Assembly (NCBI RefSeq): GCF_004010195.1
Contig: NC_057756.1
Coordinates: 7,251,983-7,315,982 of the forward strand
Reading direction: 5' to 3'
Length of the DNA stretch: 64,000 nucleotides
Origin: Chiloscyllium plagiosum
Lineage: Eukaryota
Below, in pieces: positions 1 through 64,000 of the stretch. Each line of letters starts with the position of its first letter. Positions within the stretch are counted from its first letter, which is position 1. Made by a program: the position numbers and the translations under genes. The notes under the pieces were generated by a model, which saw nothing but the letters and a program-made list of their open reading frames with translations, made no database searches and was not told where the DNA came from.

Positions 1-1880
1 TATGCTCCTCAGATCTTGTCTTGCAGCATCGTATTTACCCTTCCCCATTGTAAAACCTGCACTGTTGCACGCCACCTATCCTCTCCATAACCAAGGTGAA
101 AGTCACAGAATTGTGGTCACCATCACCAAAATGTTCACCCACTAACAAGCCCATCACTTGGCCCAGTTCATTACCAAGTACCAAATCTAATATGGCCTCC
201 CCTCTGGTCGGGCAATCTACATACTGTGTTAGAAAAGCTTCCTGGACACACTGCACAAACAACGCCCCATCCAATCTACTTGATCTAAAGAGCTTCCAAT
301 CAATGTTTGGGAAGTTGAAATCGCCCATGACTACTACCCTGTGGCTTCTGCACCTTTCCAAAATCTGTTTCCCAATCTGTTTCTCCACATCTCTGCTGCT
401 ATTGGGGGGCCTATAGTAAACACCCAACAAGGTGACTGCACCTTTCCTATTTCTGACTTCAGCCCATTCTACTTACAAAGGCAGATCCCCCTCGAACTGC
501 CTTTCTGCAGCCGTTATACCATTTCTAATTAGCAACACTACCCCCCCTCCTTTTTTACCACCCTCCCTAATCTTACTGAAACATCTGTAACCAGGAACCT
601 CCAACAACCATTCCTGTCCCTCTTCTATTCACGTTTCCGTGATGCCCACCACATCGTAGTCCCAGGTACCAATCCACGCCTTAAGTTCACCCACCTTATT
701 TCTGATACTCCTTGTATTGAAGTATACACACTTGAGCCCATCTCTCTGTCCGCAAGTACTCCCTGTCAGTGCTGCCTTCTGCACAGCCTCCCTACATTCT
801 TGGACATCCTGACAAACAGCTAGCCTACTTGCTGGACTACAAGTCCGGATCCCATCCCCTTGCCAAATTAGTTTAAACCCCCGCGAAGAGTGCTAGCAAT
901 CCTACCTCCCAGGATATTGGTGCCCTTCTGGTTCAGGTGCAACCCGTCCAGCTTGTACATATCCCACCTTCCCCAGAATGCAGTCCAATTGTCCAAATAC
1001 CTGAAGCCCTCCCTCCTACACCATCCTTGCAGCCACGTGTTCAACTGCACTCTCTCCCTATTCCTTGCCTCACTGTCACGTGGCACTGGCAACAACCCAG
1101 AGATGGCGACTCTGTCTGTCCTAGCTTTTAGCTTCCAGCCTAACTCCCTGAGCTCCTGAATGACCTCCCCACCCCTCTTCCTACCTATGTCGTTGGTGCC
1201 AACGTGCACCACAACTTCTGGCTGCACACCCTCCCCCTTAAGGAATCTGAAGACACGGTCCGAGACGTCTCGGACCCTGGCACCCGGGAGGCAACAAACC
1301 ATCTGAAGTCTTGCCCATGTCCACAGAACCGCCTGTCTGTCCCTCTAACTAGAGAGTCTCCTATAACTAGCGCTTCCTCCTCTCCCCCTTTCCCTTCTGA
1401 GTATCAGAGCCAGACCTCGCGCCACAGACCCGGTCACTGCAGCTTACCCCTGCTAGGTCATCCCCCCAACAGTATCCAAAGCGGTATACTTATTGTTGAG
1501 GGGAACGACCACAGGGGATCCCTGCACTGCCTGCTTCCTCCCCTTCCCACCTCTAACTGTTACCCAGCTACCTCTGTTCTCTGGCGTAACTATGTCCCTG
1601 TAGCTTCTATCTATCACCCTCTCAGCCTCTCGAATAATCCTCAGTTCACCCAACTCCAGTTCCAGTTCCCTAACTCGTTCTGTGAGGAGCAGGATCTGAC
1701 TGCATTTCCTGCAGATGAAGTCGACAGGAGTATCGGTCGTCACCCCTACCTCAAACATCCTGCAGGAGGAACATTCCACTGCCTGCGCTGCCATTACTCT
1801 ACACTTCGTCTCCAAAACAAGAACACTGAGTAACTTCAAATTAAATGCTTCAAAAAAATAATAATCTGGCAAAAATCAAA
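1..1880 (-). mobile_element. CR1-clade LINE, 5' part: ORF1 (Cys-rich N-terminus, coiled coil, SGNH/GDSL esterase) and start of ORF2 (APE endonuclease); degenerate, runs off the left edge
   Basis: ORF 1453-1872 (CSSC..CRKC, coiled coil) and ORF 868-1302 (CLPGARV, VHVGTND, DGLHLN esterase motifs) are frameshifted halves of ORF1. ORF 35-430 has YYRPPN, MGDFN, LDLVL and DHN endonuclease motifs. There is an in-frame stop after ITET near 630. Confidence 0.9.
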
Positions 1881-3599
1881 AGACGGGAGCCCTGCAGGTA
1901 GTTGGCATTATGTGTGTTTTGTGATGCCAGGAAGACAAAATTTGAAATATAAGTATTGGTGTTTGTTGCTGAGTCTGAGAGAAGTGATGAATCAGCAAGC
2001 AGCCTGTGGTATGTCCACCGGGGGGGGGGCGTACTTTCTATCATTCCATATTGTCAGCAGCTCGGTAGATGGGCTCGCTGCGTCCCTACTTCTGGACTAG
2101 TGGAGTCTAAGTTCATGTCCTATCTATGCTGACGCTAGATGATAAATGCACAGGAAAAGGTTGATTTAACTTATGATGTATACACTCACAAATTATGCTA
2201 CCCATTTTTTATGGGGATCCTATAACCAGTGTGGTAGCGTCTCTATCTTTCAGTAAAAATGCTGGGGGTTCCAGTTCCTTCTGCTCCACCCAGTTGTAAC
2301 AATATGTTGAGTACAAATATTGAGCAATGGCCGTTCCTCCATGAAATTGTCCCCTTCTTACTTCTCAAGTCAGTTGCAGTCTCAGGAAGCTCAGAGTAAA
2401 TTATTTGAACTGAAAGGTCCACATATGGAGTCATCTGATGCTATTGAAATGGCAGCCTATGATACCTGAGTTTAAACGTAACATAGAATAAACACACATC
2501 TCTGCACGATCACTGCAATAAGAATCAGATTGGTAATGGTTAAAGCTGTTCCTACAAAGATGATAGTATCAAAGGAAGGCTTCTTAGGAATATTCAGATA
2601 AGGCTGAGTTCAAGATTATGTCTTGATTGTGACAAAAAATTTATCTGAATGCAAATACACCTTCTGACATATTAACAAAGAAGTGTACAGTTAAAGCTGC
2701 TGTCTTCTACAAAGCTGAGATGGCCTAGCAATCCTGAGATTGTATGTAATGCTTTGGAGATATGCTTTGAAATACCAGTTGGGCTGTGGATGAAATTCCA
2801 ATGGCAATATTTTATTTGCAAATGAAATGTGGTCTGTAATGCTGAGTGCGACAACACGCATAGATTGATGGAGAAAAGAAACATTGTTGTCACAGGAACG
2901 AAATCAACAGTCACAACCACGTCTTGACTAAATGTGACTTCAGTCCATCAGTAACATGTTTAACTCTGGTGTCACCACTGAAATAGACCAGCAGGGGTCA
3001 CTACCTTCAGTTCAAGGAGGTAGATTCAAGTAGATGTGGGGGTACATTTGCAGACATATGAACAGAGAACAGAGTGATTAGCAAAATAGTCACTGGACTT
3101 TAGAAGAATAATGTGAGGAACAAGGGTACTGGGGACCTCATAAAAACCTATTAAATTCTCACAGGGCTAGAGAGTGCAAGTGCTGGAAAAATGTTCCCAA
3201 TGACTGGGGAATCCTGAACTGGGGCGGGGCGGGGGGAAGGTTAATCATTTAAGGGTGCAGGTTATGCTACTTAGGACAGAAATCAGGAGACATGTCTCCA
3301 CCGAGTGAGTGGTGAACCTGTGGATTTTCCGCCACAAAAGTGTTTGAGGCCAATGAAGGAGTTACAAATAGTTCTTAGACTGAAAGGGATCAACTGGCAT
3401 GGGTTGAAATTCGAAGAGGGCTTAGTAGATTCTCTCTCTCTCAGAGAGGATACACACTCTGTGGAACACACTTCCCCAGTGAGCAGTGGATGTGGGCATT
3501 AGAATAAATTAAAGCGTTTGGTGAATGCTTGTTTAACAAAGGAGACATAGTCTATGTGATGAACAGGCAGAATCATTTGGTTCAGTTGAGAACCTGAGC

Positions 3600-4140
3600 A
3601 ATCTTGGTGTTGTTTTGGTCTCCTTCCTATTGGAAAGATGTTATGAAACTTGAAAGGGTTCAGAAAAGATTTACAAGGATGTTGCCAGGGATGGAGGATT
3701 TGAGCTATAAGGAGAGGCTGAACAGGTTGGGGCTATTTTCTCTGGAGTGTCGGAGGCTGAGGGGTGACCTGATAGAGGTTTACAAAATTATGAGGGGCGT
3801 GGATAGGGTAAATAGGCAAAGACTTTTCTCTGGAATCGGGGAGTCCAGAACTAGACGGCATAGGTTTAGGGTAAGAGGGGAAAGATGTAAAAGAGACCTA
3901 CGGGGCAACTTCTTCACACAGAGGGTGGTACGTGTATGGAATGAGCTGCCAAAGGAAGTGGTGGAGGCTGGTACAATTGCAACATTTAAGAGGCATTTGG
4001 ATGGGTCTATGAATTGGAAGGGTTTGGAGGGATATGGGCCGAGTGCTGGCAGGTGGGACTAGATTAGATTAGAATATCTGGTCGGCATGGACTGGTTGGA
4101 CCAAAGGGTCTGTTTGCATGCTGTACATCTCTATAACTCA
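3600..4140 (+). mobile_element. CR1/HER1-like LINE 3' end (ORF2 C-terminus plus 3' UTR tail)
   Basis: ORF 3604-4062 has LERVQKRFTRMLPG, RRLRGDLIEVYKI and FFTQRVVRVWNELP, followed by the typical tail gggtctgtttgcatgctgtacatctcta. Confidence 0.9.
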
Positions 4141-4410
4141 ATGGTACAGGAGAGTCGATAGGCCAAATGGCCTTCTCCTGCTCAAATTCATTAACTCAAC
4201 TGAACGACAAACAAGAACATTGTCTGTAAGTTTTAGAGGGGTTTCTGACATCCAAAGAACAAAATTATCACAATGATTCCTATTACTTTAATTGTCAATT
4301 GAGCCCTCTCCAACCTCATATAAATTCATTTTGATCACAACGAATAAAAATTACAACTAAAGCAGTCCGACATTCAGAGACGCCATTGAACACCGGGCAT
4401 TAGATGTGTC

Positions 4411-4960
4411 TGTTATGGATCAGGCTCGACCCCTTCAAAACATTTAGCGAAAGTAGCCTTGACCGTAATTTTGCTGGTTGTTCTAAGCAGGTGTAAGGTT
4501 ATCAAATGAAACGCAAACAAAATAGAACAGAATATAAAATAATCTAACCTATCCAAAAACTCAACAAATTATCGCAAAATAATGACATTGTTCCAAATAC
4601 TTGCAACAAACACACTTTGTGAAAAGAAAAGCAAAATTCAAGACAGGTTCTTAGCGTAGAAATATCACACAGAGAGCGAGGATCAGTATGGACCTGCTTC
4701 TTTGGGTCTAACAGCTTCAAAACTGACTTCTTCCTAAAACCAAACCAAACCAGAGGGAATCTGAGCTGGGAGAACTGACCATTGTACAAGTGATTTTTAA
4801 AGCATTTTCCCCGAAGCAGTATCTGTTAGCTATGATCAAATTATCTCCAAAATCCTTCAAATCTATACACCCTGGAACCTGTGTCTTTATGAATGCTGTC
4901 AAATACAGCATGAAGGGTAAAGCCATTATGAAAACTTGTTAAAGGAGCATCATCATCACA
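4411..4960 (+). mobile_element. Solo LTR-like repeat (family also at 36410-37147 and 52793-53695)
   Basis: Begins tgttatgg and ends catcaca (TG..CA). Shares ggatcagnccagaccccttcaaaacatt and ctgagctgggagaa segments with the other two copies. Confidence 0.6.
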
Positions 4961-5184
4961 CTGTGAAACCTGAGTTTGACCATGCCAACAATAATACCAT
5001 CTCTCTGCACTTTCACTACAATTAGAATCCGACTGTTAATGGCTAACACTGTTCCTATGAAGATGACAATTATCCAGCGAAATCTTCCTTGGAATATTCA
5101 GTAAAGACTGTGCTCTAACATTGCGACCTGGTAGTGACATGAAATTTCCCATGTCATTTCCCAAATATTGTCATAAAAATGTAT

Positions 5185-6500
5185 AGTCGAGAGTGTGGTG
5201 CTGGAAAAGCACAGCAGGTCAGGCAGCTTCTGAGGACCAGTAGTATCGACGTTTTGGGCATAAACTCTTCATCAGGAATGAGGCTAGTGGGCCTTGGGTT
5301 GCTAGCGTGCGAAATGGGAAGGGCATGGGGCAAGGGGGGGATATAGCTGAGAATGCGACAATTGATGAAGGTGGGGGAGAACTGGATAGGTCGGAGAGGA
5401 GGTTGGAGCGAATGAATGGGAAGGATGATGGACAGGTCAAGTGGGTGGTGCCGAGTTGGAGGCTTGGGACAGGCATAAGGTGGGTGGAGCGGGAATGAGG
5501 AAACTGTTGAAACCCACATGAATCCCGTGTCGTTGCAGTGTTCCAAGGCAGAAGATGCAGATCCTTCCTCCAGACACCAGGTAGCTAGGGTTTGGCGACA
5601 CTCTGTGGTGGAATTGGTCATTCTGGGAACAGATACGGTGGAGGTGGAGGAGTTGGGAATAAGTGATGACCTTTTTACAAAAGGCAGGGTGGGAGGAGGT
5701 ATAGTCCAGGTAGTTGTGAGAGTCGGTGGTTTGTGGAAGATGTACATAGTTGATCCATCACCGGAGATGGAGATGGAGATTAAGAGGTGAAGAAAGGGAA
5801 GGGTAAATGGTGTTAGTGAAATTGATGAATTGATGAACATCCTCATCGATGTAGCAGAAGAAAAGGTTGGGGATGGTGCCAGTGTAACTGCGGAAGATGG
5901 ACTGTTCCATGTACCCAGCAAAGTGGCAGGTATAGCTGTGGCCTATGCAGGTGCCCATGGCTACCCCTTTGGTTTGAAAAAAGTGGGAGGATTGGAAGGA
6001 GAAGTTGTTTATTGTGAGCAGCAGTTCAACCAAGCAGATGATGGTGTCAATGGAAGGATACTGGTTGTGACGGCGTGAGAGGTAGAAACGGATGACTTGG
6101 AGACCTTCATCATGGCAGATTGATGTATACAGGAACTGGATGTCCATGGTGAAGATAAGGCGTAGGGGGCACGGGAAATAAAAATATGTAGGGGGCGGAG
6201 GGTGTGGATGGTGTCCTGAACGTAGTTAGGGAGTTCCTGAACTAAGGGGACAGAGCGGTGTCAAGGCATGCAGATATGAGTACAGTAATGTGGATTTCAC
6301 CAGTTTCCTCATTTCCCCTTTCCCTATCTTATGCCAGTATCAAGCCTGCTGCTTGGCACCATCCTCTTTACCTATCCATCATCCTTCCCATCCATTCACT
6401 TCACCGTCCTCTCCGACCTATCACCTTGCTCCCGTTTAAGTCTCAGCCCTCTGGCTACAAGCCTCATTCCTTATGCCTGAAACATCGATTCTCCTGTTCT
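5185..6500 (-). mobile_element. Penelope-like retroelement remnant (RT fragment plus terminus) with a short inverted terminal copy at about 6290-6500
   Basis: Minus ORF 5758-6147 has NNFSF..FFQTKGVAMG and YIDE RT motifs. The terminal segment gagtgtggtgctggaaaagcacagcaggtcaggcag is shared with the other copies in the window. Confidence 0.8.
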
Positions 6501-6529
6501 TCAGAAATTAAGTTGATGCAATTTTAATA

Positions 6530-9245
6530 AGGCTCTTATTGGAACAGCATATTGTTATAGAGTTGGAGGCTGGCAATAAGCAGTTAAGAGAAAGGGAGGG
6601 CTTGGTGTTGTGAATAGTTGTTTATTGTTCACTTTTAGAGTTAAAGACTAAATTTATATTATTTTCTTTAAATAGTGGAATTTGGGAGTTCTCTGGCACT
6701 CATATTTTATAAGATTATGAGGCGACATGAGTTTTTTTGGGTGTTCAGTTTAAATAACAGAATGATTAATCGCCATGTCGTAAGAGTTTGGGGGCTCAGT
6801 CCGAGATTTGGATAGATTTGTAGAGGTTTAGACAGATTCTGTCTGAGATTTGGACAGATTTGATCAGATTTGGGGTACGAAATATTTCAGCAGATTTAAA
6901 CACTTGCTGATTCGTGTCCCAGCTCTTTAAATAAAACGCAGGTGAGACAATTTGTTTAATTTTGGTTTCTTGTGGTTAGTTAAATTGAGAGTGAGAGACA
7001 TGTGTCTTAAGATTCCTGAAGATGTTCTGGGGTTTGAAGATGCGTCCCAAAATTTGCCAAGAATTTTTAGTAAGTTTAGAAAGACAGACAAAGGACATAC
7101 ATTTGAATTAGCGAATAGCTTAGAATTGGGTTTAACCAGGGACAAATGGAAAGCTGAAATTGTAATGGCATTGGTCGAGCACTGAGGTGCACCAAAAACA
7201 GACAAGTGCAGTAGAGTTAGAAAAAACTTAAATCACTGTTGAGGAAAATGGAGTTAGAAGGTAAAGAAAGAGAAAGAGACTGAGAAAGAGAGACAGAAGA
7301 AAATGAGACGTGGAAAATAAAAATGAGAGAAGGTTCTTGGCTGAGCAAAAAGAGAGGGAGGAAAGAGAAAGGGGGAGGGAAAGAGAGAGAAGGAAGAGGA
7401 AGAGGGAGAAAATTTGAACTTCTGAAGTTGCGAATTCGTCAGGAAAGTCAAGTTAACAGGATGGAAAGAAAGAAGGTAGTAATGTATACAAATATGTTAA
7501 AACATTGACACATTTTGATGGGAAACGTCGAAGCCTTCTTTATTTCATTTGAAATATTGGCTGGGCAGATGGAGCGGTCAGAGAATTTACGGGTGATGCT
7601 AGTTCACACTAAGTTGGTAGGCAGAGTTAGTGAGGTATTTGCAGTGCTGTCAGATGAGGGATCAAGAGATGGTGCAAATGTAAAACAGTCTATTTTGAAT
7701 GCTTTTGAATTGGTCCCACACGCATACACACAGCAGCCCAGAAATATAAAGGAACAAACAGGTCAGACTTATGTTGAGTTCGAAAGAATAAAACATGGTA
7801 ATTTTGATAGAACGGTGTGGGCCTTAAAAATAGACTTATGAGGCTGTAAAACAGATTATTATGCTCGAGGAGTTTAAAAAACTCATTTCCAGAGATGATA
7901 AGAATTCATGTGGATAAACAGAAAGTACAAGAATTGAAAAGAGCGGCAGAGATGGCAGATGACTGTGCATTGATGCATCAGGCAAAAAATTAGCTTCACA
8001 CAGGAATTTAATCCTGTGAGGATAAGAAATTGGGAGAATAGGCGATCCTACAGAAGAAAACAAAGATTAGAGCGCACTTGTAATAGCTTCACACAGAATG
8101 TCAAAAGAAGCCCTAGACGGTGAAAAGGAGGTGAAAGGCCTCAGGTGTTTCCACTGTGGTAAGCTGGGACACGTAAAGTCACAGTGCTGGTTGTTGAAGG
8201 AAGGCACTGTGGTAAAAAAATGTGGAAAAAGAGGTTAAGCCATTGGGATTAATGCAAGTAGTCGAGGACACCCTAAGAAAAGTCGAGGAGCTGCAGAAGA
8301 ATGTACAGCCGAGGCAAGGGCTGGGGATTGAGTTAGTGCCCGATCTCCAGAAAGAATTCGCCTCTGTGGGTAAAGTGTTTTCAGGAAGAACAGGGGTAGA
8401 AGGGAAAGAAGTTATTATTTTGAGATATACAGGATCTAATCAGTCTCTGATAATAAAAGATTAACATTTTTGCACTGTTTCTGACATGTTAGTCGAGACG
8501 GTGTTAATTTGTGGAATAGGTGGACAGAAATTTAGTTTTCCTCTGAGTAAAGTCAGGTTGGAGATCCAAAGCCAGACTGGGGAAGTAACAGTGAGAGTGA
8601 TTGACAAAGTGTCAGTCCCAGGAATACAGTTCGTTGCTGGGAACAATTTAGCAGGATCCAAGGTTGGAGTGACAAACCTTGTTATGGAGAAACCAAAGGA
8701 AGAATAGGGAATGGAGAAGGTAAGAGGAAAATGCCCTTGATTTTTTCCAGACTGTGTAGTAACAATATCCTACTATCATAAATCACAGCAAGAAGCGAAA
8801 CAAAAGTAAAGAGAAAGACGAACGAGTTGAAGATTTGTTAGCAGACACCCTGCTTGATGTAATGGTGCAGGAAAAATATGCATACTCATAAAAGGAATCA
8901 GGATGTATTCCTCAGGGGTATTATCTGAGAGATAGAATCCTCAGATGAAAATGGAAATCACAGCAGGTTAAAGCAGAGGAGAAACGGGTGAAATGCACCA
9001 GATTGTGTTCCTGGTAGCATTCAGACAGGACCTGTTATGGGTAGCACATGAATTATCCATAGGATGTCACCAAGGTACAAAAGCATTTTGTTTTGGCATG
9101 GACTGCACAAGGATGTGGTAAAGGTTTGGCATACATGTCAAATATGCCACTGGTGATAATGAAACCAGCACCTTTGTTGCCAATTCTCACATTTGAAGAA
9201 CCTTTCACATGGTTTATGATTGATTGTGTAGGTCCCCTCCCAGTT
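6530..9245 (+). mobile_element. Degenerate Ty3/Gypsy LTR retrotransposon, Gmr1-like: partial 5' LTR, tRNA-Pro-like PBS, gag with zinc knuckle, protease, then integrase N-terminus
   Basis: LTR 3' part (6530-6785) matches the LTR at 44670-44908. PBS-like tgggggctcagtccgagat at 6789-6807. CFHCGKLGHVKSQC at 8146-8187. ILRYTGS (degenerate LRDTG protease) near 8415-8435. Integrase-like WHGLHKDVV and EEPF..IDCVGPLP at 9090-9243. Many stops and frameshifts. Confidence 0.8.
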
Positions 9246-9614
9246 CGTCACTGGAACGGTGTGTTAATTAGCAGGGGAAAACCAACAATGTGAAGGCAAT
9301 GGTCTCGTATTGACACTTGTTAACTACACGCTAGGATTTTTCCTCTTTTCAGAATGTCTCACTTGTCAATGTGGCTCCCATTTCTCAGCCTTGCAAGCAT
9401 CATAGGAAAAATGAATTAAATTTCCAAAGGCTGTTTTGAAAGTTGCAATACACTTTGCACATTGAACTAAGGCCAGTAGTAGCCTCTGGGTCTGCCTTGT
9501 AGATGTTACCAATTAAACTGATTCCCATTGACCAAGAATTGAATCGACTAGCCATATAAATATGATAGCTACCAGTGCAGGTCAGAGACTCGGAATTATG
9601 CAGCAAATAAGTGG

Positions 9615-10155
9615 GAAGCTAGGGAAGTGATTGCTGGACCCCTTGTTGAGATATTTGCATTATCGATATCCACAGGTGGGGTACCTGAAAACTGGGGTTT
9701 GGCTAATGTGATGTTATTATTTCACAAAGGTGGTAAGGAAAAGCCAGCGAAGTTAGACTAGTGAGCCTGACATCAGTGGTGGGCAAGTTGTTGGAGGCGA
9801 TTTTGAGGTTCAGGATTTTCAGGTATTTGTAAAGGCAAAGACTGAATAGAAAGAGTCAACATGGCTTTGTGTGTGGGAAGTTGTGTCTCACTAATTTGAC
9901 TGTATTTTCTGAGGAAGTGACCAAGAGATTGATGAAAGCAGAGTAGTACGCATTGTCTATGTGGACTTCAGTAAAGTGTTAGACAAGGTTCTGCATGGTA
10001 AACTATTCAGCAAGTTTTGATCACATGGAATCCAGAGGGAGTTAACCAATTGGATTCAAAATTGGCTTGAAGGGAGAAGACAGAAGGTGGTTGTGGAGGG
10101 TTGTGTTTCCAAACGGAGGCCTCTAAGCAGTGGTGAGCCCCAAATATCAGTGCCG
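9615..10155 (+). mobile_element. CR1-like LINE RT fragment
   Basis: Degenerate WxxANVxxLFxKG, SLTSVVGKLLE, SQHGF and YVDFSK motifs. Paralogous fragments lie at about 25688-26080 and 51960-52450. Confidence 0.75.
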
Positions 10156-10199
10156 TGACTTTGCTTACCAACCCATTACTTTCTGTTTCATGAAGGGCA

Positions 10200-10780
10200 A
10201 TTGAATTGAATTGAATTTATTGTCATGTGCTCCGAGGCACGGCGAAAAGCTTTGTCTTGTGAGCAATACAGGCAGATCACAGAGTTAAATAGCATAGACA
10301 AGTAAGTAATAGATAGCAGCAAAAACTAAAACACCGGTACAGACGAATGTTAAGAGTTTTTGAGTCCATTCAGTGTTCTAACAACAGTAGGGTAGAAACT
10401 GCTGGTGTGTGTGTGTGTTCATGTTCCTGTACCTTCCCCCCGATAGTAGAGTTTGTAAAAAAACCATTGCCAGGGTGGGAAGGATCTTTGAGAATGCTGG
10501 CAGCCTTGCCTTGACAGCGGGCCTGGTGTGTGGACTCTATGGATGAGCGTTTGGCCTTCGTGATTGTCCGGGCTGAGTTCACCACTCTCTGTAACCTTAG
10601 ACAATCTTGAATGGTACAGTTGCCAAACCAGGTAGTGACAAATCCAGACAGAATTCTCTTGATGGTGCACCTATAAAAGTTGGCATCGGTATTCTCTGTC
10701 ATGCCAAATTTCCTCAGCTGCCTGAAGAAGAGACGTTGTTAGTCCTTTGTCACCAGTGCGTAAACATAAAGAGTCCAAGA
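10200..10780 (-). mobile_element. Non-LTR retrotransposon 3' fragment (Rex1/Babar-like) with (ttcaa)n tail
   Basis: Minus ORF 10370-10702 has NFYRCTIxxILSG..WFGNC..RLQRVVNSA..ILKDPSHPG. A ttgaa repeat tail is at 10200-10216. Confidence 0.65.
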
Positions 10781-11214
10781 CTAGCAGATACATGAGGGCA
10801 CCAAGTTCCCCTCAAAGCCATGCACCATTCAGACTTGGAAGGAGGTCGCCACAGAAACAGAGGTGCTGTGTCACAGTATTGATAACACCTTCTAACCTCA
10901 AGGTGGCTGCTCTAATCTCCAGAAAGGGCCATGTTGTAGGAAGGAAAATCAGACCATTTTTGAGAGGCAAATTATGAATACTCAATTAATGTTGGATCAT
11001 ATCACACACATGAATGAAAAGAAAATCAACAGCCCCTTAAATGAATGACGCACCTACTTCAATTACCCCGTGTCACAGAAATATTGCTAGTGTTGAAAAG
11101 TGTTTCATTCCCACTGTTAGTAATCTTCATCCTAATGAGGTATTCCCCTTCATCTCTCTGCCTGAAGTCTTTTATTAACAATGAACATGGTTTGTTTGTC
11201 CAGTGCCCTCTCGA

Positions 11215-11512
11215 TGGTGGCAAAGTGGCTCAGTGGTTAGCACAGCTACCTCACAGCACTAAGGTCCCAAGTTCAATTCCAATCTCGGGCGACTGTCTGT
11301 GTGGAGTTTGCACATTTTCTCTGTGTCTGAGTAGGTTTCCTCCCACAGTCCAAAGATGTGCAGGTTAGGTGAATTGGCCATGCTAAATTGCCCATAATGT
11401 TAGGTGCATCAGTCAGAGAGAAAATGGATCTGGGTGGGTTACTCTTTGAAGGGTCAGTGTGGCCTTGTTGGGCCAAAGGGCCTGTTTCCACGCTGTGGGG
11501 AATCTAGTCTAA
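11215..11512 (+). mobile_element. tRNA-derived SINE (HE1-like)
   Basis: A/B-box head gtggctcagtggttagcac..agttcaattcc, core tgtggagtttgcacatt..aggtgaattggccatgctaaattgccc, LINE-like tail gggcctgtttcc. Confidence 0.85.
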
Positions 11513-11974
11513 TTCCCTTCTATCTTTATATTCAAGGTTCACATTGCCTGGGTTTCTGTGACTGGAGAAAACACCTGGGCAAACATCTGGTTCCCGGTTT
11601 GGGACTGCTCTTTTACCAGAGAACGATCGATTTCTGTCACTGCTGGGTAATCAAATGCACACGGGATCGCTGCGCTTGACCTGATCACAGGCAACCTTCT
11701 GAGACCACCGGGAACTATGGACACCTGAATAATAAAAAATGCGTTCGAACTCCAGTGAACTCAGTAATGAGAAGCAAAACAAACTATTCCTTTAAATGAC
11801 AGTCAAACACTGTAGACTGAATCTTCAAACATCTACTATATATATAAATACCAAAAACAAAAACATACCCATCAAATTATCATTGAGAATCTACAAACTA
11901 CAATCAGTTTGAAGAAATTAAAATGCACACGTCTGTCTTTCTTTCAGTCTTTCACAAATTTGCTCTCGACTCTT

Positions 11975-12595
11975 ACCCTGAAGTTTGCAAAGGACATCGG
12001 CCAAGGTGACACATCATAATAGGGGACCTGTAGAGATGAAGGACATAACATCTGTTCCAGCATGTTATGAGAAACAGTTGATTCAGTTGTTACTGACTGA
12101 AGTAAAAGCATCGGGAAAAAGCTTGATGGAATCGAAATGATTAAGAAAAATTCAATTTTATTGGCTCAATCTTTTTCGATTAGAAATGCCCTGCTTTAGT
12201 GAAGTCTGAACTAAATAACTGCAAGTTTTTCAGGAAAGTCTAGGGTCTATCCAATGAGCCAAGGCCACGTTGCATGTTGATCAGGAAAAATATCCATGAT
12301 CCAGCAATTCCCGTCCACTGCCAAGTCAAGGAGGCTGTCTTGCTTTATGGACCTGAGGGACGACTTTGTCACTCAGAGACTGGTCCATGTATGGAACGAG
12401 CTACCAATGAGGTGATGGAGGCAGGTAAAATTACAACATTGAAAAGGCATCTGGATGGGGACATGAATAGGCTGGATTTAGAGGCATATGGGGTAACTAC
12501 AAATGTGACAAGGTCAGATTGAAATGTCTGGTTGCCGCGAATGAGCTTAATCAAAGAGCCTGTTTCTGTCCTGTTTCACTCTGTGACTCTATGAT
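11975..12595 (+). mobile_element. Ancient Gypsy pol fragment fused to a CR1 3' tail, upstream of GPCR copy 1 (same mosaic upstream of all four copies)
   Basis: Aligns by eye with 27040-27685, where the reading is clearest. Confidence 0.55.
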
Positions 12596-12800
12596 TTATG
12601 GAATCCATTGCTCACAGGAATTGTCCAGTTGTCGGGTTGTTAAGGTTACATGCCTTCTCTTTGGTATTTACCTATGCAGTCTCAGAACTGAATAATTCAA
12701 ATGCAACAGGGACTTTTTATCTCTGTGGTAATATATATTCCCCGATCAGTCAGGAATAACAATGATGCAACATTAATATTCGCTTGGGAATCCAACAGAT

Positions 12801-12807
12801 TATAAAA
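12801..12807 (+). promoter_or_regulatory. Candidate TATA box of GPCR copy 1
   Basis: TATAAAA lies 87 nt before ATG 12888. The same position holds TATATAA in copy 2 (27887), TATAAAA in copy 3 (39114) and TATAAAA in copy 4 (56351). Confidence 0.5.
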
Positions 12808-12887
12808 CATTTTATGAAAGCCTTAATACTATGTTCAATTCAAAGGTTTTAGTTGCATTACCCAGGAACAAAACCTTCGTATGTAAA

Positions 12888-12954
12888 ATGCTGCGATTGT
12901 TTATCATTGCCAATGAAGTATATTACATTACTATTGCTGTTATTGGCGTTCCTG
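12888..12954 (+). CDS. GPR139-like: GPR139-like GPCR copy 1, coding exon 1 (MLRLFIIANEVYYITIAVIGVP + 1 nt); joins 14924-15873
   Basis: Start context aaaATGc; ends CCT G|gtaagg (phase-1 donor at 12955). Splicing restores GVPVN in TM1. An alternative in-frame ATG lies at 12831. Confidence 0.85.
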
Positions 12955-14026
12955 GTAAGGTTTGCTTTTAATTATGCATAGGTTGTGGTCATTGCTGCTT
13001 AGACCAAAAGGGAACGTTTCAGAGTGGATCTGGAGTCACGTCTCAGTCAGACCAGAAAAGGATGGTAGTTTCTTTCCCGTAAGGACATTAAGGAATCAGA
13101 TGACGTTCTTCCTAGCAATCAACATTGGATTCATGGTGGTCGGTAGACACTTAATCGCAGATTTTTATTTTCACTGAATTCAAATTGCACCATCTGACAT
13201 GAGGATTCAATCCTGGCTCACATACATTACCACGGTCTCTGGATTAATAGTCTAGTTCGGCCATTGCCTGCCTTTAGCAGAACTTGTAAATGTTACATAA
13301 ATCAGTGCAGTGGAATATCATGTCAACGTGCTTATATTTGTCTCAAAGTATTTGCCAATGTAGAACCGGGTTCACTGTGTTTCAGTTGGCATTGCCATCA
13401 TCAGACATGCATTGTCAGGATTGTTGTAAGTTTTGACTAGACCTTATGTGGGTGGTTACAGTGAGCTGATGACATGTAAGGAAACCTTTACTTGTTTAAC
13501 ACAGTAATTTCCCCTTTAATTTTGCTGAACAATTAAGGCTTTTCTTTCAATGAGTAGTTAAGAAGAAACACTGATATTTCCTAATTCCAGGAAGTCACAT
13601 GAATGGAAAACAGGTAAAATCATTCACTAACGTATCACCAGTACTGCGTCTGTTTTTGCAGTCTTGAAGATAATCCATGATTCGAACAGTGGTTTCCACA
13701 AATTTAGATAAATGTCAGGTACTAAATTTCGGAAAGGCAAATCAGTGCAGGGCAGGAGTCGCAGGTAGATTGGAGAGTGAAGAAGTTGTTTGGTACATGT
13801 ACTTTTACATGTCAATGCATTGAGTATAGGAATTGGGAAATCATTTTGCAGCTGTACAGGACATTGATTGGGTCATTTTTCATTTCCCTGGTTGCAACTG
13901 TGGTCTCCTTGTTATATGAAGCATGTTGATAAGCTTGATAGGGTGTACAAAAGATTTACAAGGATATCACCGGGGTTGGAGAGTTTGAGTTTTATACAGA
14001 CTCTGAATTGGCAGAGGCTATTTTCC

Positions 14027-14179
14027 AGGCAAAAGTGAGGACTGCAGATGCTGGAGATTAGAGTCGAGAGTGTGGTGCTGGAAAAGCACAGCAGGTCAGG
14101 CAGCATCCAAAGCAGGAAAATTGACATGCTCCTTGAAAACTGCCTGACCTGCTGTGCTTTTCCTGCGCCACACTCTGGA
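14027..14179. repeat. Small Penelope-terminus-derived inverted-repeat insertion in the copy 1 intron
   Basis: 37-bp inverted arms at 14067-14103 and 14140-14176, flanked by the direct repeat gctattttcc at 14017-14026 and 14180-14189. Confidence 0.8.
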
Positions 14180-14923
14180 GCTATTTTCCCTAGTGTACGG
14201 AGGCCGAGGGTCATAGACAGGATGAATAGTAAACATTTCATTAATCTTACACTACAATTCAGTTTCATAATGGTTATCTCCTTTGGTAAATGCGTTAAGT
14301 CCTCAACTCCAGGTCTACCTGTTGATAGGGCGAGGACATGATCTCTTATCATAAGTGCCATTATTCCTATATTCTTGTGGGACATTGTATCAGAATAGAC
14401 TATCACCTAAATTAGGATTATGAAATCTAATGATACCAAATCCATGGGTGGAATATTTGTAATGTAGATGCCATTCTGTGGCAGATTGCTTTGTGACAAT
14501 GTTAAAATGTGTCATTGCAACACTGATATCCACCGCTCCGTGTCGAGGAGAATAGAATGGTAATTTTTGGGAACACGGATGTGAAATTTACACTCTGCTG
14601 CACTCCTCATGTTCTTTTTATTCTTCCATTCAAGGAATGCTGTTAATTAAGCCAATATAACAAGATTAAACTGATTCTGTATGCAGCAGTAACATATTCA
14701 ACTGTTCATTTTGCACCACCGCAGCCATTTTGCAATACTTCATCTTCAACACCACTCTTCCACTATTTTGGTTGAGGGATGCAGCGTAATGAAGGATGAA
14801 ATGACAACTAAAATTCATTTTACATTTCAATACTGTTCCTGACCACCCTTTAGCCATCTCGCTTCAAATCAAAGGTTGTACCACTTACAATATCTAAACT
14901 ACTTTCAGTTTTCCCTCTAACAG

Positions 14924-15873
14924 TTAATGCACTGGCAATTGTGATCCTGTCCCAAGGAAAGTGCGGCCTTTCTAGATGCACCAGTCATTACCTGGTGGCC
15001 ATGGCAACAGCGGATCTTATGGTCATCATCACTGATGTTACATTCAATCACCTGAATCAGTACTTTTACCAGGGATCATTCCTGCACCTGACGCCTGCAT
15101 GCATTATGCTTGATTTTCTACTTTCTGTGAGTTCAGACTGTTCTGTCTGGTTCACTGTCACATTCTCCGCTGATCGGTTTGTGACCATTTGTTGCCAGAA
15201 ACTGAAACTGACATATTGTACCGTGAAAACAGCAGCTGTCATTCTTTCAACAACCTGCATTCTTTTCTTTCTAAAAAATGTTCCTATTTTCATTACACGG
15301 GAACCGATGATTGTGGTTGACAATGTACAGTGGTCTTGTCAAATGAAGGCCAGCTACTATATTGAACTCAGATGGATGGTTTTTGATTGGATTGATAAAG
15401 TGTTAACACTATTACTGCCATTCATTTTAGTTTTGCTCTTCAATATTTTGACAGTCAGATACATTTTAGTGGCGAATCAGATTCGTAAAGGATTGAGGAG
15501 TCAGAACACAGAAGAGAAGCGCAGTGATCCTGAGATGGAGAGCAGAAGAAAGTCAATGATTTTACTGTTTGCCATATCTAGTAACTTCATACTGCTGTGG
15601 TCACCCTATGTAATAAATTTCTTATATTATAAAATTGCAGCAATTGATCCCAGATATTACAATGACAGGTTGCGTATATTTGAAAGAATTGGATATATGC
15701 TGCTGAATCTGAGTTGCAGCACAAATACGTTTATGTATGGAGTTACTCAATCGAAGTTTAGGGACCAGTTTATTCGCGCTGTAAAATACCCACTGGCTTC
15801 AGTGAACAGTGTCTTCACTTTCAGAATGAATTTATGGCAATCTAAACAATACCATACAAAGCTGTTTTCATGA
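14924..15873 (+). CDS. GPR139-like: GPR139-like class A orphan GPCR copy 1, coding exon 2 (intact; full protein 338 aa)
   Basis: Acceptor ttccctctaacag|TT AAT. Seven hydrophobic segments with motifs AMATADL (TM2), PAC and ADRF (TM3), ECL2 WSC, LLPF (TM5), FILLWSPY (TM6), NTFMY (TM7) and helix-8 KFR. AATAAA at 15888-15893. Confidence 0.92.
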
Positions 15874-16784
15874 GTGCAACATTGAACAATAAATATTCAT
15901 CAACTGATTGAAATCAAAAATGTTTTTGAGTGTAAGCTGCAGTGCAGCAGTGCAGGCTTAGCTTGCATTGGATGTTGTTTTCTTTTGGATTGCTGTAATA
16001 TCGAGACAAAAGTTTTAACCTTCATCTGAGATAAGCATAATGAACAATTTGTTCGAGAATGTTACATCATTACAGAATCCACAGACATAAAGGAAAATGC
16101 CCAAAAAATCAACACGATGAACTGAATTAGGGAGATTGCATTCCATCAAAAGGTAGCACCAAATTTAACTACTGGGCCATTCATTAGTTTTGGTGTTGTA
16201 TTGGAAATGAGGTCTCTCATATTCTGTATGCCTCATTTCAGTTTTGTTTTGCAACACTCTTTTCTCTCATTTTATTTACCTCAGAAATGATCTGCATGTT
16301 AGCAAATGATGTTAATTTTGGAGAGCTGAAATTCAAAACTGAAATCTAGATTGCTATTTCATCTTTGTTTCATTTGTCGTTTAACGTGGTAGCCCTTTCA
16401 GTGAAAGATAAGAGCGTAACTCTGCATATTGATTTTTTGCAACGAAGAAATGACATTACTAAAGAATATAAAAGTAATGAGAACGTATTTGTGCTCTTTA
16501 CATATGAAGTTTTTAAAGCACATAGCGCAAGTACATTCTCGACTCTCACAATAACATTACTTTGCAGTCTTCAAAAGTTGGTCGAGAGTTTCATTCTGGG
16601 TCACGTCTAAAGCCCTGACTTAGCTGTTTCTTTCACTTTCTGATCTTGGACGTTTGTCAGCCTTTTTTAAATGATTCATACAACTGATCTTGATTATTCT
16701 TTGCATTAAATGATGCTATCTGATTTAAACCAAAGTTTAAACCAGCTCTCCTGAAATTTTTATATCAATATAATTGTAGTAGGA

Positions 16785-17055
16785 TAACATAGAATCATAG
16801 AAACCTTACAGTGTGGAAAAAGACCCCTCTGCCCAACAAGTCCACACTGACCCTCTGAAGCGTAACCCACTCAGAACCATCCCCCTCCTAACTAATGGAA
16901 CCTAACCTACAAATCCCTGAACACTATGGGAAATTTGTACTGGGTAATTCACCTAACCTGCAGATTTTCGGATTGGGGAGAAAACCAGACCACCCAAAGG
17001 AAACCCCACCAGACAAGGCGAGAATTAAAACTCTACACAGCCAGTCGCCCGTGGC
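16785..17055 (-). mobile_element. tRNA-derived SINE (HE1-like), 5'-truncated; followed by a different dispersed repeat at about 17065-17430
   Basis: Reverse complement of the SINE tail and core: cagtgtggaaaaagaccc..attcacctaacctgcag. Confidence 0.7.
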
Positions 17056-19514
17056 TGGATTTTGTTTTATTCATTCATGAGATGAGGGTGTCGCTGGCCA
17101 AGGCAGCATTTATTGCCCATCCTGATTGTCCAGAGGGCAATTAAGATTTGACAACATTGCTGTAGGTCTGGAGTCACATATAGGCCAGACCAGTTAGGGA
17201 TGGCAGCTTCTATTCCTGAAGGGCATTGTTGATTCAGATGGGCTTTTCCAATAATCGACAATGGATTTGTTGTCATCATTAGATTCTTAATTCCAGATTG
17301 TTATTGAATTCAAATTCCACTATCTGCCACGGCGGAATTTGATCCCAGGTCCCCAGAACATTAAGTCCCCAGACCCTGGTTTCTGAAATAGTAGTCCAGC
17401 GATAATACCATTAGGCCATCGCCTCCCCTATTGATGTTTTGAACAGTTCATTATTTTCTCGTGGAGGATGTTTCACATTTTCCTACGATGCAATTTTACT
17501 TTGTTTACTAATCGTTCAAGACTAAAACTCCAACAACACTTTCAATTAAATGAAGTTTCTGTTCCAAGTCGTGACTTATGTTCACTTGTGGATCAGCTCC
17601 ATTTCGGTGAAATGGATAAATCCACCTCGAGCCCATTTCCATTTAATTGCAGTGTATTCACTGGACTTCTCTTCCTAGTGTGGTAGGTCAGGTTCATGCG
17701 CATTGAAGACACAAACGACTGAAGACAGAACCTGCTCTCTTTCTTCTAATTTTCTTGTGACAGAAAACGATGTGTTAGGTTTAAATCAGGTGGGACAGAC
17801 AGGAACGTATTACTTGAACCTGGACTGAATCTTGCAAATGTTACAAACAATGCAGGAAACAAACGACCATTTGTACAATCTGCAGGATCCACTGCAAAGT
17901 GGGTCACTCACCAAACTTCCTCTGACAGCACGTTCCAAGCTCACGGCCCTGTCCCCTAGAATAGCAAGGGTAATTTATGCATGGGACCACAGACCCCTGC
18001 AAGTTCCCTGACAAACCACACACTATCCTGACTTGCAATTAGATCAGGATTTCTTTGAAATGAAAGGCTGTGTCTGCATTCCTCACAGCACAGTGTCTCA
18101 TGGGTTTTACTGCTGTTATGTTCTGGACTGTGAATGGAGGTGAACTTTTGAGTGCAGGGGTAATTAGACAAGGTGAGGGGATAGGAAGGCTTGTCCCTAT
18201 TCCTGAGGAAACGAGGGTTTGACTTGGAATTCACAGAGAGTGTATGAGAGGTGCTGAGACAGAGGGACCAGGACGAGGGGACAGAGATTGACAGGAGAGT
18301 GTGGTGTGAGGGGAGAGACAGAGAAAGGGAGGAGAGGTGGGCCGAGAGGCAGACAGTTTGGCACGGGGCAAGGTATCGTTGAGTGTGAACGTTTTGTAGC
18401 AAATGTTTGAAATGAAGCCTTTGAGATTCAAATCCCGAGGGACTGTCTCTCTTGCTTCAGTTTTGCTCCCTTTCTGTCCTCCTTTCTCACACTCATTCTG
18501 TTTCTCCACCAGTGTTTTCTATCTCTCCCTCGCTTTTACTCATGTTTACTTTCTTTTTCTATTTCCCTCTATCTGTCTGTCCCATTCCCTCTCTTTCTCT
18601 CTCAACAACCTCTCTCTCTTCCAGTTTTTTTTTGTAGTATGTCACGGTTTATGGAATAGTGGAGCTCAAAGATCAGCCCAAACTGAGCCCTGGTAAAAGT
18701 TTGATATGAAAATTACATTGCCAATCTAAGTTGGTTGTGAGTGCTTCAAAATACTGCAGCGTGCCACAGACTGGAGTCAAAACAACTGAGCAACATTTCA
18801 TCTTCTGTGAGCTCGAACTGGATCTATTTTAAATGCATATACGCTTATGATGATTTTTGTTTTGTAAGTTTAAACGAAGTTCAGTCTTGTTATTATGTGA
18901 ACATGAAGGTTATATCTATCCTTGGGCCAGTTTTAAGTTTGTGACACAGAAGACATCTGCAACTCATTTCAACAGCTCAGCGTATCATCTCAAAGTTGTG
19001 GACATGGGGTGGGAAGTCTCCGTCAAGGACAAGCAGCACTTGTTGGGTCTTCCACTGAGTTGGTCAGACTAGAATCCAAACTGATGCGACAGCTCCTTCC
19101 AAATTGGGCAAACGTCTGTGTTCTCTCTTCCCTCCTTTTTCAATATCTGCCATGTCAAACTGGCTGTGGGAGCGACAACGACTAAGTCTTCTTTTCCTCT
19201 TCCTGATAATTACAAAAATTGTTAAAGATTTGCAAATGAGGTGTTTTAAAATGTAATACATTGTGTGAAATAATCAGTAGAAGAATTTCGCGGGGTGGTG
19301 GGGGAGAGGGGAAGGTTGCATTCTGTATGGCAAACAGGCTTTGTGAAGCCAGGAATACAAAACCTAAAACACAGTTATTCTCATTTGTTGTTGTGGCTGA
19401 GACAAGTGATGGATCAACAATTGACCAGTGGTATGCCCTCGAGGGGTTGTACGCTTCTCATAATCCCCTATTGTCAGCAGATAGCAATATAGACTCTTGT
19501 GGTCTTGTCATATC

Positions 19515-19855
19515 ATTGAAGCCCCACTATGTGGTAACAGGCCATGTGGCCCAAAACGTCCACACTGATCTTCCAAAGAGAAGCCCCCCCCAAGACCTAA
19601 CCTGATGCTATAATTCCCGTGCCTTATGCACCTAACCTGGATATCCCTGAACACTGTCAGCAATTACTACAGCCAATCCAACTAATTTACAAACTTTTCG
19701 ATGGTGGGAGGAAAACAGAGCACCCTATGGAAACCCACATATGCACGAGAAGAATGTGCAAACTCCACAGGGACAAATGTCCAATGTTTAGAAGCAAACC
19801 TAGATCCCTGGCACTGTGATGTTAGCACTGCTAACTACTGAGCCACTGTGCCTCC
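19515..19855 (-). mobile_element. tRNA-derived SINE (HE1-like)
   Basis: gctaactactgagccac is the reverse of the A box; aatgtgcaaactccaca is the core. Confidence 0.75.
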
Positions 19856-20234
19856 TGCATTGCTGAGTATCTACCTCTGGAGTCGAGGATTTTAGGGTCA
19901 GGTCGCACATGTGCCTAGAGTACAGGACAATACACATGGGTAGTTTGAGTTCATTTGTAACCTATTCACCCACAAATTGTGGCACTCCTTCATTATCTAG
20001 ATGGTATGACTGATGTTATAGTGTCCTTACCTTTGAAGTTGAAGGCTGGGGGCTCAAGAGACAATAGGTTGACGGGAAATATTGAGAAATAACCTCTCGT
20101 TCATTAAATTTCCCTCTTCTTAATTGTCAACTCTGTTGCAGTATAAGAAACAAAAAGTAAATGTCTCTTGCTGAGAGATTCACATATGCAGTCATCTGTT
20201 GCTATCAGCCTTAAAGGGCGTCCTGTGATATCTC

Positions 20235-20547
20235 AGGGGCAGCACGATTGCTCAGTGGTTAGCACTGCTACCTCACAGCGCCAGGGACCCAGGTTCGATT
20301 CCAGCTTCAGGCGACTGTCTGTGTGGAGTTTGCACATTCTCCCTGTGTCTGAGTGGGTTTCCTCCGGGTGCTCTGGTTTCCTCCCACAGTCCAATGATGT
20401 GCAGGTTAGGTGAATTGGCCATGCTAAACTGCCCATAGTGTTAGGTGCATTAGTCAGAGGGAAATGGATCTGCTAGTGTTTCTCTTCAGAGCATCAATGT
20501 GGACTTGTTGGGCCAAAAGGCCGGTTTCCACACTGTAGAGAATCTAA
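20235..20547 (+). mobile_element. tRNA-derived SINE (HE1-like), full length
   Basis: ggggcagcacgattgctcagtggttagcactgc..ggttcgattcc head, core, and tail gtttccacactgtagagaatcta. Confidence 0.88.
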
Positions 20548-20587
20548 ACATACTAGAAAATGAGTTTATGCTTCTGCACTTTTGCTG

Positions 20588-21294
20588 CATTATGACACGG
20601 GGTAAACTCTCCTGCTTAATTTAAACCAGGAACACTGAAAAGATTTATTCCATGCAGTAATATGTGAAAATTCAAGAGGCCAAGAACTATATAAAGTAAA
20701 AATTAACAACTTTATTTATTAAACTACAACAGCGAATTATTAGCTAATCACTATTTACAACTCCTTCCTCTTACCTATCTTTTATCTTCCCCTTCTATAA
20801 TACTAGTCCAAACAAAACCCCTGATTAAGTTTGATAAAACAAAACATCTTATCTCCAAACCAGGCAGCTTTTGGTTCTTCTCTGTATTCCGGTCTTCTTT
20901 CCTTCTTTTTGGGGATTCTGCTGCACAAGTTACTGATCCTTAAATGTTACATGACGAGCGCTTGAAGGGAGTCTCTACATGCTAGATTGGCAGTTCTCCT
21001 CTCAACTGTTCAATTTTCCCCAGTCTTGTACCCACAAAGCATCGGATTGTGTCATTGGCTTTTCAGATTCTCAATGTACTCGATTGAAACTTGAATGGAA
21101 TTTAATTTTGGGGGGTATAATTTAAACTGATTGGCTTAATTTGAATTTATTTTGTCATTCCCAGACAACTAGAGACCCTAGATACCCCAGCAGCTGGGCC
21201 ACATGTTACATTACATCTTATTGAGAATACTTGATTCTGTCACTACTAGCTTTTAACTCTCTTGAAGATACTGTGCATCTATGTCTTCATAACA
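20588..21294 (-). mobile_element. Solo LTR related to the LTRs at 6530-6785 and 43051-44908
   Basis: Ends tcataaca. Both ends match the reverse complement of the 43051 and 44908 termini. Flanked by gctg/actg (imperfect 4-bp TSD). Absent at the paralogous sites near 2510 and 46148. Confidence 0.7.
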
Positions 21295-21363
21295 ACTGTA
21301 ATCAGAATCAGACCAACAACTGCCAAAGCTGTTCCTACAGGGTTGACAGTTTTCCAGAGAAGC

Positions 21364-21451
21364 TGAAACTTTATTGCTGGAACAGCACAGCAGGTCAGGC
21401 AGCATCTAGGGAACAGAAGATTCGACGTTTCGGGCACATGCCCTTCTTCAG
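21364..21451 (-). mobile_element. About 85-bp Penelope-terminus insertion carrying a minimal hammerhead ribozyme core
   Basis: The minus strand reads CTGAAGA AGGGC ATGT GCCC GAAA CGTC GAATC. A 17-bp direct repeat cagttttccagagaagc lies at 21347-21363 and 21449-21465. Confidence 0.75.
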
Positions 21452-23749
21452 TTTTCCAGAGAAGCCTTCATAGGAATATTCTTAAAAGATAATGCTGTAA
21501 GATTATGACCTGGTAATGACATAACATTTATCAGAATAAAAGTACACCTTACTATACATTGAAAATAAAGTGTATACTTAAAACTGCTCTGTTTTAGAAA
21601 GGGGAGATGGGTGACAAATCCTGAAATGTAGATAATGCTTTGGGGATGTGCATTGAAATCCCAATTAGGCTGCTGGTGGAAGTCATGTGTAAATATTTTA
21701 TTTGGAATTGAAATGTAATCTCAGTATTGCTGAACCTGACAACCCACATAGATTGATTGAGAAAAGGAAAATTGAAGTCACGGAAATTGAACCTATAGTC
21801 AAGCCCCCATCTTTCCAATGTGTGGCTTCAGACGCAGACTAACATGCTTAACTCGCCTTATGCCTGAAATGAAATATCTCTGCAACACTATCCCCACCAC
21901 ACCCTCACCCTCTAATTCATCTCTCAGCCCTCTTTCTCCCTCCCATATCCACATTCTTGATCGAGATGTTATGCCCGAAACCTCGATTCTCCTGCTGCCT
22001 GACCTGCTGTGCTTTTTCAGCGCCACACATTTTGACATATTTCTGAGATAGACCAGTAGGGATCACTCCCTTCACTTCAAACAGTTAGATTCAATTCGGT
22101 GTGGACATATCAAGTGATGGTGTTTGGAGAGAGACTGGATTGGCTAGGACTATAGTCACTGGAGTTCAGATCCATATGGTGGTGCAGCGGGGGTGGGATC
22201 TCATAGCAACCTATAACAGTCTAACAGGGATAGATAGAGCAAATGCAGGAAGATTTTTCCTGATGACCGGGGAAGTCCAGATCTAGCAGGAGGGAAAAAT
22301 GAAGAGACATGTCCTCACCCAGAGAGTGGTGAGCTTGTAGAATTTCGGCCAGAGAAGTGTTTGAGGCCAAAACATTAGATGCTTTCAAGCATCAGCTGTG
22401 TATAACTCTTCAGGCTAAATGGATCAACTCATATGAGTAGAAAGTCTGGAGGGGCTGAGTAACTTTTCGCTCTGTCCAAGAATAGGCAATTATTTGAACC
22501 CTCTTCTCCTGCGAGCAGTGGACAATGGTTATTGAATAAATTAAAAGGTTTATTTCTGCTCAGTAAGAGAGATGTGGCCCATGGGTGGCCAGACAGAAAA
22601 GTGGAATTCAGTCCAGAATTAGAAAGACCCTGATCTTATTAAATGGTTCAGGGGAGTTGTTGGGCCAAATGGCCTATTTCTGCTATAATTTATTAAGCAA
22701 TTGAATGACAGCCAGAAACATGATATGCTATATTGAGAGGTTATTCTGATACCAAAGAGAACCAAATTCTCATAATGATACTGGTCATTTTAATATTTTC
22801 AAAACTGTTCTCCCACTTCAAAAAAAATCAATTTGATGACAACTAATAAAAGTAACAATTAACACAGTCACACCTTCAGAGAAGACATTGAACCAGGAAT
22901 TATACATGTATTAACATTATACCCGCAGAAGCCAAAATATTGAATGTTTTCATGGAGGAGACAGATTTGTTCCTATGGTTAAAGGGATCAGAGAGTATGA
23001 GGAGAAAGCGGGAACGAGGGACTGAGTTTGATGATCAGCAGTGATCATATTGGATATTGGAACAGACTGGACAGGCCGAATGGCCTAATACTTCTCCTTT
23101 TTGACGTTTTCATGTTTAGCATTCACTGTCATAGTGGTTAGCTAGCCAAAGGCAATACTGCCCCAGGGGTGTAGAATAATTTCTCTCAACAGGTTCATTC
23201 GAAAATATTAACACTGAATTTAATGATAGATTCAAAAAAGCATTGCACATAATTTCGGCAAGTTATGCATAATGCAAAAGAGACTACAGATTTATTCAGA
23301 TAATTGTGTTTGTGACTGAGTGAGCTGATTCCAATAATTATATTTCAGAATAAACAGAAATGTAGCTTTTGATTGAAACCGGTACCTGCTGATTCTAATA
23401 GCATGCTCGTTCTCTGCTGTGCATGAAATCAGCTTCTCGAATGGAATGAGATGAATCTGTGTCAGAGAGCTCTGATGCAATCCATTATTCACCGTCCTGA
23501 CATGGACTCGAACATCTGAAGTGTTTTGAGTAATCTTGTTTTCCCACTGAGGGTCCATGTTTTGTTTACTGGGGGATTGGCTCTGACTCTGCAGGTTCAA
23601 GTGAGTGATTCATGGAACTGATGCAGATTGGACAACATACTATTCCGGGGTTTTCTACAAGACGGAACAGCAGTGTTGAGGATTTTAATCTGCAGTTGTA
23701 ACTTTTCCATTGAAGAGCTCCCTTTTATTGACTAACTGCAGAAATTAAG

Positions 23750-24093
23750 TTATAGAATTCCTACTGTGTAGAAAGTAGCCCTTTGGGCCATCAAATCAGC
23801 ACAAACCCTCTGAAAAGCATTCCACCCAGTCCTGTCCCTTCGCCCTCTCCCATTTCTCACATTTCCCATGCCTTATCCACCTAGCCTGCGCATCACTGAA
23901 CACTGCAGTTTAATATAGTGTGGCCAATCCAACTAATGTACGCACCTCCAGGAAGACACTGGAGCAGCCACAGGAAATCCGTGCTGAACTGGGGAGAACG
24001 TGCAAACTGCACACAGTCACGCAAGGCTTGGAATCAAGCCCAGGTTCTTGACGCTAAGGGGCAAAGGTGTCAACCACTGAACCACCGTGCCAC
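23750..24093 (-). mobile_element. tRNA-derived SINE (diverged); paralog at about 48365-48700
   Basis: Reverse SINE head ccactgaaccaccgtgcc and core cgtgcaaactgcacacag. Confidence 0.7.
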
Positions 24094-24829
24094 TCTATTC
24101 ACTGACAGCAACTCATTTACTGAGGTGGGAGTTAAATGTTCGAAATCAGTTCAAATCCATATTGATCAATGGATTTTGAGATCAACTTCAAAAGCTACCG
24201 GGGCATGAAATTATGTTCCCAACTAATTCGAATCAGAATATTTAAATCATTTTCTGATGCCATCAGAAGTTATAGGCTACGGGAAGAAACCTCAGCATCT
24301 TTGCTGGTCTTCAGATAGGTCATCCCTTTTTTCGTACTTTAATGTTGTTCTGCAATAACATCATTGGTATATTTACTTTAAAAAATTTGAATTCTGTCAA
24401 TCTCAGCTCTGAGTTGCTCACTTTTCCAGTTGAGCTCTGATAACAATGAAGTGAAAGACCAGATGTGTTAGCTGCCAGATGGTTACATCAAGCGGAGAGC
24501 AGATACTTACACAGCGTGTCCAGCCATCATGCATTGAGTGGCTGGAAACTCTTGAGAACCACACAGAATGCAAGCTTGACGCGGAATGTATGGCATAAAT
24601 ATAATGCTGTACGTCCATTGAATAGACGGCAGTGTGAATTTTAATACATTTTGTTTCACTTTCGAGGACAAATATTTTGTTATACACTCATTTTATTTGT
24701 AAAGTGCATCTCTGTGAAGTAATATCTGTCTCAGTAGAAAGAATGTTTGCAATGATAACTAGAGTTGTCTCAGTAATGGAGTAAGTAAACTGTCTGCGTC
24801 AATTGAATATCAGGGCATTCCAGAACCAG

Positions 24830-25650
24830 TCAATGCTGAAATGCAGCAAGACTCGAACATTCAGGCTCAGGCTGACAAGTGACAGGAAGCAATCGTGCCA
24901 CACAAAGACAGCCACTGACCATATTTAGTAAGAGACAATCTAAAAATTGCCTTTTAAAATAATGGCATTACCGTAATTAAACTGTCCACTCTCAACGTTG
25001 TGCATGTTACCTTAACCAGAAATTCAATGGACTTGCCACATAAATGCAGAGGTTACACTGGCAGTCAAGAGACTGAGAACACTGTAATGAGTAATTCAAC
25101 TCCTGATTTGTCAAAGCCAGTCCGCCATCAACAAAGCACAAGTCAATGCGTGATGGGACGTTTCCCACTTGCCTGGATGAGCGCAGTTCCAACAACAATG
25201 AAGAGGCTTTACACTAGCTAGGACAAAAGAGCCTGCTTGGTTGGCATCACATCCACAAACAGCTATTCTCTCCATAACTGAATTCAGTAGCAGCACGTTC
25301 TACAAGATGCACAGCAGAAATCCACCAAAGCTCCTGACACAGCCCGTTCTCAACCTACTCCCCATCCACCTCAAAGGACAAAGGAGCAGATTCATTGGGA
25401 ACACCACTGCCTGCACGTTTCCATACTAGATCCTCACTATTCTGACTTGGCAGTACATCAGCATTACTTCATTGTTGCTGTTTCAGAGATCAAGAAATCC
25501 CTCGCAAATGGCATTCAGTATGAACTTACAGCACTTGGATTGCAGTGGTTCAACAAGGCAGTGCACCATCACCTTCCCAAATGTAATTAAGGATGGACAA
25601 AGAAAATGCCGGACCAGCCAGTGACACCCTCACATCCCACAAATGAATCA
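24830..25650 (+). mobile_element. Old LINE (L2/CR1 group) RT C-terminus and 3' UTR; paralog at about 49445-50270
   Basis: Degenerate KAQVxxVM..PLAWMSAxPTT motif in ORF 25000-25221. Confidence 0.6.
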
Positions 25651-27039
25651 AATATAAAATTAGAATTACAGAATTAGAATTAGAACGGTGAGTCTGACAT
25701 CAGTGGTGGGTAAGTTACTGGAGCCGACACTGAGGGACAGGATTTGCAGGTATTTGGAAAGGCAAGGATTTATCAGAGAAAGTCAACGTGGCTTCGAGCA
25801 TGGGAAAGCGTGTCTCACTAATTTGATTGAGTTTTCTGAAGAACTGACAAAGAGATTGATGACGGCAGAGTGGTACCCATTGTCTAAATGGACTTCAGCA
25901 AAGACAAGGGTCTGCATGACAGACTGGTAAGTAAGTTTAGATCACATGGAGTCCAGGGGGAGCTATCCAATTGGATTTAATATTGTCTTGAAGGAAGGAA
26001 TCAGAGGGTGGCGGTGGAGGGTTGTCTTTCTGAATGGAAACCAGTAACCAGCTGCGTGCCACAAAAATCAGTGCTGGGACACCACTTGCCAACCCCAGAC
26101 TTGCTGTATTGTGAAGAACTATAGTTTCAGATACATGGGGAACACCACCTCCTGCAAGATCCCTTCCCCGTGCCCTGCCAAACCACGCACTGTTCAGAGT
26201 CAGAAGGAGGTCCCTTGTGAACCAAAGGCGCTGTGTCCAAATATTGATAAGCCATCCTAACCTCACTATGAGTACTCTAATCTCCAGGAACAGCCAGGTT
26301 CAGGAAGGCAGGTTGCTTCCTCGTTTGTCAAGGAAATTATGAATATTCAATAAATGTTATTCCAATCAGCAATGGTCACCTCACAGGCATGAATACAGCA
26401 AAATTGCAGAGGCCCTGAACTGAGTGAAGCGCCTGTCTACAATAGAGAGACAGGAATAGTTTTAGAGTAGACATGTAATACTTTACTGCCTTTCCTAATC
26501 TTCATCCTGATGAAACACTCTCCTTCATGTCTCTTCCTGATTTGTTTTTCATAATGCGCATCGTTTCTTGATCAGGTTCCTCCTCAATACCATTCTCCTT
26601 TTATATTCTGGGTTCAGAATTTCTGGATCCCGGGACTGTAGATATTGCTAACACCTCGCTTCAGCCAGAGAACACTCGCATTTATGTCACGGGCGCAGAA
26701 ATCAAATGAAATGGATCTTCGCATTTTACCTGATCAGTGTTGTTACATTTCACGAAACCTTCAGAGATCATTGGGCACCATGTGCAACTAAATATGGAAA
26801 ATTGGCTCGACTTCTTTTGAAGTCAACAAAGGGAATCAAATGAAACCATTTCATTTAATGTTGGCCAAATTCTGTCTACTAAATCTAAAAAAAAATCCAC
26901 TGTTATATCTATACCAATAAGAATAACAAAACCATCAAATTATATTTAAAACTCTGCAAATGTTAGCAGAAGTTTCGTTTGAAGAAATTAAAATGCGTAC
27001 TTCTGTTTTTGTTGCAGTTTTTAACAAAATTAGCTCTGA

Positions 27040-27685
27040 ATGCCAAACCTTAAACTTTGTGTGAGACCTCAGCCAGGCTGAGAACCTATACCGGGGAACC
27101 TATAAAGATTAAGGGTGAAACTTCTGTTCTGGTATCTTATGAGAAACTACTGATTCAGTCACCATTAACTGTAGTAATAAGCTCGGCTCCAGGTCTGATA
27201 GGGTGGAATTGGTTGAGAAATATTCAAATTGATTGGAAACAATTTCTTTGTCAATTAGAAAAGGGCTGCCTGAGTGAAGTCTGAATAAAATACCAGAAAG
27301 TTTATCAGAAAGTTAAGGGACAAAGCCACCTGGCATGTTGACCAGGAAACAGTTCCACGATACTGCAAGGCCTGTCCTGTGCCATTTGATTTTCGTGCAA
27401 AAGTGGTGGCAGAAATCAGGAAGGCCTATTGCTTTATTGACCTGAGGGATAAGTTTTTCACGCAGAGGCTGGTGCTTGTATGGAATGAGCTGCCAGACGA
27501 CGTGTGGGCGGCTGGTACAATTGCAACATTGAAAAAGCATATGGATTGGTTATATGAATAAGAAGGGTTCAGAGGGATATGGACAAACTGCTGGCAAAAT
27601 GGCTTCAATCGAATTGGGATGTCTGGTTGGCATAGACAGGTTTGACTGAAAGGTCTGTTTCTCTTTTGTTTCACTCCATGACTTC
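27040..27685 (+). mobile_element. Gypsy pol fragment (protease-to-RT linker) fused to a CR1 3' tail, upstream of GPCR copy 2
   Basis: RLRTYTGEPIKIKGE..PLTVV..GLIGWNWL..IDW, then HVDQETVPRYCKACPVPF..AKVVAEIRK, then FFTQRLVLVWNELP and the CR1 tail. Confidence 0.7.
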
Positions 27686-27973
27686 TGCAATACATTCCTC
27701 AAAGGAATTGTCCCATTATCGGGTCACCAAGGTAATAAGCCTTCTCTTTGGTGTTTTCCTATGATGTCACAGAACTGAACAATTCGAAAGCAATAGGGAT
27801 TAATATCTTTGTGGTAATATATTTTCTCAGTCAAATCAGAAATAACAATGATACAGCATCAATATTCACTTGAGAATCCGAAAGAGTATATAACAATTTC
27901 TGAACACAGTAATACTATGTTCGATTTAAATCTTTTGGCTTCACTACCCACGATCCGAACCATCAGATGGAAA

Positions 27974-28040
27974 ATGCTGCAATTGTTTATTATTGTTGAT
28001 AAAGTATATTACATCACTATTGCTGTCATTGGCGTCCCTG
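27974..28040 (+). CDS. GPR139-like: GPR139-like GPCR copy 2, coding exon 1 (MLQLFIIVDKVYYITIAVIGVP + 1 nt); joins 30553-31463
   Basis: aaaATGc start; CCT G|gtaagt donor at 28041. In-frame upstream ATGs at 27917 and 27848 are possible alternatives. Confidence 0.85.
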
Positions 28041-28367
28041 GTAAGTTTAGCTTATACAAAATCATTCATAGGATTGTGACATCGCTGGATAGGCCAGAAT
28101 TTATGGACAAGTGAGAAAGTTTATGAGTCAGTCAATTTGCTGTGGATCTGGAGGCACGTTTCACACAGATCAGATGAGGGTAGATATTTCAGTCTCTGAA
28201 GGACATTATTGAACCAGATATATTTTTCCAACAATCGACAATGGATTCGCATTCATCATTGGACTCTTAATTGCAGATGTTTAGTTTTCATTGAATTCAA
28301 ATTTCACCATCTGCCACATGGATTCAAACTGGGGTCACCAATACATTACCAGGGTCTCTGGATTAAT

Positions 28368-28461
28368 ATTACTGATGAAGGGTTTTTGCCCAAAACGTCC
28401 ATTTTCCTGCTCCTCGGATTCTGCCTGACCTGCTGTGCTTTTCCAGCACCACACTCCTGAC
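28368..28461 (+). mobile_element. About 94-bp Penelope-terminus insertion with a degenerate hammerhead core in the copy 2 intron
   Basis: ctgatgaagggtttttgcccaaaacgtc..ctgcctgacctgctgtgcttttccagcaccacactc, flanked by tctctggattaat at 28355-28367 and 28462-28474. Absent from the introns of copies 1, 3 and 4. Confidence 0.8.
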
Positions 28462-30552
28462 TCTCTGGATTAATGCTCCAGTGATAATGCCACGGGACCA
28501 TTGCCTGCCTTTAGCAGAAATTGTAAAGTCGCATAAGTTTGTGCTGTGGAATACCATGCCACCGTGCTTATTATTTGCTCAAACAATTTGCCACTGTACA
28601 ATTGGATTCACCATGTGTCATTGGGAACTGCCTCAATCGGACATGCATTATTAGTATTGTTGTAAGTAATAACTTGACTTGATGCGTTTGTTAACATTGA
28701 TTTGAAGAGATGCAAGGAAGCCGTTTTTAGTTTTAAAAATCGAATCCTCTATTAATTTTGGTGAACAACTAAGGTTTTTCATTCAAAGAATAGTTTGGAG
28801 CAAGAAGCATTGATGTTTCCTAAATCCACGAATGGAAAGCAATGAAAACTTAACCAATATATTGGCAGTACTGAGTATCTTTTTCAAATCTTCAGCATAA
28901 TTCATGATTAGAAATGCCATTTCCAGAAATTTGGGTAATGTGAGATGTTAAGTTTGGAAAGGCAAATCAGGGCAGAACTTTTACATTTAATGGTATGGCC
29001 CTGGGGAGTGTAGCCGAACAATGAGTCCTTGGGCTGCAGGTTTATGTTTCTTTGAAAACAGAGTCGCTGGTGGATAGGATAGTCAAGAAGTCGTTGGTTA
29101 CATGGAGTTCTAATAGGTCAGTGCATTGAGAAAAAGGATTTGAGACATCATAGTACAGAATATTGACTACACCACTTTTGCAATACTACTTGCAGTTATA
29201 GCAAGCTACTCCTTGCTATATAGGAAAGATATTATAAACTTGGAAAAGTGAAGGAAACACTTACAAGTGCATATATGGGTTGAGATGGTTTGTGCTATAT
29301 GGCAACACTGAATCGGTAGGTCCTGGAGTGTCAAATCTCAGCGTCATGGATCAGGTGAATAGTCAAGGTCTTTTCCCCAGTGGAAGAGAGTCAAAAACTA
29401 GAGGGCCAGTAATTTAAGGTAAGAGGGGAAAGATTTAAAAGGGATGCAAGAGGCAACGTTTTCATGCTGTTTGTGGCGCATGTAATGAATGAGCTACAGA
29501 GGAAGCTGGTACAAGCACAACATTTAAAATGCATTTGGTGAGCATTTGTTTCGGAAGGTTTAGAATGATATGGGACAAATACTGGAATTTGGGGCTCGAT
29601 TAATTTAGGATATCTGTTCATCATGGATGCGTTGGAACAATCATGCTGTTTATCTTTACGTTTCTAAGTGACTGAAAGAGATTGTTCGGTGCTTAGAGTG
29701 TAGAATAGACAGCTGGTTGCGTGCACAGGCAGAGAAAACCGTTTTCAACAATAAGTTCAAAAATATGCTTTCTCCCCGATAACAATTTCTTTTCTTTATT
29801 TTCAAGGCAGACATTGTTGAACTGCAGAATCAATTGACAACTGTGTTTGGTCATCTGGGTATTCATCAATGTTTTCATTTCTTTTGCAACATGTCAGCTT
29901 CTCAATGGTTATCCTTCATGTTTTCAATCCTCAAGTTGAGGTCCAGTTGTTGCTAGGATCTGCACATGATCCTTTATCACAAACTTTGAACTCTTATCAT
30001 GGATGCGGGGTCCCCATCTTCTTGTAAAACATTTCATAAGAATATGCCTGACTTGTAATTCAGGATTATGTAACGTAACAGTGTCAAATCCACGATTCTG
30101 GTGACATATTTGTAATGGACTCATCAGTTTGCCTTGTAACCATGTTAAAATTTGTCCTGACAACATATAAGTTCATTCCTTCTTGGCTAGAAGAAAACTT
30201 CATTGTTTTCGTTTGGGCACATGGAAAGGAAATGTAGTTTGCTACATTTCTCATTTAATTTTTGCTTTTATTTGCAGAATTATGTCAGTTAAGCCAACTG
30301 AAATATTCAGTCTATTTCTGTATTCAACATGTATAACTGAATATTTAACATCCTCACACCACTCTACAGTACTTCATGTTCAACAGCACACACCCACTCC
30401 CTTTGTTCATTTGAGATTATTGTGGAATGGAATTGGAATTAATATTTTTTCACAATTTATATTTTTCTTTACCACCTTATTGCCATTTCAACCTAAATGG
30501 AAGATTGTTCAATCTACAATTTCTAAACTAATTTCAGTTCTCCCTTTTACAG

Positions 30553-31463
30553 TTAATGCACTAGCAATTGGGATCATTTCCATAGGAAAATGCGGCCTGT
30601 CAAGGTGTACTACTCATTACATGGTGGCCATGGCAACAGCGGATCTGATGTTCATCTTCACTGAAGCTATACTGTATCAACTGAATCACTACTTTTACCA
30701 GGGATCATTTCTGCACCTCACACCTGCATGCATTATGATTGACTTCCTGCTTTTTGTGAGTTCAGACTGTTCTGTCTGGTTCACTGTCACTTTCTCCGCT
30801 GATCGGTTTGTGAGCATTTGTTGTCGGAAACTGAAACTGAAATATTGTACCGTGAAAATGGCAGCTGTAACAATTTCAACAACCTGCACTCTTTCCTGTC
30901 TAAAAAATGCTCCCATTTTCATTACACGGGAACCTATGACTGTGGTTGACAATGTACATTGGTCTTGTCAAATGAAGGCCAGCTACTTTACTGAACTCAG
31001 GTGGATAGTTTTTGACTGGTTTGATAAAGTGTTAACACCATTACTCCCATTCATTTTAGTTTTGTTCTTCAATGGTATGACAGTCAGATATGTTTTAGCA
31101 GTGAATCAGATGCGTAAAAGATTGAGAAGTCAGAACACGGAAGAGAAGCGCAGTGATCCTGAGATGGAGAGCAGAAGGAAGTCAATGATTTTACTGTTCA
31201 CCATATCCAGTAACTTCATACTGCTGTGGTCACCATATGTAATAAATTTCTTATATTATCAATTTGCAGCAATTGATCCCAGATCTTACAATGACAGTTT
31301 GCGCATATTTGAAAGAATTGGAATAATGCTGCTGAATCTGAGTTGCAGCACAAATACATTTATTTATGGAGTAACTCAGTCGAGGTTCAGGGAACAGTTC
31401 ATTAGCGCTCTAAAATACCCACTAACATCAATGAACAGTATCTTTACTTTGAGAATGATTTGA
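30553..31463 (+). CDS. GPR139-like: GPR139-like class A orphan GPCR copy 2, coding exon 2 (intact; full protein 325 aa)
   Basis: Acceptor cccttttacag|TT AAT. Same 7TM motifs as copy 1 (ADRF, LWSPY, NTFIY). About 80% identical to copy 1 by manual count. ATTAAA at 31520-31525. Confidence 0.92.
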
Positions 31464-33519
31464 TGGTAATCTATAAGGCAATATCATATACAACTGTTTT
31501 TGTGAGTGCAGCATCGAGTATTAAACATCCACTATCTGATTTGTCTCCAAAACGTTTGTTTGTAAGTAAATTTGAGCAACAGTGTCGGCTTCCCTTTCAT
31601 TGGATGTTGTTTTAATTTGGATTGCCATAATATTAAGACAATATTTTTAACCTTCATCTGCAATTAGCGCAATGAATAATTTGCTCACGAAAGTTAGATT
31701 ATTGCAACTTCCACAGACATAAAAAAAATACCTCCTTACAAATCAACATGAAAACTGAATTAGGGATTTTGCATTCCATCAAATAGATGGCACCAAATTT
31801 AGCCAGTGGTCCATTCTTTCATGTTGGCGTTATTATACAAATAAAGCACTCACATTTTGAATGCCTCACGCCAGTTTTGCTTTACAATAATATTTCCTCC
31901 CGTTTCATTTATTTCAGAAATGATTTTTAATGATCCGAAATGATGTTGTTATTGGACACCTCACGTTCAAAACTGAAATCTGGATTGCTACTTCATCTTA
32001 ATTTCATTTCTCATTTAACGTGGTAGCATTTCAGTGAAAGATACGGGTGCAACTCTGCGCATTTGTTTTTAGCAATGAGCATGTATATTATTAATGGCAA
32101 TGAAAATAATGAGAAAATTTCTGTGCTGTTCACATACAAAACAGCTTGAAAATTTTCAAAGCACATGACAAAAGCATACTCCCAATCTTTGCAGTACTTA
32201 AATGACAGAGTTTCAATTTGTGCAGCTCCTGTAACTGACTTCAGTGTAAATTTCAACTCCTAGTCTTCAGAGTTTATTAGCCTTTCTTTTGATTATTCAC
32301 ACAACTGAACTTCAATATTCTTCGCATTAAATAACCCTTTCTGATTTGTAACTGAAGGCTACAGGTCTTAAATTTTCGTGTTAATATTCTTGCAGTTGGA
32401 TAACATGTTTTGCACAACTCTGAAATAATGCCTATCGGCAGGAGAATGTTTTGCACATTTTCACACAATGTAATTTTATCACGCTAACTATTAATTAACG
32501 ATTAATATTCCAACAACACTTTCAGTTCAGTATTTTTTTTGTTTCAAGTCGTGATACTACTCGTGTTCAGGTGAATCCACCTGGAGGTCAGTGCCCTTTA
32601 ATTGCAACATATTCACTGGGCTCCTATTCCAAGGCTGGAAGTTCCGGTATACGAATGTTGATAACACAGACTTCTGAATACAGAACCTCCTCACTTTCAA
32701 CTGAATTGGTCTGTGACAGAAAACACTATGTTAGATATAGATCTGGTGGGATAGATAGCAGAATATTATCTGCACCAGGATGGCATGTTACAAATGTTGC
32801 AAACAACACAAGGAGCAACCGATAGGATTCACTGCAGTCACTCACTAAATTTCTACTGATAGTACCTTCTAAACTCACTGCATCTACTATCTCGAAGGAC
32901 AAGGGCAGCACATGCATGGGAACACCATTCTTTCAAGTTTCCTGCTAGACCAAACATAAGCCTGATTTTCAATTACATCAGGTTGCCTTCCTAATTTATG
33001 AACAGAAAGACTGGATCTGCCTTCGTCCTAGCACTGTATCTCCCGATATTACTCCTGTTGCATGCAAACTGTCTGTGGGGTGGATAGCAAGTTGGCAATA
33101 CTGAGGGGAGGGATTATTAGACAAGGCCAGAGGATGGCAGACAGGTCCCTGTTCCTGGGTGTGAGAGTGTGCCACTGGGAGTTGACAGGAAGGCTACAAG
33201 TGGGGCTCAGAGAGGGGGATGGGTAAAGGGATAGAGCTTGACTGGGAGAGCGTAGGGTGCGGTGGGAGACAAAGAAATGGAGGAGAGATGGCTGGAACGT
33301 GGCACGGGGTGGGGAATCACGGAGTGGAAAACCTCATGTATGACACAATGCTTTTCAGGGACAAATCCTGAGGTATTCTCTTTTTCTCTCTCTCCCTCTC
33401 TCTCTCACTGCAATTTCCCAACCTCTCTGATCTTCAGTATCACTCTCTTTCTGAACTTCTTCTTGAGTTCTCTCTTTCTTGCATGCTTTTACTGGTGTCG
33501 TTTGTCTTTTACTGTACTA

Positions 33520-34480
33520 GATGGTTATATAAATAAGAAGGGGTTTACAGGGATATGGGACAAATGCTGGCATGTGGGACGAGAATAATCTAGGATATCG
33601 GCTCAGCATGGATGAGATGGAACAAAGGGTCTTTTTTTCTGTGCTGTACATCTCTATGACTCAAATTGACTAAAAACAAATCTTAGATATGTGGACTGTC
33701 AAATAGACAGTTGGTTGTGCACACACAGAGAGCAACCATTTGCAATAACACATTCAATTATATACTTACTTGCATGAAAGATTTCTTCATACTGTCTTAT
33801 TTGGAAGGCAGACTTTGTTGAACTGCATGATCAATTGACAGCACCGTTTGATTGTCTTGGTGGTCATTGGAGATTTCATATATCTTACAGCTCACTTCAG
33901 TTTCTCAATGGTTATCCTCTGTCCTTCATGTGTTCAATCCTCACCTCGAGGTCCACTTGCCGCTGTTCCCACATTCTTGTAAAACTTTGCTTAAGAATAT
34001 GCCTGCATAGTAAGGCTGGATTATGCGATGCAATGGTGCCAAAGCCATGATCCCGTGCACCATGCTTGCAATGTGGATGCCATTCTATGTCAGCTTGCAT
34101 TGTGGCCGTGTTAAAATGTGCCCCTCCAACATTTAAGCCCATAGATCATTGGCTCAGAAAATAGCTTGGTTAATTGCTGGGAACACCGAAGGGTGCTGGA
34201 TAGTTTGCTACAATCCTCACATTTTGTGTTTGTTCTGTTAACAGAATGACGTCAGTTATTGCAATATAACATGTCCAATATAATTCTATATCAGTAGTAA
34301 CATATTCAACGGAACATTTTACACCTCCACAGCCATGTTGCAGAACTTCGTGTTCAATATCACTCCTTTTGTTCATTGGACGCAGTTTAATGTGGGATGG
34401 ACTCAGGATTAAGTTTCTTTTTATAGTTTCATATTTTTTCTGTCTATCCTTTTGTCATCTCGACTCAAATGGAAGACTGT
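33520..34480 (+). pseudogene. Orphan 3' half of the GPCR intron (relic of a fifth copy, no exons left)
   Basis: Colinear with intron segments at about 29540-30510 and 40595-41585, e.g. aatagacagttggttg and catctcgactcaaatggaa. It stops about 45 nt short of the acceptor, where a Penelope element begins. Confidence 0.75.
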
Positions 34481-35730
34481 GTTGAGAGTGTGTTGCTGCA
34501 AAAGCACATCAAGTCAGGCAACATCCAAGGAGCAGAAAAATTGACGTTTCCGGCCGGAACCTTCATCTGGAATGAGGCTGTGAGCCTCCGGGGGGTGGAG
34601 ACATAAATGGGAGGGGGTTGGAGCTGGGGCGAACGTAGCTGAGAGTGCAATAGGAGATGGGGGTAAACATAATAGGTGGATAGGTGGACAGAAGATTGAT
34701 AGGTGGGACAGGGCATAAGGGTGGTGCTGAGCTGGAAGGTTGGAACTGGGGTAAGGTCGGGGGAGGGGAGATAAGGAAACTGGTGAAGTACACATTGATG
34801 CCCTGGGGTTGAAGTGTTCTGAGGCGGAAGATAAGGTATTCTTCCTCCAGGTGTTGGGTGATGACGGAATGGGGATGGACGAGGCCCAGGACTTGCATGT
34901 CCTCGGCAGAGTGGGAGTCGGAGCTGAAATGTTTGGCCACGTGTGGTGAGATTGATTGGTGTGGGTGTCCTGGAGATGTTCTCTAAAGTGCTATGTGAGA
35001 ATGCGTCCAATCTCCCCAATGTAGAGGAGACCGATTTGGGAGCAACAGATAAAATAAATGACATGTGTGGAAGTGCAGGTGAAATGCACTTGGATATGGA
35101 AGGCTCCTTTGGGGCCTTGGTCGGAAGTAAGGTGGGGAGGTGTGGGTGCAGGTTTTGCAATTCCTGCAATGGCAGGGGAAGGTGCCAGGAGGGGATGATG
35201 GCTTGTAAAGGGGTGTGGACCTGACTAGGTAGTTGTAGAGTGAACGATCTTTGTGGAAAGTGGATAGGGTTTGGAGGGGAATATATCCCTGGTGGTGGGG
35301 TCCATTTGTTGTTTGCAGAAATTTCAGTGGATGAAGCGATTTATGTGGAGGTTGGTGGGGTGGAAGGTGAGGACAGGGGGTTTCTGTCCTTATTGCAGCT
35401 GTAGGGGTGGGGTTCGAGGGCGGAGGTGCGGGACATGGATGAGATATGTTGGAGTGCATCTTGCGGGGAGAAATTTCAGACTTTAAAGAAGGAGGCAATT
35501 TGATATGTTCTATGGTGGAACTGGTCCTCCTGGGAGCTGATGCGGCAGAGGCAGAGGAATTGGGAATATGGAATAGCATTTTTGTAGGAGGTAGGGTGGG
35601 ATGAGGTATAATCCAGGTAGCTATGGGAGTCTGTGGGTTTGTAAAAGATGTCAGTGTTGAATCGGTCCTCGTGAATGGAGATGGAGAGGTCTAGGAAGGG
35701 GAGGGAGGTGTCAGAGATGGTCCTGGTGGA
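34481..35730 (-). mobile_element. Penelope-like retroelement remnant (C-terminal RT and GIY-YIG region plus terminus)
   Basis: Minus-strand PGTFPCHCRNCKTC and HLEEEYLIFRLRTLQPQGINV motifs; shared terminal segment with a degenerate hammerhead core at about 34540-34574. Confidence 0.8.
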
Positions 35731-35994
35731 AACAACATTGAAGTATTAAAACAAGAATGACCAATCTGAACACCAGCAGAGATTTTGAGTGATTAACGGC
35801 TCTTCCTTCCACAGTGTGTAGCATCTGCGTCCATCAGAAAATGATTCAAACATAGTGCTCTGCGTTGAGCTCACTGGAAACATAATCTAGTGCATAAATA
35901 GCCTCTGATTCAATTGATCAGCATTGTTCTGAAATGATTTGGGACATTTCACACTAGTAACCTTAGTAAATAATTATTGTCAGTGAATACTGTG

Positions 35995-36305
35995 GATCAT
36001 GGTTAGTACTTCTGCTTCACAGTGTCAGGGACCTGGGTTTAAATCCAGCCTTATGTGACTGTGTTGTGGACTCCCTCTCCTCGTGAGTTTCCTGCAGTTT
36101 CTCCATTTTCCTCCTGGAGCTGTGCAGATTAGGTGGATTGGCCATGCTTCCCTGTCCTATCGTGTCCTGGGATGTGCATATAGGCTATTAGCAATGGGAA
36201 ATATGAGTTATGGGAGAGGGTGAGGGGATGGAACTGGGTGGGATATTGTTCAAAGGGTTTATGCAGACTTGATGAGTTGAATATCCTCTTTGTGCACTGC
36301 ACTGA
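35995..36305 (+). mobile_element. tRNA-derived SINE (diverged)
   Basis: tggttagtacttctgcttcacag..ggtttaaatcc head; aggtggattggccatgct core. Confidence 0.6.
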
Positions 36306-36409
36306 TTATACCACTTAACTTTGTTATCTCCTGTAGCCAGTCAATAAAAGATGAGCTCATCAATATAAATGCAGCAATTTCATGATTAAAAGGCTCATTA
36401 ATTGAATAG

Positions 36410-37147
36410 TGTTGCTCCTTTTTGTAAAGAAACCTGTAATAGCATCTGATCGACACTACCAATTCCAAGAATGGTCTTATCTGTACCTGCACAGTCAGAG
36501 CAGTGATGCTCCTGTCCTTTAACAAGGTTATGATGCCCTTGTTTTGTTTTCAGACAGTTCATAAAAATAGCAATTCTGAAATTTCTAACTTGGATGGGTT
36601 TTAGAGCCAACTTGACTATAGCTAACAGATACTGCCTCGAAACAGGGCTTTCAAGTAAAATAAACAAAGACGTACAATGAAAGGGGAGTGACTGGTTCTC
36701 CCAGCTCATGCTTTGCTCTGGTTTGGTTTAGTTTGGGTTCAGCAGTCTGGCTGTTCCCTGAAAGCAGTCAGTTCAGTTTGAGGCTGCCAGTCCAAGAAAC
36801 AGCCACATTGGAGAGGGTGTTCCATGCTGGGATATCTCTCTCTCTTTCTCCTGTAAGACCCTGTGTTTGATTTTACCTTTTGTTTATGGGGATTGTTGCA
36901 AGTATCCGGAGCAGCGTCATTGAACTGGGACATTGGGAAGGTTAAGTTATATGGTATTCTGTTCTCTTTTGTTTGTTTTTCTTTCATTAATATTTTAAAG
37001 AAAGTGTTTTTTGCTTAAAACCAGATGGTTTGACCAGCTGCACCTCTCCTGGAATATCCACACTTCACCTGCTTAAGACAACGAACAAAGTTAGAGTCCA
37101 GGCTACTTTTTTTGAAGTGTTTTGAAGGGGTTTGGCCTGGTCCATTG
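36410..37147 (-). mobile_element. Solo LTR-like repeat (same family as 4411-4960), reverse orientation
   Basis: gttttgaaggggtttggcctggtccat and ttctcccagctca are reverse complements of the 4411 element. Confidence 0.6.
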
Positions 37148-37269
37148 TACGTAGATTGACTGGACTAGTCATATAAGGACAATGGCCACCAGCACAGGTC
37201 AGAAACTAAGAAGTGTGCCACAAGCAAGTAGGAAGTGAGGGAATTGATTGCTGACTGAGATATTTAGAC

Positions 37270-37925
37270 AATAGTACCATAATACAGAGAAGGTGATTCA
37301 GTCCATCGAGTCTGCTCCACCATTCTATTATGGCTGATAAGTTTATCAACACTATTCTCCCCCTTTCTCCTCATAATCCTTTATCCTTTTGATACTCAAG
37401 AACCTATCTAACTCAGTCTTAAATATACCCAATGACCTGGCCTCCTCAGCCTTCTGGCCATGAATTCCATAGATTCGTCTCCCTCTGGCTGAAGAAGTTT
37501 CGCTTTATCTCCATTCTAAAAGGTTGTGATTTTACTCTAAAGTCTGTGTCGAGTCCTAGTCTCTCCTAACAATGGAAACATCTTCCCAACATCCACTCTG
37601 TCCAGGTCATTCAGTGTTCTGTATGTTTCAATTGATACCCCCTATCCTTCTAAACTCCAGCGAATACAGACCCAGAGTTCTCAAACATTCCTCACGCGAT
37701 AAACCTTTCATTCCTGAGCCTATTCACGTGAACGACCTCTGAACACGCACTAGGGCAATTACATCCTTTCTGAGATATCGTGCTTAAAACTGTTCATAAT
37801 ACTCCAAATGTGGTCTTACCGGAGCTGTATAGTGTCTCTGAAGTACACCTCTGCTTTTATATTCAATTCTTCTCAAAATCAATACCATCGTTATGTTTGC
37901 CTTCCTAAGTACTGACTCGACCTGC
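37270..37925 (-). mobile_element. CR1-like LINE 3' fragment
   Basis: The reverse strand reads aacttcttcagccagagggagacgaatctatggaattca (FFSQR..NLWNS) and agaccacatttggagtat (RPHLEY). Confidence 0.75.
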
Positions 37926-39197
37926 CACAAGCAAGCTAATCAAATGTATGTGGGCTCTATGCACTTGAGCGATTGCTGATGGTGCATTACTGGAACCTCA
38001 GAGACCATTGGGAACTATGTACATCTGATTAAGAAAAGTGGGTTAGACTTCCAGTGAACTCAGTGAGGAGAACGGTATTAAACTAGTCCATGAAATGACG
38101 GTCAAATACTGCGTACAGAATCTGCAAACATCCACCATATATAGTTACCAACAAAAACAACATACCCAGCGAATTCTCAATGAGAATCTACAAACTACAA
38201 TTAAAGTTCTGTTTAAAGAAATTAAGCTGCACACTTCTGTTTTTGTTTCAGTCTTTAACGTTATTCACTTTGGACTCCAACCCTTAGGTTTGCATAAGAC
38301 ATCGGCATGGTTGAGATGTTATATCGGGAGTCTTTACAGATTAAGAGTACAATCCACTTGCAGGCTGTTATGAGAACAAACTGAATCAGTTATTAGTGAT
38401 TGTGGTAAAAGCCTCGGGCCAAAACCTGATGGGATAGAATTGTTTGAGAAAAAAATCACTTTAATTGGCTCAATCTTTTCCGATTAGAAGAGGGCTGCCT
38501 GAGTGATGTCCGAATTAAGTACCTGGAAAGTTATCAGGAAAGTCGAGGAAATATCAATAGAGCGAAGGTCACTTGCATGTTAACCAGGAAGCAATTTCAT
38601 GATCCAGCAATGCCATTTTCCTTAACTGCAAAAGTGCAGGCAGAAATCAGAAGGTGCTATAGTTTTATGGAACTGAGCTTGTTCATGTAGGGGCTGATGC
38701 GACTCTGGAATGAGCTGCCAAACAAGGCGATGGAGGCTGGTAGGATTATATTATTGAAAAGGCATTTGGACGGGTATACGATTTTGACAGGTTTAGATCG
38801 GTATCGGCCAAGTGCTGGCAAATGGGACGAGGACAAATTGGGTTGTCTGGTTGGCGGGGACGAGTTTGGCCAAATAGACTAATTCTATACTGTACAACTC
38901 TATGACTTGATGATTTCTGCAAACTTTGCTCACAGCAGTTGTCCTATTATTGTGTCGTTAAGACTATGAACCTTCTCTTCGGTATTTTCATATGAAGTCC
39001 CAGAACTGAATATTGCGAATGCAACAGGGAATCAATATCTCTGTTGTAAATATATTCCCAAATCAGAAGTAACAATAATGCAACTTTAACATTCCCTTTG
39101 GAAACCAAAAGAATATAAAATAGTTTCTGAACACATTAATACTAGGTTCAATTCAAAGGTTTTGGATTCATCACCCAGGAAAAACGTCATAGGCAAA

Positions 39198-39264
39198 ATT
39201 CTGCAATTGTTTCCTATTGTTGATAAAGCATATTACATCACTATTGCTGTTATTGGCATCCCTG
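39198..39264 (+). pseudogene. GPR139-like copy 3, exon 1 (start codon lost)
   Basis: aaaATT replaces aaaATG (ILQLFPIVDKAYYITIAVIGIP). The upstream ATG homolog is AGG (39144). The donor G|gtaagc is intact at 39265. Confidence 0.8.
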
Positions 39265-41630
39265 GTAAGCTTTTTAAAAATTCATTCATCAGTTGTGGGC
39301 AACGCTGAATAGGCCAGTTTTTACGGCCATGAGGGGAAGTTTAAGAGTTAGTCAGGTTGCTGTTGATCAGGGGTTTTCTGTCAAAAGGACTTTAGTGAAC
39401 CAGATATATTTTCCAACAATCGATGATGGTTTCACAGTCTATATTAGACTCTTAACTGCAGATTTTTGTTTTCCTTGAATTCAAATTGCACCATCTGCCA
39501 GTGATTACCAGTGTCTCAGAATGAATAGTCCAGTGACAATGCCACTTGGCCATTTCCTGCCTTTGGCCGAAATGTTAAAGTTGCATAAATCCATGCAGTA
39601 GAATACCAAGCCAACGAGCTTTTTTTTCTCGAAGCATTTTCCATTGTTGAATTGGGTTCATTGAATGTCAGTCGGCACTGCCATAATTGGACATGCATTA
39701 TCAGGATTGTTGTAGGTTTTGACATGACCTGATGTGGGTGGTTACATGGACTTGATGAAATGTAAGGAAGCCATTTTGTTTTTAACAAATCTTACTCCCT
39801 GTTTATTTTGTTGAACAATTAAGGTTTTTCTTTCAAAGAGTGATTTAAAGGAAGATGTGCAGATATGTACTAACATCAGAGAGTTACATGAATGGAAACC
39901 AATGAAAACCGTTCACTTACATATCACCAGTGCTAAGTACGTTTTTCCATGCTTCAATATAACTAACGATTCGAAATGTAGTTTCCAGAAATTGAACTAA
40001 TGTGAGATACTAAACCAAGGAAAGGCAAATCAGGGCAGGACTTATACACTTAATGACATAGTCCTTTGAAATATTGTCAACCTTGGGGTGCAGGTTCATA
40101 TTTCCTTGAGAACAGATTCAATAGTAGTTAGGGTAGTGACGACTGTATTGGTACACGCGTCCTAATGGATCAGTGCATTGGGAGGTCATCTTGCAACTGT
40201 ACAGAACTTTAGTTAAACCACTTTTAGAATACGACTTGCAGTACTGGTCTCCTTTCTATAGAAATAACCTTTTTAAACTTGGGCAAGTCAAGAAAAGATT
40301 TACAAGAATAAAGCCGGGTTTGGAGGGTTTGAGGAAGTGAGTGAGTGTGAACAGGCTGGGGTTACTTTACCTGGTGTTTCAGAGTCTGAGCACATGGATA
40401 CGGTGAGTAGTCAAGGTCATTTCCCCAGGGTAAAGTAGACCAAAACTTGAGGACATCAATTTAAGGTACAAGGGGAAAGATTTAAAATGGATCCAAGGGG
40501 CAACAATTTCATGCCGAGGGTGGTGCTTCTAGGTAATGAGCTGCCAGAGGAAGTGGTGGAGGCTGGTACAATTGCAACATTTAAAAGTCACTTGGATGGG
40601 TATATATTTAGGAAGTTTAGAGGTTTATGGGTTGAATACTGGCATATGGTACTAGATTAATTTAGGATATCTGTTCAGCATGGATGAGTTGGATTAAAGG
40701 ATCTGTTTCCATAGTTTGTGTCTTTATGAACTGAACTGATTATTAGTTGCTTAGAGTGTGAAAAGATGGTTGGTAGTGTACACAGAGAGAGCAGAACATT
40801 TTCAAGAACACGTTCAAATATATATTTTCACCCCGATAGAATTCTCTATTTTCTCTCATTTTAAAGGCAGATTTTATTGAGCTGCAGTATCAATTTCCAG
40901 CTCCGTTTCGTTATTTTGATATTCATCAATAGTTTCAATTATCTTAGACTACGTTTTAGTTTCTGAATGGTCATCCTCTGTCCTTCATGAGTTCAATCGC
41001 CAAATTGTGGTTCACTTGTTGATCAGGTGTGGATATGATCGCTTATCATGACTGCCACTGTTTCCATATTCTTGTGGAACATTTTATAAGATCATGTCTG
41101 TCACATAAGGCAGGAAAATGTAATGTAATCGTGACAAATACATCATTCTGTCTGACGTATTTGCAATATAGTTATCATTCTATTGCAGTTTGCCTTGCAT
41201 CTATGTTAAAAATGTGTCCTCACAACATATAAGTCCACAGCTCCTTGGCTGGAAGAATAGATTCGTTCAGTTTTGGGAACACAGAATGGAAATGTACAGT
41301 TTGCTGCAATCCTCATGTAATTTCCTGCCTCCATTAACCGAATTATGTCAGTTTAGTCAATAGAACTCTCCATTCAATCTTATTTGCCTGCAACAGTGAT
41401 GTACTGAACTGACCATCTTGCACCTGCTCACCCATTTTGCAATATTTCATGTTTAACACCACATGCCCACTCCCTTTGTTCATTGATCATTGTTGAATAG
41501 GGGATGGAGTTGGGAGTAAAATTCGTTTTACATTTCATATTCTTCATAACCAGCCTATTGCCATCTCGACTCAAATGGAATATTGTTCAACCTACAAATT
41601 ATAAACTAATTTTATTTATCCCTCTTACAG

Positions 41631-42554
41631 TTAATGCATTGGCAATTGTAATTCTATCCCGAGGAAAATGTTGCCTCTCCAGATGCACCACTCATTACCT
41701 GGCAGCCATGGCAACAGCGGATCTGATGTTCATCATTGCTGACACCATGCTGTATCAACTGAGTCACTACTTTTACCAGGGACCATTCTTGCACCTCACA
41801 CCTGCATGCATTGTGATCCATTTTCTGCTTTATGTGAGTTCAGATTTTTCTGTCTGGTTCACTGTCACTTTCTCTGCTGATTGGTTTGTGACCATTTGTT
41901 GCCAGAAACTGAAAGTGAAATATTGTACTGTCAAAACTGCAGCTGTTATTCTTTCAGAAACCTGCGCTTTTTTCTGTCTTAAAAATGCTCACATTTTCAT
42001 TATACAGGAACCTATGATTGTGATTGACAATGTACACTGGTCTTGTCAAGTAAAGGCCAGCTATTTTACTGAACTCAGGTGGATAGTTTTTGAATGGCTT
42101 GATAAGATATTAACACCATTACTCCCATTCACGTTAGTTTTGCTCTTCAATGCTATGACAGTCAGATACGTTTTAGTGGCAAATCGGATCCGTAAAGAAT
42201 TGAGGAGCCAGAACATGGAAGACAACCACTGTGATCCTGAGATGAAGAGCAGAAGGAAGTCAATGATTTTTACTGTTCGCCATATCTCGCAGCTTCATAC
42301 TGCTGTGGCCACCCTATATAATGAATTTCTTATATAATCGAATTGCAGCAATTGATCCCAGATGTTACAACGGCAGTTTGCACTTATTTGAAAGAATTAG
42401 ATCCATGTTGCTGAATCTGAGTTGCAGCACAAATACGTTTATTTATGGGGTAACTCAGTCAAAGTTCAGGGAACAGTTCGTTAGCACTGTAAAGTATCCA
42501 CTGACGTCAATTAACAGAGTCATCACTTTTAAAATGAATGATGGCAATGTGTAA
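41631..42554 (+). pseudogene. GPR139-like copy 3, exon 2 (frameshifted pseudogene)
   Basis: Acceptor ctcttacag|TT AAT is intact. One extra T in the run at 42267-42271 shifts the frame at the start of TM6, splitting it into ORFs 41504-42337 and 42321-42554. DRF>DWF at 41882-41884. Confidence 0.88.
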
Positions 42555-43050
42555 GACATTACCACATAAAACTGTTATCTTTATTGAGTAGTAAATGCCC
42601 ATCAACTGATTCTTCTCAGAAATGTCTGTTTGTAACAAAATAGAAACGGCAATGGAGGCTTACCTTCGTTGGATGTTATTTTATTTTGGATTGCCACAAT
42701 GTTGATACAAGATGTTGAACATTCACCTAAAATAAGTGTAATTAATACTTTGTTCAAGAATGCTACATCATTGTAGAATCCACATACATAAAGGAAAATT
42801 CCCAAGAAATCGACAGGAAAAACTGAATTAGGGAGATTGCACTCCATCAGATTGGTAGCACTGTATTTAAAAACTCGTTAGTGTTGGTTCTGCATTTCAA
42901 ACGAGTTCACTCACATTTTGTCTATCACATTTCAGTTTTGATTTGCAATAACCTTTCCTTCAATTCTTTTAACCCAGAAGTGAACTGTTTTGTTTCCAAA
43001 TTATGTTATCATTGGACAGTTCAAAATTGAAACAGAAATAATCTGGATCA

Positions 43051-44908
43051 TGTTATGAATTTGAAGGTATGCACTGTACTTTTTAAGAGAGAGTGAGCCT
43101 GTTTTACACTGACAGCCTACAAACACCTTGTGTATGACGAACTAGCAGTCGCAGAGTGTGCAGGAAAATTGAAAATATTTGCCTGTGAAATAGACACCTG
43201 AGTTGGTTGCTGTTTGGTCAACAATTCGAATGTAGCCAATCAGGGTAAAATATGCCCCAGGATACAAACGCACAATCGAGTTTGTATATATTATTTTTGC
43301 AAACATCGAACCAATGAGACAATCTCATGCGGGAGGTATTAAAAAAGCAGGTATTATGAAAATCAGACAGAGCAACAGCAATTCACCAAGGTTAGATCTC
43401 ACGGAATATAGACAGAACTAGCCATTTGAGTACAGAACTGCCTCAAAGATAGAAGACAGAGGGTGGTGGTGGAGGGTTGTTTTTCATACTCGAGGCCTGG
43501 GACCAGTGGAGTCCCTGGGATCAGTGCTGGGTCCTCTGCTTTTTGCCATTTAGGTAAATGATTTGGATGCGAGCATAAAAGGTACAGTTAGTAAGATTGC
43601 AAATGACACCAAAATTGGAGGTTTTGAAGGTGATTACAACAGGATCAGATGGGCCAATGGGCTGAGAAGTGGCAGATGGAGTTTAATTCAGATAAATGCG
43701 AGGTGCTGCATTTTGGGAAAGCAAATCTTAGCAGGACTTATACACTTTATGGTAAGGTCCTAGAGAGTGTTGCTGAACAAAGAGACCTTGGAGTGCAGGC
43801 TCATAACTCCTTGAAAGTGGTTTCACATGTAGATAGGATAGTGAAGAAGGCGTTTGGTATGCTTTCCTTTATTGGTCAGAGTACAGGAGATGGGAGGTCA
43901 TGTTGCGGCTGTACAGGATATTGTTTAGGCCACTATTGGAATATTGCATGCAATTCTGTTCTCCTTCCTATCAGGAGGACGTTGTGAACCTTGAAAGGGT
44001 TCAGAAAAGATTTACAAGGATGTTCTCAGGGTTGGAGGATTTGAGCTATGGGGAGAGTCTGGAGCTGTTTCCGTGGAGCGTCAGAGGCTGAAAGGTGACC
44101 TTTTATAGAGGTTTACTAAATTATGAGGGGCATGGATCGGGTAAATAGGTTAAGTCTTTTCCCTAGGGTGGGGGAGTCCAGAACTAGAGAGCATAGGTTT
44201 AGGGTGAGAGGGGAAAGATATAAAAGAGACATACGGGGCAACTTTTGCACATAGAGGGTTGTATAGGCATGGAATGAGCTGCCAGCAGAAGTGGTGGAGG
44301 CTGGAACAATTGCAATATTTAATACTTGGATAGGTATATGAATAGGAAGGGTTTGGAGGGATATGGGTCGGGTGCTGGCAGGTGGGATTAGATTGGGTTG
44401 GGATACCTGGTTCGCATGGATGGGTTGGACTGAAGTTTCTGTTTCCATGTTGTACATCTCTATGACTCTATAATTCTACAAGAAAGACTGCCTTTCAAAA
44501 ACACTGCCTATCAAATATACCTGCTTGATATGAAACCTTTTTGCAATAAAACAAAGATGACCCATGGAGATATTCAACCAGAAGAAGGCAGATACCACGA
44601 TGACAGCCGCTGTGTGGTTTGAAAGTAAGTGAATATAATTTGAAGAAGTGTACTTTTAAAATTGGAATAGTGTATTGTTATAGAGTTGGAGCAGAAGATA
44701 ATCACTTAAGAGAATGTGGTTTAGAGTTATGAATAGCTGTTGTTTAATGTTGAATTTTAAAGTTAAAGAATAAATTGATATCATTTTCTTATAAAAAGTG
44801 AGATTTTGGAGTTCTCTGTCACTCATATTTTAAGAGATTACAAGGCGAGGTGAGCTTTTCTGGGTGTTCGGTTTAATTACCAGAAGGGTTCCCTGCCTTG
44901 TCATAACA
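43051..44908 (+). mobile_element. Solo Gypsy-type LTR interrupted by a CR1 LINE
   Basis: Termini tgttatga..tcataaca form a perfect 8-bp inverted repeat. The 3' part matches 6540-6785. The flanks rejoin the sequence seen uninterrupted at 31975-32005. Confidence 0.75.
43390..44470 (+). mobile_element. CR1/HER1-like LINE 3' portion nested in the solo LTR
   Basis: KIANDTKIG, WAEKWQMEFNSDKCEVLHFG, RPLLEYC and LERVQKRFTRM motifs, with tail ctctatgactcta. Confidence 0.9.
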
Positions 44909-45342
44909 ACTGCCAGTTCATCTTAATTTCATTTCTCATTTAACATGGTAATCTTTCAGCGAAGTGTAAGTGTGCAATTCTGCATGTTTGGTTTTAGCAA
45001 TGAAGAAGGCTATGATTAAAGGAAAAGAAAATAATGAGATATTATTTGTGCTCTTTGCATACAACTTGAATGTTTTGAAAGCGAGTGGAAAAATATACTC
45101 CAGTGTTTCAGAATGCTATTACTTTACTGTCCTCAAATGCTGGAGAAAAAAGTTTAATTCTGTGTCACATCTATAGCTGTGACTTAGCTGTTTCTTTCAC
45201 TTCCTAGTTTTGGTAGTTTGTTAGCTTTTCGCTTGATTATTCACACAAAAGAGCTCGAATATTCTTAGTGTCAAATGACTTACCTGACTTTCTTGCGCTC
45301 TCTCTGTCTGTCCCATTCTCTCACTCTCCTCTGTCTATGATG

Positions 45343-45700
45343 AATAGAATAGAATAGAATCCCCACAGTGTGCAAACAGGTGATTTCACCCAACATGTCC
45401 ACGCAGACTGTCCAACAGCATCCCACCCACACATTTCCTCCTCCCTTTCCTGGTCATCCTGCACTTCCTTTGCCTAATACACCTCTCCTATACTTCCCTG
45501 AACACTATGAGCAATTTGCTACGGTCAATCAAACTAACTTGCATAACATTGGATGGTGGAACAACACCAGTCCATCTGGCAGAAACTCACACAGACATGA
45601 GAAGAACATGCAAACTCCAAACGGGCTGCCACCCAAGGGTGGAACTCAACCCTGATCCCTGGTGCTATTAGGCAATAGTACTAACTACTGAGCCATGTGT
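45343..45700 (-). mobile_element. tRNA-derived SINE (diverged) with (atagaa)n tail
   Basis: Reverse head ctaactactgagcca and core aacatgcaaactcca. Confidence 0.65.
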
Positions 45701-48700
45701 CATCCTGCGTTGCTGTGTTTCTTCCTCTGGATTTTTGGATTCTTGCTTCAAGTTCCACCTGTGCCAAGAGTAGAGGACAATGCACTTGAACAGGTTGATT
45801 TAACTTGTAACTTATGCATCTGCAAATTGGGAAATCCCTTGTTTGTGGAGATCCTATGACTGATATGGTAGTGTCTTTACCTTTGGGGCGGAAGTCTGGG
45901 GCACAAGTCCTGTCTGCTCCAGAGTGACGTAACGATATGTTGATGAGGAATATTGGGAAATAACATCTCATCCATTAAATTGCCCCTTTCTTAATTCTCA
46001 ATGCGGTTGCCTCAAAAAATCTCAGATTAAATCAGTTTATCTGACAGTTCCACGTATGCAATCACTTGATCCTATCACTCTTACTGGGTAGCCTCTGATA
46101 CATGAGTTTATACATACTGGACAATAAACATGCGCCCCTGCACTTTCACTGCAGTCATAATAAAATTGATAATGGCCAAAACTGTTCCAACAAACATGGC
46201 AATTATCCAGGGAAAGCTTCCTGGGATTATTCAGAAAAGAAAGAACTCTGAGATTACGACTTGGTCGTGACATAACGTTTATCTGAATGAAAATCAACCT
46301 TCCTATAAACTAACATGAAAGGGCATGGTTAAAGTTACTCTGTTTTACAAGGGAAGATGCTTGAGAAATCCTAAGATTGGAGATAATGCTTAGGAAAATT
46401 GCATTGAAATCCCAGTTAGGCTATTGGTGGAATTCAAATGTTAATATCATATTTGCGTTTGAAATATATTTCGGTTATGCTAAGCATGACAACCGGCATA
46501 GATTGATGGAGAAAGGTCAGGGAAATGAAACCTACAGTCGTAAGTTCATCTTTCTAATATGTGATTTCAGTCCCACAGTGACCTGTTTATTTGGTCTGAC
46601 CTCTGAAATACACCAGTAGGGGTCGTTCCCTTGAGTTCAAGTGGTTACATTCAATGAGGGGTGGACAGAATAAGTGCTGATGGATAAACTGAGAGTGGAT
46701 TGGCTAGGAATTTAGTCACTGGACTTTAGAAGATTGTGATGTTGGACGTGGGTAGGAGAGTGTGATCTCATAGAAACCAATAAAAATTCTAACAGTGTTA
46801 CAGAGCAAATGCAGGAAGATTGTTCCTGATGACCAGGCGGTCCAGAACTAGGGGGAGGGTAGTGCTGCTCATCATTTAAGAGTATGGGTAGGTTATTTCG
46901 GACTGAAATGAGGAGACATGACTTCAATTCGAGAGTGGTAAGCCTGTGGAGCTTCTGTCAGAAAAGTGCTTGAGGCCTAAACATTCAATATTTTCAAGCA
47001 GGAGTTAGATATAATTCTCAGGTGTAAAGGGAAGAACTGGTATTTTTAGAAAGTCTAAGGGAGCTGAGTAACTTCTCCCTCTCACCAAGGACAGGCAATC
47101 TTTGAAACACTCTTCCCCAGTGAACAGTTCACTTGGGCCATTGAATAAATTAAAAGGTTTGTTAAGTTTCTTTTCAACAAGAGAGACATGGTCTATGGGG
47201 TGGACAGGCAGAAAAGTGGAGTTCAGTCCAGAACCTGAGCGAACACGTTATGATTAAATCATACAGGAGAGTTGATAAACAAAATGGCCGACACCAGCTC
47301 GAATTCATTAACTCAACTGAACGTCAGCTGGAACCATGGCCTGTAATTTTGAGACGACATTCTGACATCAAAGAGAACCATTAACATAATGACTACAATC
47401 ATTTTAATGTTCACAGGAGCGTTCTTCCACTTCACAATAATTCATTCCGATCACAACTAATAAGAGTAACAATTATTGCATTCAAACTTCAGAGAAGACG
47501 TTGAACCAGGCAATATACATGCCTTAAAATTGCACCTACAGAAAACAGATGAGACCAAAGCTTTGAATATTTTCATGAAGGAGATAAGTGCACTTCTTCT
47601 GGTTAAATGGATCAGAGAACATGTGGAGAAAGCAGGAACAAGGGACTCAGATAATCACCAGTGATCATATTGAATGGCGCAGCAAGCTGGAAGGGCTGAA
47701 TAGGCCAAGCCTGCTCCTTATTGTTAATGTTCTATGCTCAGCATTTACTGTGATAGGGCTGTACACGGGTGCACCAGAACGTTCGAATAATATCTCTCAG
47801 TCGGTTGACTGGAATATATCAACACTGAACATAATAATAGTTTCAAATATATATATAGATAATTTTAGCTTGACATGCATAGTGGAAAAGAGACTATGAA
47901 TTTCTAAAATGGTTGACTTTTGTGACAGAATAAGCTGCTTCCAAATACTGCATATCAGAACATTCAGCGATATACCTGTTGAATGGAGTTGGTACCTGCT
48001 GACACCAGCACCCTACACCTTCTCGGCCGTGTATGAGATGAGCTTTTTGAATCCAATGAGATAAGTCAGTCTCATGGAGCTCTGAAACAGGCCAGTATTC
48101 AATGTTCTGGGATGGACCATAATATCTGAAGTGTTTCCTGTGATTTTCCCCCCCCCTCATGTTGACTGGAGGAATTAGCTCCGATTCTGCAGTTAGAACG
48201 AGGCCATTCTTGGAATTGATGCAGCTCGGACCAGACATTATTATGGTTGTTACTACAGAAACTGAACAAAATGGTTCAAATAATTATCCTTTTAATCATA
48301 AAGTTATAATGTTTATGTTGAAGAGCTTTTCTTCATTGATTAACTATAAGAAATAATGAAATAAATGTGTAGGATCCCCAGTGTGCAGAAAAAAGCCATC
48401 TGGACAATCAAATCTGCACAAAACCTCTGAACAACATCCCATCCAGTTCCATCTCCCCACCTTCTGCCATACCTTGCACTTCCCGAGGCTAACCCAGCTG
48501 GCGTACATTACAGGGGTAGTTAGTGTGCCAGTACAAGTAAACTGCACATCTCCAGCAAAGAAACTGGATCACCAAAAGGAAACCCACTCAGATACGTGGA
48601 GAAGTGCAAACCCAGCACAGTAACCCAAGGTTGGAATCAAACCCATGTCCCTGGCAGTGACAGGCTGCAATGCTAAACACTGAACACACTGTGCCACCCT

Positions 48701-51700
48701 ATTCATTGATAACAATGTACTTATTGAGGTTACTAATGTGAACTACCCCGGATCATTTCAAATCCATGTTGATCAGTCGAGTTTGAGACCAACTTCAGTA
48801 GCTACTGGAGCATTTGATTTCGTTCCCAGCTTTCTCGACACAGATCACTATCTTTACATGATTTTCTGATGCCAGCAGACGTTACAGACTATAGAAGGAA
48901 GAGCCATTCAAGCCTCAGATTCTCTATTGGTAATCAGATAGGTCATGCCTGTTTAGCATTTCAATGTTGTTTCCACCATGACATCATTGGTATCCTAATT
49001 TTAAAAAATGATTTGGATTCGGTCAATCTCAATTTGCTTTGTTTCCTTTTCCAGTTGAGCTTAAACTCCACTGAAATGAAAAATCGAAGCTGACAGCTGC
49101 TAGGATGGTTGAGTCAAACGGATACTTACACAACGTGTACAGCCATCATGCACAAAGTGTCTGGAAACGGTTGAGAACCACACGGAATGCAAGCCTGACA
49201 CTAAATATATGGCGTATATATAATGCTGTACCTGCATTGACAATGTAGCAAGGAGAGCTATATGGCATTTTGTTTTATTTTTAAGGCGGAATATTTTGTT
49301 ATGCATTTATTTTTGAGTAAAGTGCACCTTTAGAAAATTGTATCAGTCCCAGCAGAAGCGGTATTTGCAATGATTGACACAGTTGCCTGAGTAATGAAGT
49401 AAACTGTCTGCAGCAGTTATATTTCAGAGCATTTCGGAAGCAATTAATGCTGAATTGCACCAAGACTTGAAAATCTAAGCTTGAGCTGACAGATGGCAGG
49501 GGATAATTGCCCCACACATATGCCAGGAAATGACCCTCTGCCATAAGAGACCATCTAACCATTGCCTTTTAACAATCAACGGCATTACCATAATTGATTT
49601 GCCTACTGTCAACATTCTGGGGGTTACCATTGACCCCCAGAAGTTCAGTTATATTTGCCATATAAATACAGAGTCTGCATGGGCAGTCAAGATGTTTCGA
49701 ATACTGCAGCCAATAACTCACCTCCTGACTTGCTAAAGTGGTCCACCATCAAAAAGAAACAAGTCAGGAGTATGGTGGAATACTCTCCACTTTCCTGAAT
49801 AAGTGCATGTCCAAGAACAATCAAGAGGCTTGACACCATCGATGAAAAACGATCTTGCTTAATTGGCATCACATTTACAAATATCCACTCCATTCACCAC
49901 TGATGTTCATTAGCACAAGTGTGTACCTACTACAACATGCAGTGCAGAAATCCACCAACATTCCATAACATGTTCAAAAACCACGAGCATTTCAATCGGC
50001 AAAGACTGCAGACTGGGTGCATAGGCGTACCACTTCCTGCAAATCTCCCTACAACATCTTAATTCCTTGACTTGACATCATATCACCATTCATGTTGAGT
50101 CAAAGATCTAGTAATCCCTCCCAAATGGGATTCAGAGTGTATGTACAGCGCATGGACTTCAGTGGTTCAAGGTGACAGCTCACCACCACCTCCTCAAGAG
50201 TAACTAGGCACGGACAGAATAATGATAGCCAGCTAACAATGCCCAAATCCCACGAATGATGTAAAAATAAAATTAGGATGTCGCTGTTGAATTCAGCTTG
50301 CACTAACTGACACTAACATCTTTTTCATTCTTTTCAGATCGATTTGGGTGAGTCAGTGTTAGATAGCTCAGAAGGAGGCTATTATTCTCTGTCCAGGAAT
50401 AGCGTGTAACATCTGACGTGCTCCCCATGTGGTTTTTTTCCCATTAATGTTCCATGTGATGTTTGCTGGGGGATTGGCTCTGACGATGCAGGTACAAGCC
50501 TCAGTCTTTAAAATTATGCAGTTCAGACCAAATACTATTATGGGTTCATCTAAAGAAAAGGAGCAGATTCACATTGTCATGTTTGCAATCATCCACATAT
50601 AATGTTTAGATTGTGGGGTGCATTCTATTTAACTAAGTGGAAAAGTTAATCAAATTATCACTGACAATTTAAATATTTATGTGTAACAACAACGATGATC
50701 ACCACTAATAGGGTGCTGTTGTCAAGCCCAAATTAAGAAATGTACAATATCAGGTCTACTGCAACTTGTTCTCTCATTGGTTATAGAACATGATCCTATA
50801 AATATTTATGAATGTCTCATTCTGACTATCTTTTCGCATCTGACATTTGCAGCCTATATATGAAATTCCCTAAGAAAATCATTGTAGATTTCGGACAAAC
50901 TCTCAGATGTCCTGATTTGTGTCCAGTCAACATGTTCTTATAGTTCAGGGTGTTGTAGGTGAATACCGCCAGTAATCTTTGTGCCTTTTATCATTTCTCA
51001 TATGTTCCAATATCTGTTCCTACGCCTACACTTGCTGAACCTAGGCTATTCCTCTCCATTGCTCTAACGCCATCATTAGAAAACAAGGCGACTAACTTAC
51101 CCCACTCTTTTCCTTGTTCCTGTCATTCATAATTGTCCTGAACCCTTCGAGATTCATGTCTCAGTTCCTGTTATCATCGAACTATGTCTGTTAAGGCTGC
51201 CATGTCATACTGATTCATTTATCCTCACGCTCTCAGATCATCTGCTTTGTTTCAGCCACTATCTTCAATCAGGTATAGACACTTCAACTTTACCCCTTTG
51301 CTGATTTATAAATTTGAATCTTATGTGTTGGTTGACTCTTAAATTTATTTTCTTCCTTTCACAGTCTGTTTGTCATCTCCCGCATTAACATCTTTGCTTT
51401 TGACCCTAACTCAATCTTTGATTTAATATATTGCCCAGGTTTGATATCGTCTCTCCATTCTGTTTTGAATCATCTGCACTTTCCTACCTGACCAGCAGCA
51501 AGAAAACCAGTTCCATCAAGTTGAGATACCGTTTGTCTCATTGGTACATAGGCAACTTTCAGTATTTCTGGTGACAGTGCCAACTCCTCATCTGCACGGT
51601 GTGTTAATTAGAGATGAAAATACACATAGTGTGAAGACAATGATCTCCTGTGGTCAATAGTTAATTACACCTCGGTATATTTCCACCAACCAGAATGTCT

Positions 51701-52792
51701 CACTCCATAATGCAGATCCCATTTCTTAGCTTTGCAGGCACCCTGCAACCGTTGAATTAAGCTTTCTAATAGCTGTTTTGAAAGTTGCAACGCCGTTTCC
51801 GCATTGAAATGGGTCTAGAAGCAGTCTCTGGGTTTGAATTTAAAATGTTATCAATCAAACGGATCTCCACTGACCAGGAGGTGAATGGACTAGCTATATA
51901 AATACGATAGCTACCAGCACCGGTCAGAGACTAGGAGTTGTGCAGCAAACCAGTGGGAATCTAAGGAAGTGATTCCTTGGACCCCTGCTGAGGTATTTGT
52001 ATTGTCAAAGTCCCAAGTGAAGAGCCAGAAGACTGGAGGCTGGCTCATGTTGTGCCATTATTTCAGAAAGGTGGGAAGGAAACGCGAGGGAAATGTAGAC
52101 AGGTGATTCTGACGTCAGTGGTAGGCAAGTTATTGTAGGGACTCGGAAGGACAGGATTTATCGCTATTTGGAAAGACAAAGACTGAATAGGGAGAGTCAA
52201 CATAGCTTTGTGCGTGGGAAATTTTGTCTCACTAACTTGATCGAGTTTTCTGAAGGAGTAACAAACAGATTTGTGAAAACAGAGCGGGACACATTGTCTA
52301 AGTGGACGTCAGTAAAGAGCTTCACAAAGTTCTGCATGGCAGACTGGTTAACAAGGCTAGAATCCAGGAGAGGCTGGCCAATTGGATTCGAAATTGGCGT
52401 GAAGGTAGGAATCAGAGGGTGGTAGTGGGTGGTTGTTTTTCACAATGGAGGCTTGTAGCCAACGGTTTGGCACAAGAATGAATGCTGGCACACTACTTCC
52501 CAATCCATGACTTCCTGTATTGTGAGGGACAGGAGTGGCACATACATGGAGCAACCACCATTGCAAGTTCTCTCAATCTATGCACCATTCAGAATTGGAA
52601 GCAGGTCACTGCTGAAGCAAAGGCACTTGGTCACATTATTGGTAACTGTTCCCTAACCTAGTTGCAAGTGGGTGTACTAAGCTCCAGGGGCAGCCACGGT
52701 TCAGAAAAGGAGTTGCTCCCTCTTTGAGCAGTGAAATCATGAATATTCAATAAATTTTCGTCCAGTAAGCAATGACCACATCACAGGCATAT

Positions 52793-53695
52793 AGTATGGA
52801 TCAGTCCAGACCCCTTCAAAACATTTCAAGTAAGTTTCCCAGACCTTAACTTTGAAAGTTGTTTTAAGCAGGTATAACCTGGATATGCCTGGAGTGATGC
52901 AGCTAGTCCCAGCACTTAGTTTTAAGCAAAACAGAATTTATCTGCAAGATTATCGAATGAAACACAAACAAAACTTATGGCAGCACGGAGGTTCAGTGGT
53001 TAGCACTGCTGCCTCACAGCACCAGGCACCCAGGTTCAATTCCAGCCTTGGGAAACTGTCTGTGTGGAGTTTGCACATTCTCCCTGTGCCTGCCCATGTT
53101 TCTCCCGGGTGCTCCGGCTTTCTCCTAAAGTCTAAAGATGTGCAGATCAGGTGAATTGGCCATGCTAAATTGACCACGTGTTAGGAGCATTAATGGATTT
53201 GGATGGCTTACTCTTAGGAGGGTTGGTGTGAACTTGCTAGGCCAAAAGGCCTGTTTCCACACTGCAGGTAATCTAATCTAGAAGATAACCAAATACAGAA
53301 TAACTCAACATCTCCAAAAACCCAACAGATTATTACAACTTAACGATGCTGTTCCAAATTTGTGCAACAATTCCCATAAACAGCCCTTGCCAAAAAAAAA
53401 GGTAAGCTCAAACAAAGGGTCTTAGAGGAGAGCGAGATGGCAGAGAAATTCAATATGGAACACCTTCTTCTATGTAGCTGTTTCTTTGACCAGCAGCTTC
53501 ACTAGACTAATAAAACCATAACCAAACTGGAGAACAGCTGAGCTGGGAGAATTTGTCACTCACCTTTCATTGTGTAGTTTGTTTTTTAAACCTAAAAGCT
53601 TTTTCAAAAAGATCAAATCAAACATTTCAGAACCCATGCCCCATAAAACACTTGTGAAAAAAAAACTGAGAACAAGAATATTGTTAGAATAGACA
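52793..53695 (+). mobile_element. Solo LTR-like repeat (4411 family) with a nested HE1-like SINE at 52977-53282
   Basis: tatggatcagtccagaccccttcaaaacatt start. The SINE head ggcagcacggaggttcagtggttagcactgctgcctcacag interrupts aaacacaaac..cagaat, which is continuous in the 4411 copy. Confidence 0.7.
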
Positions 53696-53829
53696 TCGGG
53701 CACATTCCTGCTATGGGTTATCTTTGCCCAAATGAAACAATCTCCTTCATCTTTCTTCCTGACTTGTTTTATTATAAATGAATATTGTTTCTTTGTCAGG
53801 TGGCCCCTCAATACAGTTCTCCACGAAAG

Positions 53830-55352
53830 TGATAGATGAAAAGATAGTGAAGCCTTTGGTAGTGATCTTTTGATATCACTGGAGTCAGGGAGGGTCCTAG
53901 AGGACTGGAAAATTGCTAATGTAATTCCGCACCTCTGTTCAAGAAGGGGGTAAGGCAAAAGATGGGACATTATTGTCCGATTAGCCTGACCTCAAATGTT
54001 GGTAAAATTTTTGAGTCCATTTTGAAGGATGAGATTTCTGAATACTAGTATATTGTAAAATAGGGCAAAGTCACCATGGTTTTATCAAGGGGAGGTCATG
54101 CCTCACAAATTTGCTAGAATTCTTTGAGGAGGGAATGCACAGATTAGACCAACGGGAGCCAATGAATGTTATCTATCTGCACTTACAAAAGGCCTTTGAC
54201 ACGGTGTTACGAAGGAAGCTGCGAAGTAAGAAAAGGTCCCATGGTACTAGAGATAAATTGCAAGCATGGATGGAGGATCGGCTGTCTGGCAAGAGGCCAA
54301 GAGTGTGGATAAATGGGGATAAATGGGTCCTTCTCAGGATGGAAACCAGTGACTAGTGGCGTTCCATAAGGGACAGTGTTAGGACCACAACATTTCACTT
54401 TATACATAAATTATGTGTTTGAAGGCACGGAGGGCATTCTGGCTAAGTTTGCATATGATAAAACGACTGGGGCCGGTAGTATTGAAGAGGTAGTGAGGCT
54501 GCAGAAAGATTTAGACATGTTAGGAGAATAGGTTGAATGGCAGATGAAATACAATGTGGGAAATTGTGAGTCGTGCACTTTGGTAGGAAGAATAAAGGCA
54601 TGGAGTATTTTCCAGACGGGGAAAAAAATCAGAACTATGGAGTGCAAACAGACTTAGGAGTCCGAGTCCAGGATTCTCTTAAGGTAAACCTGAAGGCTGA
54701 GTTGGTATTTAGGAAGACCAGCACAATTTTGTCATTTGTTTCGAGAAGGCTAGAATATAAACGCATGGGTGTACTTCTGAGGTTTCATAAGGTTCTGATC
54801 AGAACGCATTAAGAGTACTGTGAGCAATTTTGGGCCCCATAGCTCATGAAGGATGTATTGGCCCTCGAGCAGGTTCATAGGAGGTTCATCAGAATTATCT
54901 CAGGAATTAACATATAAGGAATGTTTGAGGACTCAAGTTCGATACTCGATGGAGTTTGGAAAGATGAGGGGGAACTGATTGAAACTTACAGAATACTTAA
55001 CAACCTGGATGGAATGAACGTCGGGAAGCTGTCTCTGTTGGTCGGGGACACAGGGACCCGAGAGCAAAGCATTAGAGTAAAGGGAAGACCCTTTAGAAAG
55101 GAAACCAGGAGAAACTTCTTTAGCCTGAAAGTGATGGATCTGTGGAATTCATTGACACAGAAGGCTGTGGAGACAGGTCATTGAATATAATTAAGACTGA
55201 GATAGATAGGTTCTTGATTGCCAAGTAGATGAAAGGTTATGGGGAGAAAGTGGGAAAATGGGCTTGAGAAACTTATCAGCTAGGATTGAATAGTGGACCA
55301 GACTTAATGGGGTGACTGGACTAATTTCTGCTCCTATGGTCTTACGGTCTTA
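53830..55352 (+). mobile_element. CR1-like LINE ORF2 RT plus 3' UTR, degenerate
   Basis: DWKIANV, LLEFFEE, LQKAFD, HFGRKN, GELIETYRIL and RRNFFS..LWNSL motifs across ORFs 54111-55184. Confidence 0.88.
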
Positions 55353-56437
55353 TTCAGGGTTCTCTCTGTCTGGATCTCTGGAACTGCGGTCAGTACTCAC
55401 CTCTGTTTCCCGGTGTGGGGCGTCCCATAACCATGGAATCTATGGATTTCTGCCACTGACAGGCTAATCAACTGCACACAGATTATCTGAACATGGCCTG
55501 ATGACTGCCAATATATTCCAGGAAATATTCAGAGAACTTCTGTAACTAAGGACAGCTGAATAGGAACAAAAAAGTCCAGTGAGATCTGTAACGACAGCCA
55601 AATTAAATGATTCCAATAAATGACAGTCAAATGCTGTGTACTAAATCTTTAAAAATCCACCATTATATAGACATCAATGACAGTAACATACCTAATTTGA
55701 TTGGCTCAACATATTTTGAAGAGAAACCAGCTGCTTGAATGAAGTCCGAATTAAGTACCTGGAGGTCTTTCAGGAGAGTCTAAGGGCTACCAAAGGAGCT
55801 CAGGCCACGGTGACCACGAACAATTCTTCAATTCTGCAAGGCCCGTTCAGTGCCATGTACCTTACATGGAAAAGTGGAGGGAGAAATCAGGAGGTTTTGT
55901 TGTGTTATGGATCTAAGGCATAACGTTTTCAAATGGAGGCTGCTGTGTGTATGGACAAGATGAGGCGAGGAAGGCTGGTAGAATAACAACAATGAAAAGG
56001 CATGTGGACGGTATATGAGCAGGAATGGTTTTGTGGGATATGCAGGAAAATGAGATTAGCTCAGGTAGGATATCCTGTCGGCTTGAATGAATTTGCCCAA
56101 AGGGTCTGTTTCTGTGCTGTATAATTTTATGACTCAATGATTTCCGCAATTAATTACTCACAGTTTTTTTTCCCCCTGCCATCAGGTCACTAAGGCTATA
56201 AGCTTTCACTTTGGTGCTTTCCAATGAAGTCTCAGACCTGAATAATTCAAATGCAATAGGGACTTAATATCTCAGTGATAACATATTTTCACAAACAAAT
56301 CAGAAATAAGAATGATGCAACTTTAAGATTTTCCTGGGAATTTGAAACAGTATAAAAGAGTTTCTGAGCACATCAATACTGTGTTCAATTCAAAGGTTTT
56401 GGCTTCATCACCCAGGAACAGAACCTTCATATGCAAA

Positions 56438-56504
56438 ATGCTGCAGTCGTTTACCATTGTTGATAAAGTTTATTACATCACTATTGCTGTTATTGGCATC
56501 CCTG
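56438..56504 (+). pseudogene. GPR139-like copy 4, exon 1 (splice donor lost)
   Basis: MLQSFTIVDKVYYITIAVIGIP; the donor reads G|ctaagt instead of G|gtaag at 56505. Confidence 0.85.
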
Positions 56505-58444
56505 CTAAGTTTTTTCAAAAATATTTGAATAGCATATGGGCATCACTGGCTGGGCCAGTATTTATGGCACAGGGGGAAAGTTTAGGAGCCAGCCACGTTG
56601 CTGTGGATCTGGAGACACCTTTCAGCAAGACCAGATAAGGGTGGCAGTTTCCACCACTGACGGACATGAGTGAACCAGACAGATTTGTCCAGCATTCGGC
56701 AATGGATTCACAGTCATCATGAGACTGTTTATTCCAGATGTTTGTTTCGATTGAATTCAAATTCCATCATCTAACAGCGGGATTCAAACCCGGGTCACCA
56801 GCAAATTACCAGAGTTTCTGGATTAATAGTCCAGTGATAATGCCAACAGGCTATTTCCTCTCTTTAGCAAAACTTTTAATGTTGATAAATCCGTGCAGTG
56901 GAATACCATGGCACTTATATTTCTAATGCTTTCTTTATTTTTAAATATTTTGTTTTTTTTTCTCAAATTATTGTCACTGTAGAATTAGGATCACTGTGGA
57001 TTAGTTGGCCTTGCTATAATCAGATCTGCATTATCAGGATTATGTAAGTTTGACTTGACCTGATGCGGATAGTTACATTGAGGTGATGACGTGCAAAGAA
57101 GCCTTTTCTTCTTTAGCAAATCTAATCCTGTGTTTATTTTGATGATCAGTTAACTAATTTTCCTTCAAAGAGTAGCTTAGAGGAATTTGAGAAGTTATGT
57201 GAATGGAATGCAATGAAAACCGTTCACTAAAATATCAGCAGTACTGAGTATGTTTTTCCAGTCTTTAACTTATGTCGTGATTCGAAAAGTAGTTTCCACA
57301 AATTTCTATAAATCTGACGTACTACATTTTGGAATGGCAAATCAAGACAGGAGTTAGAAACTTAATGGTAAGTTCGTGAGGATTGATGCCGAACAAAGAA
57401 TATTTTGAGTGCAGTTTCAGAGTTCCTTGAAAGCAGAGTTGCAGGTAGATAGGACAGAGAAGAAGGCATTTGGTACTTGTTCCTTAAAGTCAGTGCATTG
57501 AGTATACGTATTGGGAGGTCATGTTGAAATTGTGCACGACATTGGTTATGCCACTTTTAGAATGTTATGTGCAATTCTGGTCTCCTTGCTTTCGGAAAAA
57601 TGTTGTTAAACTTGAAAGTGTGCAGAAAAGATTTACATGGATATTGCTGGGTTAGAAGGACTAAGCTACAGGGAAGGGCTGAATAGACTGGTCTATTTCT
57701 CTGGAGATTAGAGGCTGAGGGCCAATGATAGTGTGAATAAACAAGCTCTTGACCTCAGCATAAGGGATTCCAAAACTAGGATGGATAGCGCTTTGGTGAG
57801 AGGAGAAACATTTAAAAGAAACTGAAGGGCCAACCTTTTCATGAAATGGTGCTGCTTATATGGAATGAGCTCGCACAGCAAGTGTTGGAGGCTGTAAAAT
57901 TGCAATATTGAAAATGCATTTTTCATGTACAGAAAGGGTTTAGCGAGACATGTGACAAATGCTGGCATATGGGATTCGGTTAATTTAAGATATTTGCTCA
58001 GCATGAACAAGTTGGATTGAAGGGTCTTTTTCCGTGCTGTGCATCTCTATTACGCCAAATGACTGAAGGTGATTGTTAGGTGTTTGGAGTGTAGAATAAA
58101 TAGTTGATTGTGTCCAAAGAGAGAGTAAACCAATTGCAAGGACAAGGTTAAATATATACTGTCTCCTCTGATAGAATTCTACCTTTTCCATTATTTCGGA
58201 AACATACTTTGTTGAACTGATGTACAGATTGACTGTGGCATTTGGTTATCTTAAGAGTCATCAATGGTTTCATTTATCTTGCACCACATTTCAATCTCTC
58301 AATGGTTACTCCTGTGCTTCATGGGTTAAATCCGCAACTCCATCTTCATTTGTTGACAGAGTATGGATTTGTTCTCTTATCGTGAGTGCCACTATTCCCA
58401 TGTTTTTGTGTAACATTGTATAAGAATATATCTGAGAGGGGTCA

Positions 58445-60735
58445 TGAGTGTAGTGCTGGAAAAGCACGGCAAATCATGCAGCAACCGAGCAGCTGGAGAA
58501 TTGACATTTTGGGCATAAGCCTTTCATCAGGAATGATGCTTGTGGGCTGGGGCTCTGAGAGATAAATGGGAGAGTGGTGGGGTTGGGGGGAAAATAGCTG
58601 AGAATGTGATATGTAGAGGATGTTGGGGGAGAAGGTAATAGATTGGGGAGGAGGGTGGAGTGGATAGATGGGAGAGGTGATGGACAGATAAAAAGGGCAG
58701 TGCCAAGTTGGAGGATTGGAACTGGGATAACGTGGGGGAAGGAAACTGAGGAAACTAGTGAAATCCACATTGATCTCATGTTGTTGCAGGGTCCCAAGGT
58801 GGAATATGAAGTACTCTTCCTCCACGAATTGGGTGGTTAGGGTTTGGCGATGGAGGAGGCCCAGAACCTGCATGTTCTTGATCGAGTGGGAGGTGGAGTT
58901 GTAGGGTTCAGCCACGGGTGGAGGGGGTGGTGTTGGCCCGTGTGGGTGTTTCCCAGAGATGTTCTCTGAAATAATCACCAGTTGGTATCCTGCCTCCCCA
59001 ATGTAGAGGAGACCACTTCATGTGCAATGGATACAGTAGATGACATTTTTGGAGGTACAGGTAAATTTCTCTCAGATGTGGAAGGATCCTCTGGGCCTTG
59101 GACGGAATTGAGGGAGAGATGTGGGTGTAGGTTTAGCACTTGCTGCAGTAGCAGTGGATGGTGCCGGGACTAGGGTGAGGGCTGGTGGGGGCCGTGGATG
59201 TGACAAGGGAGTTACAGAGTGAATCGTCTCTCTGGGATGCTGAAAGGGATGGGGAGGGAAATATATCCCTGATGGTGGGGTCCATTTGTAGGTGGTGGAA
59301 TTGGCAGAGGATGATGCAATGTATGCGGAAGTGAGGACCAGTTGTGTTGGGTGGGATGGGGTTCAAAGGAGGAGATGCAGGAAGTGGAGGAGATGTGCTG
59401 GAGGACATCATCAACCATGTGAGAGGGGATATTGTGGTCTTTGAAGAAGGAAGCTATCTGGGATTTTCTGTGGTGGAATTGGTCATCCTGGGAACAGATG
59501 TGGTGGAGGCAGAGGAATTGGGAATGAGGGATGGCATTTTTACGGGAGGCAGTGTGGAGGCGGTGGAGGTAGCTGTGGGTTTGTAGTAGATGTTGATGGT
59601 TAGTTGGGTTACTGGAGATGGAGGTGCAGAGGTCCAGGAAGGGGAGGGAGTTATCTGAGATGGTCCAGGTGAATTTGAGTTCGGGGTAAAGATGTTAATG
59701 AAATTGATGAACCGTTCACCTCCTCGTGAGTTCAACCACATGTTCAACCAATGCATTTCCTCCACATCCTGCACCTTCGCCCTTGAACACCACCCCACCA
59801 AATGTAACAAGAACAGAATACCCCTGGTCCTCAACTTCCATCTCGTCAACCTCCATATATATCACATCATCCTCCGTCCACCAATTCAAACAAACCCCAC
59901 GACCAGGGATATATTTCCCTCCCAACCCCATCAGCATTCCAGAGATACCATTCCCTCCTTGAGTCCCTTGTCAGATCCGCACGCCCCACCAGCCCTTGCA
60001 CCACTCCCGGCACCTTCGTTTGCCACTGCAGGAAGTGCAAATCCTGCATCTACACCTACCCCCCAAAGGATCCTCCCACATCTGACAGAATTTACCTGTA
60101 CCTCCACCAATTTCATCTACTGTATCCGTTGCACCCTATGTGTTCTCCTCTACATTCAGAGAAACAGGACATTAACTTGCAGCTCATTTCAGAGAACATC
60201 TCTGGGACACCCACATGAACCAACCCCACCGCCGTGTGGCTGCGCACTTCAAATTCCCCCCCCCACTCCCCAAAGGACATGCAGGTACTTGGCCCTCTCC
60301 ATCACCAAACCCTAACCACCCTTAGCCTGGAGGAAGAACACCTCATCTTCTGCCTTGTGACCCTGCAACCACACAGGATTAATATGAATTTCGCCAGTTT
60401 CTTCATTACCCACCCCCTACATTATGCCAGTCCTAAGCCTTTATCTTGGCACCACCCTCTTGACCTGCCCATTGTTTTTATCATCTATCCACTCCACCCT
60501 GCTTTCTGACCTATTGCCTTCTCTGCCATCTTCATCTAACTATTGCATTCTCAATTACTTTTCCCCAGCTCCACCCATCCCATTTATCTCTCAGCACCCC
60601 GTGGCCACAACCTTCATTCCTGATGAAGGGCTTATGCCCAAAATGTTGATTCTCCAGCTCCTGACCTGCTGTGTTTTCCCAGCACTACACTCTCGATTCT
60701 GATCTCCAGCATCTGCAGTCCTCACTTTCTCTCCG
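58445..60735. mobile_element. Two Penelope-like fragments in inverted orientation inside the copy 4 intron
   Basis: The left half (to about 59710) is on the - strand and the right half on the + strand. GIY-YIG-like FTCTSTNFIYCIRCTLCVLLYI and LEEEHLIFCLVTLQPH motifs. Both outer ends carry the shared terminus with a degenerate hammerhead core. Confidence 0.82.
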
Positions 60736-60976
60736 CAATAACAACATATTCTACTAACTATTTTTGACCTCCACAGCCATTTTTCAGTACTTTATATGTA
60801 ATACCACACACCCACTCCCTTTGCTTATTGCACATAGCTTCATGTGGGATGAATTTGGAATAAAATTTATTTTTATATTTTAATATTCTTCCTGAGCATC
60901 CTATTGCCATCTCTACTCAAATACAAGATTGTTCAAGCTACAATTTCTGAACTAATGTTAGTTCTCCATTTTACAG

Positions 60977-62193
60977 TTAGTGCAGTAGCAATTGTGATCC
61001 AGTCCTGAGGAAAATGTGGTCTCTGGCCATGGCAACAGCAGATCTGATGGTCATCATCACTGATGTTACATTCAAACAGCTGAACCATTATTTTTACCAG
61101 GGATCATCCCTGCACCCGACACCTGCGTGCATTGTGGTTGACTGTCTACTTTTTGTGAGTTCAGATTGTTCTGTCTGGTTCACAGTTGCTTTCTCCACTG
61201 ATTGGTTTGTCACCATTTCTTGCCAGAAACTGAAACTGATATGTTGTACAGTGAAAACAGCAACTGTTATTCTTTCAACAATCTGCACTCTTTCTTTCTA
61301 AAAACAAATCCCATTTTCATTATACTGCAACCTATGATTGTGTTTGACAATGTACACTGATCTTGTCAAAGAAAGGCCAGCTATTTTACTGAACTCAAGT
61401 GGATCGTTTTGATTGGTTAGATAAGCTATGAACACCATTGCTCCCATTCATTTTAGATATAGATTACTTACAGTGTGGAAACAATCCTTTCAGCCCAACA
61501 AGTCCACACTGAGCCGCCGAAACACAACCCACCCAGACCCATTCTCCTACATTTACCCCTTCACCGAACACTATAGGCAATTCAGCCGGGCCAATTCACC
61601 TAACCTGCACATTTTTGGACTGTGGGAGGAAACCGATGCACCTGAAGGAAACCCACACAGACACGGGGAGAACATGCAAACTCCACACAGTCAGTCGCCT
61701 GAGGTGGGAATTGAACCTGGGTCTCTGGCGCTGTGAGGCAGTAGTGCTAACCACTGTGCCACCGTGCTGCCCTCAAATTTTAGTTTTGCTCTTCAATGCT
61801 ATGACAGTCAGATACGTTTTAGTGGTGAATCGGATCCGCAAAGGATTAAGGAGTCAGAACACGGAGGAGAAGCGCAGTGATCCTGAGATGGAGAGCAGAT
61901 GGAAGTCAATGATTTTACTGTTCACCATATCGAGTAGTTTCATATTGCTGTGGTCACGCTATGTAATAAATTTCTTATGTTATCAAATTGCAGCAATTGA
62001 TCCCAGAACATAGAACAGCGGTTTGCATGTATTTGAAAGATTTGGATACATGCTGCTGAATCTGAATTGCTGCACAAATACATTTATTTATGTAGTAACT
62101 CAGTCAAAGTTCAGGGAACAGTTCATTCACGCTGTAAAGTACCCACTGACTGCAATTAGCAGAGTCTTTACTTTTAGAAAGAATTTATTATAA
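60977..62193 (+). pseudogene. GPR139-like copy 4, exon 2 (multiply disrupted)
   Basis: Acceptor ttttacag|TT AGT. Stops at 61006-61008, 61358-61360 and 62011-62013. A 25-nt deletion near 61025, DRF>DWF at 61203-61205 and a SINE inside TM5. Confidence 0.92.
61457..61776 (-). mobile_element. Full-length HE1-like tRNA SINE inserted in exon 2 of GPCR copy 4
   Basis: Reverse head gggcagcacggtggcacagtggttagcact..ggttcaattccc. 7-bp TSD attttag at 61450-61456 and 61777-61783. Confidence 0.92.
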
Positions 62194-62230
62194 TCTATAA
62201 GCTGTTTTTCTGAGTGTAGAATTGATTCGT

Positions 62231-62799
62231 TTCGGTGATTAGAAATGTAGTTTCTGCAGGTGGGGCAGGGGGCGTTGTGGAGGGAGGGGAAGGGGAACAT
62301 TATACAAACGGTCACGGAATTCTTGTGGCATGTAGCATGTAGCATACTTAAGGCTAAGACTTTAATGAATATAGAGGGTCTTTAAAATAAAATAGTTTTA
62401 AGCTAGGAAATAACTATGAAGGGTTGTAGCTGAGCACAAAAAGAAGCAGCAGGGACATTTCACAATAAAGCTTATAGCATGATAAGAGAAACTGGATATA
62501 AGGACAAGCTGTAACAAACAAGGAACAAAGAATGCAGACACACAAGGACAGCAGGATGGGCAGATAAGAAACTAACTAGAAAGAGAAAAACAAGTGAGGT
62601 AACCGCCTTATGATAGGATGGGAAAAGGGAGGCGTGATTCCACAACTTGCAATCTGAATAAGATTGCTTATATGTTTTGTTTTCGCGTGCATTTCTGCTT
62701 GATTGCAGAAGCGTCCGGTACTTGCAAGGCCGTAATAAATTGCTCTTGTTTCCAAGGCTTTGTCTCAGGCTGATTTGTGAGTGAGTTCTGTTTCTCACA
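62231..62799. mobile_element. About 570-bp insertion, probable solo LTR (ERV-like), just downstream of copy 4
   Basis: Flanked by attcgt at 62225-62230 and 62800-62805 and ends in ..tctcaca. Has internal TATA-like and AATAAA motifs. Absent downstream of copies 1-3. Confidence 0.55.
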
Positions 62800-64000
62800 A
62801 TTCGTAAATATGCATCACCTGCATTGTATCAAAAATGTTTGTTTGTACGAAAATACGAACAGCAGTACATGTTTGCTTTCCGTTGGATGTCATTTTATTT
62901 TGTATTTCCATAATATTGAGACTAGATTTTTTTTAACCTTCACCTGAAGTCAGTGTAATGAATACTTTGTTCAGGAAATATATACCGTCGCAGCATCCAC
63001 AACATCAAGGATATACCCAAAAACAAACGACTTGAAAAACTGAATTAGGGAGATTTCAATCCATCAAATGAGCGGCACAACACGTACCACAGTGCCACTC
63101 GCGAGTATTGGCTGAGAATCGCAAACGAATTCACTCACGTTTTGTGTGTCTCATTTCAGTTCTGTTTTGCAATAATCTTTCTCTCATTTCATTTACCTCA
63201 TAAATGATCTACCATTATCCCAAACGATGTTATTGTTGGACAGCTCAGATTTGAAACAAACATGTGTATTGTTAGTTTATCTTTCTTTCATTTCTTTCAT
63301 TTTATGTAGTAGACTTTCAGTGAAGCCAAGTGTGCAACTCTGCATGTTTGTTTTCAGCAAGGAAAAATGGTATTATTAAAGGGAACTAAATTAAAGAGAA
63401 AACACCCATGTTCTGTACATTTAAAAAAGCTTGTAAGTTTTCAAGGCACATTACAAAAATATATTCCGGTCTATCACAATACCATTACTTTTAAGTCCTC
63501 AAATACCTGGATGAGAGTTTCATTTCGTGTCACGTGTATAACTGTGATTTAGCTCGCTCTATCGCTTCGTAGTCTTGGTAGCTTTTATTTCAGCCTTTCC
63601 CTTGATTATTCAGACAACTGAGCTTGAATATTCTTAGTAATAACTGTTTGTATTTGATTTATAGCCAAAGCCTTCTTGCCGGAATTTTCATATTAATATA
63701 CTTGCAGTAAGATAACATGTTTCAAACAGTTCTTAATGAAGTCCTTTCTGAAAGAAAATCTGTTCCACACTTTCCCAGAATGATATTTTTCCATCTAAAC
63801 TATTAATTAAAGATTAAAATTCCAACAACACTTTCAGTTCAATAATGTTTTTGTTCGCAGTTTCGAAACTACTTGTGTTCAGCTGTGGATCAGCTTCATT
63901 TCTGTGAATTGGGTGAATCTACCATAAGCACATATCCATTGAATTGCATTATATTCCCTGGGCTCCTCTTCCTGGGCTAGATGGTCAGGTTTGTGAGCAT

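Follow-up and report, generated by a model that had tools for sequence, protein, structure and literature searches.

A large overlooked receptor family of sharks and rays, likely made up of chemical sensors and possibly serving smell

Which receptors are encoded by the tandem array in this stretch of a shark genome, and what might they be for? The window, by which we mean the whole 64,000-nucleotide stretch analysed, holds four plus-strand paralogs, in each of which a phase-1 intron separates a coding exon 1 of 67 nt from a long exon 2. Coordinates, splice sites and lesions bear out the earlier note, which had described two intact genes and two pseudogenes with this two-exon layout. Copy 1 (exon 1, 12888-12954, with 22 codons plus 1 nt covering the N-terminus and the first half of TM1 up to a GT donor; exon 2, 14924-15873; spliced protein 338 aa) and copy 2 (coding exon 1 with GT donor, 27974-28040; exon 2, 30553-31463; spliced protein 325 aa) have GT/AG splice sites and no internal stops, and their exon 2 products are identical at 245 of 302 aa (81%), as against the 80% or so estimated beforehand. 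Copy 3 has lost the start codon of exon 1 (39198-39264; ATT), and its exon 2 (41631-42554) encodes DWF instead of DRF and is frameshifted by a 1-nt insertion near 42267. Copy 4 has lost the splice donor of exon 1 (56438-56504; CT, not GT), and its exon 2 (60977-62190) contains stops, a 25-nt deletion, two 1-nt deletions and a SINE-like insertion of ~327 nt (61450-61776). A fifth relic with the same layout had also been claimed. The plus-strand segment concerned (33520-34480) is non-coding and consists of the 3' part of an intron, 65-72% identical to that part of the other copies' introns, with a repeat element after it. The two-exon layout is missing from it: low-stringency searches, one using exon 1 together with its promoter and the other using exon 2, gave zero matches there, each query returning exactly the four copies in the window.

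The window cuts out part of a longer tandem array with at least 19 copies, 18 listed exon 2 copies on one strand of C47:7.155-7.62 Mb plus copy 4; exon 2 is stop-free in 13 of the 19, and six are dead. Copies arise through local duplication of the promoter-exon 1-intron-exon 2 unit and are lost to stop codons, frameshifts, damaged splice sites or inserted repeats. The birth-and-death tandem expansion suspected earlier is thus real and far larger than supposed: not a handful of copies, but at least 1,151 loci genome-wide by exact matches to one TM3 motif (control 0), a type of count that unplaced contigs may inflate. Two disjoint ICL3 motifs gave 322 and 357 genome matches (controls 0), and the C8-type branch has, by its ICL3 motif, at least 357 copies. 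The elasmobranch members bear the automatic RefSeq name 'probable G-protein coupled receptor 139', which is misleading for the family; an atlas search returned that same name and invertebrate peptide-type receptors, nothing more. A search of titles and abstracts, with most subscription journals outside its reach, found no paper treating or describing this family, and the terms 'GPR' and 'GPCR' are absent from the text of the bioRxiv version of the zebra shark karyotype paper.

By sequence the family belongs to the class A (rhodopsin-like) GPCRs. Pfam 7tm_1 matched all three exon 2 frames tested (69.7 and 76.9 bits reported) and was the only profile at E<=0.1, with no family-specific OR, TAAR, V1R or V2R profile in any of the three. 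None of these receptor types was among the 20 PDB sequence matches, the best of which, and the nearest solved relative by sequence, was GPR139 (E 3e-10). The predicted model of a close relative (P0001) has seven TM helices and H8 (pLDDT 84.8), and its fold-search matches were all class A, of the generic peptide-type GPCRs. The resemblance to GPR139 and GPR142 (PDB 7vug and related) includes the 7tm_1 fold, a W before the DRY motif, a position 7.50 that is not proline, the absence of the TM4 tryptophan in the alignment, and a phase-1 intron in TM1 whose AG acceptor sits at a codon shared by family members, two further single-copy relatives, GPR139 and GPR142. TM4 and a TM7 that is not NPxxY were among the likenesses to GPR139 pointed out in the earlier note.

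It had equally been supposed that the array does not contain the GPR139 ortholog, and this is correct: true GPR139 is a single gene on C21 of this genome and true GPR142 a single gene on C24, and the family is about 30% identical to GPR139 and GPR142. Membership of the GPR139/142 group did not survive the tree, in which the GPR139 plus GPR142 clade (100/100) excludes the family; the family is, on this phylogeny, a lineage of its own outside that clade, and the wider grouping that makes it sister to GPR139/142 has support of 76/92. Unlike GPR139 and GPR142, its members have extra cysteines in ICL1 and ICL2 and a DPEME.RRKS loop motif, and they number over a thousand as against one each.

The signalling motifs are nearly invariant in the family, whereas positions in the pocket and loops vary. 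Among 51 family sequences D2.50 and D3.49 are retained in 51, R3.50, N7.49 and Y7.53 in 50 and W6.48 in 48; the DRF motif and the basic ICL3 belong to the same conserved set, and P7.50 is replaced, mostly by T. GPR139 agonists contact E3x32, R6x51, N7x38 and W166, according to the available part of PMC12775434. None of these residues is among those listed at the corresponding columns of the 51 sequences; the columns differ between family members and are occupied in the window copies by L, Y, Y/I and I, respectively, the loop column being less surely aligned. Because the family lies outside the clade and is without the pocket residues, the Trp/Phe sensing of GPR139 and GPR142 is not transferable to it. 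That these are GPR139-like receptors for aromatic amino acids or neuropeptides, at work in the brain or gut and multiplied for the sake of gene dosage, would suit the best solved-structure match, the shared phase-1 intron and the sister grouping. The agonist contacts missing from variable columns, and the persistence of GPR139 and GPR142 as single genes, make this highly improbable, and the least probable of the readings weighed here.

Both young subfamilies have a conserved inner face and an outer face that varies more. The dN/dS figures, which are pairwise and mutually non-independent, are 0.23 for the inner versus 0.40 for the outer face among 15 sequences of the window's subfamily, and 0.31 versus 0.89 among 15 C8-type sequences; the inner-face intervals lie well below 1 in both, indicating purifying selection. 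Two outer loops of the C8-type reach 0.92-1.05, near-neutral or diversifying, and no region has a dN/dS confidently above 1 (highest regional value 1.05, 0.65-1.67). A mostly neutral amplification, in which the two-exon unit is swept along by duplications in unstable, repeat-rich parts of chromosomes and few copies matter, would account for the high death rate, both locally and in a C7/C8 sample (18 of 40 dead, 6 further copies being unreadable owing to gaps), and for C8-type copies that are dispersed, in both orientations and with satellite-filled introns; the possible inflation of the counts points the same way. We nevertheless regard it as very unlikely, given the purifying selection on inner faces, an expansion common to sharks, skates and rays, and a promoter motif retained although the flanks are unalignable in 462 of 465 promoter pairs. 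No satellite was found upstream of the window copies' promoters.

Each window copy has a plus-strand promoter module. In copy 1 (12763-12806) it comprises TGATGCAA (12763), an O/E (EBF)-like site with one mismatch (12780-12789) and TATAAA (12801); in copy 2 (27849-27893), a degenerate TGATGCAA-like element, an O/E-like site with two mismatches (27866) and TATATAA (27887); in copy 3 (39076-39119), an O/E-like site with one mismatch (39093) and TATAAA (39114); and in copy 4 (56313-56356), TGATGCAA, an O/E-like site with two mismatches (56330) and TATAAA (56351). The EBF and CARE consensus names are those that we take to apply to these elements. With at most one mismatch allowed, 215-95 nt upstream of the exon 1 donor, the EBF consensus occurs in 11 of 31 family promoters (background 2.8%) and in 13 of 25 held-out promoters (background 2.7%), and the enrichment persists after merging of alignable kin (9 of 27 and 7 of 19). 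The EBF-type site keeps a fixed place upstream of the TATA box in subfamilies whose upstream DNA cannot be aligned; about half of the promoters have no strict EBF site. By itself TGATGCAA is equally frequent in the next 120 nt upstream (15/31, 13/25), TAATT alone is not enriched in held-out promoters (4/25, background 11.9%), and an over-specified promoter pattern had 0 genome matches. For C8-type genes the 10 kb searched contained no exon 1 at any of 20 loci, so that the EBF figures cover the other branches only.

A homeodomain plus O/E composite, CTAATTANNTCCCNGGRG, has 27 matches genome-wide against 7 for the control. A family exon 1 lies 140-167 nt downstream of 22 of the 27 by profile, and four more were recognised by DNA match, giving 26 of 27, three of which had served in designing the pattern. 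The sole match outside the family, on C36, is ~50 kb from a gene that is presumably MEX3-like, and among ORFs of at least 150 aa in 180 kb there is no receptor-like frame. The homeodomain half is limited to one branch, and the window's branch is without a homeodomain site. In mouse, homeodomain and O/E sites mark OR enhancers and promoters (available parts of PMC5608512 and PMC5638857, the latter giving YYYCARRRR as the O/E-like consensus); likeness to this control DNA was judged on site types alone.

The earlier note held that tissue cannot be read from the sequence. The promoter motifs are, within the limits of sequence evidence, a real clue towards sensory neurons, and since many members have motifs resembling those at the promoters of mouse smell-receptor genes, the family is likely to be a large chemosensory set that has been overlooked and that possibly serves smell. 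It is large, clustered and pseudogene-rich, with an O/E site in the proximal promoter, as in an olfactory-type repertoire. The vertebrate OR, TAAR, V1R and V2R repertoires, the rodent vomeronasal FPRs and the MRGPRs share with it tandem birth-and-death growth, a compact coding region, a conserved inner face and a variable outer face, and ORs share the O/E promoter site and, with one branch of the family, the homeodomain site; the family differs from all of these in its GPCR branch and in the coding intron in TM1. We put at about even the prospect that the family of the window array is a chemical-recognition repertoire in sensory neurons, most likely olfactory. On this view EBF would switch the genes on sparsely in sensory neurons, working together with a homeodomain factor in one branch and, in that of the window, possibly with an ATF/C-EBP factor. 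Each receptor would recognise a waterborne ligand of its own through the variable outer pocket, and the G protein would be common to all, a scheme that would suit the microvillous, Go/TRPC2-positive neurons found in the shark nose.

The same repertoire logic could apply in non-olfactory sensory cells, such as trigeminal or spinal ganglion neurons, chemosensory cells of skin or gill, or taste buds, in the manner of the mammalian MRGPRs, receptors that sharks lack. Most branches, including the window's, have the O/E site and TATA box without the homeodomain half, EBF factors occur widely among peripheral neurons, and the contrast in dN/dS between faces fits equally. MAS1 relatives are absent from cartilaginous fishes according to the available part of PMC8455134. 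We think this unlikely, the tight homeodomain plus O/E motif of one branch being familiar above all from olfactory neurons. Quite unlikely, too, is a repertoire for immune or barrier sensing that would resemble FPRs or chemokine receptors, be expressed in B-lineage or myeloid cells and have diversified against microbes. EBF1 and the C/EBP-ATF factors regulate B cells and myeloid cells, and the near-neutral outer loops, copy number and many dead copies of the C8-type would suit it; against it, the sequences show no kinship to FPRs or chemokine receptors, having GPR139 as best PDB match, the fold matches are generic peptide-type GPCRs, and to our knowledge the homeodomain plus O/E motif is no B-cell signature. 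Several observations count against the olfactory reading itself. The action of EBF extends to B cells, fat cells and many neurons, and the homeodomain half occurs in one branch only. The O/E-like sites of the intact window copies have one and two mismatches. Catshark neurons are all Go/TRPC2-positive with V2Rs reported as the dominant receptors (PMC10116579), and a top-50 gene list for brain and olfactory tissue contains no GPCR (PMC11979771).

Expression was sought at two loci, window 12500-17400 (copy 1) and one locus of the homeodomain branch. The single-cell run X6 (13 million records) gave ~13 and ~22 partial paralog-like reads on coding parts, on both strands and without spliced joints; X8 gave short contigs only, and X7 and X9 no reads. 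No RNA dataset was listed as containing copy 1. Because these runs carry no tissue label, the trace reads speak neither for nor against the olfactory reading.

Published surveys report a 'relative paucity' of GPCRs in cartilaginous fishes and 20-62 olfactory receptor genes, despite many sensory neurons (available part of PMC10869828), which is odd beside their large olfactory organs. A family of more than a thousand loci that evolves like chemoreceptors and has promoter motifs of olfactory type makes this puzzle directly testable. It is quite possible, though we say so tentatively, that sharks and rays have here their main olfactory repertoire, many hundreds of intact genes derived from a single-copy gnathostome receptor that was put under EBF/homeodomain control and multiplied to a number like that of ORs, and missed so far owing to its origin in a separate GPCR lineage. 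If so, olfactory receptors would have arisen independently once more among vertebrates, and sharks could no longer be regarded as smelling with about 40 receptors. Should the family prove to be immune or somatosensory, it would remain a very large vertebrate GPCR expansion, unstudied and automatically misnamed.

The earlier note had suggested a family expanded in cartilaginous fishes. The expansion does appear to be confined to them, and the best 120 of 1,355 protein-database relatives at E<=0.001 are all from sharks or rays, but the lineage itself reaches further: the tree joins the family to amphibian, sturgeon and reedfish genes (99.9/100), apparently one per species (Xenopus tropicalis XP_031757816.1, Pleurodeles XP_069092602.1, Erpetoichthys XP_051780584.1). 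Since frogs have retained the single-copy gene, we abandoned the idea of a link to electroreception; the Xenopus counterpart offers a route to functional work. The counterpart shares with the shark family the DPE..RR loop motif and, unlike it, retains K6x51 and N7x38, both of which the shark family has lost; among amphibians it is 66-74% identical.

The window holds four GPCR gene copies on the plus strand, recovered by six-frame translation and self-comparison; in each, a phase-1 intron of 2.0-4.5 kb separates a 67-nt coding exon from a second exon of about 910-950 nt. The spliced proteins of copies 1 and 2 (338 and 325 amino acids) are free of stops and share 245 of 302 exon-2 residues; the earlier note was largely right in describing same-strand, two-exon paralogs, two of them intact and about 80% identical and two of them pseudogenes. 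In copy 3 the start codon is gone, DRF has become DWF and there is a frameshift; copy 4 has lost its donor and contains stops, deletions and a SINE-like insertion. The fifth, two-exon relic that was also claimed does not survive: positions 33520-34480 are purely intron sequence, and searches of the window with each exon returned the four copies and nothing at that position. The whole gene unit has been duplicated and has decayed. Because spacer blocks 22042-25666 and 46602-50279 are long duplicates with 69% identity, the duplication unit takes in many kilobases of intergenic DNA. Spacers at 1-10200, 34480-35730 and 58440-60700 are filled with decayed LINE (CR1/L2-like) and Penelope-like fragments, as judged by translation. 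DNA run X5 is about 99% identical to unique parts of the window, and one of its contigs joins 12999 to 13438; the 438-nt intron piece 13000-13437 is thus absent from that individual or haplotype.

Of 8,095 first-look candidates from a protein search of the genome, 126 went on to scoring. The list of matches has 127 entries; for 126 of them, spread over many contigs, E is <1e-94, with 50-82% identity apart from copy 1 itself. Eighteen of the listed matches lie on a single strand of the window's contig, C47 (where the window spans 7251983-7315982), at 7.155-7.62 Mb, making 19 with copy 4, and exon 2 is stop-free in 13 of these. Searched exactly, a degenerate TM3-motif pattern occurs 1,151 times in the genome (control 0), a TM7 pattern 210 times, and two disjoint ICL3 patterns 322 and 357 times. 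The figure of 1,151 is a floor for family size, because, of 35 loci chosen by protein search, the TM3 pattern fits only 20; our rough guess is 1,200-2,000 loci in total, of which unplaced contigs may repeat some. In 40 loci drawn from the first 100 TM3 matches listed (38 on contig C8, two on C7), exon 2 is intact in 16, broken in 18 and gapped in six. The proposed lineage-specific receptor expansion was right in outline and understated in scale, the genome holding at least 1,151 copies and not a handful. Among the 1,355 proteins returned by the protein database search, the best 120 belong without exception to sharks and rays and nearly all carry the automatic name 'probable GPR139'; carpet shark proteins come closest, at 79-83%. 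Ten divergent representatives each come from sharks, skates or rays, with no chimaera protein among these sequences. Cartilaginous fishes are said to have relatively few GPCRs (excerpt of PMC8455134) and to average 43.8 olfactory receptor genes (excerpt of PMC10869828). Our literature search, with subscription journals and some supplements outside its scope, found no description of this receptor family.

The C8-type subfamily is young and numbers at least 357 copies, which lie scattered in both orientations, not in tandem, on C8 and at the ends of many other contigs (loci L031-L048, L070-L089 and L217-L236). The N-terminus of its receptors is extended, built from tandem copies of a short unit of about 14 residues (DQNLRT.DWN.PT-like; opposite strand of locus L041, about 6100-6400; also proteins P0232 and P0245), whereas other branches have a very short N-terminus. 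Some C8-type copies have a satellite of about 65 bp upstream of exon 2. No C8-type exon 1 was found within 10 kb upstream, and the promoter results below concern the other branches.

A GPR139 motif has a single genome match, on contig C21. A search with that gene ranks GPR142 next, at 56%, and then family members, at about 30%, which bears out the earlier view that the family is not the true GPR139 orthologue. Several members lie 0.5-1.5 Mb from GPR139 (C21:59.2-60.3 Mb) and look like ordinary subfamily members near a contig end. Searching with a coelacanth relative brought up a third single gene (C26, 64%) and, at E 1e-40, the family. The salamander protein that the representative search supplied matched 19 more amphibian clusters, at 66-74% and roughly one for each species, as well as a sturgeon protein, which in turn matches a reedfish one; no teleost or amniote orthologue appeared among the matches listed in this word-limited search. 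In a tree of 36 sequences, with whose groups another tree agrees, GPR139 and GPR142 form a clade (100/100) that excludes the family, contrary to the membership proposed before. The family's own grouping, at 99.9/100, is with the genes of amphibians, sturgeon and reedfish. Next to join, at 88.6/94, are two other conserved lineages of single-copy genes, and the link of this wider group to GPR139/142 has 76/92. The intron position is common to GPR139, GPR142, the other single-copy relatives and the family. Together, the tree groups and the intron mark the family as an old gnathostome lineage beside GPR139/142, amplified in elasmobranchs. Loci L062 (C26:36.60 Mb) and L057 (C98156) each stand for a conserved, apparently unnamed GPR139-like lineage with a single copy, which coelacanth and teleosts also have, and both keep R6x51.

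A model of an 83%-identical relative has seven helices, a two-strand ECL2 and helix 8, and a fold search with it returned generic class A receptors. The activation motifs scarcely vary across 51 family sequences, whereas E3x32, R6x51, N7x38 and W166, the GPR139 agonist contacts according to an excerpt of PMC12775434, are replaced and variable. That the members act as GPR139-like receptors, as the common intron and the tree link to GPR139/142 might suggest, is highly improbable beside these replacements. Pairwise dN/dS, with the regions drawn from the model, was computed for two sets. In the window's subfamily, represented by 15 intact members, the inside has 0.23 (0.18-0.30) and the outside 0.40 (0.31-0.54). 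In the second set, 15 C8 loci left from 16 intact ones after one was dropped as another subfamily, the values are 0.31 (0.22-0.43) and 0.89 (0.66-1.18). The outer loops are most variable in the C8-type. The contrast shows function with a freer outer face, not positive selection: the signalling side is under purifying selection and the outer side varies. Neutral amplification, to which the many broken copies might be ascribed, is very unlikely against this constraint.

Upstream of exon 1, the C47 copies have in common TGATGCAA, a TTCCCNNGGGAA-like site that three neighbours match perfectly and, some 90 nt ahead of the ATG, a TATA box. Exon 1 was located in 30 of 40 distant loci. Allowing no more than one mismatch, the EBF consensus occurs in 11 of 31 promoter intervals (these 30 loci and copy 1) against 2.8% of background tiles, the interval and relaxed motifs having been picked after viewing the same loci; upstream DNA is alignable in just 3 of the 465 promoter pairs. 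Because of that post hoc choice the test was rerun on 40 new loci, 25 of which yielded exon 1: the EBF site is present in 13 of 25 (background 2.7%), and the published O/E-like consensus YYYCARRRR in 15 (background 17.8%). With alignable kin merged, the EBF counts are 9/27 and 7/19. The O/E-TATA module is conserved. As family signals, TGATGCAA alone and TAATT alone were unconvincing in the new-locus test.

In one branch CTAATTA stands two bases before the O/E site. This pattern has 27 matches in 3.6 Gb (control 7), 26 of them before a family exon 1, three being training loci; the window copies belong to the branch that lacks the homeodomain half, with one or two mismatches in their O/E-like sites. 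The pairing resembles mouse OR control DNA in site types, composite spacing aside: excerpts describe an excess of Lhx2 and Ebf sites in OR promoters and an Lhx2/Ebf composite in OR enhancers (PMC5608512), and H, P and J elements defined by TAATKR and YYYCARRRR (PMC5638857). We put at about even the chance that the family is an olfactory repertoire, in which EBF would drive expression in sensory neurons, each cell expressing one or few members that would detect diverse waterborne ligands and signal by a shared G protein. A shared G protein would fit catshark, whose olfactory neurons are all Go- and TRPC2-positive, with moderate expression frequency of the V2R co-receptor orthologue (excerpt of PMC10116579). 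The O/E module would also suit a repertoire in other sensory cells, an unlikely reading given the likeness to OR control DNA. An immune repertoire, for which the variable outer side might speak, is quite unlikely beside the homeodomain+O/E pairing of one branch. RNA runs with the label of X5, by its window match the same or a very close species, tissue not given, contained only trace paralog-like reads, unspliced and from both strands. The sole homeodomain+O/E match outside the family, locus L201 (C36:30.41 Mb), has other O/E-like sites close by and a MEX3-like gene roughly 50 kb away; it is possibly an enhancer or a chance match.
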